Source: Rhodothermales bacterium (GTDB lineage Bacteria; Bacteroidota; Rhodothermia; Rhodothermales; VXPQ01). Taken from it: DNA of 64,000 nucleotides. The stretch spans positions 2,313,584 to 2,377,583 of the forward strand of contig OX638293.1 in the NCBI GenBank assembly GCA_951812335.1, in the 5' to 3' direction. The position numbers were made by a program, and so were the translations under genes. Under the pieces are notes generated by a model. That model was not told the origin of the DNA. It did no database searches and saw nothing but the letters and a program-made list of their open reading frames with translations. Below are positions 1 to 64,000 of this stretch, piece after piece (the first letter of the stretch is position 1; each line of letters begins with the position of its first letter).

Positions 1-301
1 TTACCCCCGTATCCACCCTGCTGCGCAGACTTCTGGAAGGACGGAACATCGGCATATACCGCGCTGCGACCGGAACTTCCTCGTTCGTGCGTGGATTGCG
101 CGCCTTGCGGGCTTGCCGGTACTTGACATGAAAGGTCCCGAATCCCCGAAGTTCAATGCCTTCCCCCGATTCCAGGGCCTCCGAAACACAGGAAATAAAG
201 CCGTTGATGACCGCTTCCGTTTCTACTCTGGTCATTCCGGTACCCGTGGCAATGCGTTCGATGATATCGGATTTCGTCACCGTCGTGGAGGGTTGTTTCA
301 T
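1..301 (-). CDS. HU/IHF family DNA-binding protein (3' end runs off the window; absent from the ORF track)
   Basis: Manual translation from ATG at 301: MKQPSTTVTKSDIIERIATGTGMTRVETEAVINGFISCVSEALESGEGIELRGFGTFHVKYRQARKARNPRTNEEVPVAARYMPMFRPS. Contains the LRGFGTF and ARNPRT signatures. Confidence 0.93.
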   Translation of the reverse strand, partial: MKQPSTTVTKSDIIERIATGTGMTRVETEAVINGFISCVSEALESGEGIELRGFGTFHVKYRQARKARNPRTNEEVPVAARYMPMFRPSRSLRSRVDTGV

Positions 302-327
302 AAAAATGCGATACGTCGTATACCCAT

Positions 328-409
328 GGATACTCTGATGAAGTCCGAGAAGTTCAGAGGCTGAGAGAGGCGCTTCACGCCCGCGACGCGCCGAATCCGC
401 AGTGTATCC
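328..409 (+). repeat. Internally deleted mini-copy (G) of the ~253-bp TIR repeat family
   Basis: GGATACTCTGATGAAGTCCG...CAGAGGCTGAG joined directly to the internal segment CGCTTCACGCCCGCGACGCGCCGAATCCGCAGTGTATCC. Flanks are CCAT and ACAT. Confidence 0.8.
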
Positions 410-554
410 ACATGTCCTTAACGCCGCGCCGGACACGTCGTTTCCGGTAGTTCGGAGCGCAACGCCCGCCCGGTTCAGGAACAAGCATCCTGGGGAGGCA
501 TACGCCCTTCGTGGCGTTTCTGCGTGCTGCACGCACCGCCGCCACACATTTCAC

Positions 555-3500
555 ATGACGTACCGCCTATCGACCTACCCGATCTACCCGATGATCCGTA
601 TTCGACACGCCGTTTTGCTACTCCTCACGGGTCTGCTTTCGGCATCGAGCGGGCAGGCCCGCCAACCGTCGGACCCAATTTTCCCGCCATCGCACGCTGC
701 CTCGAAGGAGCAAAATCCGAATCCAACCGTCCGTTACGAGATGGACATCACCGTCCATCCGGACCGGCATGCCATGCAGGGGCGCCAACGCCTCACGTAT
801 ACCAACACCTCCCCGGACACGCTCTCCCGCGTATTCTATCATCTCTACTTCAATGCCTTCCAGCCTCATTCCATGATGGCCGAACGGAACCGGCAATTGC
901 CGGATCCCGACCCGCGCACAGCGCCCCGCATTTTTGACCTTGGCTCGGACGAAATCGGCTATCACCGCATCGAATCGCTCACGCAGAACGGGGAAACCGT
1001 TTCGCATCGGATATTCGACACCGTCATGGAGGTGGCGTTGGCCCGCCCCCTCCCACCGGGCGGTCAGACCGTTTTCGACATGACGTTCGTTTCGCAAATC
1101 CCCCTCCAGACCCGCCGCAGCGGGCGGGACAGTCGCGAGGGAATCGATTATTCCATGACGCAATGGTATCCGAAACTCGCGCAGTACGATGCGCGCGGAT
1201 GGCATGCGGACCCCTATGTCGGCCGGGAGTTTTACGCCCCGTTCGGAACCTTCGACGTACGCATCACCCTGCCCTCCGAATATATCGTCGCAGCCACAGG
1301 AACCCTGCGGAACCCGAACGAGGTCGGCCACGGCTACGCAAGCGATTCGCTCAATACGGATACCCCTGCAGCACAAACCGATTCGCTGACCTGGCATTTT
1401 TACGCAGAAAATGTCCATGACTTCGCCTGGTCGGCCGACCCGGACTACATTCACGATGTGCTCGAAACGGAAGCAGGCTACGCCATTCACCTGCTCTACC
1501 AGCCGGATGTAGCCGAGGTATGGCAAACGCTCCACGAAGCCGCCCCGAAGATCATGGCGTTCTTCGAGGAACGCTACGGCCGCTATCTCTATCCGCAGAT
1601 GACCATTGCGCAGGGTGGGGACGGCGGAATGGAATACCCGATGATTACCCTCGTAACAGGCAAGCGCCCCCCACCCTCTCTTCTCGGCGTAACGGCCCAC
1701 GAAGTGGCGCATATGTGGTTTTACGGGATGATCGGGTCGAACGAAGCAGATCATGCGTGGATGGATGAAGGTTTTACGAATTATGCAACACGCGAAGTGC
1801 TTGCGCACATCCGCGAGCAACCGCGGCCCTCGCACGCGGGCGCGCTGTCCGGCATCCTGAATATGAAGCGCCTTGGTCTCTTCGAGCCGTTGAATACCCC
1901 CGGCGACTGGTTCGATACGAACATTGCCTATGGCGTATCCTCCTATTCGGGCGGCGAGATGATGCTCGACATGCTGGGCTACGTTATCTCCGACTCGCTG
2001 CGCGACCGGTTCCTGCTCGAATACCACCGGCAATTTGCGTTCCGGCATGCCGGTCCGCACGATGTCGAGCATGTCGCCGAGCAGGTGTCGGGCATCCGCC
2101 TCGACTGGTATTTCCAGCAATTCGGGGACGTGGACTGGGAACTGGATTACGAGGTGCGGAAATTCAGACGGACTCTGGACGGCGACGCATGGCGCACGAC
2201 CATGACGCTGAAAAGGCTTGGACGGGCCGTCATGCCCATCGACCTGCAAATCACGCTCGAAGACGGGTCGGTACAGTGGGTGCATATACCGCTGGGCGTC
2301 ATGCAGGGGCGCAAGCCAGTCCTGGAAGACTGGATCGTGGCGGCCCCCTGGGCCTGGACCTCGCCGGAATACGCGCTGGAAGTCATGTTGCCGGCGAAAC
2401 CGCGCAGCGCCGAAATCGACCCGTACGTACGAACTCCGGAATCGGATCGGCTCAACAACACCACCGCACGACCCATCGAGATTTCTTTCCTGAAACCTCC
2501 TTCCCCGAACATGCGCCGGTATGCCTACGGATGGCGTCCTGTCGTGCAGGTCGCACAATTCTGGGGCCCCGGCATAGGGGTTCAATACCGTGGAGCGTAT
2601 CCCCTCACCGGGAGAGAAAGAAAGGGTATGGTGAAGCTCTGGCCGCAGGTGCTCTTCAGCGAAGGAAACGAACCGGACGTTACCTATTTCCTGGCGGATC
2701 GTAAACCCCCGATGTTTAGAGCCTTCGACGGCGTCGACTACGACTTCTCCGCCTCGGAAGAGTATCTGAAAGGCTACCTGATAAACTGGTCGTCCCGGGC
2801 ACAGGAACGTTTGGGCGTTTACCAGGGCGACATGCGGGTGTCCTTTTCGGATCCGGACGACCTCCTGCGACCTAAAAGCCGCCGCTTTACGGTCGGTGCA
2901 AAGGGCCGTTTCCTGGTGAGCGACCGCGCCAGAACCCGGTACACGTCCAGCCTCCACCTGCGGGACATGTTTTCCATCTACGGGCGTCTGGAAGGAGCAA
3001 GCGACTGGTACCGATACACCCTTTTTGCGGAAACCGGCGTGGAAGACAGTGGACCATACACGGCCAACCGGATGTCGACGGATCTGGCTGTCGGCATGCC
3101 GATCGGGCCGTTCACAGGGTCTCTACGCCTGTTTCTGGGGGCTGGCGCACCGGACGGCCTCTCCCCGGACAAGCGATTCCGTTTCGGGGGCGTATCTCTT
3201 GAAGAACAGTGGAACGACACGGCGTACCGGACGGTGGAAGGGCTCTTCGAAGAACCGTTCCGCGATGCGCCCTGGGTGGCCTTTGGTGCGCCGGGCCCAG
3301 TCGCTTACATGCGCCAGACCGAGCCGTATTCCCGCAGCGGACACATACACCGGGATACCGATGCGCACGCACACCGGAACGGCGATTCGGACATCCGCCC
3401 GGACGAGGAAGATCTCCCTTTCGCTGTCCCGGAAATGATCGCCTTCAGCACAAGGCTGCTCTCGCCCCGGTTGCGGGGGCCGAGGTTCCTGCGCCCCCTC

Positions 3501-3788
3501 CGACTGGAACTGTTTATGGGCGCAGGATATGTGTTAGACCTGATAGAGCAAGAGCGGGACGAGCGTCGGAAACGGACCCTGATGGACGCCGGACTCGGCG
3601 TGCGGTACGATCTTAATCGCCTGCAGGGATTCGACCGCTGGATCCGACAATCCGACTTCCTGTCCGATCTTGTGCTCGTGGCGCGCTTTCCCCTGTGGGC
3701 GAACGATTACGAATATGCGGACAGCGACGCGCCCTTCGCCTTCCGCTGGCTGCTTGGCGTGCAACTGGACCGTCTTCCCTGGGATTGA
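555..3788 (+). CDS. M1 family zinc aminopeptidase, secreted, with long C-terminal extension (start 555 or 591)
   Basis: GGMEYP exopeptidase motif, HEVAH zinc motif with downstream MDEGF, N-terminal signal peptide, PQWYPK and DIDYSMT-like M1 N-domain motifs. Confidence 0.9.
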   Translation: MTYRLSTYPIYPMIRIRHAVLLLLTGLLSASSGQARQPSDPIFPPSHAASKEQNPNPTVRYEMDITVHPDRHAMQGRQRLTYTNTSPDTLSRVFYHLYFNAFQPHSMMAERNRQLPDPDPRTAPRIFDLGSDEIGYHRIESLTQNGETVSHRIFDTVMEVALARPLPPGGQTVFDMTFVSQIPLQTRRSGRDSREGIDYSMTQWYPKLAQYDARGWHADPYVGREFYAPFGTFDVRITLPSEYIVAATGTLRNPNEVGHGYASDSLNTDTPAAQTDSLTWHFYAENVHDFAWSADPDYIHDVLETEAGYAIHLLYQPDVAEVWQTLHEAAPKIMAFFEERYGRYLYPQMTIAQGGDGGMEYPMITLVTGKRPPPSLLGVTAHEVAHMWFYGMIGSNEADHAWMDEGFTNYATREVLAHIREQPRPSHAGALSGILNMKRLGLFEPLNTPGDWFDTNIAYGVSSYSGGEMMLDMLGYVISDSLRDRFLLEYHRQFAFRHAGPHDVEHVAEQVSGIRLDWYFQQFGDVDWELDYEVRKFRRTLDGDAWRTTMTLKRLGRAVMPIDLQITLEDGSVQWVHIPLGVMQGRKPVLEDWIVAAPWAWTSPEYALEVMLPAKPRSAEIDPYVRTPESDRLNNTTARPIEISFLKPPSPNMRRYAYGWRPVVQVAQFWGPGIGVQYRGAYPLTGRERKGMVKLWPQVLFSEGNEPDVTYFLADRKPPMFRAFDGVDYDFSASEEYLKGYLINWSSRAQERLGVYQGDMRVSFSDPDDLLRPKSRRFTVGAKGRFLVSDRARTRYTSSLHLRDMFSIYGRLEGASDWYRYTLFAETGVEDSGPYTANRMSTDLAVGMPIGPFTGSLRLFLGAGAPDGLSPDKRFRFGGVSLEEQWNDTAYRTVEGLFEEPFRDAPWVAFGAPGPVAYMRQTEPYSRSGHIHRDTDAHAHRNGDSDIRPDEEDLPFAVPEMIAFSTRLLSPRLRGPRFLRPLRLELFMGAGYVLDLIEQERDERRKRTLMDAGLGVRYDLNRLQGFDRWIRQSDFLSDLVLVARFPLWANDYEYADSDAPFAFRWLLGVQLDRLPWD

Positions 3789-3821
3789 CATCCCCTCAAC
3801 CTTGTAAATTCTGTCGAAGAA

Positions 3822-4613
3822 ATGCTTCGTTTATCGACCCGTAGGATCACAACCCTGACAGGCGCCGCGCTTCTTGCCCTTGCCGCATGCGGCGGCGAAC
3901 CATCCGAGCAGACGCCCGGCCAGAACAAAGCCGCGGATATCGTACGGCAGGCTGTCCTTGCACACGGCGGCGAACACGCGGACCGGGTGAAAATCGGTTT
4001 CGACTTCCGGGAATACCACTACACGATCATGCTGAACGGAGGAATGTTCCAGTACGAACGCGAGCGACCGGATTCGGTCGGGTATATCCGGGACGTACTG
4101 AATAACGACGGGTTCTACCGGGAAATAGACGGGGCGCGCGTGGACCTGCCGGAGGAGACGGCCGCCAGGTATTCCTTCTCCCTCAACGCCGTCTCCTACT
4201 TCATGCTGTTGCCTTTCAAGCTGACCGACAACGCCGTACAAACCCGGTATCTGGCCGAGGAAACCGTCAAGGGCGAGCCGTACCACGAAATCGAAGTGAC
4301 CTTTCGACAGGAAGGAGGAGGCCGCGACTACCAGGACCGGTTCGTGTACTGGTTTCACCGCGACCGCCACACCATGGACTATTTTGCGTACGATTACGAA
4401 ACAAGCGATTCCGGGACACGCTTCCGGGAAGCGTACAATGCGCGTACCGTGGGCGGTATCCGTTTCCAGGATTATCTGAATTTCACCTCGCCGGTTATCG
4501 CAGCGCCCGGAGACCCCATCGAGCAAATGGACAGTCTGCTGGACATCCAGGAACTGGACACGGTATCCGTCATCGAAACGACCGGCATCGTCGTAGAGAA
4601 AATCGACGAATAG
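3822..4613 (+). CDS. Lipoprotein, probable DUF6503 family
   Basis: Lipobox LAAC; FDFREYHY, NAVSYFMLLPFKL, EVTFRQEGGGRDYQD and RFREAYN match my recollection of DUF6503. Confidence 0.7.
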   Translation: MLRLSTRRITTLTGAALLALAACGGEPSEQTPGQNKAADIVRQAVLAHGGEHADRVKIGFDFREYHYTIMLNGGMFQYERERPDSVGYIRDVLNNDGFYREIDGARVDLPEETAARYSFSLNAVSYFMLLPFKLTDNAVQTRYLAEETVKGEPYHEIEVTFRQEGGGRDYQDRFVYWFHRDRHTMDYFAYDYETSDSGTRFREAYNARTVGGIRFQDYLNFTSPVIAAPGDPIEQMDSLLDIQELDTVSVIETTGIVVEKIDE

Positions 4614-4666
4614 ATGCGATCCCGGTCGTATATTCAATCACTTATCCATACAAAAACAATCACACC

Positions 4667-5236
4667 ATGACTGCAACCATGCACCGCACCTTGCTCCCCC
4701 TGCTCATCGCAGCAGGCCTTCTCGTTTTCGGCGCTCATTCCGTCGCCGCACAGGACGTCATTGAGCCACCCAACCCGCTGAGTCCGCGGGCCGTTACCCA
4801 AACCTCGTTCAACGATGGAACCTATGCCAGCATCCACTACGGATCGCCTCGCAAGCGCGACCGGGAAATTTTCGGCGAACTGGTGCCGTTCGGTCAGGTC
4901 TGGCGTCTGGGCGCTAACGAAGCCACAGAAATGACCGTGACGCAAGACATTCGGCTCGGAGACATGGATCTGGCCGCAGGCACCTATGCTCTCCTCGCCA
5001 TCCCGAACGAGGAAACATGGACCTTGATCGTGAATGCCGGCCTGGGCATGTGGGGCGCCTTTTCCTACTCGGATGAGCACGATGCCCTGCGCCTGGAAAC
5101 CCCGGTAAGCATGACCGACAACATCCACGAGGCGTTTACGATCGCCCTCGAGGCAAACGAGGAAGGCTCCGCCGCCACGCTTTCCATGATGTGGGATCGG
5201 ACAAGCGTGACGATTCCAGTAACGCCGGTGGAATAA
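4667..5236 (+). CDS. DUF2911 domain-containing secreted protein
   Basis: Signal peptide; LSPRA, IHYGSPRKRDREIFGELVPFGQVWRLGANEAT motif. Confidence 0.9.
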   Translation: MTATMHRTLLPLLIAAGLLVFGAHSVAAQDVIEPPNPLSPRAVTQTSFNDGTYASIHYGSPRKRDREIFGELVPFGQVWRLGANEATEMTVTQDIRLGDMDLAAGTYALLAIPNEETWTLIVNAGLGMWGAFSYSDEHDALRLETPVSMTDNIHEAFTIALEANEEGSAATLSMMWDRTSVTIPVTPVE

Positions 5237-5308
5237 TTCGCCGGCTATTCCCCCGGAAAGAGGATGCCTCGCAAGGTTGCCTCGTCGAAATCATGATGCG
5301 GACACGCC

Positions 5309-8149
5309 ATGCAGCTTTCGGGGCTTGACGTCGAGGCAGAGGGCACGGGCATATCGCGCCCGTTGAGCCGGCAGGTCAATCTCCTCGGCAAGCTACTTGG
5401 GCAGGCTATACGCCTGCAGGCAGGGCAGGACACCCTCGACCTGGTGGAGGAGTTACGGATGCTCTGCAAGCATGCGGTGACGGAGAATACCCCGGCGCCC
5501 CGTATAAAGGCGAAAAACCGCATTGCGCAGCTTGGCGACGAGGAGATTCTTTGGCTGCTTCGCGCCTACACCGCATTCTTCCATCTGGTGAATCAGGCGG
5601 AGCAGGAAGAAATCATCCGCATCAACCGGGATCGGGCCCGTTCCGGATCGCCGGAACAACCCCGGGCGGAATCCATCCTCGAGGCAATCCACTATCTCAA
5701 GGAAGAGGGATATTCCTACGAAGAAGTTCTCGCACTCTTCGGTCAACTGGATATCCAACCGACGCTGACGGCGCATCCTACGGAGGCGCGTCGGCTCAGC
5801 ATCCTGTACAAGCAACAGCACATCTCGCGGGTCCTGTCGCGGCTCAACCGGGAGCACCTGACACCGAGAGAAAAAGAACGCGCCCTATCGGATATCCGAA
5901 ACCAGATCGCCCTGCTCCTGTCCACCGATGAGATTCGCGCGGATACGCCCAGCGTAGACGACGAGGTGGACCAGGGGCTTTACTTCTTGCGCAATGCGAT
6001 CCGGGAAACCATACCGGACATCTATGACGACGTACGACGGGGACTGCATGCCTATTACGGGACATCGGGAGACATCCCCGTATTTCTGAAATACCGATCC
6101 TGGATCGGAAGCGACCGGGACGGCAACCCGAATGTCACGGCGGACGTAACGCGGCGAACCTTCGCTAAGCAGCGCCTCACCGCCATCAATATCTTTTATG
6201 AAGAATTGGTGGAACTGCGCCGGGAACTCAGTATTTCGAGCCGACAGGTATCCGTCCCCCAAGCGCTGTACGATGCGATCGCCGCCGATGCAAAGGATAT
6301 CGACCTCGACGCAAAAGCCCAACGGATATACCGCCACGAGCCCTACCGGCTCAAGATAAGTTATATGATGGAGCGGCTGCTCCGGCTCGCACAGCAAGTG
6401 CAGGCCGAGCTGGACCGGGATACGCCGCACCGGGACCGTCAGGAAACGGGCAGTGCATGCAGCTACAGCGGTGCGGCTTTTGTCCGGGACCTGGATACGC
6501 TCCGGAAATGTCTCGTCGGAACGGGCTACGAAGCCTATGCCGAAGCCGGTCACTTGCAGCGCATTCTCGTCCGGGCGCGCACATTCGGGTTTCATATGGC
6601 GGCGCTGGACGTACGACAGCACAGCCGCATACACGAGCAGGCCGTAACGGCTATCCTGCGCTCCGCAAACGTACACGACGATTACGCCAGCCTCGACGAA
6701 TCCGAAAAAATCGATCTGCTCGCCGGCGAACTGGAAAACCCGCGCGCTCTGGCGCCGCGCAACGCCGAATTGCCCGAAATGGCGCAGCAAGTCGTGGAAA
6801 GCTTCGAGGCCGTCCGGGAAATTCTTGACCGAGAGCCGTCCGCCATGGGCAGTTACGTCATCAGCATGACGCATACCGTAAGCGACGTGCTGGAGGCCAT
6901 GTTGCTGGCAAAGGTGGTTGGACTCTGGGGCATACAGGACGGGGAATTGTCCTGTCCGATCGATATCGTACCTCTCTTCGAAACGATCGAAGACCTGGCA
7001 GAGGCGGACGCGCTCATGAGCGCGCTCTTCTCCAACCCCGTGTACAACAAGCACCTCGAATCCCGCGGGCGTTTCCAGGAAATCATGCTTGGCTACTCGG
7101 ATTCGAACAAAGACGGCGGATACTGGATGGCCAACTGGGCGCTGCACAAGGCGCAAAAAGACCTGGGCGTTGTCTGTAGGGATCATGAGGTAACACTGCG
7201 GCTTTTTCACGGCCGGGGCGGTACAGTCGGGCGTGGAGGCGGCCGGGCCAATCAGGCTATTCTCGCCATGCCGCCCGTCGTGCATAATGGACAAATCCGG
7301 TTTACCGAGCAGGGAGAGGTCATCTCGTTCCGGTATGCGCTACCGGACATTGCCCGGCGACACCTGGAGCAGATTGTCAGTGCGATGATCGTGAGCACGG
7401 CCTCGGGATCGCGGCGGAACGGAAAAAACGACTATGGGACGGCGCCCGGAAATGTCGAGGTGCTGGATCGCATTGCGGGCAACTCCATGGAAGCTTATCG
7501 AGGGCTTATCGAAGACAGCGCCCTCTGGCCGTGGTATACGCAAGTCACCCCGATCGAGCAGATAAGCCGGTTGCCCATCGCTTCGCGGCCTGTTTCGCGC
7601 GGTTCTGCGCATGAGGTACACTTCGAATCGTTGCGGGCCATCCCGTGGGTCTTCGCATGGACCCAGACACGGTACACACTGCCGGGCTGGTTCGGAACGG
7701 GATACGGACTGGCCTCGCTCGCGGAAGAAGACCCGGAGATGCTATCCCGGCTCCGGACGCTCTATCGGGAATGGACCTTCTTCCGGGCCGTCGTGAACAG
7801 TGCGCAACGGGAAATGGCGCGGGCGCGGTTCGATATCTCGCAGCACTACAGGGAATTGGAGGATTCCTCCAAAGGCGCCCATATCCACGAACGGATCGCC
7901 GAAGATTTCCGCAGGGCGCATGACATGATTCTCTGGATCACCGGGCAAAACGAGCTACTCGACAGTAACCCGGTCATTCAGAAATCCATTTTCCTGCGCA
8001 ATCCCTACACGGACGTACTTAACCTGCTACAGGTCGAACTTATCAAGCGGTATAGGGCCGCCGAGCTGGAAGAAACACAGGATGCGCTTCGGCAGGCCCT
8101 GTTCCTGAGCATCAACGGCATTGCGGCAGCGATGCAGAGTACGGGGTAG
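5309..8149 (+). CDS. ppc: Phosphoenolpyruvate carboxylase
   Basis: LTAHPTE, SWIGSDRDGNP, QEIMLGYSDSNKDGG, FHGRGGTVGRGG, LRAIPWVFAWTQ and terminal GIAAAMQSTG. Confidence 0.98.
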   Translation: MQLSGLDVEAEGTGISRPLSRQVNLLGKLLGQAIRLQAGQDTLDLVEELRMLCKHAVTENTPAPRIKAKNRIAQLGDEEILWLLRAYTAFFHLVNQAEQEEIIRINRDRARSGSPEQPRAESILEAIHYLKEEGYSYEEVLALFGQLDIQPTLTAHPTEARRLSILYKQQHISRVLSRLNREHLTPREKERALSDIRNQIALLLSTDEIRADTPSVDDEVDQGLYFLRNAIRETIPDIYDDVRRGLHAYYGTSGDIPVFLKYRSWIGSDRDGNPNVTADVTRRTFAKQRLTAINIFYEELVELRRELSISSRQVSVPQALYDAIAADAKDIDLDAKAQRIYRHEPYRLKISYMMERLLRLAQQVQAELDRDTPHRDRQETGSACSYSGAAFVRDLDTLRKCLVGTGYEAYAEAGHLQRILVRARTFGFHMAALDVRQHSRIHEQAVTAILRSANVHDDYASLDESEKIDLLAGELENPRALAPRNAELPEMAQQVVESFEAVREILDREPSAMGSYVISMTHTVSDVLEAMLLAKVVGLWGIQDGELSCPIDIVPLFETIEDLAEADALMSALFSNPVYNKHLESRGRFQEIMLGYSDSNKDGGYWMANWALHKAQKDLGVVCRDHEVTLRLFHGRGGTVGRGGGRANQAILAMPPVVHNGQIRFTEQGEVISFRYALPDIARRHLEQIVSAMIVSTASGSRRNGKNDYGTAPGNVEVLDRIAGNSMEAYRGLIEDSALWPWYTQVTPIEQISRLPIASRPVSRGSAHEVHFESLRAIPWVFAWTQTRYTLPGWFGTGYGLASLAEEDPEMLSRLRTLYREWTFFRAVVNSAQREMARARFDISQHYRELEDSSKGAHIHERIAEDFRRAHDMILWITGQNELLDSNPVIQKSIFLRNPYTDVLNLLQVELIKRYRAAELEETQDALRQALFLSINGIAAAMQSTG

Positions 8150-8205
8150 GAGCTGGAAATTTCGCTTGCTTTCTCCGGGATCGAATTCGAATTCGATCAT
8201 GATAC

Positions 8206-8227
8206 AAGGAGCTTAAAGTGCTCCTTT
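8206..8227. terminator. Short hairpin between convergent ppc and small ORF, possible terminator
   Basis: AAGGAGC-TTAAAGT-GCTCCTT, 7-bp stem followed by T. Confidence 0.35.
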
Positions 8228-8558
8228 AACACCCCGTTTCCCCATCGACAATGCGCGCAACGGTAAGCGTGGCGGCATGGGCATACAGATCGGGCGCCAA
8301 CGTAAAGTCCGCATCGGCAGAAAAGCCGCCCTGAAATTCTGCATAGAAAGGAAGCGCCATCCCGGGAGCGTAATAATACGGCGGGGGCAAGGTACCTGCA
8401 TTATCGTCATAATACTGCAGATCGTACGAAGACGACCCCGAAGCAGGCGCATCCTCCGATTGAGAGGCCTCCGGCGGGTCCATACGATACCATATCGCCA
8501 TGCCGAGATTGGCGGCAAGGAGAACAATCAGCGTCACAAACAGCACCCGCACAGACAT
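8226..8558 (-). CDS. Hypothetical small membrane-anchored protein
   Basis: N-terminal hydrophobic helix (VLFVTLIVLLAANLGMAIWY); lies directly downstream of, and co-directional with, the MDR gene. No family recognised. Confidence 0.5.
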   Translation of the reverse strand: MSVRVLFVTLIVLLAANLGMAIWYRMDPPEASQSEDAPASGSSSYDLQYYDDNAGTLPPPYYYAPGMALPFYAEFQGGFSADADFTLAPDLYAHAATLTVARIVDGETGC

Positions 8559-8603
8559 GATGCGACGATACGTAAAGAGTTACAAGCACTGGGAAAACCC
8601 CGG

Positions 8604-9605
8604 CTACTTCCTCACATCCACCAGCAGCCTGCCACGGATCGCGCCGGACAGAAGCCGTTCGCTATACGATGGAAGATCGTCCAACCCGATCGTATCCGCA
8701 AGAAGACGCTCCGCCAGATCGTCGGTCATCCAACGGGCAAGCCGCGCCCAAGCTTGCCGCCGCACGGGAACGGGGCATGTGTTCGTATCCACCCCGATCA
8801 GACGCACGCCCCGCAGGATGAACGGAAACACCGTAGTGTGCAAAGCATGCCCCCCGGCCAGCCCGCACGCCACGGCGGTCCCGTGACGCTTCAGGCGGGA
8901 CAGGAGCGCTTCCAGCGTTTTCCCGCCCACGACATCCACGGCGCCGAGCCATTCCGCCGAGTCCAGCGGGCGCGCGGCGCCTGTGGCAAGCGCCTCGCGT
9001 TCGACGATCCGGTCTGCGCCGAGACGCTCCAACCAGTCCTGCGCATCCGGACTCCCTGTCGAGGCCGCCACGCGGTATCCCGCTTCATGCAGCAACCCCA
9101 CGGTAAAACTCCCCACGCCGCCCGATGCGCCGGTCACAAGCACTTCGCCCTTTCTCGCTCCGACGCCATGCGCTTCCAGTTCCATCACGGCAAGCATAGC
9201 CGTAAGCCCCGCCGTCCCGGCCAGCATGGCTTTTTCAAGGGACATTCCCTCCGGGAGCGGGAGCAATTTGGCTGCGTCCACACGCTGCGCCTCGGCATAC
9301 CCGCCCCAGTGGGATTCTCCCAGCCCCCAGCCCGTACCGATCACCAGATCTCCCGGCTTGTACGCCTCCGAATCGGAAGCGCGCACCTTCCCGGCAAGAT
9401 CGATCCCCGGTACAAACGGCCAGGCGCCGCGAATAATTTTGCCTCGTCCGGTAATCGCCAGGGCGTCCTTATAGTTGAGGCCTGAATACCGCACGTCCAG
9501 GAGCACGTCCCCTTCCGGCAAACGGGATTCGTCCATCTCGCAGACCGACGCCTCCACGTCGCCATCCCGGCGATTCAGCAAAAGCACTCTCGACATGCCG
9601 CTCAC
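8604..9605 (-). CDS. MDR superfamily oxidoreductase, YhdH/AcuI (acryloyl-CoA reductase-like)
   Basis: [38 protein letters not shown] and PFILRGV motifs. Confidence 0.92.
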
Positions 9606-10003
9606 TCTGCATCCTCTTCAAAATCGAGCGCCGCGGAATTGATGCAATACCGCAACCCGGTGGGATTCGGACCATCTTCGAACACATGCCCGAGATGGGA
9701 ATCGCACCGGGAACACAACACCTCTGTGCGCACCCGGCCCAGACTGCGGTCTTCCTCCGTTTCGACAGCGTCTTCACTCGCCGGCTGGTAAAAACTGGGC
9801 CATCCGCTACCGGAGTCGTACTTGGTGTCGGAGTCGAAAAGCGACTGACCGCAGGCCACGCAGATATAAGACCCTGGGTCCTTGTGATCGCACCAGGCGC
9901 CGGAGAACGCCGGTTCAGTGCCCTTTTTGCGAAGTATTCTGTACTGTTCGGGGGAAAGATCGTCTTTCCACTCCGCTTCTGACTTGCTGATTTTCCTGGC
10001 CAT
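9602..10003 (-). CDS. msrB: Peptide-methionine (R)-S-oxide reductase
   Basis: Start [12 protein letters not shown]; [34 protein letters not shown] and RYCINS. Confidence 0.97.
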
Positions 10004-10151
10004 GGATCGTAAAACCGGGTTGGTGAAGAAGGTGCGCCTGTACGCGAAGACCGCTCGTGAAAATACCGAAAAAAGAAAACTTCGTGAGTTAAAGGATACA
10101 CGGGGACAGAAAGCATTGAAATCGGCAGCCCTCACACATACCTGCCTTCCT

Positions 10152-10556
10152 TTAGTATGAGGCCCAGAATGCCTGCTTGAAATGTGTAACGACAGGATCG
10201 ACATTTTTCTGCAACACGACCGCAATTACATCGAACCGGCAAGGCGCCTGCTCCATGCTGCGCTCACGGAGCCAGGCCTGCGCCGCCTGCGCAATATGAC
10301 GCCGCTTTCTCGCCGATATGGCTTCCTCAGGACGTCCGAACCCGAGACCGGAACGGGTTTTTACTTCGGTGAATACGATCTCGCCTTGCCCGGAAAAAGT
10401 GTCGGAATCATCGCCGGATGGTTCGCGGCATACCAGATCGATCTCCAGGCGCCCGAACCGGTAATTGCGATCGAGAATGCGGTACCCGATGGATTCCAGA
10501 TACGCGGCGGCAATATCTTCTCCCCTGCTCCCTATGTTTTGCCCTCGTAGGGACAT
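10152..10556 (-). CDS. yraN: YraN family protein (UPF0102)
   Basis: [25 protein letters not shown] and CRFDVIAV. Confidence 0.93.
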
Positions 10557-10665
10557 AGTTCCTCTGATCCGTAAAAAAGGCGTACCGTGCTACGTTCCGC
10601 TCGTTCCGCCTCCGGATCAACATCCATGATCCTGCGCCGGCTGGCGCGACGTGGCGAGAGCCTTG

Positions 10666-10918
10666 GGGTACTCTGATTAAGTCCGCCAAGTTCAGAGACT
10701 GAAAGGGATGCGCCGGCAAGGATGACGAAGCAGTGTTGCAGACCCCACATAATGAGGAATGACGCGGCCAGCGTGCTTCTTCCAGCCTCCCGAAGGACTC
10801 TTCACGCCCGCACTGCCCCGAATCCGCAGCGTTTCCCGCTAATTCCGACGATGCAATTATAATATCTTTTACGTACGAACGTGAAGCGCCGATCGAGGCG
10901 GTTTTGATCAGAGTATCC
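10666..10918 (+). mobile_element. Full copy A of ~253-bp MITE-like structured repeat
   Basis: Ends GGGTACTCTGATTAAGTCCGC and GCGGTTTTGATCAGAGTATCC; homologous to copies at 20171, 21907, 30568 and 49254. Confidence 0.85.
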
Positions 10919-10965
10919 CAAGGTTTCTTCGTACCTTGGAGCATGCCATTGTACAGGTCGTCGCC

Positions 10966-11757
10966 GTGTCCGCAATCATAACCCTTACGACAGACTTCGG
11001 GACGCAGGATGCGTATGTCGGGGCTATAAAAGGCGTCATCCTTCGCCTGTGCCCCAACGCGCGGATTGTGGATATCTCTCATGCGATCGCACCGCAGGAC
11101 ATCATGGAATGCGCCTTCGTGTTGCGTGACGCCGCATGGTGCTTTCCCGCCGGCGCCATACACATGGCCGTGGTGGACCCGGGCGTCGGGACAGACCGGC
11201 GCCCCGTAGCGCTTCGTTGCGGAAAACACTTCTTCACGGGACCGGATAACGGCATTTTTCCGCTGATCCTCGATGGGACGGCGCCCGATGTCTGTGTGTG
11301 CCTCGACCGGCCCGAGTACTGGCGCAGCGATACCCCTTCCAGAACTTTCCACGGACGCGACATCTTTTCGGCGGTGGCGGCTCATCTCGCGAACGGCATA
11401 CCCATAGAACGCCTCGGCAGCGCTATAGAGGAACTCGCGCCCATGAAATGGGCCCTCCCGATTATGGACGATCAGGGCGTACAAGGATGGGTAGTGCATA
11501 TCGACCGCTTCGGCAACTGCATCACCAACATTTCCCGCGAGATGGTCGAGAAAAGGCGAGGAGGTAGACCCGTCAAATGCTTTGCAGGCAACACCATCCT
11601 CGAAGGCGTCCAGCACACGTACGCCTCCGTGGAGGCCGGCGAGCCGCTTTTGCAGTATAACAGCAGCAATTTGCTCGAAGTTGCGGTCAATTCGGGGAAC
11701 GCTGCGGAACTCCTTGGCATCCGCAAGGGCAATTCGGTAAATATCCTCTTTTCATAA
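10966..11757 (+). CDS. SAM hydrolase / SAM-dependent halogenase family (DUF62), most likely SAM hydroxide adenosyltransferase type
   Basis: IITLTTDFG, VVDPGVGTDRRP, GPDNG, TFHGRDIF and IDRFGNCITN. Confidence 0.92.
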   Translation: MSAIITLTTDFGTQDAYVGAIKGVILRLCPNARIVDISHAIAPQDIMECAFVLRDAAWCFPAGAIHMAVVDPGVGTDRRPVALRCGKHFFTGPDNGIFPLILDGTAPDVCVCLDRPEYWRSDTPSRTFHGRDIFSAVAAHLANGIPIERLGSAIEELAPMKWALPIMDDQGVQGWVVHIDRFGNCITNISREMVEKRRGGRPVKCFAGNTILEGVQHTYASVEAGEPLLQYNSSNLLEVAVNSGNAAELLGIRKGNSVNILFS

Positions 11758-11789
11758 AACCTCGGCAGCCGCCTTGCAAACAATCGGGC

Positions 11790-12386
11790 ATGTCTGTTCC
11801 TCCTGAGAACCACCATGCGGGCAATGCGCCAAAGTCGCTTCGCGTGGCCATCCCCGCGCTACTGATCGTCCTGGCGTCCGGCTTGGTCGGATACGGTATC
11901 TCGAACCTCACAAAACGCTCTCAGGAAACGAATCTGGTCTCCTTATCGGCTAAGCAGGCCAGACACGTCAAAGCCGAATTCGAGACTGCCGAATCCGATC
12001 GGGCCGGACGCTATGTGCGTGAATTGTTGGGCCGGCAGATCGACGTACCCGCCATCGAAGACGCCGAACTCACGGGCGTGTCTATCCACGATGCGGGCGA
12101 CGGAGCAAAGATACCCGTCCTGATGTACCGGAACACGGACGAATCCGGCAACATTGTGCTCTACGCCTACTCGTATGCGTTCCTCGACATCCACGGGCGC
12201 CGATTCCAACTGGCCAGCGATGTGCTCGAACGCATCGAAGCGGAAGACCTCTTCGAACTGCGCAATTCCGGCGAAGCGAATGTCCTGATCTGGCGGCAAC
12301 GCGACGACATCTTCATTGCTATCGCGGAGAGCGGCAGCGAAGCGTTAGAAAACCGCATCAGGGCTTTTTCGCAGCCGGCGCCGTAA
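11790..12386 (+). CDS. Single-pass membrane protein resembling the extracytoplasmic domain of anti-sigma factors
   Basis: One transmembrane helix near the N-terminus; VP..L.G..., LMYR, VLYAY and LIWRQ.DD.F pattern recalls anti-sigma C-domains. Family call is tentative. Confidence 0.55.
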   Translation: MSVPPENHHAGNAPKSLRVAIPALLIVLASGLVGYGISNLTKRSQETNLVSLSAKQARHVKAEFETAESDRAGRYVRELLGRQIDVPAIEDAELTGVSIHDAGDGAKIPVLMYRNTDESGNIVLYAYSYAFLDIHGRRFQLASDVLERIEAEDLFELRNSGEANVLIWRQRDDIFIAIAESGSEALENRIRAFSQPAP

Positions 12387-13719
12387 TCCGAAAGGTGCTT
12401 CCTTGATCGGGACGCGATTGCAGCAGCACGAGGCTCCCGCCATGGTGATCCTCAACAATACGCCTGGCCAAGTTCAATCCAAGCCCCCAGCCCCGTTTCT
12501 TGGTGCTATAGCCGGGCCGAAATATGTTTTTCCAGTTTTTCCGATCAATGCCCTTACCGGTATCGCGTATATCTATCCGAATGCTTTTTCCCGCCTGGGA
12601 GGCATGCACATCGATGACGCCGCCGGCCATTTCCATGGCGTCAAGCGCGTTCTTGAGGAGATTCTCTATCACCCATTCGAACAGCTCCGCATTCAGCGGC
12701 GCATACAGCGCCCCGGTGATTTTCACGTTCAACTCGACAAACCCATCCCTTTGGGGGATACGTTTGCGCACATAATCCGCTGCCGCCTCAATAACCGGCG
12801 CCACTGCACCCACCTCGAGTCTTGGCAGAGAACCTATATCCGAAAACCGGGCGGTGACCCGTTCAAGCCGCACCACATCGCGCTCCATTTCCTGCAGCGC
12901 ACCATGCTTCTGTTTACTGGATAAAGCATCCCCCCTGAGTAACTCGACCCATCCCATTAAACTGGAAATCGGCGTACCCAATTGGTGCGCCGCTTCTCTC
13001 GCCATGCCAACCCAGAGACTGCTTTGCTCGCTGCGACGCACATACGAGAATCCGAGATACCCGATCAGGATGAAAAAGGCCACAAAAAACAGTTGCAGAA
13101 AAGGAAAAATTCTGAGCTCTCGAATCAACCTCGAATCGTCGTAGAACACGTATTGTTTGAATGGCTCCGGAGACACGCCATATTCAATAGCGATCGGTTC
13201 GTAATCCTGCGCCATGGCGCGGGCGCGGTCGTTCAGGCTTCGCAGGATCTCAGACCGCTCCTCCTGCGACAATCCCTCGAGCGAATCCGGAACAGGAAAA
13301 GGTACATGCCGCCAGGACACGGGCATCGACTGGGTCGAATCTATGATGATCGCCGGGATACCGAACCCTCCCTGCAATATGATCTCAGTGGCAAGCGTTA
13401 CATCTTCGGCAGGGGGCATGGTCCGGGACCATGCGAGCGCACTACGATACCGCGAAAGAGTCTCGGGAGAAATAGGACCGTTCGGTACAGCGGACTCGAC
13501 CAGTTGTTGCTCTATCTCGGCAAATACCGGCAGGTGCGGATTTTCCCGGGCAGAACCAATCCGTTCCTGCGCTGCCGCCCATAAGTGGATAACGAACTGC
13601 TCGCGTTCGCGCAGACGATCTACGGTCTGGCTGGTGTACACAAGCGAAGCCACCGAAATCATCACGGCCAGTACAACCAGGCCAAGCTTGAATCGTACGG
13701 AATGGCGATACGCCTTCAT
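12358..13719 (-). CDS. Membrane sensor histidine kinase
   Basis: Two transmembrane segments; H-box AHQLGTPISSL, N-box ENLLKNALDA, DTGKG and GWGLGL. No response regulator adjacent. Confidence 0.95.
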   Translation of the reverse strand: MKAYRHSVRFKLGLVVLAVMISVASLVYTSQTVDRLREREQFVIHLWAAAQERIGSARENPHLPVFAEIEQQLVESAVPNGPISPETLSRYRSALAWSRTMPPAEDVTLATEIILQGGFGIPAIIIDSTQSMPVSWRHVPFPVPDSLEGLSQEERSEILRSLNDRARAMAQDYEPIAIEYGVSPEPFKQYVFYDDSRLIRELRIFPFLQLFFVAFFILIGYLGFSYVRRSEQSSLWVGMAREAAHQLGTPISSLMGWVELLRGDALSSKQKHGALQEMERDVVRLERVTARFSDIGSLPRLEVGAVAPVIEAAADYVRKRIPQRDGFVELNVKITGALYAPLNAELFEWVIENLLKNALDAMEMAGGVIDVHASQAGKSIRIDIRDTGKGIDRKNWKNIFRPGYSTKKRGWGLGLNLARRIVEDHHGGSLVLLQSRPDQGSTFRITAPAAKKP

Positions 13720-13763
13720 GGTCAGGCCTCCTGTACTGTTCGATCGCCCCGTACGGGGAGCTA

Positions 13764-15086
13764 TTACCCTCCTGTACCGGCAGGGCGAATATCTACTGTG
13801 TCCAAAACGACAGGCTCCGAAATGATCTGATCCCGCTTGGGACCTGTTGAGATCATGGAAATCCGGACATCGAGCGAGTCTCTCAAAAAGCGCAGATAGC
13901 GCTGGGCGGCCAGCGGCAAATCGTCCATGCGCCTCACGCCGGTAATATCTTCCGACCAGCCTTCGAACGAAGTATAGACGGGTTCAACCTTTTCGAGCGT
14001 TTGCACTTCGCTTGGAAAACGCGTCGTCTCCTTGCCGTCGTACCGATAGGCCGTACACGCCTTGAGCGTGTCCAGCCCCGTCAACACATCGAGTTTGGTG
14101 ATCGCGAGTTCCGTCAGCCCGTTGATCATGGACGTGTAACGAAGGGCCACCAGATCCAGCCACCCGCACCGCCGGGGTCTGCCGGTCGTTGCGCCGAACT
14201 CGTCTCCCACCTCGCGCAAGCGCTCGCCGGCCGCATCGTTCAACTCCGTCGGAAACGGACCGTTGCCCACTCGCGTGCTGTAGGCCTTCACGATACCAAT
14301 CACCGTGTTCACCGCCGTGGGGGGCACACCCAGTCCTGTACAACACCCGCCGACAGTAGGATGACTTGAGGTAACAAACGGATAGGTCCCGAAATCCACA
14401 TCGAGCAAAGACCCCTGAGCCCCTTCGGCGAGGATGCGTTTACCCGCCCGCAAGGCTTGCCCCAGATACTGCGACGTATCCGTAACGAACGGATCAATCA
14501 AGTGATCGAACTCCACATATTCTTCGACGATCTGCTCCACATCGAAACCATCGGTATCGTACACGCCGCGAAGCACCGCGTTTTTTTCCTCGATCGCGCG
14601 TTTGAGTTTGCGCCGCAGCGTATCCCGGTCCAGCAAATCGACCACGCGGATGCCTGTTCGGGCAAACTTGTCGACATAGGCCGGCCCGATACCGCGGCCC
14701 GTCGTACCAATGGCGCCCGCGTCACGCATTCTTTCGCGCGCTTCCTCGATGCGCTTGTGATACGGCATGATCAGATGCGCATCGTGTGAAATAAGGAGTC
14801 GCCCGTCCACATCGTATCCGAGATCGCGGATCATGCGAATTTCTTCCATGATCGCCACGGGGTCCAGTACGACGCCGTTACCGATCACACAGGTCACATG
14901 TTCGTGAAAAATACCGCTCGGAACGAGATGGAGCACAAAAGTTTCGTCCCCCCAGCAGATCGTGTGACCCGCGTTTGCCCCTCCCTGATAACGCGCCACG
15001 ATATCCACGCTCGGGCTGAGGAGATCAACTATTTTGCCTTTGCCCTCGTCTCCCCATTGCGTCCCTATGACGACTGTGACCCCCAT
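13764..15086 (-). CDS. purA: Adenylosuccinate synthetase
   Basis: QWGDEGKGK, QGGANAGHT, EGAQG, GTYPFVTSS, GATTGRPRRCGWLD and KLDVL. Confidence 0.99.
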   Translation of the reverse strand: MGVTVVIGTQWGDEGKGKIVDLLSPSVDIVARYQGGANAGHTICWGDETFVLHLVPSGIFHEHVTCVIGNGVVLDPVAIMEEIRMIRDLGYDVDGRLLISHDAHLIMPYHKRIEEARERMRDAGAIGTTGRGIGPAYVDKFARTGIRVVDLLDRDTLRRKLKRAIEEKNAVLRGVYDTDGFDVEQIVEEYVEFDHLIDPFVTDTSQYLGQALRAGKRILAEGAQGSLLDVDFGTYPFVTSSHPTVGGCCTGLGVPPTAVNTVIGIVKAYSTRVGNGPFPTELNDAAGERLREVGDEFGATTGRPRRCGWLDLVALRYTSMINGLTELAITKLDVLTGLDTLKACTAYRYDGKETTRFPSEVQTLEKVEPVYTSFEGWSEDITGVRRMDDLPLAAQRYLRFLRDSLDVRISMISTGPKRDQIISEPVVLDTVDIRPAGTGG

Positions 15087-15229
15087 TATAATCAAGCCTT
15101 GATTTTGTATCTATTCTTTGTATTCTTCCGAATCTTTAGCAATTTTTTTCAGACTCACAGACAAGCCAAACTGTTTGCATTGCGCATTTAATAGATACAG
15201 CCGCCTGACGACCGGTATGCAATGCCCGG

Positions 15230-15589
15230 CTATGCCGGCGCCGGCGGATCCTCTTCGTAGCTGTGAACGGCTTCGTCAACGGATTCGTAGTGCTTGAATA
15301 CCGTATCGAGCCGGGTAATCGCGAGCAGCGAGCGAATACCGGCGCCCATACCGGCCAGACGAAAATCTCCCCCGGCGTTGCGCATCGTCGTCATGGCGCT
15401 GATCAGCATGCCGAGCCCGCTTGAGTTCATGAACCGGACACTGGACAGATCAACCACAACATGACGCTTGCCCGCGTCTTTTAATTCGTGCAACCGATCA
15501 TGCAATTTCGTGCCGTCGGGGCCACCCAGAATGTTTCCTTCCAAAGCGATAATCGCTAAGCGACCCTGTTCTTCGACATCGTATTTCAT
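15230..15589 (-). CDS. STAS domain anti-sigma factor antagonist
   Basis: VVVDLSSVRFMNSSGLGMLI motif. Confidence 0.93.
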   Translation of the reverse strand: MKYDVEEQGRLAIIALEGNILGGPDGTKLHDRLHELKDAGKRHVVVDLSSVRFMNSSGLGMLISAMTTMRNAGGDFRLAGMGAGIRSLLAITRLDTVFKHYESVDEAVHSYEEDPPAPA

Positions 15590-15644
15590 AAAAACCTCTC
15601 GGGATTCAGCGCCGACGATCCCTGAACGCCTACGCGTCAAACAT

Positions 15645-16556
15645 TCATCTACGAGCAGTTTTCGCCCGCGCCCTGAGTTCTACCACGACCGGAGAAGCCA
15701 CGAAAACGGAGGAATACGTACCGATCGTCACACCCAGAATAAGACCGAATGCGAAGCCGCGCAGCACCTCTCCCCCAAAAATAAAGAGAACAACCACTAC
15801 GAGCAAGGTTGTGCCGGAAGTGACGATCGTCCGGCTGAGCGTATTGTTGATGGAACGATTCACCAACTTGTCGTACGTCTCTGTCTTGAAAAGATTCGAA
15901 TATTCGCGAATCCGGTCGAAAACGACCACCGTGTCGTTGAGTGAATAGCCAACAATCGTCAAAAAAGCGGCGATAAGAGCCTGGTCGATCTGAAGCGAAA
16001 ACGGCAGTACGCCAGCCGCCGCGGAGAAAATGCCCAGCGTGATCGTGACGTCATGGAACAAGGCCGTCACCGCGCCTATGCCAAATCGCCACTCGAAACG
16101 CAGAAGAATATAGACGAAAACTACAAGGAGGCCACCCAGGATAGCCCAGATGGCTCCTTGCTTCAGATCCTCGGCGAAACGCGGGCCTACTACGTCTGTT
16201 TTGACGACCTCCGGATTGGAGCCGGCAAATCCTTCGGCGATGCCTTCCACGATCCGGTTCTGAATGTCCGAAATATCTCCTTCTACGGATGTACGAATAA
16301 GCACCTGCCTTGCACCGAACGTTTTTACCTCCGGCTCGGAGCCCAGCACCGTGGCTAATTGGCCGCGCACTGCTACCGGCTCCAGTTCCATCGGGCTTTC
16401 GACGACAAACTCCATGCCCCCCTGAAAATCAATGCCCAGTTCAAGGCCTCGCACGATCAGCGACCCGATACTCAGCAAGAGCAGAATTCCTGAGAAGACG
16501 TACGCCTTCTTCCGGTTGCCTATGAAATCGAATTTGGTGGTTTCAAAAATTCTCAT
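15645..16556 (-). CDS. secF: Protein translocase subunit SecF
   Basis: GIDFQGG, VGPRFA, FHDVTI, GYSLNDTVVVFDRIRE and TLSRT. Confidence 0.98.
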   Translation of the reverse strand: MRIFETTKFDFIGNRKKAYVFSGILLLLSIGSLIVRGLELGIDFQGGMEFVVESPMELEPVAVRGQLATVLGSEPEVKTFGARQVLIRTSVEGDISDIQNRIVEGIAEGFAGSNPEVVKTDVVGPRFAEDLKQGAIWAILGGLLVVFVYILLRFEWRFGIGAVTALFHDVTITLGIFSAAAGVLPFSLQIDQALIAAFLTIVGYSLNDTVVVFDRIREYSNLFKTETYDKLVNRSINNTLSRTIVTSGTTLLVVVVLFIFGGEVLRGFAFGLILGVTIGTYSSVFVASPVVVELRARAKTARR

Positions 16557-16610
16557 CGTTCTTTCTCTTTCGAAAGCGCGCCTGCGGACGGAGGACGATT
16601 CGGGCTTCCG

Positions 16611-18485
16611 TCATCCGTAACCGATGTTCATTCGCCGCTTGATCACCATATAGTCGAATACGATCCGGGAAACGATAATGGCCGTAAACAGCGACGAAAG
16701 GATGCCTGCCATCAGTGTCACCGCAAATCCCTGAATGGGGCCGACACCAAACGAATACAGAATGGCGCCGACGAAAAACGTGGTCACATTCGCGTCGAAA
16801 ATAGCGCTGAACGCCTTCGAGTAACCGGCATCGATAGCAGCTTTCAGCGTTTTTCCGGTAGCGCGTTCCTCGCGTATTCGCTCGAAGATCAGTACGTTGG
16901 CGTCTACCGCCATACCGATGGTCAGCACGATACCGGCAATACCGGGCAGGGTAAGCGTAGCTTTGAAGGCGGCCAATATTCCGAAGATGAAAATGATATT
17001 GAACAACAGGGCCAGATCTGCAACCAGCCCGGCCGTACGGTAATAGAATATCATGAAAATCGCGACCAGACCCAGCCCCACCATGATCGAAATGAAACCG
17101 GCCCGGATGGAAGCCCTGCCAAGACTCGGTCCAACCGTACGCTCCTCAACGATATCCACCGGCGCGGGCAGTGCGCCTGACATTAGCACCGTGACTATGT
17201 CCTGGGCCTCCTCACGGCTGTCCAGCCCGGTGATAGACGAACGTCCGCCCACGATACGATTGATGACGGTCGGGTACGAATAAACCACCCCGTCCAGTAC
17301 GATAGCAATGTTTTTGTCTACATTCGCCCCGGTCAACCGGGCCCAGGTGCGCGATCCTTCCGAGTTCATCACCATCGTGACTTCCGGAAGATTCAATTCG
17401 TCGAAATCGACGCGAGCCGAGGTAATCACTTCGCCCGACAATTCGATCTGATCCCGAACGCCAAGCAGGTAATACATTTCCAGGCCATCTTCCGTCAGTC
17501 CGACGGGATTCGCTTCGTAAAGAAGGTCCACGCCGATCGGAAGCGCTTCCCGAACGGCGGGAAGCAAGAGCAACTCGCTAACGCGCGCCGTGTCCTGCTC
17601 GGAAACCAGTCCAAAAAGGACCCCCTCCCCGATAGGCTGCATGACTTCCAGCAGTGGATTGACTGGTCCGGTCTCGGGATCGTCAAACAGGTTCGGGTCG
17701 GCAGCAACCGAGTCGGCCTCTGCATCAACCTCTCCTTCCTCTTCTATCGCCGCGTCGGTGGTATCCACCTGTATATCATAATAGGCGATCACCTGCTGCA
17801 AGGAACGCAGTAATTCCTCCGGTTCGGCCATGAGATGAAACTCGAGGCGGGCCGTGCCCTTCAGCAGATTCCGCACGCGCTCGGGATCGTCGATACCGGG
17901 TAATTCGACCACAACGCGACGCGTACCCTGTTTCTGGATGGACGGCTCGGTCACCCCGTAGCGATCCACCCGGTCTCTGATAATGGAGATGGCCCGATTG
18001 ATCGCGTTGTCGGCCTGATCGAGGAGGTATTGCGATACCTCGGCGTTGGTCGACCGGCGTGTAATGCCTGCACCGGAATCCCGAAAATATCGGGACAGAC
18101 GGGCATCGGGATCGCGCCGTTCGAACTCCATCACAAACGCATCGATAATGGAATTGCCCGTTTCATCGGACGACACGCGGGCAGCGGCCAGTACTTCCTC
18201 GAAGGTCCGATCTACATCCGTGGCCAACTCCCGGATCAGCGCGTCGGTCCGGACCTCCATGGTGACATGCATGCCCCCCTGCAGGTCAAGGCCGAGCTTC
18301 AGCGCATCCTCCTTGACGTTTCTGATTATCTGAAGATTCTCCCGTTCATACTCGGCTCGTTCCTGCTCCTCCAGCCCGTTTATCCGCTGCTGGATGAAAT
18401 AATTCCGGGCGGTCGGATAGAGATACCAGGCCGACAGGGCAAAGAAAAATGCGAGCAGGGAGATTTTGAACCCGTTTCCTTGCAT
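16611..18485 (-). CDS. secD: Protein translocase subunit SecD
   Basis: LGLDLQGG, RVDRYGVTEP, VGPSLG, TLTLPGIAG and GMAVDANVLIFERIREE. Confidence 0.98.
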   Translation of the reverse strand: MQGNGFKISLLAFFFALSAWYLYPTARNYFIQQRINGLEEQERAEYERENLQIIRNVKEDALKLGLDLQGGMHVTMEVRTDALIRELATDVDRTFEEVLAAARVSSDETGNSIIDAFVMEFERRDPDARLSRYFRDSGAGITRRSTNAEVSQYLLDQADNAINRAISIIRDRVDRYGVTEPSIQKQGTRRVVVELPGIDDPERVRNLLKGTARLEFHLMAEPEELLRSLQQVIAYYDIQVDTTDAAIEEEGEVDAEADSVAADPNLFDDPETGPVNPLLEVMQPIGEGVLFGLVSEQDTARVSELLLLPAVREALPIGVDLLYEANPVGLTEDGLEMYYLLGVRDQIELSGEVITSARVDFDELNLPEVTMVMNSEGSRTWARLTGANVDKNIAIVLDGVVYSYPTVINRIVGGRSSITGLDSREEAQDIVTVLMSGALPAPVDIVEERTVGPSLGRASIRAGFISIMVGLGLVAIFMIFYYRTAGLVADLALLFNIIFIFGILAAFKATLTLPGIAGIVLTIGMAVDANVLIFERIREERATGKTLKAAIDAGYSKAFSAIFDANVTTFFVGAILYSFGVGPIQGFAVTLMAGILSSLFTAIIVSRIVFDYMVIKRRMNIGYG

Positions 18486-18611
18486 AGCAAGTTTATGGAT
18501 AGATAGTGGAAATTCGGGGCAAGGCGGGAAACAAAGACCATTTCGTATACCGTGCCCTATCGGTTTGTTCCAGTGCGTGCTTCCCGGCGATCATCTCTGC
18601 CAATACATTCA

Positions 18612-20132
18612 TCATGGCGCAATGCGCCCCATGAGCCGCGGAAACGGGATCGTCTCCCGCACGTGATCGATCCCTGCAATCCATGTAAGCATACGTTCGA
18701 GGCCCAAACCGAATCCGGCGTGCGGCACGGAACCGAACCGGCGCAGGTCCAGATACCATTCGAACGCTTCCTTCGGCAACTGGTGCGCGGCAATCTGTTC
18801 TTCGAGAAAGGCAAGGTCCGTCGCTCGTTCGCCGCCTCCTATAACCTCCCCGTATCCCTCCGGCGCCAGCACGTCCAGCGCCATGGCAAGTCGTGCATCG
18901 TCGGGGTCCCGTTTCATGTAGAATGCCTTTACGGCGGCAGGATACCGGTGCACCATGACCGGGCGGTCGAAATGCCAGGTCAATACCGTTTCGTCGCTAC
19001 CCCCGAAATCGGATCCCCATTCGAAGGATCGCGCAGATGCTTTCCATACCGGCAGGTTTTGCAGAGCCTCGGCGATCTCCCCGGTGCGCCGGTGGATGGC
19101 GATCTCGCGGGCGTCCAGGCGCCGCCGTTCGGACTTCTTCGACTGACCGTATCGATTCCGGTTTACAGCGAGTTCTTCCGAAAGCGCCGCGTTTTCTTCC
19201 TCCAGCGCCTGAATCCTGGCAGCCAGCATATCGGCCGTTTCGTCGCTGCGCAGCAATGCAACGGCCTGCGTATACGAAATGCGGGGAAAGGGTTTGCGAA
19301 CGCACTCAAGCCGCGCCGGATCGCGTTCGAGCATCGTCAGTTCCTCGGAGCAATGCTCCAACACTTCCCCGATCGTATACACCAGCAAATCCTCGGCCAG
19401 ATCCAGCGTCGTATCCAGATCGAAGAACGCCATCTCGGGCTCGATCATCCAGAACTCCGTAAGATGACGGCGCGTCTTCGACTTCTCGGCGCGAAATGTC
19501 GGGCCGAACGTGTAGATGCGCCCGAAAGCCATGGCCATCGCCTCTCCATAGAGCTGGCCACTCTGTGTCAGGTACGCCTTCTCGTCGAAATAATCCAGTT
19601 CGAACAGGCTCGACGTGCCTTCCACGGCGTTTCCCGTCAGGATCGGCGCATCCATCTGCAAGAATCCGCGTTCCTGGAAAAACGTGTGGATGGCCACGAT
19701 CAACCGGTTACGAATCCGCAAAATGGCCCAGGGAAGACGGCTGCGCAACCACAAGTGGCGATGCGACATCAGGAAGTCGACCCCGTGCTCCTTGGGCGTA
19801 ATGGGATACCCTTCGGATTCGCCCACGAGTTTCAACGAGGAAACGACCAGCTCGACGCCGCCCGTCTGTCGCTCGTCGGCAATGACCTTGCCGGTCACAA
19901 CAAGGGCGCTTTCCTGGGTGGCCTCGTCCGCAATTCGCCAGGTATCGACATCCACGCTGTCCGCGGCTACGACGCACTGCACCAGTCCCGTACCGTCCCG
20001 CAGCATGAGAAAAAGCAAATGCTTCGAGCCACGCTTGCTGTATAGCCAGCCCTTCAGTATAACCTCCTGCCCCTCGTGCGCAGCCAGTTCCTGAACGGAT
20101 ATATGCCGGAACCCGGCGTCGGCATCGGCCAT
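18612..20132 (-). CDS. asnS: Asparagine--tRNA ligase with a helical insertion
   Basis: OB-fold start (LRDGTG), HRHLWLR, LTQSGQLY, FRAEKSKTRRHLTEFWMIEPE and PHAGFGLGLER. Confidence 0.95.
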   Translation of the reverse strand: MADADAGFRHISVQELAAHEGQEVILKGWLYSKRGSKHLLFLMLRDGTGLVQCVVAADSVDVDTWRIADEATQESALVVTGKVIADERQTGGVELVVSSLKLVGESEGYPITPKEHGVDFLMSHRHLWLRSRLPWAILRIRNRLIVAIHTFFQERGFLQMDAPILTGNAVEGTSSLFELDYFDEKAYLTQSGQLYGEAMAMAFGRIYTFGPTFRAEKSKTRRHLTEFWMIEPEMAFFDLDTTLDLAEDLLVYTIGEVLEHCSEELTMLERDPARLECVRKPFPRISYTQAVALLRSDETADMLAARIQALEEENAALSEELAVNRNRYGQSKKSERRRLDAREIAIHRRTGEIAEALQNLPVWKASARSFEWGSDFGGSDETVLTWHFDRPVMVHRYPAAVKAFYMKRDPDDARLAMALDVLAPEGYGEVIGGGERATDLAFLEEQIAAHQLPKEAFEWYLDLRRFGSVPHAGFGLGLERMLTWIAGIDHVRETIPFPRLMGRIAP

Positions 20133-20170
20133 CAGCGAAAATGTTTAGGCGGCGCACCAGCCGCGTTCAA

Positions 20171-20422
20171 GGATACTCTGATTAAGTCCGCAAAGCTCAG
20201 AGGCTGCGGGGGTGCGCCGGCAAGGAATGCCGAAGCAGTGCGGCAAGCGCCACATAATAAGGAATGACGCAGCCAGCGTGCCCCTTGCAGCCTCCCGAAG
20301 GGCGCGTCACGTCCGCGACACCCCGAACTCGCAGTGCTTCCCCTCATTCCGACGATGGAATCATGATGTCCTGTACTTGCGAACGTGACGTGCCGAGCGA
20401 AGCGGTTTTGATCAGGGTATCC
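20171..20422 (+). mobile_element. Full copy B of ~253-bp MITE-like structured repeat
   Basis: GGATACTCTGATTAAGTCCGC ... GCGGTTTTGATCAGGGTATCC; abuts the stop codon of the GWxTD gene. Confidence 0.88.
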
Positions 20423-21868
20423 TTAGCGACGATACAGCGCCGATTGCCAGTTGGGGAGCGATCGCTCGCCTGGCACACTGGAATGCAGTAACTCGAAACT
20501 ACCGAACCCGGTAACGTCCGCAAACACGAAAACAGATTGGCCATGCCCCGGAATGTTGTTGTACTGCCAGATTTCGTGGGGAACCGTTGCCTGATCGTAT
20601 AAATGCGGTTCGATGTCGTTAGGCAACCCGTACGTGATGACGACCCGACCCCGATCGCTTTGCCAGCCCGCCTCGATGTTCGATGTGTACCGGTCGTTGG
20701 CATACTGCACGCGGCGATAAAACCCCTCCTTGAATTCATTGACCGGCGTCATGGGCTGGGCATCGCGCTTTTGCCAGAAATCCATCAGAAAACGACGCCG
20801 GGCATCCAGTTCGGATAGCCTCCGCATTCGACGCCTTTCCATATCGTTCGCAATGAGGCGGGCATGAGCCATACCCTGTTCGACCTCATCTTCCGACATC
20901 TCCGCATAGGAACTCGTCTCGAAGTCGATTTCGAGAATGGCCGGATCCTCGCGGGATACTCCCGGATTGTACACGAAAAACTTCCGCGACCGTTCGACGA
21001 CCCCCTCGTTCTGCTCGTCGAGCAGCACCATGTGGAACACATACGATCCTGTAGGCAGTCCGCCGGTATCGAAACTTCCGACAAGCACATCGGGGGATCT
21101 GACCGTGCGATCTAAGCGGTTCTCCAGATCGGCGATCGGGAGCAGGCGATCGGCGTCCGCCACGTACGTGTAGACGATGTACGTATTTCTGTCGGAACCT
21201 ATTTCCCCTGCGCCATATGCTTCCGCATAGTAATACATGCGACGCAAACCCTCACCGAACAGACGATTGGGACTGGGATGGACAAGGAGACCGTTTTTGA
21301 AGAAGGGATCGTTTCGGCGAGCGTTCGGCGCAATGCCGGTAGCCAGCGTAATGTCCGAAAGCGCCGGGGCGCCGTCCGGTTCGAAGCGACCCACCGGGAA
21401 CGCTTGCCGTATTCGCAGACCGGGCCGGGCAGGCATATCCGGAACGGTCAGGTGCAGCACATAGTCGTCGGGCGGTACGGCGGAGCGCATCTGATGCGTA
21501 AAATAGTGCCCGGAATGCATCCCGGCGGTGTCGGGAAGCGCAAAGCGCAGCACCGTGGAATCGGCCCACACGGGCGCCGCCCGGGTTTCGCCGGTATCCG
21601 TCGCGGCACCGGGAGCAAGTTCGAGGCGCAGTGGCAAAGACGCTACGAAACCATCGGCTTCGGCAGCCTCGAAATCCAAGGAAGCCGCCTCGACGCCGAT
21701 ATACACCTCAACGAGGGACACCGCTTCGTCGTACGCGAAGGCCGCATAATCGACATCCATCTTCACCGGCGCATGTTGTGCACGGGTACTACCGACCAGA
21801 AAACCGAAGGAGGCAAGCAACGCCATGCCTGTTCCGGCGGAAAAGATTGCTTTTCGAAAACCGATCAT
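20423..21868 (-). CDS. GWxTD domain-containing secreted protein
   Basis: Signal peptide; DFWQKRD, YRRVQYAN, GWQSDRGRVVITYGLP, EIWQY and FVFAD. Confidence 0.92.
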   Translation of the reverse strand: MIGFRKAIFSAGTGMALLASFGFLVGSTRAQHAPVKMDVDYAAFAYDEAVSLVEVYIGVEAASLDFEAAEADGFVASLPLRLELAPGAATDTGETRAAPVWADSTVLRFALPDTAGMHSGHYFTHQMRSAVPPDDYVLHLTVPDMPARPGLRIRQAFPVGRFEPDGAPALSDITLATGIAPNARRNDPFFKNGLLVHPSPNRLFGEGLRRMYYYAEAYGAGEIGSDRNTYIVYTYVADADRLLPIADLENRLDRTVRSPDVLVGSFDTGGLPTGSYVFHMVLLDEQNEGVVERSRKFFVYNPGVSREDPAILEIDFETSSYAEMSEDEVEQGMAHARLIANDMERRRMRRLSELDARRRFLMDFWQKRDAQPMTPVNEFKEGFYRRVQYANDRYTSNIEAGWQSDRGRVVITYGLPNDIEPHLYDQATVPHEIWQYNNIPGHGQSVFVFADVTGFGSFELLHSSVPGERSLPNWQSALYRR

Positions 21869-21906
21869 TCGATTCCTCCTTGCCGAAGAGACCCGGAAAT
21901 ACCTAT

Positions 21907-22160
21907 GGATACTCTGATCAAAATCACTTCGCCCGGCACTTTACTTTCGCACGTAAACGATGTCATGATTCCATCGTCGAAATCAGCGGAAAACACTGCG
22001 GATTCGGAGCATCGCGATCGGAAAGCACCCTTCGGGAGGCTGCGAGGGGCACGCTGGCCGCGTCATTCCTTATTATGTGGCGCTTGCCGCACTGCTTCGG
22101 CATTCCTTGCCGGCGCACCCCCTGCAGCCTCTGAGCTTTACGGACTTAATCAGAGTATCC
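21907..22160 (-). mobile_element. Full copy C (reverse orientation) of ~253-bp repeat, with perfect 4-bp CTAT direct repeats
   Basis: TIRs GGATACTCTGAT / ATCAGAGTATCC; CTAT at 21903-21906 and 22161-22164. Confidence 0.9.
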
Positions 22161-22226
22161 CTATCGGAAAATAGGCCCGGAAAACGGGAAAAGAAAACGA
22201 ACAGCGCAAAAAACCGTATGTGTCCT

Positions 22227-23036
22227 TCACCGCCTGAACCGGGTCACGCCTTCGGATACGAATCGGCTCTCTTCGACCAGATACTGCCTGCCCTCTATCG
22301 AGAAAATACCTGCCTCAATGTCGATCACATTGTAGTGATTCCGGGAACGATATGTGCGACGGCCGCGAGTACTGGTTGCGGTCCCGGCAATGGCAACCAC
22401 AATCCGGTGCATGGGATTCGTTTCCAGGGTAATCTCAAGGGGTTCGACATGGGAAACATGAAGATGCCCGCACAGGATGAGAGATACGCCGGCCTCGCCT
22501 GCCCGGTCGAGCGCACGAGGGGCATACCGGGCTACGTCATGCGACCAGAGCGCCTGCATACGCGACAACTGGTGATGCACTACAAGCACCTTGAACACAG
22601 ACGACGGGATGGGCGACAGACGATCGGTGATATCCTCGCAGATGCGTTCGTCGATGCGCCCTCCCTTGATCGTGCACCGGCGGGCCGAATTCAGGCCAAG
22701 CACGGCCACGCCGTCCATCCGGAAGAACGGAGCCACATCGGAGCGAATGAACCGGCGATACCGCTCGAAGGGCGTAAAAATGCGCTGGAACGGCTGCCAC
22801 CAGGGAGATACGTCATGGTTACCGGGAACGACGACGACCGGCGGCTGCAGGGCCGCAAGCATGGCGGCAGCCTCTTCGAATTCGACAACGCGGGCCCGTT
22901 GTGTCAGATCCCCGCTTACGGCGACGAGGTCAACGTCCAACTCGTTGATTTCATCGATAAGCGCCCCAACGACCCCGGGATGCGAAATCTTGCCGAAATG
23001 CAAATCCGATACGTGTGCGATCCTGAATCGGCTCAC
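22227..23036 (-). CDS. Calcineurin-like metallophosphoesterase (Icc/CpdA-like)
   Basis: SDLH, SGDL, PGNHD, VHH and CGHLH motifs. Confidence 0.93.
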   Translation of the reverse strand: MSRFRIAHVSDLHFGKISHPGVVGALIDEINELDVDLVAVSGDLTQRARVVEFEEAAAMLAALQPPVVVVPGNHDVSPWWQPFQRIFTPFERYRRFIRSDVAPFFRMDGVAVLGLNSARRCTIKGGRIDERICEDITDRLSPIPSSVFKVLVVHHQLSRMQALWSHDVARYAPRALDRAGEAGVSLILCGHLHVSHVEPLEITLETNPMHRIVVAIAGTATSTRGRRTYRSRNHYNVIDIEAGIFSIEGRQYLVEESRFVSEGVTRFRR

Positions 23037-24328
23037 TACAGCAACATGGAAAGCGGCTCTTCAATATGGCTCCGCACCGTCCCGATAAAGGCGGCGGCGA
23101 CGGCGCCGTCCACCACGCGGTGATCGGACGAAAGCGTCAGTTTCATACGCTTGCCGGGAACGACCGCGCCTTCTTTCACTACCGCCTCGTCGCGAATGGC
23201 TCCGACAGCGAGAATACACGCATTCGGGGGATTGATGATGGCTGTAAATTCCTCGACGCCGTACATGCCGAGGTTGCTTGTCGTAAATGTGGACCCTTCC
23301 CAGTCTTCCGGCTGCAGCGCGCGATCGCGGGCGCGCTTCGCCAGCTCCCGGGTTTCCGTGGCGATCTGCGCCAGTCCCTTCCGGTCAGCGTGTCGGATAA
23401 CCGGCGTGACCAGTCCATCGTCTATGGCTACGGCGACGGCGACATGGGCATGTCGATGCTGAAGGACCACACCCTCCTGCTCGCCCCAGGAGGCATTGAC
23501 GGCAGGATGCACGCGCAGCGCCAGTGCACAAGCCTTCGTAACGAAGTCGTTGAACGAAATCTTCACCCCGCCGGCGGCTTCCGCCTGCTTATTGATGCGT
23601 GCGCGGGCCGCCACGGCGCGCTCCACATCCACATCCACGGTCAGATAAAAATGGGGCGATGTGAACTTGCTCTCCGAAAGGCGGCGTGCAATGGTCTTTC
23701 GCATCTGCGAAAGACGCACGGCTTCGGAAACATCCTCCGCAGGCATTTCAATCATGGTGGTCGGCATTCGGTATCCCGACGAGACGCCCGGAGCGGGCGT
23801 ATGCCGCCGGATAGCTGCTTCCACGTCCCGCTTCACAATACGCCCTTCCGGGCCACTGCCGGCGACCTGCTGCAATACAATACCGTGTTCGTCAGCCAGG
23901 CGGCGGGCAAGCGGCGAACTCTTTAAGCGCCCGTCGTCTCCGGCAAAGGTCGTATCCGATTCAGCGTCCGGCGCAGCGGGCTGCACGGCCCCATCGCCTG
24001 CCGGAGGGACAGGCGCCTCGGAAGTCGATGCTTCTGCAGGAGCGCCTGCGGCGCCGTCATACCCGGCAAGCAATACGGAAATGTCTTCGCCGGCCTTGCC
24101 GAGCACAGCGATCAGGCCGCCGATCGGTACGGCAGCGCCCGCCGGAATGACCTTTTTCAACAATACCCCGTCATCGTACACCTCAAGGTCCATCGTGGCC
24201 TTGTCCGTCTCGACCTGTGCAATAATATCCCCGGACGATACGGCGTCCCCCTCTTCTGCAAGCCATGCCACGAGGACGCCCTCCTCCATGGTATCGCTCA
24301 TTTTGGGCATTTCAACAGGGATGGGCAT
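23036..24328 (-). CDS. pdhC: Pyruvate dehydrogenase E2, dihydrolipoamide acetyltransferase
   Basis: Lipoyl motif VETDKA, E3-binding SPLARRLA and catalytic DHRVVDG. Confidence 0.97.
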   Translation of the reverse strand: MPIPVEMPKMSDTMEEGVLVAWLAEEGDAVSSGDIIAQVETDKATMDLEVYDDGVLLKKVIPAGAAVPIGGLIAVLGKAGEDISVLLAGYDGAAGAPAEASTSEAPVPPAGDGAVQPAAPDAESDTTFAGDDGRLKSSPLARRLADEHGIVLQQVAGSGPEGRIVKRDVEAAIRRHTPAPGVSSGYRMPTTMIEMPAEDVSEAVRLSQMRKTIARRLSESKFTSPHFYLTVDVDVERAVAARARINKQAEAAGGVKISFNDFVTKACALALRVHPAVNASWGEQEGVVLQHRHAHVAVAVAIDDGLVTPVIRHADRKGLAQIATETRELAKRARDRALQPEDWEGSTFTTSNLGMYGVEEFTAIINPPNACILAVGAIRDEAVVKEGAVVPGKRMKLTLSSDHRVVDGAVAAAFIGTVRSHIEEPLSMLL

Positions 24329-24465
24329 GGTCTGGTATTCAGATTATGTCCTTGTGTAACAATGCGCTTTGCTGCGAGCTTCGTACAGTCTTATCCGGCA
24401 TGATACGAAGGCGGGGATGTTTTCCAGGTCGGAGAAGGCGTATCGAAAAAAGACAGCCCGTACCT

Positions 24466-25449
24466 TCAGTTTGCGTACAGTACTTGTTTGGCGGCCGCTA
24501 CGATTTCCTCAGTACGAGGCATGTAATACTCGATCAGATTTTTTGCGTACGGAGCCGGGACATCCTTGGCTGTCACCCGCATGACCGGAGCATCCAGCCA
24601 GTCGAACGCGCGCTCCTGTATCTGACATGCCACCTCCGACGAAAAACTGGCGAACGGATTGCTTTCGTCCACGACGACAAGCCGGTTCGTCTTTTTGACG
24701 GATGCCGCGATCGTTTCGATATCCAGCGGGCGAATCGTCCGCGGGTCGACGACTTCGGCGTCGTATCCGGCTTCGGCCAGTCGGTCGGCGGCTTCCATCG
24801 CACGCCAGTAACTCTTCTGATGGGCGACGATAGTAACGTCGGCGCCTTCCCGCGCAATGCGCGCTTTACCCAAAGGAATCATGTAGTCCCTGGCATCGGA
24901 AACTTCCCCCTTCAAGCCATACATCGATTCGCTTTCGAGGAAAATCACCGGATCGTCGTCTCGGATAGCTGACTTCAGGAGTCCCTTCGCATCGTCCGGA
25001 TTGGACGGCGCTACGACTTTGAGTCCGGGGAAATACGAGTAAAGCGATTCGACAGCCGTGTTATGGGTAGCGGCCAGTTGGCCTGCGGCGCCGTTCGGTC
25101 CCCGGAAAACGATCGGCATCGAGAATTGCCCTCCCGACATGTACCGGATCTTCGCCGCATTGTTGACCAACTGATCAAAGGCTACGAACGAGAAATTGAA
25201 GGTCATGAATTCTACGATGGGGCGCAATCCGGCCATCGCAGCGCCAACACCCAGCCCTGAAAACCCGCTTTCGCTGATTGGCGTGTCGAGTACCCGGTCG
25301 GCGCCGAAACGATCCAGCATCCCTTCACTGACCTTGTACGCCCCATTGTATTCGGCGACTTCTTCCCCGATCAGAAAAACGCCCGCATCGCGCTCCATTT
25401 CTTCCACCATGGCGGCGCGAATCGCCTCGCGAAGTTGCAATACAGCCAT
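24466..25449 (-). CDS. pdhB: Pyruvate dehydrogenase E1 beta subunit
   Basis: GEEVAEYNGAYKVS, DTPISE, VEFMTFNF and FRGPNG. Confidence 0.97.
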   Translation of the reverse strand: MAVLQLREAIRAAMVEEMERDAGVFLIGEEVAEYNGAYKVSEGMLDRFGADRVLDTPISESGFSGLGVGAAMAGLRPIVEFMTFNFSFVAFDQLVNNAAKIRYMSGGQFSMPIVFRGPNGAAGQLAATHNTAVESLYSYFPGLKVVAPSNPDDAKGLLKSAIRDDDPVIFLESESMYGLKGEVSDARDYMIPLGKARIAREGADVTIVAHQKSYWRAMEAADRLAEAGYDAEVVDPRTIRPLDIETIAASVKKTNRLVVVDESNPFASFSSEVACQIQERAFDWLDAPVMRVTAKDVPAPYAKNLIEYYMPRTEEIVAAAKQVLYAN

Positions 25450-25458
25450 ATCCTGGAA

Positions 25459-26625
25459 TCAATCGGTTAAAAAAGGATAATCCGCCTGCGAATACACATG
25501 CTCGTATATCTCCCGAATGGGTGGCGCATCGCTCGCTTCGCTGAAGGCAACCGCATCCATCACTATCCGTTTAACTTCGTCGTCCGCCGCATCAAACTCC
25601 TCGTTCGACGACAATTCGCGCTCAAGCATGTAGCCCTTGAGACGAATGATCGGATCTTCTTCCTTCCTGGCGTCCAGTTCCTCCCTGGTCCGGTAATTCG
25701 CCGGATCGCTCATCGAATGGCCTCGATACCGATAGGTGCGCACTTCCAGAATCGACGGGCGGTTGTTCCGGGCCTGGGCAATATGATCGGACATGGCCTT
25801 GTAGACACTGAAAATATCCATGCCGCTGGCCAGCGAAGAGATCATGCCGTAACTATGGGCATACCGGTGAAAGTCGGTCTGCGCGAACGCTCGGTGAGTG
25901 GCCGTACCCATAGCGTACTCGTTGTTCTCGATCACGAAGACGCAAGGCGTTTCGTACAAAGCAGCCAGATTCATGGTCTCGTGGAAGGAGCCTTGTCCCA
26001 CAGCGCCGTCACCCAGATAGGTCAGGCACACCCCGCCGTCTCCTTTGTACTTGTGCGCAAAGGCAATACCGGCTCCGACGGCGATATGGCCTCCAACAAT
26101 GCCATGTCCTCCATAGAAATTGAGCTCCTTCTTGAAGTAATGCATCGACCCCCCCTTGCCTCTTGAAGAGCCGCCGACCTTGCCGAAGAGTTCCGCCATG
26201 CATTCGTTCGGCGTCATGCCGAGCGCCAGGCCGAGTCCGTGGTCGCGATAGGCGGTGATTACCGAATCCTTGCCGATCTCCATGGCGCATGCCGACCCGG
26301 TAGATACGGCTTCCTGCCCTATATAGAGATGCAGAAATCCGCCGATCTTTTGTTTTCCGTACATCTGTGCGGCGCGCTCCTCGAACCGGCGCTGCAACAG
26401 CATGTTGCGGTACATGTCGAGTACCTGATCGCCGGAAAAACCGAGTTCCTCATGGGTATACGCGCCGGGCGGATAATAAATGAAGGACTCGTCGAGGCCA
26501 GAGGCTACCTCGTCCCCCACAGGCACTCCGGAATGGCCGTTCCAGCTGGCGGCCGAAACCCCGTTTCCTTCCGCTTCGCCGTCTGCGGAAGGTTTCCCTG
26601 CTTTTTTCCGCGTTTCACCGGCCAT
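25459..26625 (-). CDS. pdhA: Pyruvate dehydrogenase E1 alpha subunit
   Basis: GFLHLYIGQEA, GKGGSMH, GDGAVGQG...ENN and YRGHSMSDP. Confidence 0.97.
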   Translation of the reverse strand: MAGETRKKAGKPSADGEAEGNGVSAASWNGHSGVPVGDEVASGLDESFIYYPPGAYTHEELGFSGDQVLDMYRNMLLQRRFEERAAQMYGKQKIGGFLHLYIGQEAVSTGSACAMEIGKDSVITAYRDHGLGLALGMTPNECMAELFGKVGGSSRGKGGSMHYFKKELNFYGGHGIVGGHIAVGAGIAFAHKYKGDGGVCLTYLGDGAVGQGSFHETMNLAALYETPCVFVIENNEYAMGTATHRAFAQTDFHRYAHSYGMISSLASGMDIFSVYKAMSDHIAQARNNRPSILEVRTYRYRGHSMSDPANYRTREELDARKEEDPIIRLKGYMLERELSSNEEFDAADDEVKRIVMDAVAFSEASDAPPIREIYEHVYSQADYPFLTD

Positions 26626-26887
26626 GGTTGATCATAGCATGAGTTGTTTGCAAAAAACGACGCACGAACCCTTCAATGCATTTGTATCAGAATAGAATCC
26701 GGCGAGTTTCATCTTTCCGTAAAATTAACTATCCGCTAAAATCCCGGGAGCGAGATCCGGCGAGTCGGCCCGAGCGCGGAACCGCCGCTTCCCTCCCGTG
26801 TCAGATGCCTGACTTGGGCATGAGTAGCTTGCCAAGATAATAAAAATCGAAATATTCGACACGCTGTTCCCTCGATTTACGATCCCC

Positions 26888-27646
26888 GTGGAACCTTTTT
26901 CCAAACAGGATGCTTCGGGCCCGAACCGCTCCGTGGTCATCATTCCCACCTACAACGAAGCGGAAAACGTCCCCGTCGTCCTCGACGAAATCATGACGTT
27001 GCCCGAGCAAGTGCACGCACTCGTTGTGGACGACGGCTCTCCCGACGGCACAGCGGACTGCGTACGGGCGCGCATGCAAAAGCACCCGGGCCGTATATCG
27101 CTGATCGAGCGGGAAAGAAAAATGGGGCTCGGCACCGCCTACCTGCGCGGTTTCGACTGGGCGCTCGACCGGAACTACACGTTCATATGCAGCATGGACG
27201 CAGACCTGTCGCACAACCCTGCCGACCTCTCACGCCTCATCGCCTCTGTGCTCGAAGGCAAGGCCGATCTGGCGATCGGGTCCCGCTACGCAGAGGGGGT
27301 TCGCGTCGTAAACTGGCCGCTTACCCGTCTCATTCTCTCCTACTCCGCCGGGATCTATACCCGTTGCGTGACCCGTATGCCAATCCGGGACGTAACGGCC
27401 GGATTTATGTGCTATCGTCGCCGCGTTCTCGAAGCCATCGACTTCAACCGGGTCACTTCGAACGGCTACTCCTTCCTGCTGGAAATGAAATACCGTGCCT
27501 GGCGCCAGGGATTCGCCCTGCTCGAAATCCCGATCGTCTTCACCGAACGCACCGAAGGGCAATCCAAGATGACCCGGGCGATCGTACGCGAAGCGGCCTT
27601 CAAGGTCTGGGAACTCCGCCTGCGGCAACTGTTCGGGCGCTTGTAA
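26888..27646 (+). CDS. Polyprenol monophosphomannose synthase (GT2, DPM1-like)
   Basis: IPTYNEAEN, VDDGSPDGT, GLGTAY, MDADLSHNP and FTERTEGQSKM. Confidence 0.93.
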   Translation: MEPFSKQDASGPNRSVVIIPTYNEAENVPVVLDEIMTLPEQVHALVVDDGSPDGTADCVRARMQKHPGRISLIERERKMGLGTAYLRGFDWALDRNYTFICSMDADLSHNPADLSRLIASVLEGKADLAIGSRYAEGVRVVNWPLTRLILSYSAGIYTRCVTRMPIRDVTAGFMCYRRRVLEAIDFNRVTSNGYSFLLEMKYRAWRQGFALLEIPIVFTERTEGQSKMTRAIVREAAFKVWELRLRQLFGRL

Positions 27647-27756
27647 CGACCGCGCAATTTTACACGCTCTCCATGTAAAGCGCGCATCCCTCGTTGCCCG
27701 TTGCGCGTTAACAGGCGCAGCGAATCCTACTACGCGCCTTTCAACGCACAGACAAC

Positions 27757-29001
27757 ATGCCCGCATACAAAAACCTGACCCCGCCTGCCGAAGGCGAGTC
27801 GATTACGATGGGGCAAGGCCGCCTGAACGTGCCGGCCCGACCCGTCATTCCATTCATCGAAGGCGACGGCATAGGGCCGGATATATGGGCCGCCGCGCAG
27901 CATGTCTTCGATCATGCCGTCCGGCATGCCTACGAGGATACGCGGAAAATCGTGTGGTTCGAGGTTTTCGCGGGGGAAAAGGCAAAAAACAGATTCGACG
28001 AGTGGCTCCCGAACGATACCCTCGAGGCCATTCGCCAGTACCTCGTAGCCATTAAGGGGCCCCTGACTACGCCGGTCGGCGGGGGCATTCGCTCGCTCAA
28101 CGTCGCTCTGCGGCAGATTCTGGACCTGTACGCCTGCGTACGCCCCGTTCGTCACTTTGCAGGCGTCCCTTCCCCGGTAAAACACCCGGAAAAGGTGAAC
28201 ATGGTAATCTTCCGGGAAAATTCGGAGGACATCTACGCGGGCATCGAGTATGAAATGGGCACGCCGGAAGCGGAAAAACTTATTGGATTTCTGCGGGACG
28301 AAATGGGCGTCGAAAGCATCCGTTTCCCGGAAACGAGCGGCATCGGGATCAAACCCGTTTCCAGAGAAGGCACGGAACGGCTCGTGCGCGCGGCCATCGG
28401 CTACGCCCGGAAGCGCGGCTACAAAAGCGTCACGCTCGTACACAAGGGAAACATCATGAAGTTCACCGAGGGCGGATTCCGGGACTGGGGATACGACCTT
28501 GCCCGGCAGGAATTCGGCGCCGAGGAATTCGGGGGGGGGCCCTGGTCCAAACTTCCCGACGGCACGCTCGTCAAGGATGTCATCGCCGACGCCTTCCTGC
28601 AGCAGATTCTGACGCGCCCGGACGAATACGGGGTCATCGCGACCATGAATCTGAACGGCGATTATATCTCCGACGCGCTTGCCGCCGAGGTCGGAGGCAT
28701 CGGCATCGCACCCGGCGCCAACATCAATTACGATACCGGCCATGCCGTCTTCGAAGCCACCCACGGCACTGCGCCCAAATATGCGGGACAGGACAAGGTG
28801 AACCCCGGCTCGGTCATCCTGTCCGGGGAAATGATGTTCCGGTACATGGGATGGGACGAAGCAGCGGATCTGATCGTGTCTTCACTGGAAAAAACGATCG
28901 TACAGAAACGAGTCACCTACGACTTCGAGCGTCAGATGGACGGAGCCACGCTACTCAAAACCAGCGAATTCGGCGAGGCCATGGTCGAAAACATGGCGTG
29001 A
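27757..29001 (+). CDS. icd: NADP-dependent isocitrate dehydrogenase
   Basis: [45 protein letters not shown] and [13 protein letters not shown]. Confidence 0.98.
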
Positions 29002-29049
29002 CGATACAGCACGGCGGCATCCGATCCTGGAAATGCCCTGCGGGCGAAT

Positions 29050-30207
29050 CTACAAGCGCCCCTCCCTCGGCGACGAAGCGACTTCTTCGAGCAGCGCATC
29101 GTACTGCGCAATATGGCGCCGCCAGTCGAGCGCCTGCGGAATCGCTTGCAACGTAGACGGCGGCAGCGGCCGGTCCTCCCCTTCCATTATCCGGGACATG
29201 GATTCGAAAAGCTCTTGCTCGTCCTCGTACAGCACGGGAGCGTGCAGCAGCGGGCGATGGAGCGCATCGGGGATCAGTTCAGGATAGCTGAGGCGATTCG
29301 GCAACAGCGGATGACATCCGCAGTAAATGGCCTCCATGATAGCTATGCCGAAGAATTCGTGGATCGATGTCGATACGACCAGATGAGCCCGGTGCAGCAA
29401 ACGGCTGTATTCCTTGAAGTCCTCCGCATAGCCGTAGTGCAGAATGCGGTCCGCATACCGCTCGAACGCCTTTTCGAATTCGTACGGCTGTTCCTCGAAA
29501 TGCTCCCCGGCAAGGATAAGACGGAAGCGGTACCCGCAATCGTCGAGCCGGTTCATCACCCGGAAAAAAGCCTGCGGATTCTTGTCGTATTCCCAGCGCT
29601 GGTTCCATAGCACAATGGGGGACCGCATCGAAGGGCCCCATTCGGGTGGGGGATAGTCTGCACGGTATCGGTCGTGCGCCTCCAGATCCATACCTACATG
29701 CAATACGGTGGACTTCTTGCGAAGCACATTCACCGTATTCAAATGCGTGTAATCCGGAAACGTGCGCAAAAGGGTCGGCAGCGTATCCATGAACTCGTCG
29801 AAATGGAACCGGGAGTTGAACACGATCCGGTCGGCGGCGAGCGAGGACAGATAATTGATGTACCCGTAAGTATGGTCGCGCTCGGTACCCGGCGGCAACG
29901 GATAGGTCAACTGGTTCTCGTGGAAATACAGCACCACCGGCACATCTCCGAGATGCGGTCGCACGAGCGCCAGAAAGGCTGGGATATTGACCATGCCGGT
30001 GGCGAACACCACATCCGGCTCGAAACCTTCCCTGAAGGCCTTAAGGGCCTTGCGCGCCATCGTGACGGCGCCGCCGTGCATGCGCCACTTCCAGAAACGG
30101 GCCGTCAGGGTGAGCGTGCAGAACTCGTGGCGGCTATGCTTGACCAGCCCGTCGAAAAAATTCCGATGGGAGCCGCCGTACCACGGCTCCAACGCAAGCA
30201 CCTTCAT
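29050..30207 (-). CDS. DUF3524 + GT-B glycosyltransferase, GTDC1/QTMAN-like
   Basis: EPWYGGSH, WKWRMHG, YFHENQLTYP, FNSRFH, WNQRWEYDKNP, HEFFGI and PNRLSYPE. Confidence 0.88.
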   Translation of the reverse strand: MKVLALEPWYGGSHRNFFDGLVKHSRHEFCTLTLTARFWKWRMHGGAVTMARKALKAFREGFEPDVVFATGMVNIPAFLALVRPHLGDVPVVLYFHENQLTYPLPPGTERDHTYGYINYLSSLAADRIVFNSRFHFDEFMDTLPTLLRTFPDYTHLNTVNVLRKKSTVLHVGMDLEAHDRYRADYPPPEWGPSMRSPIVLWNQRWEYDKNPQAFFRVMNRLDDCGYRFRLILAGEHFEEQPYEFEKAFERYADRILHYGYAEDFKEYSRLLHRAHLVVSTSIHEFFGIAIMEAIYCGCHPLLPNRLSYPELIPDALHRPLLHAPVLYEDEQELFESMSRIMEGEDRPLPPSTLQAIPQALDWRRHIAQYDALLEEVASSPREGRL

Positions 30208-30455
30208 CCCTGGCCGCTCCCGGCTTCTTCAAGTTGCTTCCGAAAAGCCTCCTCTTCCTCCGTCGTAACCGGGCGCACGATCGAGATGGCGCGTACCTGC
30301 AAGTTTTTTCGGAGCGCGGGATCGCGCACTTCTTCCGCAGTAATCATCCTCGCTTCGCCGGGAGGCACGGTGATCCGGCGGGAAGCCATGTCTATCTCGA
30401 CGGGACGAGTGTTGGCGTTCTTGATAATCATTCCGCGCCGCATGGGAGTCGCCAT
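30204..30455 (-). CDS. Hypothetical 83-aa protein, translationally coupled to the glycosyltransferase
   Basis: ATGA 4-bp overlap with the next gene; natural-looking composition; no family recognised. Confidence 0.7.
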   Translation of the reverse strand: MATPMRRGMIIKNANTRPVEIDMASRRITVPPGEARMITAEEVRDPALRKNLQVRAISIVRPVTTEEEEAFRKQLEEAGSGQG

Positions 30456-30567
30456 CGGATTCGGTATTGCTTGCGTGCACGATCCCGGGGCCTTCGATCT
30501 AAAAAACCGTGCGCCGGGGCTGCCGCCAGGGGTTATGCAAATCGACCTAAGGTGTCTAATATATAAA

Positions 30568-30821
30568 GGATACTCTGATTAAGTCCACTTCAATCGGCAC
30601 TTCACTTTCGCGAGGACAGGACATCATGATTCCATCGTTGAAATCAGCGGCAAACATTACGGATTCGTGGCGTCGCGGGCGTGAAGCGCCCTTCGGGAAG
30701 CAGAGAGGGGCACGCTGGCCCCGTTATTCCTCATTATGTGGGGCCTGCCACACTGCTTCGTCATTCCTTGCCGGCGCACCCCTCTCAGCCTCTGGTCTTT
30801 GCGGATTTAATCAGAGTATCC
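30568..30821 (-). mobile_element. Full copy D (reverse orientation) of ~253-bp repeat
   Basis: Both ends read GGATACTCTGATTAA; flanks TAAA and TGAA; internal homology to the other copies. Confidence 0.88.
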
Positions 30822-30877
30822 TGAAATATCGCCGCATGTTTTTCACCGCCGCAAAAACGATGTCCCGAGCCTGAAAC

Positions 30878-31615
30878 ATGTCTATGCCCTTGCGAAACTT
30901 GTGGCAAACGCCTGCAAAGGCTGCACAGGCACTGGGACGGGGCCTGATGGATCTGGCTTTCCCGCCAGGGTGTCTGCACTGCGGCGGAGGCGTCCCGAGC
31001 GCCTCTATACTTCTTTGCTTTTGTTGCCTGCGCAACGCCGACCGCGCCGACGCGGACGATGTCCGGGAGCGAATCGATCGACTGCCCGGCATGCGCACCG
31101 CCATCGACGGCACATTCGCCTTATGGATGTTCGACAAGGGAGGATTCCTGCAACACATACACCAGGCGCTGAAATACGGAAATCGGCCGCACTACGGCAT
31201 ATGGCTGGGACGTATCCTTGGCCATGCTTTTATCCAAAGCCTCGTTTACCGGCCCGCACCGGATCTGCTTGTGCCCATTCCCCTGCACCGTATGCGGTTG
31301 TGCGAACGGGGGTACAATCAAAGCGAGTATCTCGTCCGGGGCATTACCCATGCCCTGGAAAAACCCGTGACCCCGGAGGTCATCGTCCGAAACAAGGCCA
31401 CCCTCTCGCAAACGGCGCTTTCCCGGAAAGAACGGCTGAACAATCTTGACGGCGCCTTCACCGTGCCAGTTCCGGAACGAATCGCCGGACTACGGATCCT
31501 GCTCGTGGACGATATCCTTACCACAGGAGCCACACTGGGCATGGCCGCAAGCGCTCTCCTTAAGGCAGGCGCAGACGCCGTGGATATCGCCACGCTGGGC
31601 GTGACGCGAATGTGA
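30878..31615 (+). CDS. ComF family amidophosphoribosyltransferase-like protein
   Basis: N-terminal CxxC..CxxC, LKYG, PIPLH, RGYNQS and LLVDDILTTGAT. Confidence 0.92.
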   Translation: MSMPLRNLWQTPAKAAQALGRGLMDLAFPPGCLHCGGGVPSASILLCFCCLRNADRADADDVRERIDRLPGMRTAIDGTFALWMFDKGGFLQHIHQALKYGNRPHYGIWLGRILGHAFIQSLVYRPAPDLLVPIPLHRMRLCERGYNQSEYLVRGITHALEKPVTPEVIVRNKATLSQTALSRKERLNNLDGAFTVPVPERIAGLRILLVDDILTTGATLGMAASALLKAGADAVDIATLGVTRM

Positions 31616-31709
31616 AGGACCCCGGACCGTTGCCGGATACTCTACAGACAAGCATGAAACAGAATGCCGCAAACGGTATATTATTTTTTATAAACCATTC
31701 GCACAAGCC

Positions 31710-31940
31710 ATGATCGACACTCTTTCCATGGCCGAAAACCTTACCGCCGCAGGCATCGAACAGAAACAGGCGAAAGCCATCGCGCAGACGATCGGGCAGC
31801 AACATAGCGAAACCGCGTCGAAGCAGGATATCGACGCGCTGAAAGAGAGTATGAACGCCCAGTTCGCCGCCATCAAGTGGATTGTCGGGGCGCACGCAGG
31901 TCTTACCCTCGTTTTGCTTGCCGCCTTCCTCGCTGGATAG
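31710..31940 (+). CDS. Small coiled-coil tail-anchored protein, DUF1640/CCDC90-like
   Basis: DTL...LTAAGIEQKQAKAI, TASKQDI, then IKW and a C-terminal transmembrane helix. Confidence 0.75.
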   Translation: MIDTLSMAENLTAAGIEQKQAKAIAQTIGQQHSETASKQDIDALKESMNAQFAAIKWIVGAHAGLTLVLLAAFLAG

Positions 31941-31948
31941 GAACACCT

Positions 31949-32092
31949 GTGCGCAGCGAAACAAGCCCCGTAGGTTCGGGCGCTGCCTCCCTGAAGGCCA
32001 GCATCGATGCGCTGAAATGGATTACGGGCGTAAACCTCGCCATTAGCCTTGCCCTGTTCGGCGCCTTCCTATCTTGGGCATTGATACAATAG
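31949..32092 (+). CDS. Truncated second DUF1640-like unit (small protein or remnant)
   Basis: LKASIDALKWITGVNLAISLAL resembles the C-terminal half of the upstream gene; possible GTG start at 31949. Confidence 0.45.
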   Translation: MRSETSPVGSGAASLKASIDALKWITGVNLAISLALFGAFLSWALIQ

Positions 32093-32143
32093 CCGCACGA
32101 ACGAAAATCGTTTCCGGGCCGTATCGCAGCAGGCGAAACTATA

Positions 32144-32185
32144 GGATACTCCGATCAAAACCGCTTCGATCAGCGCTTCACGTTC
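32144..32185 (-). repeat. Partial copy H: right terminus only of the ~253-bp repeat
   Basis: GGATACTCCGATCAAAACCGCTTCGATCAGCGCTTCACGTTC is the reverse complement of the element's right end. Confidence 0.8.
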
Positions 32186-32832
32186 TATCGATACTCCTCG
32201 ACACACAGCGTGCGGACGTACCGCTTGGCTTCCCGTTCGTCGTTGGTGGCCACGACCACGATCGCGCCAGCTTGCAGTCTGGCCTCGATGACGGCGGATA
32301 TCATAAAGCGGCCTTCTCCGTCGAGATGCTCGTTCGGCTCGTCCAAAAGCAGCAGCGGCGGATCGACAAGCAGCGCCGCCGCCAGTTTGACGCGCTGCAC
32401 CATGCCGGACGAGAACGTGGAGACCCGGTCGTGCATGCGACGGGCCAGCCCGACGGATGCGAGCGTCTCCTCGATCCGCTCCTCCTTGTTCGCAAGGCGG
32501 CGCGCCCGGGCAATAAACCGCAAATTCTCCCGGGGAGAAAACCCTGCGTATACATTCACGTACGGCGCTACGAGGCCGGCATACATGGGATGCGCTTCCT
32601 GCGCCAACCCGACCCCGTTCACGCGAAGCGAAACGGTTCCTTCGCTCGGCGACATCACTCCGGCCAGAATGCGAAGCAAGGTGGACTTGCCGGACCCGTT
32701 GACGCCGGTCACGGCAAGGCGCTCTCCGCCGGATAAGGAAAACGAAAGCTCCCGGAAAAGGAGTCGCCTGCCGAACCGGCGGGCGACGCCGCGTACGTCC
32801 AGAACCGGCAGGGCATCCCGGGACTGCATCAT
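32185..32832 (-). CDS. ABC transporter ATP-binding protein, CcmA-like
   Basis: Walker A GVNGSGKST, signature FSSGMVQR and Walker B LLLLDEP. No permease adjacent. Confidence 0.88.
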   Translation of the reverse strand: MMQSRDALPVLDVRGVARRFGRRLLFRELSFSLSGGERLAVTGVNGSGKSTLLRILAGVMSPSEGTVSLRVNGVGLAQEAHPMYAGLVAPYVNVYAGFSPRENLRFIARARRLANKEERIEETLASVGLARRMHDRVSTFSSGMVQRVKLAAALLVDPPLLLLDEPNEHLDGEGRFMISAVIEARLQAGAIVVVATNDEREAKRYVRTLCVEEYR

Positions 32833-32920
32833 GTTCCCTGGATAATTTCTGTAGGGATTGGGTACGCCTTGTGCAGGATGGCGCCGAAGCTCCAAACTTT
32901 GGAAACGATGGGAGCGGTAT

Positions 32921-33345
32921 TCATTTGCCGGCATTCCTCCGTTCGATTTGTTCAGCCAGCGCCTCGCCAGCGGCAGTGCGGCGGTAGCGCTGGTGGCGAC
33001 TGGTCGGCTTGTTCGGGAGAGTCATTTCCATCAGGCCGGCCTTGAGTGCAGGCTTTAGGTGCGACGCAAGGAAATGGGGCCGGTCTTTGAGTTTCAATCC
33101 CGCCTCTTCAATGGCGCCGATGGGGAAATTCCAAAATCGCTTAGCCTCCGGCTTGTGAGGATACTTGACCACGGTTTCGTTCAGGTAGTTCCGTTCGATG
33201 TAACCGATCGCCTCGCTGAGAATGATGGACAACGGCCCGCGAAACTCCTTCTCCTCGAACTGATCGCCGCCCGGCCCATCGGGAAACCAGACCACGTCAA
33301 TCCGGGTGATCGGAAAAAACCTGTCTGGCCCGTTGGCGCTACGGT
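32921..33345 (-). pseudogene. Remnant of AlbA_2/RecG-like ATP-binding regulator with large internal deletion
   Basis: PDRFFPITRIDVVWFPDGPGGDQFEEKEFRGPL...NFPIGAIEEA is joined directly to the C-terminal winged helix HLKPALKAGLMEMTLPNKPTSRHQRYRRT. No plausible start. Confidence 0.7.
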
Positions 33346-33740
33346 TCAGCAGTGTTCGGCAATTGCAACGCGGCGATATCAAACGTGTAAACGATATTCA
33401 ATCCATTGCCGCGGGTTGCTGTCTTCTGCGCCTTGTACACGATCAGGGCATCGACGAAGTCCGCGCCTGTCTCACAATATGCCTGCAAGGCGCTCCAGAC
33501 CACTTCATCATCCTCAAAGAGAACTTTGGGTTCTTGCAACAGATTGTCGATGACGGAGATGAGGTCAGCCTTGGCCGCACAATACCGGCGTCCCATCAAC
33601 GTCCACAACGTCTCCGCCAACACAACGTCCGTAATAAGAATGCGATCCGCACATTCAAAAACACGACACGCTCTTTGAGCTTGCGCCTCGTCGTCTCTCA
33701 GAAGATAGCGGAGCAAAACATTGGTGTCGATCGCAATCAA
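33339..33740 (-). CDS. vapC: PIN domain toxin, VapC family
   Basis: IDTNVLLRYL, VLAETLW, DFVDALI and TFD acidic PIN residues. Confidence 0.93.
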   Translation of the reverse strand: MIAIDTNVLLRYLLRDDEAQAQRACRVFECADRILITDVVLAETLWTLMGRRYCAAKADLISVIDNLLQEPKVLFEDDEVVWSALQAYCETGADFVDALIVYKAQKTATRGNGLNIVYTFDIAALQLPNTAEP

Positions 33741-33973
33741 GGCGTGTATCCCCGCTTCCGTTCAATGGCTTCTTGAAGCGACTGGTCATCGGAGACCGTC
33801 TCGTCCGCTCGAAGATGAGCGAGACATCCCCAGGCGCTGCCGGGCTGCTGGCGCACCAAAGTGATGCGCCCCTTGGCAACGAAACTCCGGCATTCGTCGC
33901 CAGGCTCTATGCCGGCCGATCGGCACTGGTTGGCCGGTAAGGTAAGTTGGCGTTTGGCGCTGACTTTGGGCAT
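33737..33973 (-). CDS. AbrB/MazE/SpoVT family antitoxin
   Basis: KVSAKRQLTLP...GIEPGD; 4-bp TTGA overlap with vapC; GGGAGA RBS. Confidence 0.9.
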   Translation of the reverse strand: MPKVSAKRQLTLPANQCRSAGIEPGDECRSFVAKGRITLVRQQPGSAWGCLAHLRADETVSDDQSLQEAIERKRGYTP

Positions 33974-34008
33974 AGTCGTCTCCCATGGATGTTACGGATT
34001 GACCATGG

Positions 34009-34037
34009 AATATATAATTCTCCTTACTTATCGTCAA
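34009..34037 (-). promoter_or_regulatory. Sigma70-like promoter of the toxin-antitoxin operon
   Basis: Minus strand TTGACG-17 nt-TATATT, about 35 nt upstream of the antitoxin ATG. Confidence 0.65.
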
Positions 34038-34145
34038 TATGTAAAGAAGTATCGTCTCAGGGACAATTCATGCCGCCAATATACGCCCCCATGAACTCAC
34101 AGGGTACTTGGGCAACGATTTTGCCCTGCACAGGGCTACCCCCCC

Positions 34146-34841
34146 TCACGAACCACCGCCATCCGGAACGAGGTCGCAGAATACGAACCGGTCGCGTTCG
34201 ACAACCTGCCCGATAGATATACGTACCGGCCACTGGAAAATCGGCCCGTCGAACACGAACGTGTGGAACTCGCCGTTCTCGCCGCACGGATCGACCTCCG
34301 GCGGAAGATCCGCAATAAAAGCCTCATCGAATAGGCGTCCGGCGAAAGACGCATCGAGCACCGCCGGGTTTACGCAGACCACGACAGCCTTGAATCCGTC
34401 CGCGACGAACCGGTGCGCAAGTTCTGTGGTGTCACACTTCCAGATCGGAAAAAAGCACTCGAGCTTGCAGGCCGCCAGTTGCTCTTCGCGATAGACCCGA
34501 AGATCTTCCAGAAAGATGTCCCCGAAAGCCACGCGCCGTATGCCCTCGCCCTGCAATCGGGCGAACGCATACCCCATTTCGCGTTCGTAAACCGCGTTGG
34601 AGGAACTGGGCGGCATAGTGACTTCCGTGACGGGAATCCCTATGGCGTCGGCCTGTTTCCGTACGAGCGCGCGGCGAACGCCGTGCATGGTTACCCGGTC
34701 GTAGGGAATGGTTACCGTCGTCAGCAAATCCTTGACGACATACGTTCCGGCGCGACGGATCTCATGCAACGCGATCGCGCTGTCCTTGCCCCCGCTGAAG
34801 CACATGGCGATAGATTCACGGGTATGCATAGGGAGGCTCAT
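34146..34841 (-). CDS. Dph6/MJ0570-related ATP pyrophosphatase (DUF71)
   Basis: FSGGKDS PP-loop, VAFGDIFLED and VDPCGENGEFHTFVFDGPIF. Confidence 0.9.
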   Translation of the reverse strand: MSLPMHTRESIAMCFSGGKDSAIALHEIRRAGTYVVKDLLTTVTIPYDRVTMHGVRRALVRKQADAIGIPVTEVTMPPSSSNAVYEREMGYAFARLQGEGIRRVAFGDIFLEDLRVYREEQLAACKLECFFPIWKCDTTELAHRFVADGFKAVVVCVNPAVLDASFAGRLFDEAFIADLPPEVDPCGENGEFHTFVFDGPIFQWPVRISIGQVVERDRFVFCDLVPDGGGS

Positions 34842-34915
34842 ACTGTGAACGGCTTGTAGAAACGGCCCGCGTACAAAGCGAGCCTCTTCACTGGGCCAAA
34901 TGCCTTCTTGCCTGT

Positions 34916-35165
34916 CTATCTTTCGAACAACTCCGCTACATCCAACGCGAAGCCCGGCAATACCTCCCGGTCCTCAAGACGATCTCCGTCCTTGAAAAGC
35001 ATCAAGGTCTCATCCGGCCGGTGAATAACCACAGTGCGCGCCGTCGGATCCACGATCCAGACGCGAAGCGCTCCTGCGCCGAAGTAATCCTCCATCCTTT
35101 CACGCATCTGCCGGGGCGTATTCGACGGGGACAGCAGATATCGGGCGCGCCGCGAACCCAGCCCC
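34916..35165 (-). pseudogene. Uma2 family (PD-(D/E)XK) endonuclease C-terminal fragment, frameshifted
   Basis: GAPDI then, after a frame change, LSPSNTPRQMRERMEDYFGAGALRVWIVDP...VLPGFALDVAELF. N-terminus absent. Confidence 0.8.
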
Positions 35166-35199
35166 CGGGCTCGTTATCGGTGCTACGTCGGCGCAACAA

Positions 35200-35354
35200 C
35201 ACCGCAACGTCTCAAAGAAAAGCCCGAGTGCTTCCTGAAGATTGTCATGCGCTTCCGCTACCGTCTTCGCCTGACTCGCGACATCCACTTCGGGACATAG
35301 GGCCACGTAGCCGTCGTCCTCACGTTCAATGATCGCTGTCAAGTGTCTATTCAT
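35200..35354 (-). pseudogene. HicB-family antitoxin N-terminal fragment
   Basis: MNRHLTAIIEREDDGYVALCPEVDVASQAKTVAEAHDNLQEALGLFFET, then homology is lost. No hicA seen. Confidence 0.8.
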
Positions 35355-35667
35355 GATGTGTTCTTGCAACTTGATCGACCAGTTCTTACTTCCCCGCGTC
35401 GGTTCGATTGGCTTCGATGCCCCTGTTGTGGTCATGTCGCACCCCCTGCTTGCCCGTTGGCTCACACGGCCCAACCTTGTAGAAGCAATCCGCCCCGACA
35501 GATGTAATTTCGTACTCCGACTTGTCGAAAGCAACCGCCGGACGGTTACGGCCGACCCCGAAAATCCGGCATACTCCCCCGGCAGCGCCAGATACCTATA
35601 CTCTCCAGTGGGTCTGCGATGCGGCTTTATAGCCCTCACAGTCTCCACCTCAACCTCCCCGATACGC

Positions 35668-35696
35668 AAAAGAGGCGGACCGGAATCCGGCCCGCC
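35668..35696 (-). terminator. Rho-independent terminator downstream of the 36221-35757 gene
   Basis: GGCGGACCGGA-A-TCCGGCCCGCC stem-loop, followed on the minus strand by TCTTTT. Confidence 0.55.
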
Positions 35697-35756
35697 CCCT
35701 CGAGGCGCTCGGCACAACATCGCCTTTGCGGCAAGCCGTGTTTTGGAGACGGTCCC

Positions 35757-36221
35757 TTACAGCGAACCGGTCGTCTGCGTCGTGTGATACTCCGAAAGCA
35801 CGCCGGCAACCAGCGACCGGTACTCCACATCGCCCATGCTGTCCAGGTGCGACAGATGCCGTTTAGCTCGCCAGGAATCGATGGAACGCAGCGCCGCTAC
35901 GGCCAGACGCCGGTTCGACTTCGATTCGTCCTCTTTAGCTACTTCGGCAAGCAGCGCCGTGATTCCGCCCAAATCAACCTGGTCGAAATCGAGCGTCGCA
36001 TAAACGATCACGTTCTTCAGCGTTTGGCTGCGCACCTGCGCATGCGGCGACTGAAGAGATGCAACGATCTGCCTGGAAACCAACTGATCGAGAACATTAG
36101 GGTCCGTAGGAACAAGGTCGTTCTGAGACCACGCCGGTGCAATCGGAGCGAAGCCGACCGCCAGTATGGGAACGAAAAGAAAAAGCGCTTTCAATTTTGA
36201 AGGAATGAAACGCGTATTCAT
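35757..36221 (-). CDS. Hypothetical secreted helical (HEAT-like) protein
   Basis: Signal peptide ending AWS-Q; VRSQTL and RRLAVAAL helical repeats. Confidence 0.7.
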   Translation of the reverse strand: MNTRFIPSKLKALFLFVPILAVGFAPIAPAWSQNDLVPTDPNVLDQLVSRQIVASLQSPHAQVRSQTLKNVIVYATLDFDQVDLGGITALLAEVAKEDESKSNRRLAVAALRSIDSWRAKRHLSHLDSMGDVEYRSLVAGVLSEYHTTQTTGSL

Positions 36222-36358
36222 GGCAATCCTCAGGGTGAAGAGGTGATAAAAACGGTTCCATGCCCAGGATGAGCACGCTCCGTTTCGAGCGTTTGGAACA
36301 AGTGCCGTCTACGGAAGGCTCCGGCAATAGTTACAGGGAGTCTACCGGATAGATCTTG

Positions 36359-36856
36359 TTACTCGCTGAGAAGAGAAGCCGCCGTCATTGCGCGGCGAAT
36401 ATGCTCCTCCAACTGCTCCGGACTGTCGCTGCCCACATACAGTAAGCGATCATCGGCGAGCGTCAAAACCACGGCCTGATCGCCGCGGGCCGTCCAGGCT
36501 TTCTTTTTACCCATTCCACGTATACCCCACCCCCCGAATTCGGCGATAGGGCGATATCGCACGCTTTCTATGGAAACGATGTCGGCGAACGGAATCGATC
36601 TCTTCACCAGCGGAATCGAGCCCATGTATATGAGCAAGCGTGTTTCCTGTACCATGGCTGTAAGCCCGCCGAAGATAAACCGAATGGCGACGCCGATGCC
36701 CAGGATGGCTACGATGGATATAACCCGGATCGTTATTCCGGAGTCCGTACCCCATCCGAAAACAAAAGGAAGCGTGGTTGCGCCAAGGCTCCCCCATACT
36801 ACCAGTTCAACCCATCCGGGCCAGGCGGAAAATTCGCGGTAGGAAGTGGATTCCAT
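36359..36856 (-). CDS. Hypothetical membrane protein (two TM helices plus PH-like domain)
   Basis: YRPIAEFGGWGIR...AWTARG...LYVGSD.PEQL pattern of small membrane proteins. Confidence 0.75.
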   Translation of the reverse strand: MESTSYREFSAWPGWVELVVWGSLGATTLPFVFGWGTDSGITIRVISIVAILGIGVAIRFIFGGLTAMVQETRLLIYMGSIPLVKRSIPFADIVSIESVRYRPIAEFGGWGIRGMGKKKAWTARGDQAVVLTLADDRLLYVGSDSPEQLEEHIRRAMTAASLLSE

Positions 36857-36859
36857 GCC

Positions 36860-37741
36860 CTACTCCTCCAGACGCTCGATCGGCTCTTGCGAACCGGTCA
36901 GGATGACGCGGCTCCATGTGGAATCGTCGTCCCCGTCTCCGTACACCATGAAATGCCCACCGTATGCCCCGCCGTCGGGATCGCAATGCACAATCATGAG
37001 GCTGTACTCGTCCCCGTTGGCAGGCGGCGACATCCAGCGCGGGTCGCTGACCGGAAAGAACGCATCCATACGCACGCGGGCCTCGAGTTTGAAATCCCCG
37101 GCGCCGGTTCCCCAGGGATCGAATTGCAACGCATAATCCACCATATCGTCCGGCATCGGCGATTCCTGATAGGTATCCTCCGGAGTTCCGTAGCGCCACC
37201 AGGCCCCGTAATCCGGCATGGACACATCCGCTACGAAGCAAAACGCATTGTCGCCGCGTCCGAATCGTTCCGGCGCCTCGTCCCTGGGCGCCTCCATGAA
37301 CCAGCAGATGGAGTCCTTGAACATCCAGCGGCGGGGCGCGGGATCCGGATCGTCGACATCGTTCACGTTGTCATGTACCTCGGCGCCGAAATACAGGTAT
37401 GACTCATCCCACGCCATGTAGTACCGGGCGCGCAGATCGTCCTCCGGAGCCGGTTCGTCGGGAACCTGATCCGTCAAGCGGTTGCGGGCGCCGCCGTCGT
37501 ACCAGGACGCATGACGCAGGCGGTAGATATCCCACACACCGTCGTGGTGGGCCGCCTGCTTCCATTCGTCAAGGTTGCCGTCGATCACGGGAGCATCCGC
37601 AAGATACGGTACGTGAAGAGGCGGGGGTTCTACCAGCGTCTGGCCCTGCGCATACGGAGCGAAAAACGGCAGGAGGACAACGAAGGTGAGGATCGGGGCA
37701 AAAGGAAAGCGGAACATGGTCGTAATCTCTGGGAGGAGCAT
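36860..37741 (-). CDS. Secreted CBM9-like/DOMON sugar-binding domain protein
   Basis: Signal peptide; PVIDGNLDEW, MAWDESYLYFGAEVHD and DSICWF. Confidence 0.72.
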   Translation of the reverse strand: MLLPEITTMFRFPFAPILTFVVLLPFFAPYAQGQTLVEPPPLHVPYLADAPVIDGNLDEWKQAAHHDGVWDIYRLRHASWYDGGARNRLTDQVPDEPAPEDDLRARYYMAWDESYLYFGAEVHDNVNDVDDPDPAPRRWMFKDSICWFMEAPRDEAPERFGRGDNAFCFVADVSMPDYGAWWRYGTPEDTYQESPMPDDMVDYALQFDPWGTGAGDFKLEARVRMDAFFPVSDPRWMSPPANGDEYSLMIVHCDPDGGAYGGHFMVYGDGDDDSTWSRVILTGSQEPIERLEE

Positions 37742-37843
37742 CTACGGCAAGTACGTTACCAGATCAGTGTAAACGGAATGTCATGACGAAGCGGGCTACA
37801 CAAAAAACAATAAAACAAAATTCGTCAACAGGAACACCGGGTT

Positions 37844-38977
37844 TCATATCGTTATCCAGCGCGCCTCCCGGTGACTCCGGAGAATGGCGTCGCACAACAC
37901 GATTTCCTTGTGGCCCTCCTCGAACGAAGGATACAGCCGCTCGCCCGAGCCGCCGCTTTCCACTGCCTCGTAAAACGCGCGGAAACAGTGCTTGAACGTA
38001 TCCGCAAAGCCTTCGTTGTGCCCGCCCGGATAGCTGGTAAATCGTCCGGGAAGATCGTGCAGCAGCGCCGGATCCCGGACCAGCGCTTCGCTGGGAACAT
38101 TGCGGCGCCCCACCCGGAGTTCGTTGGGGAACTGGCTGCTCCAGGAAACCGACTGCTCCGCGCCGGAGATTTCGTACCGCAGGCAATTCTTGTATCCCGC
38201 CGTAACCTGGGAAACCCACAGGCAGCCCCGGGCGCCCCCCTTGAAACGGAAAAGCACGCTGCCGCAATCTTCCGTGTCGATTGCGATAGCTTCCGTATCT
38301 CCTTCGTAGGTCCCGCTGAATGTCTGAACCTCGCCTGTGGGCCGCTTGCGTACGGGATGCACGATCTTCAGATCCGCCAGTACCGCCTCGACCTCCAGCC
38401 CCGTCATGGACGTGACGAGATCGATCCAGTGCGTGCCGATGTCGGATACGGCGCGGAGCGGACCGCCCTTGTCGGACAGTACGCGCCAGTTGTAGTCCGT
38501 GTCGTACAAAAGCCAATCCTGCACATAGCTGCCCACCACCGAGTGCAGTGCGCCCAGTTCCCCGCCGGCGATCATGCTCCGGACCTGCAGGTTCATGGGA
38601 TAGAACCGCTGATTGTAACATACGCCCGCTTCCAGTCCCAATGCGCTTGCGGCCTCTACCAGCGCTGCCGATTCCTCCGCATTCATGGCAAGCGGTTTCT
38701 CGCACATCACGTGCTTGCCGGCTTCGAGCGTACGCATGGAATATTCGTAATGCAAAACATTCGGCAAGGCGAGATGCACCGCCTGCACATCCGGATCGGC
38801 GAGCATTTCGTCGAGGCTTGCATAGGCCCGCGGCAAGCCCAGAGCGAGGCGGGCCTGTTCGGAGCGTTCCGGGCTGCTCCCGAGAATGCCCGTCACACGG
38901 ATATTTTTCAGCCGCCGGAGGGCCTCGACATGTACGGGGCCGATGAATCCGGAGCCGGCTACGGCTACTCCGGTCAT
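37844..38977 (-). CDS. Gfo/Idh/MocA family oxidoreductase, cytoplasmic
   Basis: GSGFIG, CEKPLA and DIGTHWID. Confidence 0.93.
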   Translation of the reverse strand: MTGVAVAGSGFIGPVHVEALRRLKNIRVTGILGSSPERSEQARLALGLPRAYASLDEMLADPDVQAVHLALPNVLHYEYSMRTLEAGKHVMCEKPLAMNAEESAALVEAASALGLEAGVCYNQRFYPMNLQVRSMIAGGELGALHSVVGSYVQDWLLYDTDYNWRVLSDKGGPLRAVSDIGTHWIDLVTSMTGLEVEAVLADLKIVHPVRKRPTGEVQTFSGTYEGDTEAIAIDTEDCGSVLFRFKGGARGCLWVSQVTAGYKNCLRYEISGAEQSVSWSSQFPNELRVGRRNVPSEALVRDPALLHDLPGRFTSYPGGHNEGFADTFKHCFRAFYEAVESGGSGERLYPSFEEGHKEIVLCDAILRSHREARWITI

Positions 38978-38990
38978 ATTTTTTTTACTT

Positions 38991-39953
38991 TTATCGCAAC
39001 CATGCTTTCTTGACGTCGGGATTCCCGGCCGTGTTCAGCACATCCATTTGATCGTCGGACAACTGTACGTCCACGGCGCCCAGATTTTCCTCCAGCTGCC
39101 CGACCCGGCTACCGCCGAAGAGCGGGAGAATTTCGTTTCGGAGCATCCAGGCAATAAGCACCTGGTTCGGGGTGGCGTTCGCTTCCGCTGCGACGCTCCG
39201 GAGCGCTGCAAGGCGCTCGTCCGATTCCGGCCCGGCAAACTGGGCGGGCACAGGCCGGTCATCCCGTGTGTAGGCCCCCTGCAAAAGCACGGAATACCCG
39301 ATGAGGGTAATCCCGTGATGGCGGCAATACCGCTTCATGTCTTCGGTGACGAAGATTTGCGGGCCGAAATCGGCGCCGTGACGAGGACGCAGGTAGGTAA
39401 AGCGCTGCTCGACGGCCTGATACGGCGTCCAGCCCCGTTCCTCGGCCAGCTTGCCCGCCTCGGCAATGCGCCAGAGCCACACGTTGCTTGCGCCGATCGT
39501 GCGCACCTTGCCCTTCCGGATCAGCCGGTGAAATGCTTCCATGGTTTCTTCCATAGGCGTATCGAAATCGTCCCGGTGGGCGTAGTAGACATCGATATAA
39601 TCGGTCTGGAGACGAGCAAGGCTTTTCTCGCATTCCCGCTCGATCTCGTCGGCGGAGAGGCCCCCGTCGCTTCCGGGATAATCGAATCCCAGTTTGGAGG
39701 AAATCTGAATCTTGTCGCGGATGCCGCGCTCCTTCATCCATTGACCGATCGTCGTTTCGCTCTCGCCTCCGGAACAGCCTTCAACCCAGCTCGAATAGAA
39801 ATTGGCTGTGTCGAGAAACGTGCCGCCCCGGTCGTAGAACAGATCGAACAAGGTAAAGGACTTTTCGCGGTCGATGCGGCTGCCGATCAGGTCCGTGCCA
39901 TAAGACAGCGCAGACACTTCCACGTCGCTATGGCCGAGTTTCCAGGTTTTCAT
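38991..39953 (-). CDS. Aldo/keto reductase
   Basis: Start MKTWKLGHSD; FLDTANFY, SETTIG, LQTDYIDVYYAH, IGASN and QLEENL. Confidence 0.93.
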   Translation of the reverse strand: MKTWKLGHSDVEVSALSYGTDLIGSRIDREKSFTLFDLFYDRGGTFLDTANFYSSWVEGCSGGESETTIGQWMKERGIRDKIQISSKLGFDYPGSDGGLSADEIERECEKSLARLQTDYIDVYYAHRDDFDTPMEETMEAFHRLIRKGKVRTIGASNVWLWRIAEAGKLAEERGWTPYQAVEQRFTYLRPRHGADFGPQIFVTEDMKRYCRHHGITLIGYSVLLQGAYTRDDRPVPAQFAGPESDERLAALRSVAAEANATPNQVLIAWMLRNEILPLFGGSRVGQLEENLGAVDVQLSDDQMDVLNTAGNPDVKKAWLR

Positions 39954-40083
39954 GAGGATGGTACAGGGATGGCTATTTGTGAAAAAAGAACGGGGATCGT
40001 GCGGCGTGCAGCGTGATCGGCAAAAAACCGGATCAAACGACACATGATGCATCAGGTGATCGTCAAACCATACGCCATGCCCG

Positions 40084-43000
40084 TCAATGCAATATGGATA
40101 TCTCGACTCCCGGACGGGTGGTGACGCCCGGCCCTTCGAACTCGATCCGATCGAACCGGGCCACCGTGCCCCTCTCGGGCCCCTCGAACACGACATACAG
40201 ATCGTGCGCTCCTTCCGGGGCTTCGATCGGAAGTGAGTATGACACCCAGTGAATGATGGGCGGTCCGTCCTCGCGCTCCTCAACAGGGGATTCTTCGGGA
40301 GGCGCAATAGCCGTTTCCGTCAAAATCGGCCCGGCGGCGGCGTCCAATCTTACCTGTACGGTTCCCTCCGCTTCGGGTACGAGGTATAATGTGAGCGCAT
40401 CGACGCCGTGCAGATTCATGGTGGAAAACGACACATACTCCGCATTCCCCAGTTCGACATATACCTCGGTCTCGTCCGGAAATTGGGGACGCTGGCGATT
40501 GCCAGTAATAACCAGGTTGTCACCCTCGGAGGCTGAACGGTTTTCCGCCTGCACCACGTTCGGGTACAGCATCACCTCGTCCGACGACGTAAGCGCGGGC
40601 GTACCCGAGTCCGTGTAACTTGCCCTCAGACGTACGTACCGGTCGATGATATACGGCCTGTGGGTAGGATCGGGCACTACGTTGAACGCTCCGAGATTGC
40701 CCCGGTGCATGTGCAGGGGATGTTCATGGGTGTCATGGCCAAGGAACGGTTGCAGGGTAACGCGCGAACCCGGGCTGACCAGCGCACCGTCTTCCGCATC
40801 GAATACATCGACTACATAGGGCGCCGGTTCGTTCAGCGGCACAATCCCGCCGAACGGCGGCCATGCGATGGATACCTCGGGCGCCGTGTTGCCAGCGGTG
40901 ACCGTTACGTTCGCTTCGGATGTCATCCCTTCGTCATCCGTCACTGTGAGACGCACCGTCCAGGCGCCGGACTCGGCAAAGGTATGCTCAACAGTAGCCG
41001 TTTCGGCATCCGGAGCGCCGTCCCCGTCGAAATCCCAGGAAAAATGCAGATCGCCCCCGTTACGGGATGCAGAAGCCGAACCGTCGAATGCAACGGCGAG
41101 CGGCGCCGGACCGGACATGGGCGCCGCACCGGCCACCGCTTCCGGCGGACGTTTTTCGTTCCCATGGTAATCGATGCGCACGAGCTGCCCGTCGCGGTTC
41201 TGCCCCCAGAATTCCTGACCCCACTCCAGCACATATAGCGTCTGGTCCGGCCCAAGCGCAATATCGACCGGGCGGATGTACGGAATCTCGGGAGTGAACG
41301 CCGTGATCTCCATGGCGTCCCCGTTCTCGTCGTTGAGTACTTCCTGAATCCAGTTGCGCGCCCATTCGAACAGGATCACCTTGCCGTCATAGTATTCGGG
41401 AAGCGCATGAGGCCCGGCTATCTCCGGATCGTAACGATAGACGAATCCGGGGGCCGCCGACATGCCGCCTGCGCCCATTTCGGGGAATGCTTCCGACGGA
41501 CCGTAACTGTAATATATCCAGGCCGGTTGTGCAGGAGGAAGTTCGCGCAGCCCCGTGTTGTTCGGAGAATCGTTAACAGGATTCTCCGGATCGAACCAGT
41601 CGCCGTATGCCTCCGTCTCGAAATTCAAATCGCGGTACGGCGCATTCGCTCCGACGAAATAGGGCCAGCCGAAAAATCCGGGCGTCTTCGCCTGTCCGAA
41701 TTCCTCCATCCCCTGCGGCAATTTGTCTTCGACATACTGATTTCCCGGCCCCACATCGCCCCAGTAGAGCCAACCTGTTTCCGGATCTACCGTATAGCGC
41801 CACGGATTCCGGTGTCCCATCGTGTAGATTTCCGGACGGGTGAGCGGATCGTCGTCCTCGAACAGGTTGCCTCCGGGAATTGTGTACGAACCGTCCGGCT
41901 GCGGGCGAATACGCAGGATTTTCCCGCGCAGGTCGTTCGTGTTGGCCGTGGTCCGTTGCGCATCGTAGTACGCACGGCCCGGACGTTCATCGGTACGCGG
42001 AGCGCCCCCTCCTGTGTTGTCGCCCGTGGACAACCACAGGTTGCCGTCCTTGTCGAAATGGAGTTCTCCGGCGCTATGGCAACAGATCTCGCGCTGCATG
42101 AATACCTCCAGCACAATGACCTCGCTCGCCATGTCCAGTTCGTTCCCCCGCATGGTGAACCGCGACAACCGGTTGGGATCCTGACTCAAGGGCATGTAAT
42201 ACAGGTAGACCCAGTTGTTTTCCTCGAAATTCGGATCGAGCGCAATTCCCAACAGACCGTCCTCGATTTTCATGGAGGTCGGAATCCAGCCTGCGAGAAC
42301 CGTCGACTCGGTGGACGGGTCCCATATCTTGACCGTTCCGTCGCGTTCGATCCAGAACACGCGCCCGTCGGGGGCTACCTCCAGTTGCATCGGATAGGTC
42401 GTATCGTCGTCGAGTACGACCTCTTCGTACGATCCTTTCAGCGTAGGGCCGACGTCCCCGTCCACGCGGCCCGCCGTCCATAGAATGGCCTGGAGCAAGT
42501 GCTCGCGGAACATCGGCTCCTCGTAGCTTTCCGAGGTATGTCCGCCGCCGGTATAAAAAGCGCGTCCGCCGTCGTACTCATGCGCCCATACGATCGGGTG
42601 ATCGTCGCTCATGGTACCCCCTTCGTAACTTTTCTCGACGAGGGTGGCCAGCACGTGCACATTGCCGCGCGGGTTCGCCTTGTAATTGTACCATTCGTCC
42701 GTGCGCGCCCAGCGCTCCGGTAGATGAGCCGTGGCGGGAAACGTCCTATCGAGCACCGCGATATCGGCCCCTTGAATGTGCGGGTGACTATCGAAATAGC
42801 CCCCCGCAAGTTGGCCGTACCAGGCCCAGTCGTATTCGGTATCCGCTGCGGCATGTACGCCTGCATACCCGCCGCCTTCCTGGATGTACCGCTCGAAGGC
42901 CGCTTGCTGCTCGTCATTCAGCACATCGCCTGTCGTGTTCAGGAACACTACTGTGCCGTAGTCGGCCAGATCCGGCCAGACGAACGCCGTATTGTCTTCC

Positions 43001-43260
43001 GTGTGCGTGACTGAGAAACCATGCTCCTCGCCGATTTCCCGAAGGGCCTGGACACCGTCTTCGATGGAGCTGTGACGGAATCCCGCCGTTTTGCTGAAAA
43101 CGAGGACGGACAGATCGCCATCGTCCTGCGTGTCGCCCCGATCCTGTGCAACGGCCGGTTTTTCGAAAAAGACTTGCCCTGTCAGAAGAAGACCTGCAAG
43201 GAGAAAGAGTATGGGCAGGCGGAGGGCCTGCCCTGACCGTATTGGTTCTTCGTTCAGCAT
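40084..43260 (-). CDS. Secreted multidomain protein: ThuA + PQQ-dependent sugar dehydrogenase-like (GSDH) propeller + PKD + CBM6-like
   Basis: VLVFSKTAGFRHSSI; GLLGIALDPNF, NDLRGKILRI, GHRNPWRY; FDGSAS..WDFDGDG..HTF; C-terminal GAHDLYVVF. Confidence 0.88.
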   Translation of the reverse strand: MLNEEPIRSGQALRLPILFLLAGLLLTGQVFFEKPAVAQDRGDTQDDGDLSVLVFSKTAGFRHSSIEDGVQALREIGEEHGFSVTHTEDNTAFVWPDLADYGTVVFLNTTGDVLNDEQQAAFERYIQEGGGYAGVHAAADTEYDWAWYGQLAGGYFDSHPHIQGADIAVLDRTFPATAHLPERWARTDEWYNYKANPRGNVHVLATLVEKSYEGGTMSDDHPIVWAHEYDGGRAFYTGGGHTSESYEEPMFREHLLQAILWTAGRVDGDVGPTLKGSYEEVVLDDDTTYPMQLEVAPDGRVFWIERDGTVKIWDPSTESTVLAGWIPTSMKIEDGLLGIALDPNFEENNWVYLYYMPLSQDPNRLSRFTMRGNELDMASEVIVLEVFMQREICCHSAGELHFDKDGNLWLSTGDNTGGGAPRTDERPGRAYYDAQRTTANTNDLRGKILRIRPQPDGSYTIPGGNLFEDDDPLTRPEIYTMGHRNPWRYTVDPETGWLYWGDVGPGNQYVEDKLPQGMEEFGQAKTPGFFGWPYFVGANAPYRDLNFETEAYGDWFDPENPVNDSPNNTGLRELPPAQPAWIYYSYGPSEAFPEMGAGGMSAAPGFVYRYDPEIAGPHALPEYYDGKVILFEWARNWIQEVLNDENGDAMEITAFTPEIPYIRPVDIALGPDQTLYVLEWGQEFWGQNRDGQLVRIDYHGNEKRPPEAVAGAAPMSGPAPLAVAFDGSASASRNGGDLHFSWDFDGDGAPDAETATVEHTFAESGAWTVRLTVTDDEGMTSEANVTVTAGNTAPEVSIAWPPFGGIVPLNEPAPYVVDVFDAEDGALVSPGSRVTLQPFLGHDTHEHPLHMHRGNLGAFNVVPDPTHRPYIIDRYVRLRASYTDSGTPALTSSDEVMLYPNVVQAENRSASEGDNLVITGNRQRPQFPDETEVYVELGNAEYVSFSTMNLHGVDALTLYLVPEAEGTVQVRLDAAAGPILTETAIAPPEESPVEEREDGPPIIHWVSYSLPIEAPEGAHDLYVVFEGPERGTVARFDRIEFEGPGVTTRPGVEISILH

Positions 43261-43310
43261 ATTATGGTCTATAACCGGATCGGGAAATACACACGGATCG
43301 GTAGACGGGT

Positions 43311-44216
43311 TCAGTCCAGACTGACATCCCCGTCCACGCGGCCTGCCGCCCACAGAATGGCCTGGAGCAAATGCTCGCGGAACAGCGGCTCCTCGTAGCT
43401 TTCCGAGGTATGCCCGCCGCCGGTATAAAAAGCGCGCCCGCCGTCGTATTCATGGGCCCATGCGATAGGATGATCGTCGCCCATCCTGCCTCCCTCGTAA
43501 CTTTCTTCGACGAGCACGGCCAGCACATGGACATTGCCGCGCGGGTTCGCCTTGTAATCGTACCATTCGTCCGTGCGCGTCCACGTCTCCGGAAGATGCG
43601 CCGTGGCGGGAAACTCCCGGTCGACTACTTCGATATCGGCTTCCTGAATGTGCGGATGGCTGGCGAAATACGCGCCCACAAGCTCGCCGTACCAGGCCCA
43701 ATCGTATTCGGTATCCGCCGCCGCATGGATGCCGACATACCCGCCGCCTCCCCGGATGTATTGCTCAAAGGCCGCTTGCTGCTCGTCATTCAGCACATCG
43801 CCCGTCGTGTTCAGAAACACCACCGCGCCGTAGCCGGCCAGATCCGGCCAGACGAACGCCGTACTGTCTTCCGTGTGCGTGACCGAGAAACCGTTCTCTT
43901 CGCCGATCTCCCGAAGCGCCTGGGCGCCATCCTCGATAGAGCGGTGACGGAACACCGCCGTTTTGCTGAAAACAAGGACGGACAGATCGAGCGTGTCCGG
44001 CGCTACGGCATGGACATCCACCGCAGCCGCGCCCACCGCAACGGCGTCGTACTGCTCGTCGCTTTGGTCCTGTTCGTCGCTCCGGTCCTGTGCAACAGCC
44101 GGTTTCCCGACAAGGGCCGATCCTGCCGCAAGCAGGCCTGCGAGGAAAAAGATTGCGGACAAGCACGTGGCATGTCCTCGCCGTACCGATTCTTCGTTCT
44201 TCATAGTGTTATCCAT
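43311..44216 (-). CDS. Secreted stand-alone ThuA domain protein, paralog of the downstream gene's N-terminus
   Basis: About 86% aa identity (manual count) to the ThuA domain of 40084-43260; similar signal peptide. Confidence 0.88.
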   Translation of the reverse strand: MDNTMKNEESVRRGHATCLSAIFFLAGLLAAGSALVGKPAVAQDRSDEQDQSDEQYDAVAVGAAAVDVHAVAPDTLDLSVLVFSKTAVFRHRSIEDGAQALREIGEENGFSVTHTEDSTAFVWPDLAGYGAVVFLNTTGDVLNDEQQAAFEQYIRGGGGYVGIHAAADTEYDWAWYGELVGAYFASHPHIQEADIEVVDREFPATAHLPETWTRTDEWYDYKANPRGNVHVLAVLVEESYEGGRMGDDHPIAWAHEYDGGRAFYTGGGHTSESYEEPLFREHLLQAILWAAGRVDGDVSLD

Positions 44217-44237
44217 CAGGATTAGGAAAATTCGGGC

Positions 44238-46934
44238 TTACCGGTACGCCGGGTTCAGCGCGCGTTTGAGCGACGAAGCATCGTCGAGGCGCATGATGCG
44301 CACATGGCGGTACCAGACCGGACGACCGTGATCCTGCAAGCCGATACGGCCTTCCTTCGCAAAATCCCGGATGGCGCGTCCAAACTTGTTCCTTGCGCCG
44401 TTCGGATTCATATGCGCCGTGATCCACTGGTCCAGATCCGCCTCGGCGACACGCACCCCGTTCACTTCGGTGACGATCTGGTTGTCAATGGCGAAAACGC
44501 GCAGCCAGTTCCATTCCCCCGGCGGGTGCACGGGATTGTTGTGCGGCTTGACCAGATCGTAGAGCGTACCGGTCGTGCTCCCCTGGCTCGTCGGCCTGCC
44601 GTAGGAATTGTTCACCTGCACCTCGAATCCCGTGTATACCGGATCGGCGATGTTTTCCGTACGGATGAAAATACCGCTGTTCGAATTCTCGACCGTCTTG
44701 AACTCGACCTCCAGCACAAAATCTCCATAGGCGTCCTTCGCCCAGAGGTAGTGTTCGTTCGGCATGGAGTTGTCGAACTCGCGGTCGAGCAGGATCATGC
44801 CGTCCCGGACTACCCAGGAATGGCCTTCGCCGGCAACCCAGTTCTCCATGTCCTCCTCGCGGCCGTCGAACAGGATCTCCCAGCCTTCCGGGTAATCCAT
44901 ACGGGCAATGTCTTCTCGCTGCTTGTCGTCGATCGGGTCGATCCAGATGTTGCGGAATTCGATTATGCTGGATGTCGGATCCATGACGCCCGTGTCCTCG
45001 ATCATGCCTCCGTGGTGCTGGAGGCCGATGGGGCCGCATTCGGGAATGCCGGGAACAAGCGCATTACGGATGACCTCCTCCCCGTTCAGACGCACCGTAA
45101 CCCGATCGCCGATCATCCGGATATCGAACTCGTTCCACTCTCCGATCGGGTGATCCATCCGCCTGGACGGAACCGCCGCCGCGCGCACTTCCGGCGCGTT
45201 GTCCTCGTTCGTGCGCACCCCCCAGAGCTCGCCGGAGCCTACGCCCCAGTTCCAGATATTCGCCTGGTCATACGATCCGCGCAGGAGGATACCCGAATCC
45301 GAGTTTGGCGTGGGATTCGTGACCGTGTTCCCGTCGGCGTCCGTTTCGTACGTGCCGTCCGGCAGGATACTCGGCATATCGAAGATACCCGAAGCCTCCG
45401 GGAAGCGCCATTCCACATGCAGGTTGTAATCGCAGTACTCCTCCTCCGTGAAAAGATGCTTCATTTCCGCTTCAGAAAGGGCGTCGTACTTGATCGTGAA
45501 GTCCTCGACTTTCCAGTGCCCGCCGTCGCCTTCCGGGACGACCCAGCCGCTGAAATCCCTGCCGTTGAACAACGTACGATACTCGCCCCAGTCACGCCAG
45601 GAGTCGTATTCGTCGTACGTGGGCAGGCGGTACGCATCGCCCGGCGTAGGCGGAGCGCCTTCGTTGTAGAAGATGTACAGGCCCGCCTTGCTCGGATTGA
45701 CGACATCGTTTCGCCCATCGCCGTTCATGTCCGCCACATGCACATTCATGCCCATGCCGAACACATAATTCGGCGGCGGATTCAGGCTCGCCTCGTATCC
45801 GAACCGGGGCAGGTGGTTGTAAAACAGAATGTGCCGCTTCGGATTGCCGCCGTTGAAATCGTACCAGAAACCGAAAAGCGGCTCGAAAGCGCCGATGTCT
45901 CTGCCGTAGTGCGCCAGCAGCCGCCGTCCCGCCACCAGGTCGTCCTTGCCGTCGCCGTTCAGATCGCCCAGCGCCAGCGTGTGGAACTGGCTGAATTCGG
46001 TTTCGAGCCAGTGTTCTTCGAACGACCGCTCGTGGCCCTCCATCTTCTGCGCATACCAGGCCAGCCCGTACGCATGCGCAGACCCGATAATGACATCGTT
46101 CAGGCCGTCCCCGTTCACGTCGTGCACCAGAATCGGATGGGAAGCCGCACTGGCGATCCGTTCCTTGAGCGACTCGAACTTCCAGTCGTCGTGATAGGCC
46201 CACATACCTCTTGCCGCTTCGCCGCCCGGGTTTTCATACCACCCCAGCGATGTCACGATGTCCGGATCGCCGTCCATGTCGATGTCGCCCAGGCCGTTCC
46301 CGTGCATATCCACATCGTACCCCACCACATGCTCGACGAAATACGGGTGCTCGTCGATGTACTCCAGCCACGTCATGCCCTGTTCCTCATAGAGTGACCA
46401 GTGGTTCACCAGAATGTCGTCGTCGCCGTCGCCGTCGATGTCATGGTGCCCCTCGACGCCCTCCATATTGAACGCCTGGTGCACCTTGTGCGAGGTCCAT
46501 GTGTCGACCTTGTTGCAGGGATTCTTGTACCAGTAGGCGCCTTTCATGAACATCCAGCCGGAACTTACGATGTCCGTACAGCCATCCCTGTCCACATCCA
46601 TGGCGAACTCGGCGTTGTTCTCCGTTTCCGGGCCGTTCACATCCCCGCCGCTGCGGAAATTTTCGTGCTTGATCCAGAGAGGAGCCTCGTACCAGTTGCG
46701 GCCCGCTACGAGGTCCAGATCGCCGTCGTTGTCGATGTCCACGACGCTCGCGGTCTCCGAGAACGGGCCGAACCAGTACGATCCGTTCGCCGGGTCGTGC
46801 GGGGGGCCGTCCACCTTGACCGGCTGGAACAGAATAGTGGGTTCGGGAGCCTGCGCCTGGAGCGCAACAGGCATAAGAAGGCACGCCGCCGCGAAAAGCG
46901 GCAGCAAGGTCGTGATTCGCATGTTGGAGGTCAT
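44238..46934 (-). CDS. Secreted FG-GAP/VCBS repeat protein with two C-terminal DUF1080 (3-keto-disaccharide hydrolase) domains
   Basis: Repeats DIDNDGDLDL, DVDRDGCTDI, DVNGDGLND and DLNGDGKDDL; twice LFxG..GW/NSGI/G.IGLQ.HG/FRNI motifs. Confidence 0.88.
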   Translation of the reverse strand: MTSNMRITTLLPLFAAACLLMPVALQAQAPEPTILFQPVKVDGPPHDPANGSYWFGPFSETASVVDIDNDGDLDLVAGRNWYEAPLWIKHENFRSGGDVNGPETENNAEFAMDVDRDGCTDIVSSGWMFMKGAYWYKNPCNKVDTWTSHKVHQAFNMEGVEGHHDIDGDGDDDILVNHWSLYEEQGMTWLEYIDEHPYFVEHVVGYDVDMHGNGLGDIDMDGDPDIVTSLGWYENPGGEAARGMWAYHDDWKFESLKERIASAASHPILVHDVNGDGLNDVIIGSAHAYGLAWYAQKMEGHERSFEEHWLETEFSQFHTLALGDLNGDGKDDLVAGRRLLAHYGRDIGAFEPLFGFWYDFNGGNPKRHILFYNHLPRFGYEASLNPPPNYVFGMGMNVHVADMNGDGRNDVVNPSKAGLYIFYNEGAPPTPGDAYRLPTYDEYDSWRDWGEYRTLFNGRDFSGWVVPEGDGGHWKVEDFTIKYDALSEAEMKHLFTEEEYCDYNLHVEWRFPEASGIFDMPSILPDGTYETDADGNTVTNPTPNSDSGILLRGSYDQANIWNWGVGSGELWGVRTNEDNAPEVRAAAVPSRRMDHPIGEWNEFDIRMIGDRVTVRLNGEEVIRNALVPGIPECGPIGLQHHGGMIEDTGVMDPTSSIIEFRNIWIDPIDDKQREDIARMDYPEGWEILFDGREEDMENWVAGEGHSWVVRDGMILLDREFDNSMPNEHYLWAKDAYGDFVLEVEFKTVENSNSGIFIRTENIADPVYTGFEVQVNNSYGRPTSQGSTTGTLYDLVKPHNNPVHPPGEWNWLRVFAIDNQIVTEVNGVRVAEADLDQWITAHMNPNGARNKFGRAIRDFAKEGRIGLQDHGRPVWYRHVRIMRLDDASSLKRALNPAYR

Positions 46935-46947
46935 GGGAAGTACGATA

Positions 46948-47001
46948 TGGCGTAGAAATGGTATAAAAATGATGTAAAATGGTGTAAAAAAGGAGTAAAA
47001 A
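46948..47001. repeat. Five tandem ~11-bp degenerate units (consensus TGGTGTAAAAA) upstream of the FG-GAP/DUF1080 gene
   Basis: TGGCGTAGAAA TGGTATAAAAA TGATGTAAAA TGGTGTAAAAA AGGAGTAAAAA. Confidence 0.75.
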
Positions 47002-47022
47002 AGGATCCCTACGGGTGCGTAG

Positions 47023-47475
47023 CTATCCGGCCATCGTGGCGATAGCCGCCCCGGCGACCATCAGCACGGCGCCGCCCATTTGCACAAGGGAAATCGGTTC
47101 ATGGGCCGACAACCACCCGAAATGGGACATGATCAGGCCGCCGATCACCTGGCCGGCAAGCAGAATGATGAAGAAGTTTCCGGCGCCCACTTGCGGAATG
47201 GACCATGCGATGGCGAACACCAGGCAAGCGCCCATCGCACCCGCGGTCAGGAGCAGGGGATGTACATTCTTCAGGCCTCCCAGAGCGCCTGCCTCCCAGC
47301 CGGTCAGGCCGACAATGATGGCCATAACGGCGCCAATGGTCCAGAAGACCGCGTTCGCCACACGAGGGTTGGCCATGATTTCGCCTACCTTTGCATTCAT
47401 CGCAAGGTGGACTGCAACGATGATGCCGAGCACCACCACAAAAATAAAAAACGGGAGTTTCATGATGTCAGACAC
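47023..47475 (-). CDS. DMT family transporter, YdcZ/DUF606-like
   Basis: MNAKVG, LLTAGAMGA, PQVGAG, GQVIGGLIMSHFGW; hydrophobic throughout. Confidence 0.85.
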   Translation of the reverse strand: MSDIMKLPFFIFVVVLGIIVAVHLAMNAKVGEIMANPRVANAVFWTIGAVMAIIVGLTGWEAGALGGLKNVHPLLLTAGAMGACLVFAIAWSIPQVGAGNFFIILLAGQVIGGLIMSHFGWLSAHEPISLVQMGGAVLMVAGAAIATMAG

Positions 47476-47571
47476 CTGTTAGTGGGTGGAAGCAAGTATG
47501 CGGAAAAGCGCTTCGAAAAAACAACCGCTCTTCGGAAAAGCAGCCGCGACCGCAATAAAACTACTCCTATG

Positions 47572-47600
47572 AGGGTACTGCGCAGAATCGTTTTAGTCAA
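47572..47600 (-). promoter_or_regulatory. Candidate sigma70-like promoter directly abutting repeat copy F
   Basis: Minus strand TTGACT-17 nt-TACCCT, about 100 nt upstream of the DMT gene. Confidence 0.3.
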
Positions 47601-47645
47601 GGATACTCTGATTAAATCCGCGAAGTTCAGAGGCTGCGAGGGGTA
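47601..47645 (+). repeat. Partial copy F: left terminus only of the ~253-bp repeat
   Basis: GGATACTCTGATTAAATCCGCGAAGTTCAGAGGCTGCGAGGGGT. Confidence 0.82.
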
Positions 47646-47846
47646 TAGGGCGGTGCAGCGGATCGGAAGCCGTTGGCCTGCGCGATACCGAGGTCGTTCG
47701 ACGCCGCGGAGCCGCCCCCGATCACGCCGAAGCGTGCGTCAAGGCCGTAAGGACCTGCGGCAAATCGAAGCAGGCCCGGTGCGCAAGGCGGCAGCCTGCC
47801 GTCTTCGGGAGAGTCGAAGACGCAGAGGATGGAGGGGTTTCTCGCC

Positions 47847-48587
47847 CTAAATTTTGAGATGTAGGCCTAAAAATTTGAAATCGCTTCCCTTGCATGTAAG
47901 GCCCTTGAATTTACAAGCCAATTGATAAAATTCTATTTCATGCGAAATTACGATAGTATCAAATAACAGGGTATACTCTACGCCAAATCCGGCATTGATT
48001 CCAGGTATTATTGATTTACCGTCAGGGCGATCCGTCTTAATCTCAACAGATACAGGTATCGTTTCTCCGTCACATCTTTCTTCTCCCGGGAGATCACCTG
48101 TTATATCACCGGTATAAACATAATTTGTTACGTTATGGGAAAATTTTCTGTTAAAATGCAAAATAATAGGCCCTCCAAATATGTATACTACTTTCTTTAG
48201 TGGGTAATAATTATAACGTACATAAAATCTTTTTACATGTTCATTACGATCAGATACAGAACTCCAAATTGCTTGGTATTTATTATATCTTATACTAAAA
48301 AAACGAAAAGGGTAAGGTGCAATATCCTCAATATTTTCAATATCCGGATCGCCGTAAAATGGAACAGCAGCAAAGAAAGTATACACACCGCTCTGGAGAC
48401 CTGTCCGGGAAAGGTAAACTCCGACTCGCAATTTTTTATCGCGTTCTATCCCTCTTCCCTGTTCTGCTGGCGTATCCTGGGCTGCCGCCGGAGCTGTTGG
48501 TAAAAGCATAGTAACTGCAAGGACTATCACCCCGAACAAAAGGCGCTCGTGCGAAACAATGCGAGGAAGAAAAAACAAATTTCTCAT
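47847..48587 (-). CDS. Hypothetical exported protein with AT-rich body, possible small outer-membrane beta-barrel
   Basis: Signal peptide (AAA-QD); alternating hydrophobic strands GINAGFGVEY and LGLHLKI; marked GC drop over ~47860-48420. Confidence 0.7.
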   Translation of the reverse strand: MRNLFFLPRIVSHERLLFGVIVLAVTMLLPTAPAAAQDTPAEQGRGIERDKKLRVGVYLSRTGLQSGVYTFFAAVPFYGDPDIENIEDIAPYPFRFFSIRYNKYQAIWSSVSDRNEHVKRFYVRYNYYPLKKVVYIFGGPIILHFNRKFSHNVTNYVYTGDITGDLPGEERCDGETIPVSVEIKTDRPDGKSIIPGINAGFGVEYTLLFDTIVISHEIEFYQLACKFKGLTCKGSDFKFLGLHLKI

Positions 48588-48603
48588 GGAGCACCTATTC
48601 GTA

Positions 48604-48815
48604 TTATTTGAGAAGCGTCATGCGGTGCGTACTGTGGAAATCGCCTGTCTGTATCCTGTATAAGTAGACGCCACTCGGAAGGTTCCCGGCATCGAAGCGA
48701 GCGCGGTGCCTGCCTGCAGGCAGTTCCTCCTGCACGAGACGTGTCACCTCCCTGCCAGCACATCGTAAACGACGAGTGAAACCATGGCATACCGCGCCGC
48801 CATAGAAAACATATC
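48604..48815 (-). pseudogene. Orphan T9SS type A C-terminal sorting domain remnant, frameshifted
   Basis: VSLVVYDVL, then a 1-nt loss near 48755, then GREVTRLVQEELPAGRHRARFDAGNLPSGVYLYRIQTGDFHSTHRMTLLK*. Confidence 0.85.
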
Positions 48816-49253
48816 CATGCCTCTGAAAAAAGAGCATTACCTGCAAAAGTTTGACAGGGCTCCGGTTGCTTCTTCGGCCTTGGCGCACACATAGCGACAA
48901 AGACTTGACTGCGCTCACTTTGTCATGCGTTGGCACAGCCTTCAAAAAGGGCATTTCATATAAAATTTAACTATAGTTATACAGAGTATTGTGTAGGTTT
49001 AATGGTGATTTGGTGATAATCAGTGTTTTTATGATGTATATTTGTTCGAATCTCTAACGTACAGGCTATCTTGGACATGATTAAAGATCAAAACAATCAT
49101 CCGTCCGGAATACTATTCCCCTCACAAACCTCGCTCCTCCTCGCGAGCTTCCCGCTGGTATTCCAGATACTCGTCGCTGTATTCGAATGGGGTCCCCGAG
49201 TAGGTATTCGCATACTCGCCAATAATGCCGAAAAACCCGAATTATTTCCTCAA

Positions 49254-49509
49254 GGATACTCTGATTAAGTCCGCAAAGCTCAGAGGCTTGCGAGGGGCGG
49301 GCTGGCAAGGAGTGACGAAGCAGTGTGGCCTGTCCCCCACACAATGAGGAATGACGCGGCCAGCGTGCTTCTCGCAGCCTCCCGGAGGGCGCGTCACGTC
49401 TGCGATGCCCCGAATTCGCAGTGTTTCCCCTGATTCCAACGGTGGAATCATGACAACCTGTACTTGCGAACGTGACGCGCTGAGCAAAGTGGTTTTGATC
49501 AGAGTGTCC
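49254..49509 (+). mobile_element. Full copy E of ~253-bp repeat
   Basis: GGATACTCTGATTAAGTCCGC ... GTGGTTTTGATCAGAGTGTCC. Confidence 0.88.
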
Positions 49510-49736
49510 TTTAAATACGCCTGCTGCTCGCCCCGAATTCCGTGAACAATGGATGAACACGCGGGGAACGCCTCTGTAATTTTGTGAACAATTCGTCAAA
49601 TTGTGCGAAATTATAGAGATATGCGCTTGTTTTTCCGGCCCGGGCCAGCCGGAATGCTCCGCCCCGAACCCGCGCCATGCCCGATAATGGGGCTTGTTGC
49701 AACCCGCATGCGTCGTGTATTTACCAGAAACGCTCC

Positions 49737-51107
49737 ATGCCTGCTTCCTTGAGATCCGCCCGCCGGAAACCCGGCTTGTCCCGTCGCGCTTTTCTCGGCG
49801 CGCTCGGTAAAACAAGCGCCGCGTTTGCCGCCGCTCCGCTCATCGTGCCGAGAAACGTGCTCGGCGGCCCGAATTTTCGGGCCGCCAGCGACACGGTGAA
49901 CGTGGCCTGTGTCGGCGTCGGAGGGATGGGCAAGGTCAATCTGGCGAACATGAACGATGTCGCCATTACAGGCCTTTGCGACGTGGACCTGGACTTCACC
50001 GCGCCCGCTTTCGAGACCTGGCCCAAGGCAGCCCGGTACCAGGATTACCGCCGCATGTTCGACGAAATGAGCGACGACATCGACGGGGTCGTGATCGCCA
50101 CGCCGGACCACACGCACGCCCTCATTACGCTGGCGGCCATGGAGCGCGGCATCCATGTCTACACCCAGAAGCCGCTTACGTGGTCGGTATGGGAGGCCCG
50201 GCAACTGGGCCTTGCCGCCCGACAGTACGACGTCGTCACGCAGATGGGGAACCAGGGGCGCTCCTCCAACGAACTCTACGACATAGCCGAACACGTCAAG
50301 GGAGACATGATCGGAGAGGTCGGCGAAGTGCATGTGTGGACGAACCGCCCCATCTGGCCGCAGGGCATGGACCTGCCTTCCGTGCGGAAACGGAAGCCGG
50401 ACGGCATCGACTGGGACCTGTACCTCGGCCCTGCCGCAGACATGGCCTACGACCCGGCCTTCCACCCGTTCGTCTGGCGCGGATGGGTGCCCTTCGGCAC
50501 AGGCGCGCTGGGCGACATCGCAGCACACTCTTTCGCCTTCGTGGCTACGGCGCTGGACCTTGGCGCCCCGACCACGGTAGAGACCCGCTCCTCCGCCTTC
50601 AACGGCCACGCCTACCCGGTCGCCTCGACCACTTTCTTCGAATTCCCGGCGCACGGGGAACGCGGCCCGGTACGGCTTACCTGGTATGACGGCGGGCTCA
50701 AGCCTCCGCGTCCGGAAGGTCTTTCCGACGGCGAATGGCTGCATTCGAACGGCATGATGTATGTCGGCTCGAAGGGTACGCTGCTGCATATGGGCGGCGT
50801 GCGCTTTATGCCCGGCGACCTTGCAGAAAACAAGCCCCCCCGACTGTACGACCGCATCGCGGACGAAAGCCACGAAAACAACTGGGTGCGCGCGATTCGG
50901 GGCGAAGAGAACGCCTCGTCGCCTTTCGCCTTCGCCGCCCCGCTCACGGAGACCGTACTGCTCGGCGTCGTCTCGCTGCTTGCGGGCAACAAAAAGATTT
51001 ACTGGGATGCGGAAAATCTCCGCATCACAAACCTGCCGGAAGCCAACCGGCATCTGCGCCGCACGCCGCGCGAAGGCTGGGAACTCCCCGCCGTCGACGC
51101 GGGGTGA
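49737..51107 (+). CDS. Tat-exported Gfo/Idh/MocA oxidoreductase
   Basis: SRRAFL Tat motif; IVPRNVLGG, GVGGMG, IATPDHTH, QKPLT, QMGNQG, WTNRPIWPQG and GTGALGD. Confidence 0.93.
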   Translation: MPASLRSARRKPGLSRRAFLGALGKTSAAFAAAPLIVPRNVLGGPNFRAASDTVNVACVGVGGMGKVNLANMNDVAITGLCDVDLDFTAPAFETWPKAARYQDYRRMFDEMSDDIDGVVIATPDHTHALITLAAMERGIHVYTQKPLTWSVWEARQLGLAARQYDVVTQMGNQGRSSNELYDIAEHVKGDMIGEVGEVHVWTNRPIWPQGMDLPSVRKRKPDGIDWDLYLGPAADMAYDPAFHPFVWRGWVPFGTGALGDIAAHSFAFVATALDLGAPTTVETRSSAFNGHAYPVASTTFFEFPAHGERGPVRLTWYDGGLKPPRPEGLSDGEWLHSNGMMYVGSKGTLLHMGGVRFMPGDLAENKPPRLYDRIADESHENNWVRAIRGEENASSPFAFAAPLTETVLLGVVSLLAGNKKIYWDAENLRITNLPEANRHLRRTPREGWELPAVDAG

Positions 51108-51166
51108 TTCCGGACGAACCGGACACGCGGCATTCACCCCTACCACCATACGATACAGCAATTATC

Positions 51167-51907
51167 ATGCCCAAACGTACTCTTTCCTTCCTTGCTGCCC
51201 TTGCCTTCTTCGCAGCGGGGTGCGCCTCCGATGCCGGAGACGCGGATCACGACGCCATGGCCGAATCCGAAACGGCCGAAATGGCCGATCCGCATCCGGA
51301 TACCTCCGAACCCGGATGGACGCCGCTCTTCAACGAAGACCTCTCCAACGCCATAGACGCCGGAGGCGTTTGGGCATGGGAAGAGGACGTGCTCACAACC
51401 GGCGTGGATCAGGGCCTCTTTACGCAGGCCATCTACAACGACTTCGTGCTGGACCTCGAAATCATGTTCGATCCGGGCGCAAACAGCGGCATCATCCTGC
51501 ACGCTACCGAAACGGACACCAGCGCCTGGATCCCCTATTCCATCGAGGTGCAGATCGCCGACGATTACGCCATGAGAGATTCGGCCCGGCACCACCAGGA
51601 ATCCGGCGCTTTCTACGGGCATGTGCCCCCGTCGGAGCAGCGGATCAACCCTGCGGGAGAATGGAACCGCTACACCGTGACCGCAATAGGCGACTCCCTG
51701 TGGGTAATGCTCAACGGCATGGAAGTGAGCGAAATCGACATGAGCGAATACCACTCCGCGGAAACCAACCCGGACGGCACCTCCATTCCGCCCTGGTTGA
51801 GCAACCCGCTGGCCGAGCTGGCCACCGAGGGCCATATCGGCATCCAGGGCAAGCACGGGGAGTCCGGGGTCTGGTTCCGGAACCTCATGATCAAGCCGAT
51901 GGAGTAG
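51167..51907 (+). CDS. DUF1080 (3-keto-disaccharide hydrolase) lipoprotein
   Basis: Lipobox AAGC; GWTPLFN, ANSGI, IEVQIADD, GEWN and GHIGIQGKHG..WFRNL. Confidence 0.9.
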   Translation: MPKRTLSFLAALAFFAAGCASDAGDADHDAMAESETAEMADPHPDTSEPGWTPLFNEDLSNAIDAGGVWAWEEDVLTTGVDQGLFTQAIYNDFVLDLEIMFDPGANSGIILHATETDTSAWIPYSIEVQIADDYAMRDSARHHQESGAFYGHVPPSEQRINPAGEWNRYTVTAIGDSLWVMLNGMEVSEIDMSEYHSAETNPDGTSIPPWLSNPLAELATEGHIGIQGKHGESGVWFRNLMIKPME

Positions 51908-52014
51908 ATTTGCGCTCCAGCAGCGACGCCGGCTTCCCGCCGGAGTCGAATACAGGCGGTTTGCAGAATCGGCTTTCAGGCCGGCTGCTTTGTTTTCTCG
52001 CCGGCAGGCGGCGC

Positions 52015-54333
52015 CTATAGCTGGAACGTATAGGTGTATTTGACGAGCAGCGTCCGGTTGTCCGTACGCGGCGGTGCGGGGTCGAACCGATCCCGCGTCG
52101 TGTTCATTCCGTGGTTGTAAACCAGCCACAGGTCGTTCCCCTCGCGGAAGTTATACCGCAGGCGGATATTGGACGAAAGCGCATCGCTTACGCTGTTGTA
52201 CTGCAGAAAAACGTTGGCCGACGCCTGCGTATCCAGGGCCATGCCGATCCTGAACCGCAGCAAGTGGGCGTGCAATCCGGCATCCCTATCCGGAAAACGA
52301 ATCCGGCTGTACTCGTACCGCCCTGAAATTTCAAGGTGCGGGGATACGTACCAGGTGGGGCGCGCAGCGGCCGTGACCTTCCAGCCGTCGTAGAAACGGC
52401 CTGCCTGCAACGTGGGGCCCAGCCGGTACCGGTTCGTATTGGATTCTCCATACGACACCTCTGCTTCCCAGAAGGTATACTCTCCGTCAGGGATGTCCAC
52501 CTCCCCGATCGAAAAGGAATCGGGCAGCGCTTCATACAACACCATGAACCCGGCCCGTCCCCGCGTTCCGTTCCGGGCTCCGTAACTCCACCGGGGGCCC
52601 ACCTGTGCGGATTCGATGGAACCATCCTTATTGCGCAAATACGTCAACCCGGCCATCTCGAAGGTGTGGAAAATCAGCCGGGCGCCTTCCGGAGGCAGCC
52701 ACGTGTAGGAAAGTGCGTTGTCCAGAAGGGTGAAGTCGTTGCGCTGCGAGAACCCGATGCCCGGGTCGTAGTCCGGACCCGCCCAGGCCAGAATGGAGCG
52801 GTATTCCCATTCCCTGCTGCGCCGCCGCTCCATCTGCACGGTCATCCGCCCGCCGTTCAAGGGGCGGTGATCCGGGCGGTCCACAAGCATGTCGTCGAAC
52901 GAGTGCGCCCACTGGAGCGTCAGGTAATCGTCCCCGAAAAGCCGGAAAACGCCGTCCAGGCCGTAGGCGAAATTGTACGCGCCGTCCGCCCCGATGCGGC
53001 TCGTCCCCATCGCGCCCGCATAGGACCAGGGATTGAACACCTTCCGCCGCAGGCGCAGCACTCCGAAATTCTCCGACGACTGTTCGCCGGATTGCGCGGT
53101 CTGCATGGTCAGCGCCCCGATGTCCCACTGTCCGAAGCGCCCGGCGCCGCGCGCGCCGCCCAGGATCGGCACGGGCGCACCGTCTTCCGTCAGTCCGATG
53201 CGCCGGCTGTGAAAAAGACGGCTCAATCCCCCTGTCCGAAAATCGAAGATGGCGGCCCGCTCCTGAAAAAACTGGCGCTTCTCCGGAAAGAAGAGCGAGA
53301 AGCGCGTCAGGTTTATTTGCTGATCGTCGGCTTCGACCTGCGCAAAATCGGTGTTCAGCGTCAGGTCGAGCGTGGCGTTGTTCGAAAACTGGTACTTGAG
53401 ATCGGCCCCGGTCTCCCGCGTCACATCGCGTTCATATTCCCAGGCGCCCTCCTTCAGCCGGGCCGTTTCCCCCGCGCCGCCCAGTCCGTATCCGGTCACA
53501 TAGACGGGCAACTCCGATTCGATGCCCTCCAGCAGGAATTTCTGCGCGAGGGAGGGCTTCAGGAAAGCCCAGCTCGAAACGCGCTCGACCGGTGGAAACA
53601 CCACCCGCTCGTCCTTGCGCACGATCTTGCGTTGCAGGGTCAGCCCCATGACGACCGTGCCGTCTTCGCGCGGCTGGAAACGCAGGCTCGAAAACGGGAT
53701 GCGCATCTCCGAAAACCACCCGCTGTCGGCAATGACGGTCTCGACGTCCCAGTAGGTGTTGAAATTCACATTGATCCAGCCGCCCGATGCAATGCCGCCC
53801 CCGCTGGCGTCGTTCGAGATGGCGGCTTCCCGGCGATGCCCCCTCGGATTGCTGTTGAACAGCATGCCGGTCTCGTTGTCGTTGTACGTATCGATCAGAA
53901 TCTCGAAATGATCGTCGTTGCTGAGCCGATCCCGGTAGAGCGTGTTGGCGCGAATGCCCTCCGGGTTCCGATCGTACGCGCGCAGAGAGAGAAAAAGATA
54001 CTCTTCGTCGTAGGCGATGAGCATCTCGGTGCGCTCGGTCGGGGCCGCTCCGTTGTTCGGCTCGTACTGCGACGGGACGTACGGTTCGACCGACTGCCAG
54101 GCCGGCTCGAAACTGAGTCCGTCCAGTTCGACCGGGCCGCCGATGCGCTGCATGACGACGAGTTCCTGTTTCGGCGTCGTCTGCTGCGACTCCTGTTGCC
54201 GTTGTTCCTGAGCAGAGGCCGCCTCCGGAAGCAACCATCCGGACAATGCAGCGCAGCACAGCGTAGCGGACAGGGGAAAAACAAGGAAGGCGCCGCGCAG
54301 ATTGCGCAGGAATAATCGCAAAGCGGAAATCAT
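52015..54333 (-). CDS. CBM9-like + DUF5916 outer-membrane protein
   Basis: ELDG..EPAW, DTYND, SEMRIPFSSLRF, LNTDFAQVEAD, RFSLFFPEKRQFF, SRRIG and terminal KYTYTF. Confidence 0.9.
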   Translation of the reverse strand: MISALRLFLRNLRGAFLVFPLSATLCCAALSGWLLPEAASAQEQRQQESQQTTPKQELVVMQRIGGPVELDGLSFEPAWQSVEPYVPSQYEPNNGAAPTERTEMLIAYDEEYLFLSLRAYDRNPEGIRANTLYRDRLSNDDHFEILIDTYNDNETGMLFNSNPRGHRREAAISNDASGGGIASGGWINVNFNTYWDVETVIADSGWFSEMRIPFSSLRFQPREDGTVVMGLTLQRKIVRKDERVVFPPVERVSSWAFLKPSLAQKFLLEGIESELPVYVTGYGLGGAGETARLKEGAWEYERDVTRETGADLKYQFSNNATLDLTLNTDFAQVEADDQQINLTRFSLFFPEKRQFFQERAAIFDFRTGGLSRLFHSRRIGLTEDGAPVPILGGARGAGRFGQWDIGALTMQTAQSGEQSSENFGVLRLRRKVFNPWSYAGAMGTSRIGADGAYNFAYGLDGVFRLFGDDYLTLQWAHSFDDMLVDRPDHRPLNGGRMTVQMERRRSREWEYRSILAWAGPDYDPGIGFSQRNDFTLLDNALSYTWLPPEGARLIFHTFEMAGLTYLRNKDGSIESAQVGPRWSYGARNGTRGRAGFMVLYEALPDSFSIGEVDIPDGEYTFWEAEVSYGESNTNRYRLGPTLQAGRFYDGWKVTAAARPTWYVSPHLEISGRYEYSRIRFPDRDAGLHAHLLRFRIGMALDTQASANVFLQYNSVSDALSSNIRLRYNFREGNDLWLVYNHGMNTTRDRFDPAPPRTDNRTLLVKYTYTFQL

Positions 54334-54408
54334 CTATGGCAAAGGTTCTGTATTTTCAGCGTCAAGGTACTGCAATTTCGTCATCCCTGCCCCTTGATCT
54401 GTAATAAT

Positions 54409-55755
54409 ATGTCCACTACAGCCCTGCTTCTCCTGACCGCCGGCAGCATCGGGGTGCTCCTGCTCCTGGTCATCACGCTGCGCATGCAGGCGTTCATCGC
54501 CCTGCTTGTCGTAAGCTTCATCGCCGCCATCGTCGGCGGGGTGCCTCCCTCGGCGGTCGCCGATGCTATCACCGAGGGTATGGGTAAAACGCTCGGCTAC
54601 ATTGCTGTAGTGATCGGGGTGGGCACCATGCTGGGCGAGATGATTCAGGCGTCGGGCGGCGCAGGTAAAATCGCCTCGACCCTCATCAAGGTATTCGGGG
54701 AACGGAAGGCCCAGTGGGCGCTGGCCCTGATCGGGATCATTGTCGCCACGCCCGTATTCTTCGAGGTCGGGCTTATTATTTTCATTCCTCTCGTTTACAA
54801 TCTGGCCCGCAGAACCGGCAAATCCCTGCTTTACTACGGCATTCCCCTCGTAGCAGGCATGGCCGTCGCGCATGCCTGCATTCCCCCGACTCCGGGACCG
54901 GTGGCCGTGTCGTCGATCATCGGCGCAGATCTCGGCTGGGTCATCTTCTTCGGTATCCTCGCCGGGGTGCCCGCTGCAGCCATAGGCGGCGTTTTCTTCG
55001 GCAACCGCATTGCAGAACGCATCCACGTGGCGGTGCCGGAAACCCTGCAACACACTACGGACGATACCGAGGGACGCAAGGCCCCCGGTTTCGCCATGGT
55101 CGTGTCGCTCATCGCACTGCCCCTCGTGCTGATTCTCATGAATACAGCCGGCCAAATCCTGCTCCCGGAAGGAAGCGACCTCCGGGACTGGATATCGTTC
55201 GTCGGGCACCCGTTCGCAGCGCTCACGGCGGCGCTCCTGCTTGCTTTCTACTTTCTCGGCATCCGGCTGGGCTTTTCCGCAGACGAGGTGCAGCGTATCG
55301 CCACCCGCTCCATGGAGCCGGTAGGCATGATTATTCTGCTGACCGGTGCCGGCGGGGTGTTCGGGTACATCCTGGTCGAAACAGGGGTGGGCGAGGCACT
55401 GACCGAGATGATGGCCGCCACCCAACTGCCGATCCTCCTGTTCGGCTTCCTGATCGCCGTGGTGATCCGGGTAGCACAGGGTTCGGCCACGGTGGCCATG
55501 GTCACATCGGCGGGACTACTGGCGCCCATTATCCAGAACGGCAGCTTTTCGGAGCCGATGCTCGGCGCCATCACGATCGCAGTAGCCTGCGGCGCTACCG
55601 TGCTGTCGCACGTGAACGATTCCGGCTTCTGGCTCGTGAACCAACTCATGGGCATGACCGAGGCCCAGACGCTCCGTTCGTGGACCGTCATGGCAACGAT
55701 CGTAGGCGTCGTGGGCCTTGCGGTCGTACTACTCGTAGCGGGCGTGTGGTTATAA
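54409..55755 (+). CDS. GntP family gluconate:H+ symporter
   Basis: MGKTLG, PVFFEVG, PPTPGP, RVAQGSATVA, SHVNDSGFW and SWT. Confidence 0.93.
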   Translation: MSTTALLLLTAGSIGVLLLLVITLRMQAFIALLVVSFIAAIVGGVPPSAVADAITEGMGKTLGYIAVVIGVGTMLGEMIQASGGAGKIASTLIKVFGERKAQWALALIGIIVATPVFFEVGLIIFIPLVYNLARRTGKSLLYYGIPLVAGMAVAHACIPPTPGPVAVSSIIGADLGWVIFFGILAGVPAAAIGGVFFGNRIAERIHVAVPETLQHTTDDTEGRKAPGFAMVVSLIALPLVLILMNTAGQILLPEGSDLRDWISFVGHPFAALTAALLLAFYFLGIRLGFSADEVQRIATRSMEPVGMIILLTGAGGVFGYILVETGVGEALTEMMAATQLPILLFGFLIAVVIRVAQGSATVAMVTSAGLLAPIIQNGSFSEPMLGAITIAVACGATVLSHVNDSGFWLVNQLMGMTEAQTLRSWTVMATIVGVVGLAVVLLVAGVWL

Positions 55756-55794
55756 CCGCACGACTGCACGCGCCAGTGTGGAATCGGAAAAAAA

Positions 55795-57099
55795 TCAGCC
55801 CGAAGAGGCCATCTCGTCTTCTTCGAACGGCCGGCGGTTCAGCACCGTCTCGCCGGGCACGGCTGCCGAGAAAATCGGCACGTCGCCGAACTCCCAGGTT
55901 GCCGGGGTGAGTTTCTGGGTCGAGTTCATTACATCGTCCCAGGTCACTTCCTGTCCCGTATAGGCCGCCTCGCGCACCATGATAGCCGAAAGGTTGGTCT
56001 CAGCCATACGTCGCGCCTCGTTGATCGGCTTTTCGCCGCGAATGCTCTCGATCAGGTTCGTGTGCTCCTGCACGTACGGATTCGGATTCTCGCCATCGAA
56101 CCGGAACGCGTTTTCGCCCTTGATCCACGAGGCCGCATTGGACGTGCCCTTCGTACCGATGATGTGCTCGCCCACAAACTTCGCCGTGTTTTCCTGCTGC
56201 TTGCACATGCTCAGGATCGTAGCGCCGCTCGGGTATTCTAGATTCACCGCAAAGTGGTCGAAAATGTGGCCGTACTCCGGCGAAACGCGCTGCTGCCGCC
56301 CGCCGACGCCCGAGGCCTTGATCGGGGTCTCGCCCACGGCCCAGTTCGCCACGTCGATGTTGTGAATATGCTGCTCGACCACATGGTCGCCGGAGATGTA
56401 CGTGTAGTAGAGCCAGTTGCGCACCTGATGCTCCATGTCGGACCATCCCGGCTTGCGATCCACCTTCCAAAGGCCGCCCTGATTCCAGTACACCTGCCCG
56501 GCCACGACCTGACCGATCGCTCCGTCATGGATTCGCTGCATGACTTCGAGATACTGGCGCTCGTGCCGCCGCTGCGTGCCCGCCACAATGGACAGCCCCT
56601 TGCGGTCGGCCTCGTCCGCCACGTCGAAGAAAACGCGTACGCCCGCAGGGTCTATACCGATGGGTTTCTCCATGAACACATGGCGCCCCTTCTCGATCGC
56701 GTAGGGCACATGGATGGGACGAAACACCGGCGGGGTGGCGAAAATGACGACATCCACATCGCTGTCGATGACGTGCTTCCAGGCGTCCCAGCCGGAAAAT
56801 TCGTGCTCGGGACTGACCTGATAGGCGTCCCCGAGTTGTTCCTTAAGCTTGGCCTTGGAGCTGTCGAGACGGTCTTCGAACAAATCGCCCATAGCCACCA
56901 GCGTTACGCCGGAAGCTGCCTCGACGGCGTTGACGGCGGCGCCGGTCCCCCGGCCTCCGCAGCCCACCAGTCCATAGCGAATCGTGTCCGATCCGGCGGC
57001 CCATGCGAAATTTCCGCTCGGCATGAAGGCAAGGCCTGCCGCAGCGGCGGCGCTGCTCTTGACGAAATTGCGCCGCGATACCAGAGGATTGTGCTTCAT
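55795..57099 (-). CDS. Tat-exported Gfo/Idh/MocA oxidoreductase
   Basis: SRRNFVK Tat motif; GCGGRGTGA, ATPP.FRP.H, MEKP, GTQRRH, RNWLYY..SGDH.VEQHIHNID. Confidence 0.93.
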   Translation of the reverse strand: MKHNPLVSRRNFVKSSAAAAAGLAFMPSGNFAWAAGSDTIRYGLVGCGGRGTGAAVNAVEAASGVTLVAMGDLFEDRLDSSKAKLKEQLGDAYQVSPEHEFSGWDAWKHVIDSDVDVVIFATPPVFRPIHVPYAIEKGRHVFMEKPIGIDPAGVRVFFDVADEADRKGLSIVAGTQRRHERQYLEVMQRIHDGAIGQVVAGQVYWNQGGLWKVDRKPGWSDMEHQVRNWLYYTYISGDHVVEQHIHNIDVANWAVGETPIKASGVGGRQQRVSPEYGHIFDHFAVNLEYPSGATILSMCKQQENTAKFVGEHIIGTKGTSNAASWIKGENAFRFDGENPNPYVQEHTNLIESIRGEKPINEARRMAETNLSAIMVREAAYTGQEVTWDDVMNSTQKLTPATWEFGDVPIFSAAVPGETVLNRRPFEEDEMASSG

Positions 57100-57172
57100 T
57101 GAATCTTCTTTGTTTATGTGCGTTGTGCGTTTGAAAGAGAGTAACGACCGGGCGCCGGAAATACCATCAGGT

Positions 57173-57976
57173 TTACGGTTCGCGAACGACCCGGAATCCC
57201 ATGAACGGCCCGTCCGTGAGCCAGAATTTGCTTTTCGGTATTTGCGGATCCGTTTCCTGCCATTTCGGGGAGGGTGTCTTGCGTGCTGCGCACCCCACTT
57301 CTTCCGCCTTGTCCATGAAAGAACCACCGCATGCCAGCGGGGCGCCCTCCGGGCCGGTACACCATTCCGCGGCATTGCCGATCATGTCCCGGACCCCGAA
57401 CGCGTTCGAAGCAAGGCTTCCTATCGGATGCGTGGCGTCGAAGGCATTGTCCCAATACCAGGCATGCTCATCGAGCGCATTGCCGGATACGGGCGGCTCG
57501 CCGGCCAGGCAGGCGTATTCCCATTCCGCCTCGGTGGGTAAGCGGTACGTCTTGCCGGTCCGGACGGAAAGCCAGTCCGCAAACGCCTCCGCTACCAGGT
57601 ACGTCATGCTGATGGCGGCGTAGCCGCGATGCCCGTAGCCCCTGTCCGGGGCGCCGTACGGCTTACTCGGACGAAGTATCGCATCGTCGGCGCCGGTACT
57701 CCCGCCGGTTCCGAATGCGTAGATATCGAAAATATCCCATGGGACCTCCGTTCCGGCAATCCAGAACGGCCCCACGGAAACCTCTTCCCCGTTCAGGGAA
57801 ACGGAACCCGCCGGGACGGAGATCATATCGAGTTCGGCAGGCGCCTCGCTGAACGTCTCGATATAGGCTTCCATCGAATCGGGCGCAGAAGTCTCCGCGT
57901 CCGAACCCGCGTCCTGCGCCCTTGCCATTCCCGCAAGGAGCATACACCCGCACATTGCCATGCCTCGGAAAAACAT
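57173..57976 (-). CDS. Secreted formylglycine-generating-enzyme-like (FGE-sulfatase domain) protein; start 57976 or 57961
   Basis: RLPTEAEWEYAC, FGVRDMIGNAAEW, GGSF and DPQIPKS.FW...FMGFRVV. The FGE catalytic CxxxxC pair is not seen. Confidence 0.88.
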   Translation of the reverse strand: MFFRGMAMCGCMLLAGMARAQDAGSDAETSAPDSMEAYIETFSEAPAELDMISVPAGSVSLNGEEVSVGPFWIAGTEVPWDIFDIYAFGTGGSTGADDAILRPSKPYGAPDRGYGHRGYAAISMTYLVAEAFADWLSVRTGKTYRLPTEAEWEYACLAGEPPVSGNALDEHAWYWDNAFDATHPIGSLASNAFGVRDMIGNAAEWCTGPEGAPLACGGSFMDKAEEVGCAARKTPSPKWQETDPQIPKSKFWLTDGPFMGFRVVREP

Positions 57977-59015
57977 CTTGCTGCCGCACTCTGCCAGATC
58001 GTCCGGAATCGTGGCCGCTACGATCGTTGCCGTACTCCTTGCATCGTGCGCGTCCATACGAGAAACGGACCGGGATTCGGATCGGAAATCGGATCGAAAA
58101 AGCCTCTATCGTTACGAATATACGCAGGTTCATATGGGGGTACAAGCCCGGATCGTTTTGTATGCGCCGGATCGGGCGGCAGCAGAACGAGGGGCCGTGG
58201 CCGCCTTTGACCGGATCGCCGCTCTCGACGCAACCATGAGCGATTACCGCCAGGACAGCGAACTGATGCGCCTTGCGGATCAGAGCGGCACAGGACCGGT
58301 CCCCGTAAGCGGCGACCTGTTCCATGTCCTTCGCAGGAGCGAGCAGTTGGCCCGGCTGTCCGGCGGCGCCTTCGACGTGACAACGGGGCCGCTGGTGCAG
58401 CTCTGGCGCAAGGCACGGGATACAAGCACGCTGCCCGCACCGGACGCCCTGAAAGCCGCTCGTTCGTGCAGCGGCTATACTCTTCTGAGGCTCGATCCGG
58501 AAGATTCCACGGCCACACTCGCAAGCAAGGACATGCGCCTCGACCTCGGGGGCATCGCCAAGGGATTCGCTGCAGACGAAGCGCTGGCAATCCTCCGGGC
58601 GCACGGCCTCCCGCACGCCATGATCGAATTCGGCGGGGACATTGTAACAGGCGATGCCCCGCCCCGCGAACCCGACGCGGCGGACAGCCCGGAAAACGAC
58701 AAGGCTGGCTGGCGCATTACGGAACCGCTCTCCGGGCGGACGTTCCATCTGGCGAACGCCGCCATATCCACTTCCGGCGACACGGTGCAGTTCGTTGTGA
58801 TCGACGGAGTGCGGTACTCCCATGTGCTGGACCCGCGCACGGGTATACCGCTCACCAGCCGTATCGCGGTGACCGTCATTGCGCCGGAGGGCATCCTCTC
58901 GGACGGGCTGGCGACGATGCTGTCGGTGCTTGGCCCCGAGGCGGGCATGGACCTCGTCGAGCGCACCTGGCCGGATGTACAGGCGTTCTTCGACGACGCC
59001 GGAGCAGAGAAATAG
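57960..59015 (+). CDS. apbE: FAD:protein FMN transferase (ApbE) lipoprotein
   Basis: Lipobox LASC; HMG, SEL, GAFDVT.GPL..LW, LDLGGIAKGFAAD, GGD, STSG and HVLDPRTG. Confidence 0.96.
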   Translation: MPRKNILLPHSARSSGIVAATIVAVLLASCASIRETDRDSDRKSDRKSLYRYEYTQVHMGVQARIVLYAPDRAAAERGAVAAFDRIAALDATMSDYRQDSELMRLADQSGTGPVPVSGDLFHVLRRSEQLARLSGGAFDVTTGPLVQLWRKARDTSTLPAPDALKAARSCSGYTLLRLDPEDSTATLASKDMRLDLGGIAKGFAADEALAILRAHGLPHAMIEFGGDIVTGDAPPREPDAADSPENDKAGWRITEPLSGRTFHLANAAISTSGDTVQFVVIDGVRYSHVLDPRTGIPLTSRIAVTVIAPEGILSDGLATMLSVLGPEAGMDLVERTWPDVQAFFDDAGAEK

Positions 59016-59036
59016 CTTCCTGCGCCTGTCCCGCCC

Positions 59037-61091
59037 TTAATTCATTATGGCCAGATCCCGCACGGCATTCGCCAGCATGTGTACCTTCGCCGCATCTCCC
59101 GCAGCGGCTGCCTCGTCATCGAGCGTGTCGGACAACATCGTTAACGCCTCTTGCCGGGCCGCGCCCGACGCCTCTTCGGCGGCGGCGAGTTCTTCCCGCA
59201 GCGACGCGATCCGGTCCCCGGAAAGCTCTTCCGAGCGCTCAAGCTGATCCACGTAGGCATGCGCCAGCGCAAAGCTGGCCGGCCATACGAATGCGGGCTG
59301 TCCCTGGGCATTGAGATAGTCGAGTTTGACCGTCCCGGCGGCAGCGATCTCGTTTTCCGAAAGGTATTCGCTCGGCTTCAGTTCGAAGATGTCCAGCCCG
59401 CGCGCAATTTCCGAACTTACGAGCACGCCGTTGTACCAGTAAACCGACCAGCTCCCGCCCATCACCATACGGTCGGGGTTTACAGGGCCCCGGTCATGGT
59501 AAGCAATCTCTACGGGGTTTGAAGGATCGGTCCAGTCGAAAACGGAAATGCCTCCCTGGTACCAGGATTGCACCATGACGTCGCGTCCCGGAATCGGGAT
59601 CAGCGAACCGTTGTGCGCTACACAATTCTCCTGAGGCGTCTGCGCTTCCGGAATTTTGTAATAACTCTTGAACTGCATTTTGCCGTCTTCGAGAGTGAAA
59701 ATCGCGTTCGCCCCCCATTCCATGGGATCGGTGGCGCGGCACTTCGGCGCACCGCCTCCGCCCCATTCGTCCGTGAAGAGAATGCTGGCGCCGTCGTTAC
59801 TGAACGTTGCCGAGTGCCAGTAGGCGAAATTCGAGTCGGCGACCGCATCTATCCGCGTCGGATTGACAGGGTCCGAGATATCGAGCAGAAGCCCGTAGCC
59901 TTCGCAGGCGCCGCCGGCCAGGCCAATCTCCGGATACAGCGTGATGTCGTGGCACTGCGTAGGTCCGGGCCCAGGGCCGTCCCCCTCTTCCTGATCGAGT
60001 GGAAACCCGAACCGTTCCGAGAGGATCGCGGGAAGATTCTCGCGAAGCAACGTGCTGTCGGCTGCCGTGGGCGGGCCGGTTCCTTCCCGCTCTTCCACGA
60101 TTTCCGAAAGAAGCATGCCGACAAACTGCGACGGCAACACTTGCGCCTGGCTAAAAATTTCGACTATGAAAGCGCCCTCTGCCCGCGCCCGCTCGAGGGC
60201 AGCCAGGTCCTCCGGCGCCAGACCGTGCCTCCGAGGAGCTACGAGCCCCTCGAAAAGGCGCGGCGAACTCACGATCGCGGCCTGTTCGGGGTGCGCAAGA
60301 GGCACCTTGATTACCTCGACCCGGAACAACGCCGTATTCGGATCTTCCTCCGGCGAAGCGCCGGAACAACCGGCAAGCTCTTCTTCAGGACGCACCGGGG
60401 CGGACCCCGATACATAGACGTACACATTCTCGTCGTCATCCGGGTCTTTCAGCACCGAATGCGTGTGGGAACCGCGGCATGTCTGCACATTGGCGATATA
60501 GGCCGGATTTTCGATATCGCCGATGTCGAAGATGCGGATTCCGCGCAGGCGATCCGGACTCACCGCTTCCTCTACGCCTTCGGTCCCGCAATCGAGCCGA
60601 CCGCCCAGCCCTTCTCCCGAGACGAAAAGCAGGTTTTCATACACCGAAACGTCACTTTGGGACGCAGGGCAGAGATAATCGATCACGAGGTCGGGCTCAC
60701 GGGGATTCGAGATATCCCATACCTGCATGCCGTTATAGTTGCCCTGGATGGCGTAGTCGCCGGTAAAGGCCAGGTCGGAGTTGGTAACCCCGATGAAGCC
60801 TTCCGGGGGCGGCATCGACGAGAGAGCGCGCAGGTTCCATATGGCTTCTTCGGCATCGAACAATCCCGCTTCGAGCCCGACGCGGGAGTCGGCATATTGA
60901 ATGGGGGCCACAGACCGCTCAGGCTCAGCCTGTGCAGAAGGGGCATCGGCCACGGAATCGGCCGCTGTCATCGCGGGATTGTGGGCGCACGCGGAGAGTC
61001 CGCCAAGCAGGCCTGCGCAAAGCAGAATCGACCAGACACGGTGGGTGGCTGCCCAGGCAAGGGGACGATAAAGGAACACGTTGGTTTTCAT
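59037..61091 (-). CDS. LVIVD repeat lipoprotein (beta-propeller)
   Basis: Lipobox LSAC; NSDLAF, QSDVSVY, CRGSHTH, QCHDIT, YWHSATF, CVAHNG and QSWYQGG. Confidence 0.85.
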   Translation of the reverse strand: MKTNVFLYRPLAWAATHRVWSILLCAGLLGGLSACAHNPAMTAADSVADAPSAQAEPERSVAPIQYADSRVGLEAGLFDAEEAIWNLRALSSMPPPEGFIGVTNSDLAFTGDYAIQGNYNGMQVWDISNPREPDLVIDYLCPASQSDVSVYENLLFVSGEGLGGRLDCGTEGVEEAVSPDRLRGIRIFDIGDIENPAYIANVQTCRGSHTHSVLKDPDDDENVYVYVSGSAPVRPEEELAGCSGASPEEDPNTALFRVEVIKVPLAHPEQAAIVSSPRLFEGLVAPRRHGLAPEDLAALERARAEGAFIVEIFSQAQVLPSQFVGMLLSEIVEEREGTGPPTAADSTLLRENLPAILSERFGFPLDQEEGDGPGPGPTQCHDITLYPEIGLAGGACEGYGLLLDISDPVNPTRIDAVADSNFAYWHSATFSNDGASILFTDEWGGGGAPKCRATDPMEWGANAIFTLEDGKMQFKSYYKIPEAQTPQENCVAHNGSLIPIPGRDVMVQSWYQGGISVFDWTDPSNPVEIAYHDRGPVNPDRMVMGGSWSVYWYNGVLVSSEIARGLDIFELKPSEYLSENEIAAAGTVKLDYLNAQGQPAFVWPASFALAHAYVDQLERSEELSGDRIASLREELAAAEEASGAARQEALTMLSDTLDDEAAAAGDAAKVHMLANAVRDLAIMN

Positions 61092-61143
61092 AGTCCATGT
61101 TCGGGTTGAAGGAAAAAGGATTAAAACGGACAGGCGTCAGGGG

Positions 61144-61833
61144 TCAACTATCCTCTCCGGCGTCAGGCAACTGGCCAAGCATGAGTTCCATCCGGGCGAT
61201 CTCTGTAACCTGGTCTACGTGAATACCCGAAGCAAGCTTAAAAGCCGCTTCGTCCAGCGCTGCCCCATCGGTACTGAAAAGCTCGTCGACCATATGAACC
61301 GCCCCGGCGTGGTGCCGGATCATATAGGTCAGAAAGAGCCGGTCGAAATCCGGGCCCCGGGCCGCTTCGAGCTCCTGCAGTTGCTCCTGCGTGAGCATGC
61401 CGGGCATGTGCATGACATGGTCTCCGGCGCCATGCACCATCAGGTTTATTCCCGTGATGTGCACTTCGGGCGCCGGCTGGCCGCGATCGCGAAGCCATTG
61501 CTGCATAAGAGCAATTTCGTCCTGCTGCGCATTGATGATACGGGCAGCCAGCGTCTGCACCTGCGGACTCGCACCATTGGAAGGCGCCAGTTCCGACATG
61601 ACAAGGGCCTGCGCATGGTGCGCGATCATGCCCGTCATGAAGTGGGTATCGGCTTCGGTGAATTTGGTGAGCGCACTATCCTGGCGCGCCCAGTAGAGCG
61701 CCTCCAGTTCGGCTTTCGAGAGCCGGGCGGCGTGCTCCGTTACCAGGCCGCCCGTACTGCCGCAGGCCGCCGTGGTAAGCATAATCAGCAGGGCGGCGAT
61801 CCGGTCAAGGTGCTTCATGCTTTTTGTCCACAT
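61144..61833 (-). CDS. DUF305 domain lipoprotein (ferritin-like, CopM-related)
   Basis: Lipobox TAAC; AD..FM.GMIAHHAQA, MPGML, FD..FL..MIRHHAGA and Q..EI..M. Confidence 0.92.
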   Translation of the reverse strand: MWTKSMKHLDRIAALLIMLTTAACGSTGGLVTEHAARLSKAELEALYWARQDSALTKFTEADTHFMTGMIAHHAQALVMSELAPSNGASPQVQTLAARIINAQQDEIALMQQWLRDRGQPAPEVHITGINLMVHGAGDHVMHMPGMLTQEQLQELEAARGPDFDRLFLTYMIRHHAGAVHMVDELFSTDGAALDEAAFKLASGIHVDQVTEIARMELMLGQLPDAGEDS

Positions 61834-61854
61834 GTGTAAGATACCGTACAGGTT

Positions 61855-61882
61855 CGTTACGGATGCGTTACAAATACGTTAC
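61855..61882. promoter_or_regulatory. Three CGTTAC direct repeats at exact 11-bp pitch upstream of the DUF305 gene
   Basis: CGTTAC at 61855, 61866 and 61877, plus degenerate CCGTAC at 61844. Confidence 0.6.
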
Positions 61883-61989
61883 AAAAAATCCAAGATATGC
61901 AATTCATAGCATGCCATTCGGGGCAACCCCGGCGCACCCCGCAGCAGGTTCCTGGGGTCAGGACCTCGCATATCCCGGAACCATAGCAC

Positions 61990-63441
61990 CTATCGCGCCG
62001 CCCGTCTCTTGTCATCCAGCAATTGCTTCAGGCGGGTCATGGTTTCGACATGCTCCGGGCTGTCCGCCAGATTGACGTATTCTTGCGGATCTTCCTGATA
62101 ATCGTACAATTCCACGCCGGCCTGCCCCTCCGCCCACTCGGTGTACCGGAAACGCGGAGTCCGGATGGTGTGCCCGAGAACCGGCTCGTCAAACGCTTCA
62201 GGGTGCATCCAGCGGGCACGGCTCCAGGCTACCGTCAGCGCGGCCGGCCTACCGGGATGGGCGGGGTCTGCAAGAATCGGCGTCATGCTCTGACCGGCCA
62301 GATGCTCCGGCAGCGGCAGGCCGCTCAGTTCCACCAGCGTCGGGTACAGATCGACCAACTCCGTGAGCGCCTCTGTGGCGGCGCCAGCGTGTTGGCGCTC
62401 CGGAGTAGCCACGATCAACGGGACCCGGACGGAGCCTTCGAACAGATCGCCCTTCTGCCAAAGGCCATGCTGCCCCAGATGGTATCCGTGATCGGACACG
62501 AATACGACGATGGTATTATCGGCCATGTCCAGACGCTCAAGGGCGTCGAGCAAACGCCCGACCTGCGTATCCATGAAAGAGATCGACGCATAGTAGGCCT
62601 GGATGATCTCCCGGCGCTGATCCACGGTCAGTTCGCGTTGTTTGGGACGGTCGGCCAGCGCGGCTATCGGGATGTCGTCGCGGTCTCCGGGCTCTTCCAT
62701 CACCGGATGGATTTCGCTCAGGGGATACTTTTCGAAATAGGAACGCGGCGCTACGTAGGGCGTGTGCGGCCGGTAAAAACCCACGGCCAGAAACAGCGGC
62801 TGGTCCGTTTGCGCTGCATGATGCTCCTCAAGCAACGCGATGGCGGCGCTGGCGCCCAGGGCGTCGGTGTGTTCGCCCTCGTCGTCTTCAAGGCTCAACC
62901 AGCTCAGGGTACCGCCGAACTGACCCGGGACCAGGGTATGGATCCGGTCGTGCACTTCCCGGTCGATCCCGCGCGGGTTGACGACGTGATCCCACGAAAG
63001 CGCATCGTCCAGGCCGTCGGCGCCGATTTCCCGGGGGACGCCATAGTGAAATATCTTGCCGACCCGTGCGGTAAAGTAGCCGTGCTGCCGGAACCATTGA
63101 GGAAGCGTCGCGACCTCGGGAATATGCACGCGAAAGCTATCCTGGTTCGTAAGCACGCCGGTTTGTTCGGGGTATAGTCCGGTCAGAAAACTGACCCGGC
63201 TGGGATTACAGACCGGATACTGGCAGTACGCGCGATTGAAACGCATTCCCTTTGCGGCAAGGCGATCGATGTGGGGACTCTGGACCAGGTTATGACCATA
63301 CGCGCCCAGATCGTTGTTGAGATCGTCTACGGCGATGAACAGGACATTGGGACGTTCTACAGGCTGGTTGCATGCCGCAAGAAACAGGCAGGCCATGCCT
63401 GCGAAAAAGGCAACAGACCGAAAAGGCACAAGAGACCTCAT
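61990..63441 (-). CDS. Sulfatase lipoprotein (Cys-type, iduronate/choline sulfatase-like)
   Basis: PNVLFIAVDDL, CNPSRVSFLTG, GKIFH, GFYRPHTP, SDHGYHLG, KGDLFE and ELVDLYPT. Confidence 0.95.
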   Translation of the reverse strand: MRSLVPFRSVAFFAGMACLFLAACNQPVERPNVLFIAVDDLNNDLGAYGHNLVQSPHIDRLAAKGMRFNRAYCQYPVCNPSRVSFLTGLYPEQTGVLTNQDSFRVHIPEVATLPQWFRQHGYFTARVGKIFHYGVPREIGADGLDDALSWDHVVNPRGIDREVHDRIHTLVPGQFGGTLSWLSLEDDEGEHTDALGASAAIALLEEHHAAQTDQPLFLAVGFYRPHTPYVAPRSYFEKYPLSEIHPVMEEPGDRDDIPIAALADRPKQRELTVDQRREIIQAYYASISFMDTQVGRLLDALERLDMADNTIVVFVSDHGYHLGQHGLWQKGDLFEGSVRVPLIVATPERQHAGAATEALTELVDLYPTLVELSGLPLPEHLAGQSMTPILADPAHPGRPAALTVAWSRARWMHPEAFDEPVLGHTIRTPRFRYTEWAEGQAGVELYDYQEDPQEYVNLADSPEHVETMTRLKQLLDDKRRAAR

Positions 63442-63545
63442 TGGAAGAGGGCAAACGGATCGGGTGATTCTCCAACCAAGAAGGGCAATCTTCGTCAATT
63501 AAGCAAGGGGCTCTTCGCCGTTGCCGCGAGGATGCACCGCATCGC

Positions 63546-64000
63546 TCATCGATTCAGATTAAGCGTGGCCCCGAAATAGAGAAACCTGCGATAGTTCGTC
63601 GTGCGCTCGCCGCGTTCCGTATAATCGGCTGAATACTCGTAGTCGATCACATTGGCCTGGTTGAACACATTGCCAACGGAAAAATAGAACGTAATATCGT
63701 GCCCCTCTCCAAACCGGAAAAAATAGCTCAGTGAGGCATCCAGCCGCCGAAAATCCGGCAGGCGCTCCGACCCGACCGACCCTTCTATAGGCAAGAAGTA
63801 GCTCCCATTTCCTTCGGCAAGAGCACCAACTACCGGCGTGACAGGACGCCCTGTAGCATGCCGGAATGTGAGGCCGCTGCTCAAAAAACCAACGAGTCGG
63901 AATTTCGCCACGATAGTCAGGTTGTGCGTGATATCGAAGGGCGAGGGAGCCCGCTCATAGACGACCTCTCGGCCAAGATGGCGACGCTGTACGCGACGCG
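63546..64000 (-). CDS. TonB-dependent receptor, C-terminal part (5' end beyond the window)
   Basis: Frame is open to the window edge; FDITHNL, TGRP.T, RLPDFRRLDAS, NVFN..N and terminal barrel strand. Confidence 0.82.
   Translation of the reverse strand, partial: RRVQRRHLGREVVYERAPSPFDITHNLTIVAKFRLVGFLSSGLTFRHATGRPVTPVVGALAEGNGSYFLPIEGSVGSERLPDFRRLDASLSYFFRFGEGHDITFYFSVGNVFNQANVIDYEYSADYTERGERTTNYRRFLYFGATLNLNR

Follow-up and report, generated by a model that had tools for sequence, protein, structure and literature searches.

In a 64,000-nucleotide stretch of the chromosome of a Rhodothermales bacterium, referred to here as the window, the original prediction recognised eight intergenic copies of a repeat of about 253 bp that is bounded by inverted repeats and carries no transposase. 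The locus raises two questions: what kind of element is this repeat, and what moved copies that encode no enzyme of their own?

An abundant, non-coding repeat restricted to one genus

A profile built from the copies, with a model length of 254 that equals the genome-wide consensus, recovered five full-length copies and three fragments in the window (Table 1) and found no further copies there. All eight lie where the original prediction had placed them, in both orientations and, for the five full copies, with the flanking 4-mers it had given; the exception is the end of the first fragment, which begins where expected and runs to position 423 rather than 409 as an internally deleted copy. Patterns made from the two termini each matched the window nine times at ≤3 mismatches, compared with 0 matches expected from 100 shuffles. 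The full copies (252–256 bp) are 86.6–89.4% identical to the genome-wide consensus. According to a rough ORF model, every copy in the window lies between predicted genes, as had been proposed. Copy A is located in a divergent spacer and copy B adjoins the stop codon of a GWxTD-domain gene (20423–21868, minus strand). The left-end fragment is found 1.6 kb upstream of copy E in the same orientation.

Table 1. Copies and fragments of the repeat in the window.
Feature	Position	Strand	Flanking 4-mers	Profile match
Copy A, full, 253 bp	10666–10918	+	CTTG/CAAG	model 1–254, E=2.5e-78; 86.6% identity to consensus
Copy B, full, 252 bp	20171–20422	+	TCAA/TTAG	model 1–254, E=3.3e-77
Copy C, full, 254 bp	21907–22160	-	CTAT/CTAT (perfect 4-bp duplication)	model 1–254, E=1.2e-80
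Copy D, full, 254 bp	30568–30821	-	TAAA/TGAA	model 1–254, E=2e-82
Copy E, full, 256 bp	49254–49509	+	TCAA/TTTA	model 1–254, E=1.1e-77
Degenerate, internally deleted copy	328–423	+		two adjoining matches, model 1–46 joined to 131–186; right end lost
Solo right-end fragment	32144–32186	-		model 212–254, E=4.9e-09
Solo left-end fragment	47601–47644	+		model 1–44, E=1.8e-10

The genome to which the window belongs (G000; 2,686,407 bp) contains 281 profile matches, about 120 of them full length. Together these make up 1.59% of the sequence and about 10% of the non-coding DNA. Copies are spread evenly along the chromosome on both strands, and their density in the window is typical of the whole genome. 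Mean pairwise identity among copies is 82%. The 254-bp consensus ends in imperfect terminal inverted repeats (TIRs) of about 21 bp, as predicted (left end GGATACTCTGATTAAGTCC; right end GGATACTCTGATCAAAACC), with per-column conservation of 0.95 at the left terminus and 0.90 at the right. The proposal that the element is non-coding also stands: the longest frame ends after 13–68 codons depending on the copy, no codon periodicity is present, and a small protein was rejected as the 46-codon frame of the consensus is not conserved.

The repeat was found in all 12 species of one uncultured, sponge-associated Rhodothermales genus, in first-look counts of 24 to 450 per genome, and in 0 of 29 genomes from other genera, which bears out the suspected lineage specificity. 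Neither Rfam nor the literature that we searched yielded a described family that matches it. Rfam 15 gave no match at gathering score in the 64-kb window, and a search with two copies at E≤1 returned only a chance-level match (E=0.87). We conclude that the repeat is a type-II, IS5-derived bacterial MITE, which as a kind of element is ordinary; of the earlier label "MITE/ERIC-like", the second half holds as an analogy only.

Target duplications, empty sites and the survival of insertions

Analysis of the flanks of 119 copies revealed perfect 4-bp direct repeats in 39 (compared with 9.4 in the control) and 4-bp repeats with one mismatch in 35 more; direct repeats of 3 bp or 5 bp showed no excess in the same set. 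The consensus of both flanks is TTAA. Perfect duplications are present in only a third of the copies.

Filled and empty sites were compared by aligning each flank locally and separately. Once joined, the flanks of copies A–D give an unbroken alignment over the junction in most or all of the 11 sister species (11 of 11 for site D), and the empty alleles hold a single copy of the 4-mer, which confirms at orthologous sites the 4-bp target duplication that had been predicted. Site D holds a single TAAA in the sister species designated G006 and G002 or a single TGAA in G010, and the empty alleles of site B in G006 and G002 read ...TCxCG TTAA CGACG. Site A is also empty in G006 and G002, and site C is empty in these two species as well as in G010 and G005. 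Conversely, G000 lacks the element at window ~15.1 kb and ~23.0 kb, where G010 and G005 have full copies; in G003, the site-A spacer contains an independent MITE copy with a perfect TTAT duplication. An extra 266 bp at site B in G004 was rejected as a filled allele; it is not MITE sequence.

At sites A and B, G010 contains remnants at the same position: site A has a 37-bp collapsed form, and site B retains only 14 bp of the right terminus, located at the same TTAA. G006 and G002 are cleanly empty at both sites. To explain this pattern, either an ancestral insertion that was later lost precisely or more than one insertion into the same target is needed. A mini-form occupies site A in G005. The place that matches 328–423 carries a right-end fragment in G010 (model 164–254), and the place orthologous to 32144–32186 carries a fragment in G006 (model 190–254), indicating that the latter is an old shared remnant. 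The left flank of site E shows little conservation, and relatives differ from one another by rearrangements at this locus; in G010, one single copy stands in place of window positions 47601–49509.

These observations bear on a reading in which the family consists of extragenic palindromes of REP/BIME type, dispersed by a RAYT (Y1) transposase, or of non-mobile repeats kept alike by recombination. In favour of this reading, the family is intergenic, abundant and strongly palindromic. However, REP units are palindromes of 20–40 bp that have neither such TIRs nor target duplications, and the unit observed here is 254 bp long, has 21-bp TIRs, is flanked by 4-bp duplications and has clean empty sites as counterparts. 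Together with the DDE-type insertion sequence (IS) described below, which has the same ends as the repeats, this makes either form of the reading so improbable as to be negligible.

Target density alone predicts that 63–72% of insertions would fall in genes, yet none of the 119 copies lies wholly inside a predicted gene. The insertions that remain are the intergenic ones, reflecting selection by location. Divergent 5'/5' spacers are over-represented among the sites of copies (32% versus 16% background), and the orientation bias of copies is weak (45 opposite and 27 same in tandem context).

An IS with the same termini in sister species

Two sister species contain full-length PF01609 matches (13 in G002 and 12 in G003). 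At 15 loci, two exact copies of the 12-mer GGATACTCTGAT in inverted orientation enclose the gene, 1,181 or 1,171 bp apart, and perfect 4-bp duplications are present at 10 of the 15. These duplications (ttaa, taag, tata, ttga, taaa, caaa, tgta and acat) are dominated by TTAA and are looser than YTAR. The IS encodes a single ORF of 315–329 amino acids whose product contains DUF772 (PF05598) and DDE_Tnp_1 (PF01609) domains and scores 324.4 bits (cut-off 140) against NF033581, "IS5 family transposase", over positions 1–284 of the 285-position profile. The transposase shares about 44% identity with a protein labelled InsH of IS5; the nearest proteins in the database have either no name or just the label "IS5 family transposase". 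Copies of the IS within one genome are 99.5–99.8% identical. The IS in G002 and G003 is an apparently distinct IS5-family member of uncultured Rhodothermales.

The termini of the MITE match those of the IS at 18 of 19 bases on the left and 15 of 15 on the right. Polarity is kept: the left end of the MITE resembles the IS terminus lying upstream of the transposase gene, and the right end resembles the downstream terminus. Even a comparison at word size 7 revealed no homology of the MITE core to the IS outside the terminal 15–20 bp, and the MITE is therefore not a simple deletion derivative of the IS. The guess that the partner would be of IS5 type is thus borne out. Both empty alleles and an IS with the same termini exist, the two points on which the original prediction had staked itself.

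We consider it highly probable (about 0.92) that this is a MITE family with IS5-family ends that was moved in trans by the 1.17–1.18-kb IS and has been orphaned in G000. Mobilisation by this transposase is suggested by the shared termini and shared target, and the cut-and-insert chemistry proposed here draws on established knowledge of IS4/IS5-type DDE transposases. In our model, the IS bearing the same ends would supply in trans an IS5-family DDE transposase that recognises the roughly 20-bp ends of the MITE and either excises or copies it. The MITE would then enter a TTAA-like 4-bp target through a 4-bp staggered cut, the repair of which would generate the 4-bp duplication. Only the termini would come from the IS, the 215-bp core being unrelated, and insertions would persist when they fall between genes.

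The IS5-type IS is absent from the window, as had been predicted for the mobilising enzyme, and G000 as a whole retains only a 229-bp 3' stub of it (G000:2685046–2685274). This decayed stub shows that this IS was once present in the genome, and the roughly 280 copies and fragments would therefore now be orphans that can only decay. Internal deletions, solo ends and 37-bp collapsed forms would be the products of this decay. Like G000, G004 is without an intact IS of the parent type.

Other candidate parents in G000 were rejected. A search for an autonomous copy, in which terminus pairs 0.6–4 kb apart were considered, revealed pairs recurring at about 1.83 kb; this spacing is a coincidence because the intervals share no homology. 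The sole PF01609 match in the genome (636223–637079) belongs to an unrelated 857-bp IS5/IS427-type element, whose TIRs (GGGCGTGTTAACACTAA) differ from those of the MITE and which has a TA duplication. This IS427-type element has inserted into a solo MITE end.

The remaining candidate is a 1,239-bp IS1595-family element, an example of another resident transposase that could have moved the MITE. It has an ISXO2-like DDE domain, is intact and recent (99–100% identity among its three copies in G000), and each of the three copies is flanked by 4-bp direct repeats (AATG, TGGC and GCTT); its involvement would account for lineage-specific insertions of the MITE where the IS5-type parent is missing. 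However, its ends (TGGAACTTATCAAGAATGCTTGACAG) are unlike those of the MITE and its targets are not TTAA-like, and on this basis it was rejected as the parent. The IS5-type IS, on the other hand, fits the MITE in both termini, polarity and target, and the decayed stub records its former presence in G000. Movement of the MITE by another resident transposase is therefore very improbable.

One observation against the proposed pairing is that the abundance of the MITE does not follow that of the IS. G002 contains 13 IS copies and about 32 MITE candidates in the first-look count, which stands at 271 candidates for G000 and 450 for G004.

The conserved hairpin and relation to known systems

The 215-bp core folds into two long hairpins that are closed by the paired termini (consensus fold -124 kcal/mol, z = -7.7 versus shuffles). 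Hairpin 1 corresponds to model positions 25–125, and its apical part (53–102) contains two unpaired GGAATGACG motifs and a TGTGGCAGGCCCCACA tip. Per-column conservation reaches 0.94 at this apex, close to the value of the left terminus, and 0.82 in hairpin 2; the pattern in hairpin 1 is likewise observed in other species. Compensatory double changes occupy 236 cells in 37 pairs compared with 53–111 cells when partners are shifted, counts that are not of independent events. In hairpin 1, whose basal stem is paired through compensatory changes, G:T exceeds A:C in 18 pairs versus 5 (p = 0.011), pointing to a single strand as the one that folds. Sigma-70-type promoters and intrinsic terminators did not occur at fixed places in the copies above chance, in a search that left Bacteroidota-type promoters outside its scope, and a conserved 19-mer of hairpin 1 had no exact match in viral contigs.

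It is tempting to speculate that the MITE carries a functional module in hairpin 1, either a structured RNA or a single-stranded DNA element, although we regard this as unlikely. The module might be a cis-acting mobilisation enhancer that binds a host or element protein; alternatively, it might be a small regulatory RNA spread by transposition through sponge-symbiont genomes. A stronger version holds that the element is mainly a dispersed structured-RNA gene or host-recruited regulatory module with incidental transposon ends, copies of which would persist as hairpin 1 works as RNA or single-stranded DNA. The folding, the conservation of the apex, the compensatory changes with their one-strand bias and the enrichment in divergent spacers all favour it. 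Nevertheless, the duplications, the empty sites and the IS with the same ends show that dispersal occurs by transposition, pairing in quasi-palindromes can be restored by template switching with no need of selection, and the weak orientation bias, the Rfam result even at E≤1 and the inconsistent sigma-70-type promoter and terminator signals also weigh against this version, which we judge quite improbable. Such a role could hold alongside the MITE reading, not in its place.

The MITE family completes the annotation of about 10% of the non-coding DNA in an uncultured sponge-symbiont genus, provides a diagnostic, genus-specific sequence marker and accounts for contig breaks in the assembly and binning of these symbionts. 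The genus also offers a natural series for studying how MITEs outlive their parents, from active IS with few MITEs (G002) or many (G003) to hundreds of orphan MITEs without IS (G000 and G004). Only the strongly conserved, covarying hairpin 1 goes beyond the routine; if transcribed or bound by protein, it would exemplify a functional module spread by a bacterial MITE.

E. coli IS5 and its group are about 1.2 kb in length, encode one transposase (InsH), have ends starting with GG and duplicate 4 bp at YTAR. The parent IS resembles them in its 1.17–1.18-kb length, one ORF, DUF772 and DDE_Tnp_1 domains, GG-starting ends and 4-bp A/T-rich duplications, and differs in its targets, which are looser than YTAR. 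Among hairpin-forming bacterial MITEs, Correia/NEMIS of Neisseria, ERIC/IRU of enterobacteria and bcr1 of the Bacillus cereus group are abundant, intergenic, TIR-bearing, genus-restricted and often co-transcribed with their neighbours. The Rhodothermales MITE is likewise abundant, intergenic, TIR-bounded and genus-restricted, with long hairpins. It is unrelated to these families in sequence and differs in target duplication, which is TA for Correia. A candidate partner transposase also sets it apart; to our knowledge, those of several such families are not known or belong to other families.

The closest parallels are the type-II MITEs BrickBuilt, MITE239/PgRS, MITE293 and MITE700 of Porphyromonas gingivalis, whose termini are shared with ISPg1/3/4/9, and the ATR element of Neisseria meningitidis, whose termini are common to ISNme1 (PMC4596501). 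Like these elements, the Rhodothermales MITE is non-coding, multi-copy and intergenic, occurs as full and partial copies, and combines TIRs identical or nearly identical to those of an IS5-family IS with an interior unlike the IS; moreover, P. gingivalis and the Rhodothermales host both belong to Bacteroidota in the broad sense. There is no similarity in sequence, the TIRs being of GAGACCTTTGCA type there and GGATACTCTGAT here, and the copy number in G000 (about 120 full and about 280 total) greatly exceeds the 10–20 per genome of those elements. The duplications are regular, 4-bp and TTAA-like rather than variable. The Rhodothermales MITE has two long hairpins, one strongly conserved, in place of an internal minisatellite, and the parent IS, resident for those MITEs, has been lost from G000.

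Repeat copies and their placement

The intergenic repeats in the window are a MITE family, as the original prediction held. A profile built from copies of this 254-bp, non-coding TIR repeat and run back over the window recovered all five full copies (A–E) and all three fragments that had been predicted, and nothing further. The window copies range from 252 to 256 bp in length with 86.6–89.4% identity to the family consensus, and re-extraction of their flanking tetramers returned the same bases as before. The predicted coordinates held overall, except that the first fragment ends at 423 and is internally deleted; the minus orientation of copy D is a small correction of detail. Each of the two terminus patterns in the original prediction matches the window nine times with three or fewer mismatches, whereas the chance expectation is none.

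Positions and properties of MITE copies, derivatives and insertion sequences in the window and its genome (G000)
Feature	Position	Strand or orientation	Description
Full-length copy A	window 10666-10918	+	profile match
Full-length copy B	window 20171-20422	+	profile match
Full-length copy C	window 21907-22160	-	profile match
Full-length copy D	window 30568-30821	-	profile match
Full-length copy E	window 49254-49509	+	profile match
Fragment	window 328-423		internally deleted; profile match
Fragment	window 32144-32186		profile match
Solo left end	window 47601-47644	as copy E	profile match
Mini-form examples	G000: 124907-124943, 452802-452838, 1989406-1989442, 2005988-2006024
335-bp composite examples	G000: 2643505-2643843, 1136143-1136482, 2439071-2439411
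IS5/IS427-type element	G000:636223-637079 (within 634780-638154)		857 bp, two ORFs; DUF4096 + DDE_Tnp_1
IS1595-family IS	G000:C1:528823-530061, 1507378-1508616, 2256190-2257428		1,239 bp; outside window

Genes near the window copies encode ordinary housekeeping proteins, including a class II aminoacyl-tRNA synthetase, a GWxTD-domain protein, a metallophosphoesterase, a QTMAN-type glycosyltransferase and a ComF-like phosphoribosyltransferase. Copy B adjoins (at window 20420-20425) the stop codon of the minus-strand gene at 20423-21868; in empty alleles of this site, the TTAA target takes in the TAA stop of that gene.

The window occupies 2,313,584-2,377,583 of the G000 genome, a single contig of 2,686,407 bp (58.3% G+C) in which the profile finds 281 evenly spread matches on both strands, ~120 of them full length. 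The 254-bp consensus starts GGATACTCTGATTAAGTCCGC and finishes GTGGTTTTGATCAGAGTATCC, and the copies share a mean pairwise identity of 82%. Together they amount to 42.7 kb, which is 1.59% of the genome and ~10% of its non-coding DNA as estimated from a rough gene model. When flanks were compared in element orientation, the 4-bp left and right flanks proved identical in 39 of 119 full copies (9.4 when flanks of different copies were paired) and differed by one base in 35 others; flank repeats of 3 or 5 bp showed no excess in these copies. The consensus of both flanks is T-T/A-A/T-A, with TTAA the most frequent tetramer. Twenty-four of the 119 copies terminate 4 bp or less from the stop codon of an adjacent gene, and this proportion of about one-fifth is consistent with a target that contains TAA. 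Target density alone predicts that 63–72% of insertions should fall in genes, yet no copy (0/119) lies wholly within a predicted gene, which indicates that the present distribution is what selection left. Copies occupy divergent spacers at twice the expected frequency and convergent spacers at half, with a weak bias in orientation relative to neighbouring genes.

Several larger repeats were observed in the same genome. A 526-bp repeat (563526-564051; 565438-565953, inverted; 1303982-1304507; 92–99% identical) contains one MITE copy plus ~270 bp of identical flanks, so that the MITE forms part of a longer repeat. Long tandem arrays (with periods of ~294 bp and ~471 bp) and a family of multi-kb, internally repetitive regions (cross-matching at 75–97% identity) were seen at 13814-16663 and 192407-195717 and also at 195.7-199.5, 480-487, 686-694, 1391-1397, 1797-1804, 2092-2095, 2289-2292 and 2605-2608 kb; arrays and regions alike are possibly genes for large, repetitive surface proteins.

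Empty sites and derivatives among sister species

Within one genus, the family is present in each of the 12 species genomes (24 to 450 candidates per genome at first look), and it has no match in 29 genomes of other genera from the same family and order, which bears out the prediction that it is lineage-specific. Joined flanks of window copies A–D, used as queries against 11 sister species, aligned continuously through the junction in most of them or in all. At site D, where G000 reads TAAA, MITE, TGAA, the empty allele is TATA-TAAA-ATATCG in sister species G006 and G002 and TATA-TGAA-AATCG in G010. Site C carries no insertion in any of these three species, and G006 and G002 also have clean empty alleles at sites A and B. 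Empty orthologous alleles, proposed originally as a check on the 4-bp target duplication, were thus seen for copies A–D. At sites A and B, G010 carries remnants exactly at the positions of the full copies in G000, a pattern that reflects either an ancestral insertion followed by precise loss or repeated use of the same target.

Copy content also differs across the syntenic 64 kb, over which G010, G005, G006 and G002 are each ~89% identical to G000. The region contains five full and four fragment matches in G000, three full copies and four fragments in G010, one full copy and two mini-forms in G005, one fragment in G006 and none in G002. G010 and G005 each have one full copy where the G000 site is empty, and an independent MITE with a perfect TTAT duplication lies elsewhere in the site-A spacer of G003. 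A few old, decayed sites are common to G000 and a relative: the fragment at 328 is shared with G010 and that at 32144 with G006.

Mini-forms of 37 bp (n = 20) or 36 bp (n = 1) occupy 21 loci in G000. They are of two mirror-image types, frequently have 4-bp duplications, and consist of ~25 nt of one terminus and 12 nt of the other joined at TCAGAG or CTGA microhomology. Site A is occupied by a full copy in G000, by the 37-bp form in G010 and by a mini-form in G005, which indicates that mini-forms are, in some cases at least, produced on the spot through deletion between short direct repeats brought together by the hairpin. A 335-bp composite, found at six G000 loci with an identical inner junction, comprises a full copy, TTAA and consensus positions 176-254. 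It probably originated by nested insertion and later moved as a unit; indeed, several composites have outer duplications (e.g., TATA/TATA and TTAA/TTAA), and thus apparently moved through their outermost ends.

Between the solo left end and copy E, whose ends point in the same direction, lies a 1.6-kb segment (window 47645-49253). Its ORFs at 47847-48587 and 48584-48892, both on the minus strand, have no Pfam match. One MITE copy replaces the entire 47601-49509 interval in G010, and the G002 alignment runs on to at least 48790. Either G010 deleted the segment by recombination between direct MITE ends or G000 gained it.

A probable IS5-family partner in sister species

The original prediction supposed an IS5-type partner and placed the mobilizing enzyme outside the window. 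Indeed, no transposase-bearing element with MITE ends was found anywhere in G000. Wider-spaced pairs of termini, considered as autonomous copies, are mutually unrelated. The only DDE_Tnp_1 match in this genome, an 857-bp IS427-type element, was rejected as parent because its ends differ (TIR GGGCGTGTTAACACTAA, with a TA duplication). This element sits in a solo MITE terminus (GCGGACTTAAT / IS / GAGTATC) and therefore arrived later than the MITE. An IS1595-family element was rejected for the same difference in ends (TIRs TGGAACTTATCAAGAATGCTTGACAG); its three copies are 99–100% identical, encode a 312-aa transposase with Zn_ribbon_IS1595 and DDE_Tnp_IS1595 domains, and are bordered by the 4-bp direct repeats AATG, TGGC and GCTT. 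IS1595-family elements mostly generate 8-bp duplications.

Sequence comparison identifies the transposase-bearing partner as an IS5-family IS that is present in G002 and G003. A terminus scan of one genome per species matched uncultured Rhodothermales MAGs, and a PF01609 search of the genus yielded 13 full-length matches in G002 (2,978,365 bp) and 12 in G003 (3,162,098 bp). At 15 of 19 fetched loci, the transposase gene lies between exact inverted GGATACTCTGAT 12-mers at a spacing of 1,181 bp (G002) or 1,171 bp (G003); three further loci have a single exact end. Perfect 4-bp duplications (ttaa, taag, tata, ttga, taaa, caaa, tgta, acat) flank 10 of the 15. The single ORF of 315–329 aa contains DUF772 and DDE_Tnp_1 domains and scores 324 bits against NCBIfam NF033581 "IS5 family transposase" (cut-off 140). 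Thousands of homologues at ~60% identity carry this label, and the protein is ~44% identical to one labelled InsH of IS5. IS copies from the same genome are 99.5–99.8% identical, whereas those of G002 are 89% identical to those of G003; this pattern indicates recent activity in both species.

The MITE left end agrees at 18 of 19 bases with the IS end that lies upstream of the transposase gene, and the right end agrees at 15 of 15 with the downstream one. No sequence is shared outside the ends. The family is therefore a type-II MITE, in which IS ends enclose an unrelated core. G000 retains a 229-bp remnant of the IS 3' end (2685046-2685274), 87% identical to IS positions 939-1175, that encodes the final 29 transposase residues and has a mutated terminus. 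This stub indicates that the IS was formerly in the lineage and has since been lost, which leaves the MITEs of G000 without that route of movement.

The conserved first hairpin and related families

Folding of the consensus gives two long hairpins (positions 25-125 and 133-228) closed by paired termini, with a folding energy of -124 kcal/mol versus -84 for shuffles (z = -7.7); the opposite strand folds somewhat more weakly. Per-column conservation is 0.95 in the left terminus, 0.94 in the hairpin 1 apex (53-102), 0.88 in its basal stem, 0.82 in hairpin 2 and 0.90 in the right terminus. This unevenness is repeated in copies from other species, and consensus differences between species are concentrated in hairpin 2. 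The hairpin 1 apex presents two unpaired copies of GGAATGACG, a motif that does not occur in the parent IS and in G000 is nearly limited to the MITE family. Copies contain no conserved ORF that would explain hairpin conservation, no consistent sigma-70-type promoter or terminator, and no Rfam match.

Compensatory double changes number 236 cells in 37 pairs, compared with 53–111 cells when 3' partners were moved by 1–3 columns; these counts are of cells, not of independent events. Among majority Watson-Crick pairs of hairpin 1, G:T exceeds A:C in 18 pairs versus 5 (p = 0.011), a bias that is not seen in hairpin 2 or the termini. Template switching in quasi-palindromes can restore pairing without selection. 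Given this possibility and the non-independence of the cells, we regard the data as moderate evidence of a constraint on hairpin 1 folding in the modelled strand and not as proof of an RNA. Only this strongly conserved, covarying hairpin goes beyond the routine.

A 19-mer conserved in hairpin 1 is not matched exactly by any viral contig; it has more than 120 matches in metagenome contigs, mostly from LXNJ01 and LXNI01, the metagenomes of the sponges Petrosia ficiformis and Sarcotragus foetidus (PMC5099237). The literature that we searched contains no report of MITEs in Rhodothermales, and the family, apparently undescribed, is a new member of a familiar class of elements. The closest described systems are the MITEs of P. 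gingivalis and the Neisseria ATR, which have only TIRs in common with IS5-family elements and unrelated interiors (PMC4596501). In a 2024 census, MITE families were usually genus-specific (PMC11602168), as is the family in Rhodothermales.

Follow-up and report, generated by a model that had tools for sequence, protein, structure and literature searches.

A MITE with IS5-type ends has reportedly been described in Porphyromonas gingivalis. Multi-hairpin architectures with compensated stems are a feature of IS200/IS605 derivatives and of REPINs; in REPINs, compensatory change preserves the stems because the fold is required by the mobilising enzyme (RAYT is a Y1 HUH transposase). The bcr1 repeat of the Bacillus cereus group keeps a cruciform-like fold by compensatory base changes and is transcribed (PMC3184786). 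Correia/NEMIS elements in Neisseria and ERIC/IRU elements in enterobacteria, both abundant between genes, are MITEs whose RNA forms long hairpins (PMC3184786; PMC10969869). As a rule, MITEs carry the ends of a resident IS, lie between target duplications that erode over time and give transcripts with stable folds (PMC10969869).

Here we analyse a ~254-bp repeat in a 64-kb window, the whole stretch of DNA examined, from the genome of an uncultured member of the Rhodothermales. The repeat is, with near certainty, a non-autonomous transposon, a MITE of IS5-group type, because it shares its ends with an IS, has a TTAA-type target duplication of 4 bp and is polymorphic for insertion. It is a DDE-type MITE whose interior as well as its ends shows a pairing constraint that survives a phylogeny-preserving test.

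A genus-restricted repeat family

Positions 20171-20422 (+ strand) of the window hold one of five full copies of the repeat, copy B, which the family HMM matches over its full length (positions 1-254). The others are copies A (10667-10918, +), C (21907-22160, -), D (30568-30821, -) and E (49254-49509, +). There are also three partial copies, all of them solo ends: two left ends comprising family columns 1-44 at 328-371 and 47601-47644, both on the + strand, and one right end comprising columns 212-254 at 32144-32186 on the - strand. Repeat comparison within the window and the family HMM agree with the repeat family and copy coordinates given in the initial annotation.

The host genome (G000) is one contig of 2,686,407 bp with a G+C content of 58.3%. 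It returned 271 matches to the family HMM, about 120 of them full-length, which together cover 43,278 bp or 1.6% of the DNA. Mean pairwise identity among the distinct copies is 82% (range 69-99.6%). Solo ends and half copies of the MITE are numerous genome-wide, and the P1 domain described below (columns ~45-125) is wholly missing from four genomic copies (for example C1:62434-62596).

A 21-nt end pattern has matches in at least nine Rhodothermales-labelled MAGs at species level. A longer end pattern gave 12-212 matches per genome in all 12 genomes of the genus and none in seven genomes from other genera of the family; a reversed control pattern also gave none. The repeat family is thus restricted to one genus within the uncultured Rhodothermales. 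The MITE appears to break short-read assemblies, since many end matches in the fragmented assemblies G001 and G007 lie ~110 nt from a contig end.

The element contains no transposase gene, and a frame-by-frame stop test revealed no other coding capacity: a frame on the - strand is open throughout in 110 of 155 copies, yet substitutions that create stops are depleted to an equal degree in each of the six frames (ratios 0.32-0.75), and a coding role was rejected.

Other repeats were seen in passing. A second, unrelated family of ~145 nt adjoins a MITE copy at C1:1139316-1139460 and has dozens of copies, 90-92% identical, in G002, G006, G010 and G003. At C1:1401389-1403210, two inverted left-end fragments of the MITE (110 and 57 nt) bracket an 1822-bp segment with a 490-aa membrane transporter-like ORF, an arrangement resembling a composite transposon. 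Within the window, two 300-nt direct repeats unrelated to the MITE (42451-42750 and 43323-43622) are 88% identical and lie 872 nt apart.

Ends, target sites and parent insertion sequence

All copies of the repeat start with GGATACTCTGATTAAGTCCGC and end with GCGGTTTTGATCAGAGTATCC, so that the ends form inverted repeats. In copy B the left terminal inverted repeat, which is also the 5' arm of the terminal stem, lies at 20171-20191 (+ strand; GGATACTCTGATTAAGTCCGC), and one end of a 1171-bp IS5-group IS present in sister genomes has exactly the same first 15 nt. The right terminal inverted repeat, or 3' arm of the terminal stem, lies at 20402-20422 (+ strand; ...GCGGTTTTGATCAGGGTATCC). Read as its reverse complement (GGATACCCTGATCAA), it agrees with the other IS end, GGATACTCTGATCAA, in 14 of 15 positions, and most copies carry the exact end. 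The MITE family and the 1171-bp IS thus have in common the two parent ends, GGATACTCTGATTAA and GGATACTCTGATCAA. The inverted ends of the MITE that match the IS measure 15-21 nt; the sequence sharing itself is limited to ~15-17 nt per end, and the interiors are unrelated.

Copies of the 1171-bp IS with these shared ends include L093:1288-2458 and positions 756-1926 of both L094 and L101. The IS is present in 12-13 copies in each of two genomes of the genus and in one copy in a third, flanked by 4-bp duplications (TTAA, TAAG, ACAT). Its transposase is encoded by a single ORF of 315 aa (L093:1354-2298) with a DDE_Tnp_1 domain (PF01609, E=1.7e-29) and an N-terminal DUF772 domain (PF05598, E=7e-21). 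This pair of domains is the IS5-group architecture, and judged by its predicted protein the parent IS is therefore placed in the IS5 family, IS5 group. The MITE would be moved in trans by the DDE transposase of this IS, a step that we draw from the shared ends, the target duplication and the insertion polymorphism.

A genome-wide search of the host genome found no copy of the 1171-bp parent IS. Two candidates for a resident parent were rejected: paired family ends in the host genome enclose ordinary host genes, and the sole DDE_Tnp_1 match (C1:636241-637010) is a frameshifted IS5-family element with different ends. The numbers of IS and MITE copies are uncoupled across genomes: G002 has 13 IS copies and only 12 MITE end matches, G000 has no IS and 164 end matches, and G004 has 212 end matches.

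The target of IS5 is YTAR, and the 4-bp duplications of the MITE and the IS lie at YTAR-like sites. Across the MITE family the duplication is 4 bp with the consensus TTAA; 39 of 116 copies (34%) retain it without mismatch, and in 72 of 116 at least three of the four bases agree. Around copy B the left duplicate has decayed to TTCAA (20166-20170) and the right one to TTAG (20423-20426), and the empty site of relatives reads ...gcgTTAAcgacg..., with a single TTAA. Both duplicates of copy B have changed though relatives keep a clean TTAA and the adjoining flank is well conserved. Guide-like targeting was also considered and rejected: the mean longest match of an element's interior to its own flanks is 7.53, equal to that to the flanks of other copies (7.53).

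Insertions are polymorphic between species. Among 41 copies of other species whose two flanks could both be mapped to the host genome, 27 sites are empty in the host. In the opposite direction we examined 18 host copies, the five of the window and 13 drawn at random. For copies A-D and at least eight further copies of these 18, the site is contiguous in the congeners searched, and an occupied site was found for none of the 18. All 11 congeneric genomes have an empty site where copy B lies in the host; the sites of copies C and D are empty in six congeners each, and that of copy A in G002, G006 and G009 and, but for an additional 25-46 nt, in G005 and G010. At the orthologue of the copy B site, the more distant genomes G001 and G008 carry a right-end fragment of the element of 28-44 nt (L171:2351-2394, L173:1474-1501); this spot may have been hit there independently.

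A multi-helix fold with compensatory changes

RNAalifold was run on 155 distinct copies, and consensus helices were drawn from 109-155 copies. The predicted consensus consists of a terminal stem (columns 1-21/234-254), P1 (30-52/103-125), P1b (69-74/81-86) and P2 (132-148/210-226). P3 (columns 176-182/189-195) is absent from the alifold consensus and is supported by pair counts. The interior of the element is thus a set of nested inverted repeats. In copy B, all on the + strand, the terminal stem proposed in the initial annotation, 20171-20191/20402-20422, coincides with that of the consensus. P1, also proposed, extends to 20200-20221/20272-20294, and the apical hairpin P1b lies at 20238-20255. 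P2, originally read as 20301-20312/20383-20394, can be extended to 20301-20317/20378-20394, and P3 agrees with the family fold as TCATTCC-GACGAT-GGAATCA at 20344-20363. A proposed CCC-GAA-GGG hairpin is predicted in part, as a CC/GG closure of the GAA loop; it has no more than 2 bp, and its columns are near-invariant, so it carries no covariation evidence.

Changes on both sides of a pair are seen in every helix. Pair 5:250 of the terminal stem is AU in 120 copies and GC in 25. The covarying pairs of P1 are 36:119, 37:118, 41:114, 42:113 and 44:111; the compensation claimed for this helix is real, with 37:118 read as C-G or A-U (CG 68, AU 52, AG 23 in the family). In P1b, 70:85 is UA in 134 copies and CG in 18, and 69:86 is AU in 82, GU in 46 and GC in 26. 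The compensation claimed for P2 is likewise borne out: 137:221 is U-A in copies A, C and D and G-C in B and E (family UA 78, GC 19, GA 10), and 141:217 is CG or UA. Copy C, which had been cited as a further case in P2, has one compensated pair there but also one C.U mismatch. In P3, 177:194 is G-C or A-U as claimed (GC 93, AU 29, GU 15, AC 8), but the P3 of copy A, listed among the examples, contains a C.C mismatch.

For a statistical assessment, the 3' partner columns were reshuffled 2000 times among helix pairs of the same consensus type. Every column is left intact in this procedure, and phylogeny is therefore preserved in the null. (Same-branch co-change z-scores over all column pairs were too noisy at low counts, and the permutation test was used instead.) The alignment holds 705 non-canonical cells compared with 1032±25 after shuffling (minimum 919), and 303 canonical cells changed on both sides compared with 66±18 (maximum 145). 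Pairs with at least two such double-changed cells number 24, against 8.8±2.1 (maximum 17), and double changes that keep a canonical pair within one branch of the tree number 54, against 13.4±3.9 (maximum 33). None of the 2000 shuffles reached the all-helix values, and the same holds for the internal helices together and for the host-genome copies alone.

Taken singly, the helices differ in strength. The double-change measures were reached by 0-2 of 2000 shuffles for the terminal stem and by 0-3 for P1. In P1b, with 15 same-branch double changes against 1.7, they are also beyond the null (0-3/2000), but the non-canonical count is not (137/2000). P3 has 68 double-changed cells against 27±7.5 (0/2000), and P2 is weakly beyond the null (5/2000 for cells; the other measures are not significant). 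In a G-test with APC over ~31,000 column pairs, helix pairs took four of the top 20 places (0.05 expected) and six of the top 50 (0.12 expected); subfamily structure is strong, and most top ranks are held by non-helix pairs of subfamily-diagnostic columns. Partner permutation and G-test together confirm that covariation exceeds chance and shared descent: as the initial annotation had proposed, pairing is actively maintained, and inheritance within subfamilies does not account for it.

Explanations for the maintained pairing

On balance we lean, if only slightly, towards a constraint that acts on the mobile element itself. It would operate in the lineages that keep transposing, and probably on folded DNA, whether as extruded hairpins, a cruciform or a transient single strand. 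The fold would place the two transposase-binding ends side by side or preserve the element as a good substrate; it would not be a service rendered by an inserted copy to neighbouring genes. We know of no experiment or precedent for an IS5-type transposase that needs an internal fold, only the ends being known to be required. Inserted copies, for their part, appear to decay regardless of pairing or strand. One diverged same-site pair (G000 copy C1:2516305 and L109) shows 19 one-sided differences, one two-sided non-canonical difference and no compensated one. Same-site copies across species show 41 single, four double non-canonical and one double canonical difference (46 in all), where only ~2 compensated differences are expected at this low divergence. 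Double changes within a single branch exceed the null on internal branches (18 against 3.6±1.7) as well as on terminal ones (36 against 9.8±2.9); the excess on terminal branches is not cleanly predicted by selection confined to the mobile phase.

An alternative that we regard as possible, though unlikely, is that the fold is that of an RNA made from the + strand of the element and that pairing is selected at the RNA level for element or host, in a stability element, terminator or small RNA like those of bcr1, Correia and ERIC. Transcription of bcr1 together with its compensatory changes (PMC3184786) and the common folding of MITE transcripts (PMC10969869) would fit such a role. Both strands fold (alifold -151.8 for + and -127.3 for -), and MFE favours the + strand in 128 of 155 copies (-116.3 against -107.9 kcal/mol; z -7.0 against -5.3). 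On the consensus helix diagonals there are six G.U and one C.A. G.U is also the more frequent intermediate at nine of the ten pairs that show both Watson-Crick types, and pairs 41:114, 42:113, 69:86, 16:239, 44:111 and 45:110 form GC/GU/AU series with almost no AC. This asymmetry of consensus and intermediates hints at a strand-specific constraint (RNA or single-strand). One of the consensus wobbles, however, U.G at 13:242, is the T/C difference between the two IS ends and thus inherited from them.

Other mismatch counts speak against an RNA-level role. With the + strand structure, G.U outnumbers A.C by ~4:1 (974 against 233); as a strand signal this excess is an artefact of using pairs predicted on the + strand, and it vanishes with strand-neutral pairs (271/171 for pairs common to both strands, 1079/966 for their union). 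Derived events at pairs with a Watson-Crick consensus, compared with a mutational baseline for G.U and A.C built from unpaired columns, are at that baseline: changes to G.U and to A.C number 194 and 149 on terminal branches (p=0.33) and 48 and 42 on internal ones (p=0.75). Orientation is unbiased with respect to co-directional gene pairs (+ strand sense in 27, antisense in 38; p=0.21), to replication (+ strand on the leading strand in 52 of 120 copies) and to the genome strand (60/60). No Rfam family reaches its gathering score in the window, the only sub-threshold match being sR14 (14.4 bits, E=0.16), which is noise. Nothing in the orientation, Rfam or mismatch tests favours a cis-acting mRNA role, and the structured ncRNA or mRNA stability element suggested in the initial annotation found no support in them, derived changes showing no G.U preference; its other suggestion, a role independent of orientation, is consistent with the unbiased orientation data.

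Template switching is known to create and maintain hairpins, and compensation could in principle be made by mutation without any selection, through template switching at quasi-palindromes or arm-to-arm gene conversion. Derived mismatches that are symmetrical between the strands, folds on both strands and an excess of same-branch double changes that extends to terminal branches would all suit this account, which we nevertheless judge improbable. Same-branch double changes are not clustered in neighbouring pairs (2 against 0.9±0.9, p=0.22), and the signature of multi-nucleotide template switches was therefore rejected. Many G.U, A.C and other mismatches persist among the 705 non-canonical cells, diverged same-site copies show almost exclusively one-sided changes, and some compensations are transversions: GC to UA at 36:119, and UA to GC at 137:221 with the GA intermediate still present.

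Sites occupied in two species bear on what happens to copies once inserted. Thirteen sites are occupied in both the host genome and G010 (OX638295). At seven of them (C1:2140767, 1075593, 1714942, 2422898, 684013, 404821 and 1688584, compared with L108, L115, L111, L129, L117, L081 and L005, respectively) the element is 98-99.6% and the flanks 88-96% identical. The element differs there at 1-5 of ~254 positions, 17/1778 in total (~1%), against ~7-8% in the flanks, where mismatches begin 2-30 nt from the element ends and show no gradient towards it. Element and flanks are both ~100% identical at three further sites; at two, element identity is 96-97% and flank identity ranges from 85% to 99.6%, and at one the element is as diverged as its flanks (86.6%). 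Twelve of the 13 sites gave a match in G002, G006, G005 and G009 and are empty there, except one with a different copy in G005; these four genomes are as close or closer in the flanks, and the closest genome varies by locus.

Our preferred reading of this contrast is heavy recombination, in which imports from donors without the insertion would overwrite the flanks up to the element boundary and leave the element itself. The element would then reflect how young the shared allele is, and the flanks the divergence of the population. It seems doubtful that inserted copies are instead kept by the host as functional structured elements, as purifying selection over the whole 254 nt would imply; if true, some selfish MITE copies have undergone domestication and are now constrained in sequence on a scale comparable to structural RNAs. 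The contrast between element and flank across species could serve to probe recombination in these populations. Two sites carry very different copies between species (C1:2448750 and L024; L007:1044 and L086:5174), with 43 and 63 mismatches and flanks 90-92% identical, which implies recurrent insertion at a hot spot or replacement by another copy.

Shared descent of subfamilies as the only source of the apparent compensation is very improbable. Subfamily-diagnostic columns outside the helices do covary strongly, but phylogeny-preserving permutation never reproduced the observed values, helix pairs are far over-represented in the top 20 of the G-test, and the diagnostic changes of one subfamily of 8-12 copies fall in the partner pairs 19:236, 36:119, 141:217 and 16:239. 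Finally, we give next to no credence to the hairpin substrate of a single-strand HUH/Y1 transposase that the initial annotation had offered as a further role, on the pattern of IS200/IS605 derivatives or REPINs: the multi-hairpin architecture and its compensated stems would suit such an enzyme, but the terminal inverted repeats, the 4-bp target duplication, ends identical to those of a DDE IS of the IS5 group, the lack of any match to Y1_Tnp (PF01797) in the host genome and the unbiased orientation to replication contradict it.

The pairing constraint on the interior of this MITE makes a narrow question testable: is the fold of the passenger DNA needed by an IS5-type transposase, or for the element to persist? 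The main value of the analysis lies in annotation, as it describes an abundant MITE family, restricted to one genus of uncultured Rhodothermales, together with its parent IS.

Comparison with known systems

REPINs of the REPIN/RAYT system lack terminal inverted repeats and target duplication and depend on a Y1 HUH enzyme, which has no match in the Rhodothermales genome. Correia/NEMIS and ERIC/IRU elements owe their folding mainly to long terminal repeats, and they are documented to affect mRNA processing and stability. The Rhodothermales MITE adds three internal helices to its terminal stem, and its orientation shows no bias of the kind that would suggest an mRNA role.

Like IS5-family MITEs, the Rhodothermales element is non-autonomous and uses ends and a 4-bp target (YTAR-type) borrowed from an IS5-group DDE transposase, and P. 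gingivalis, too, belongs to the Bacteroidota. The sequence of the P. gingivalis MITE is unrelated, and a covarying multi-helix core is notable in the Rhodothermales element.

The closest analogue is bcr1, likewise a mobile repeat without coding function that is dispersed and has direct duplications at its flanks, a patchy distribution between close strains and a compensated fold of several stems (PMC3184786). It differs in phylum and sequence, is shorter (~155 bp against ~254 bp), makes a duplication of 5 bp rather than 4 bp, and has no known parent IS with the same ends, whereas such a parent has been identified for the Rhodothermales MITE. By this analogy the two would work alike, with the Rhodothermales MITE lying outside the bcr1 family because of its 4-bp duplication and its restriction to one Rhodothermales genus. 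The Rhodothermales element adds a new member to the IS5-group MITEs, and its compensated internal fold is a known though uncommon property of small non-coding mobile elements.
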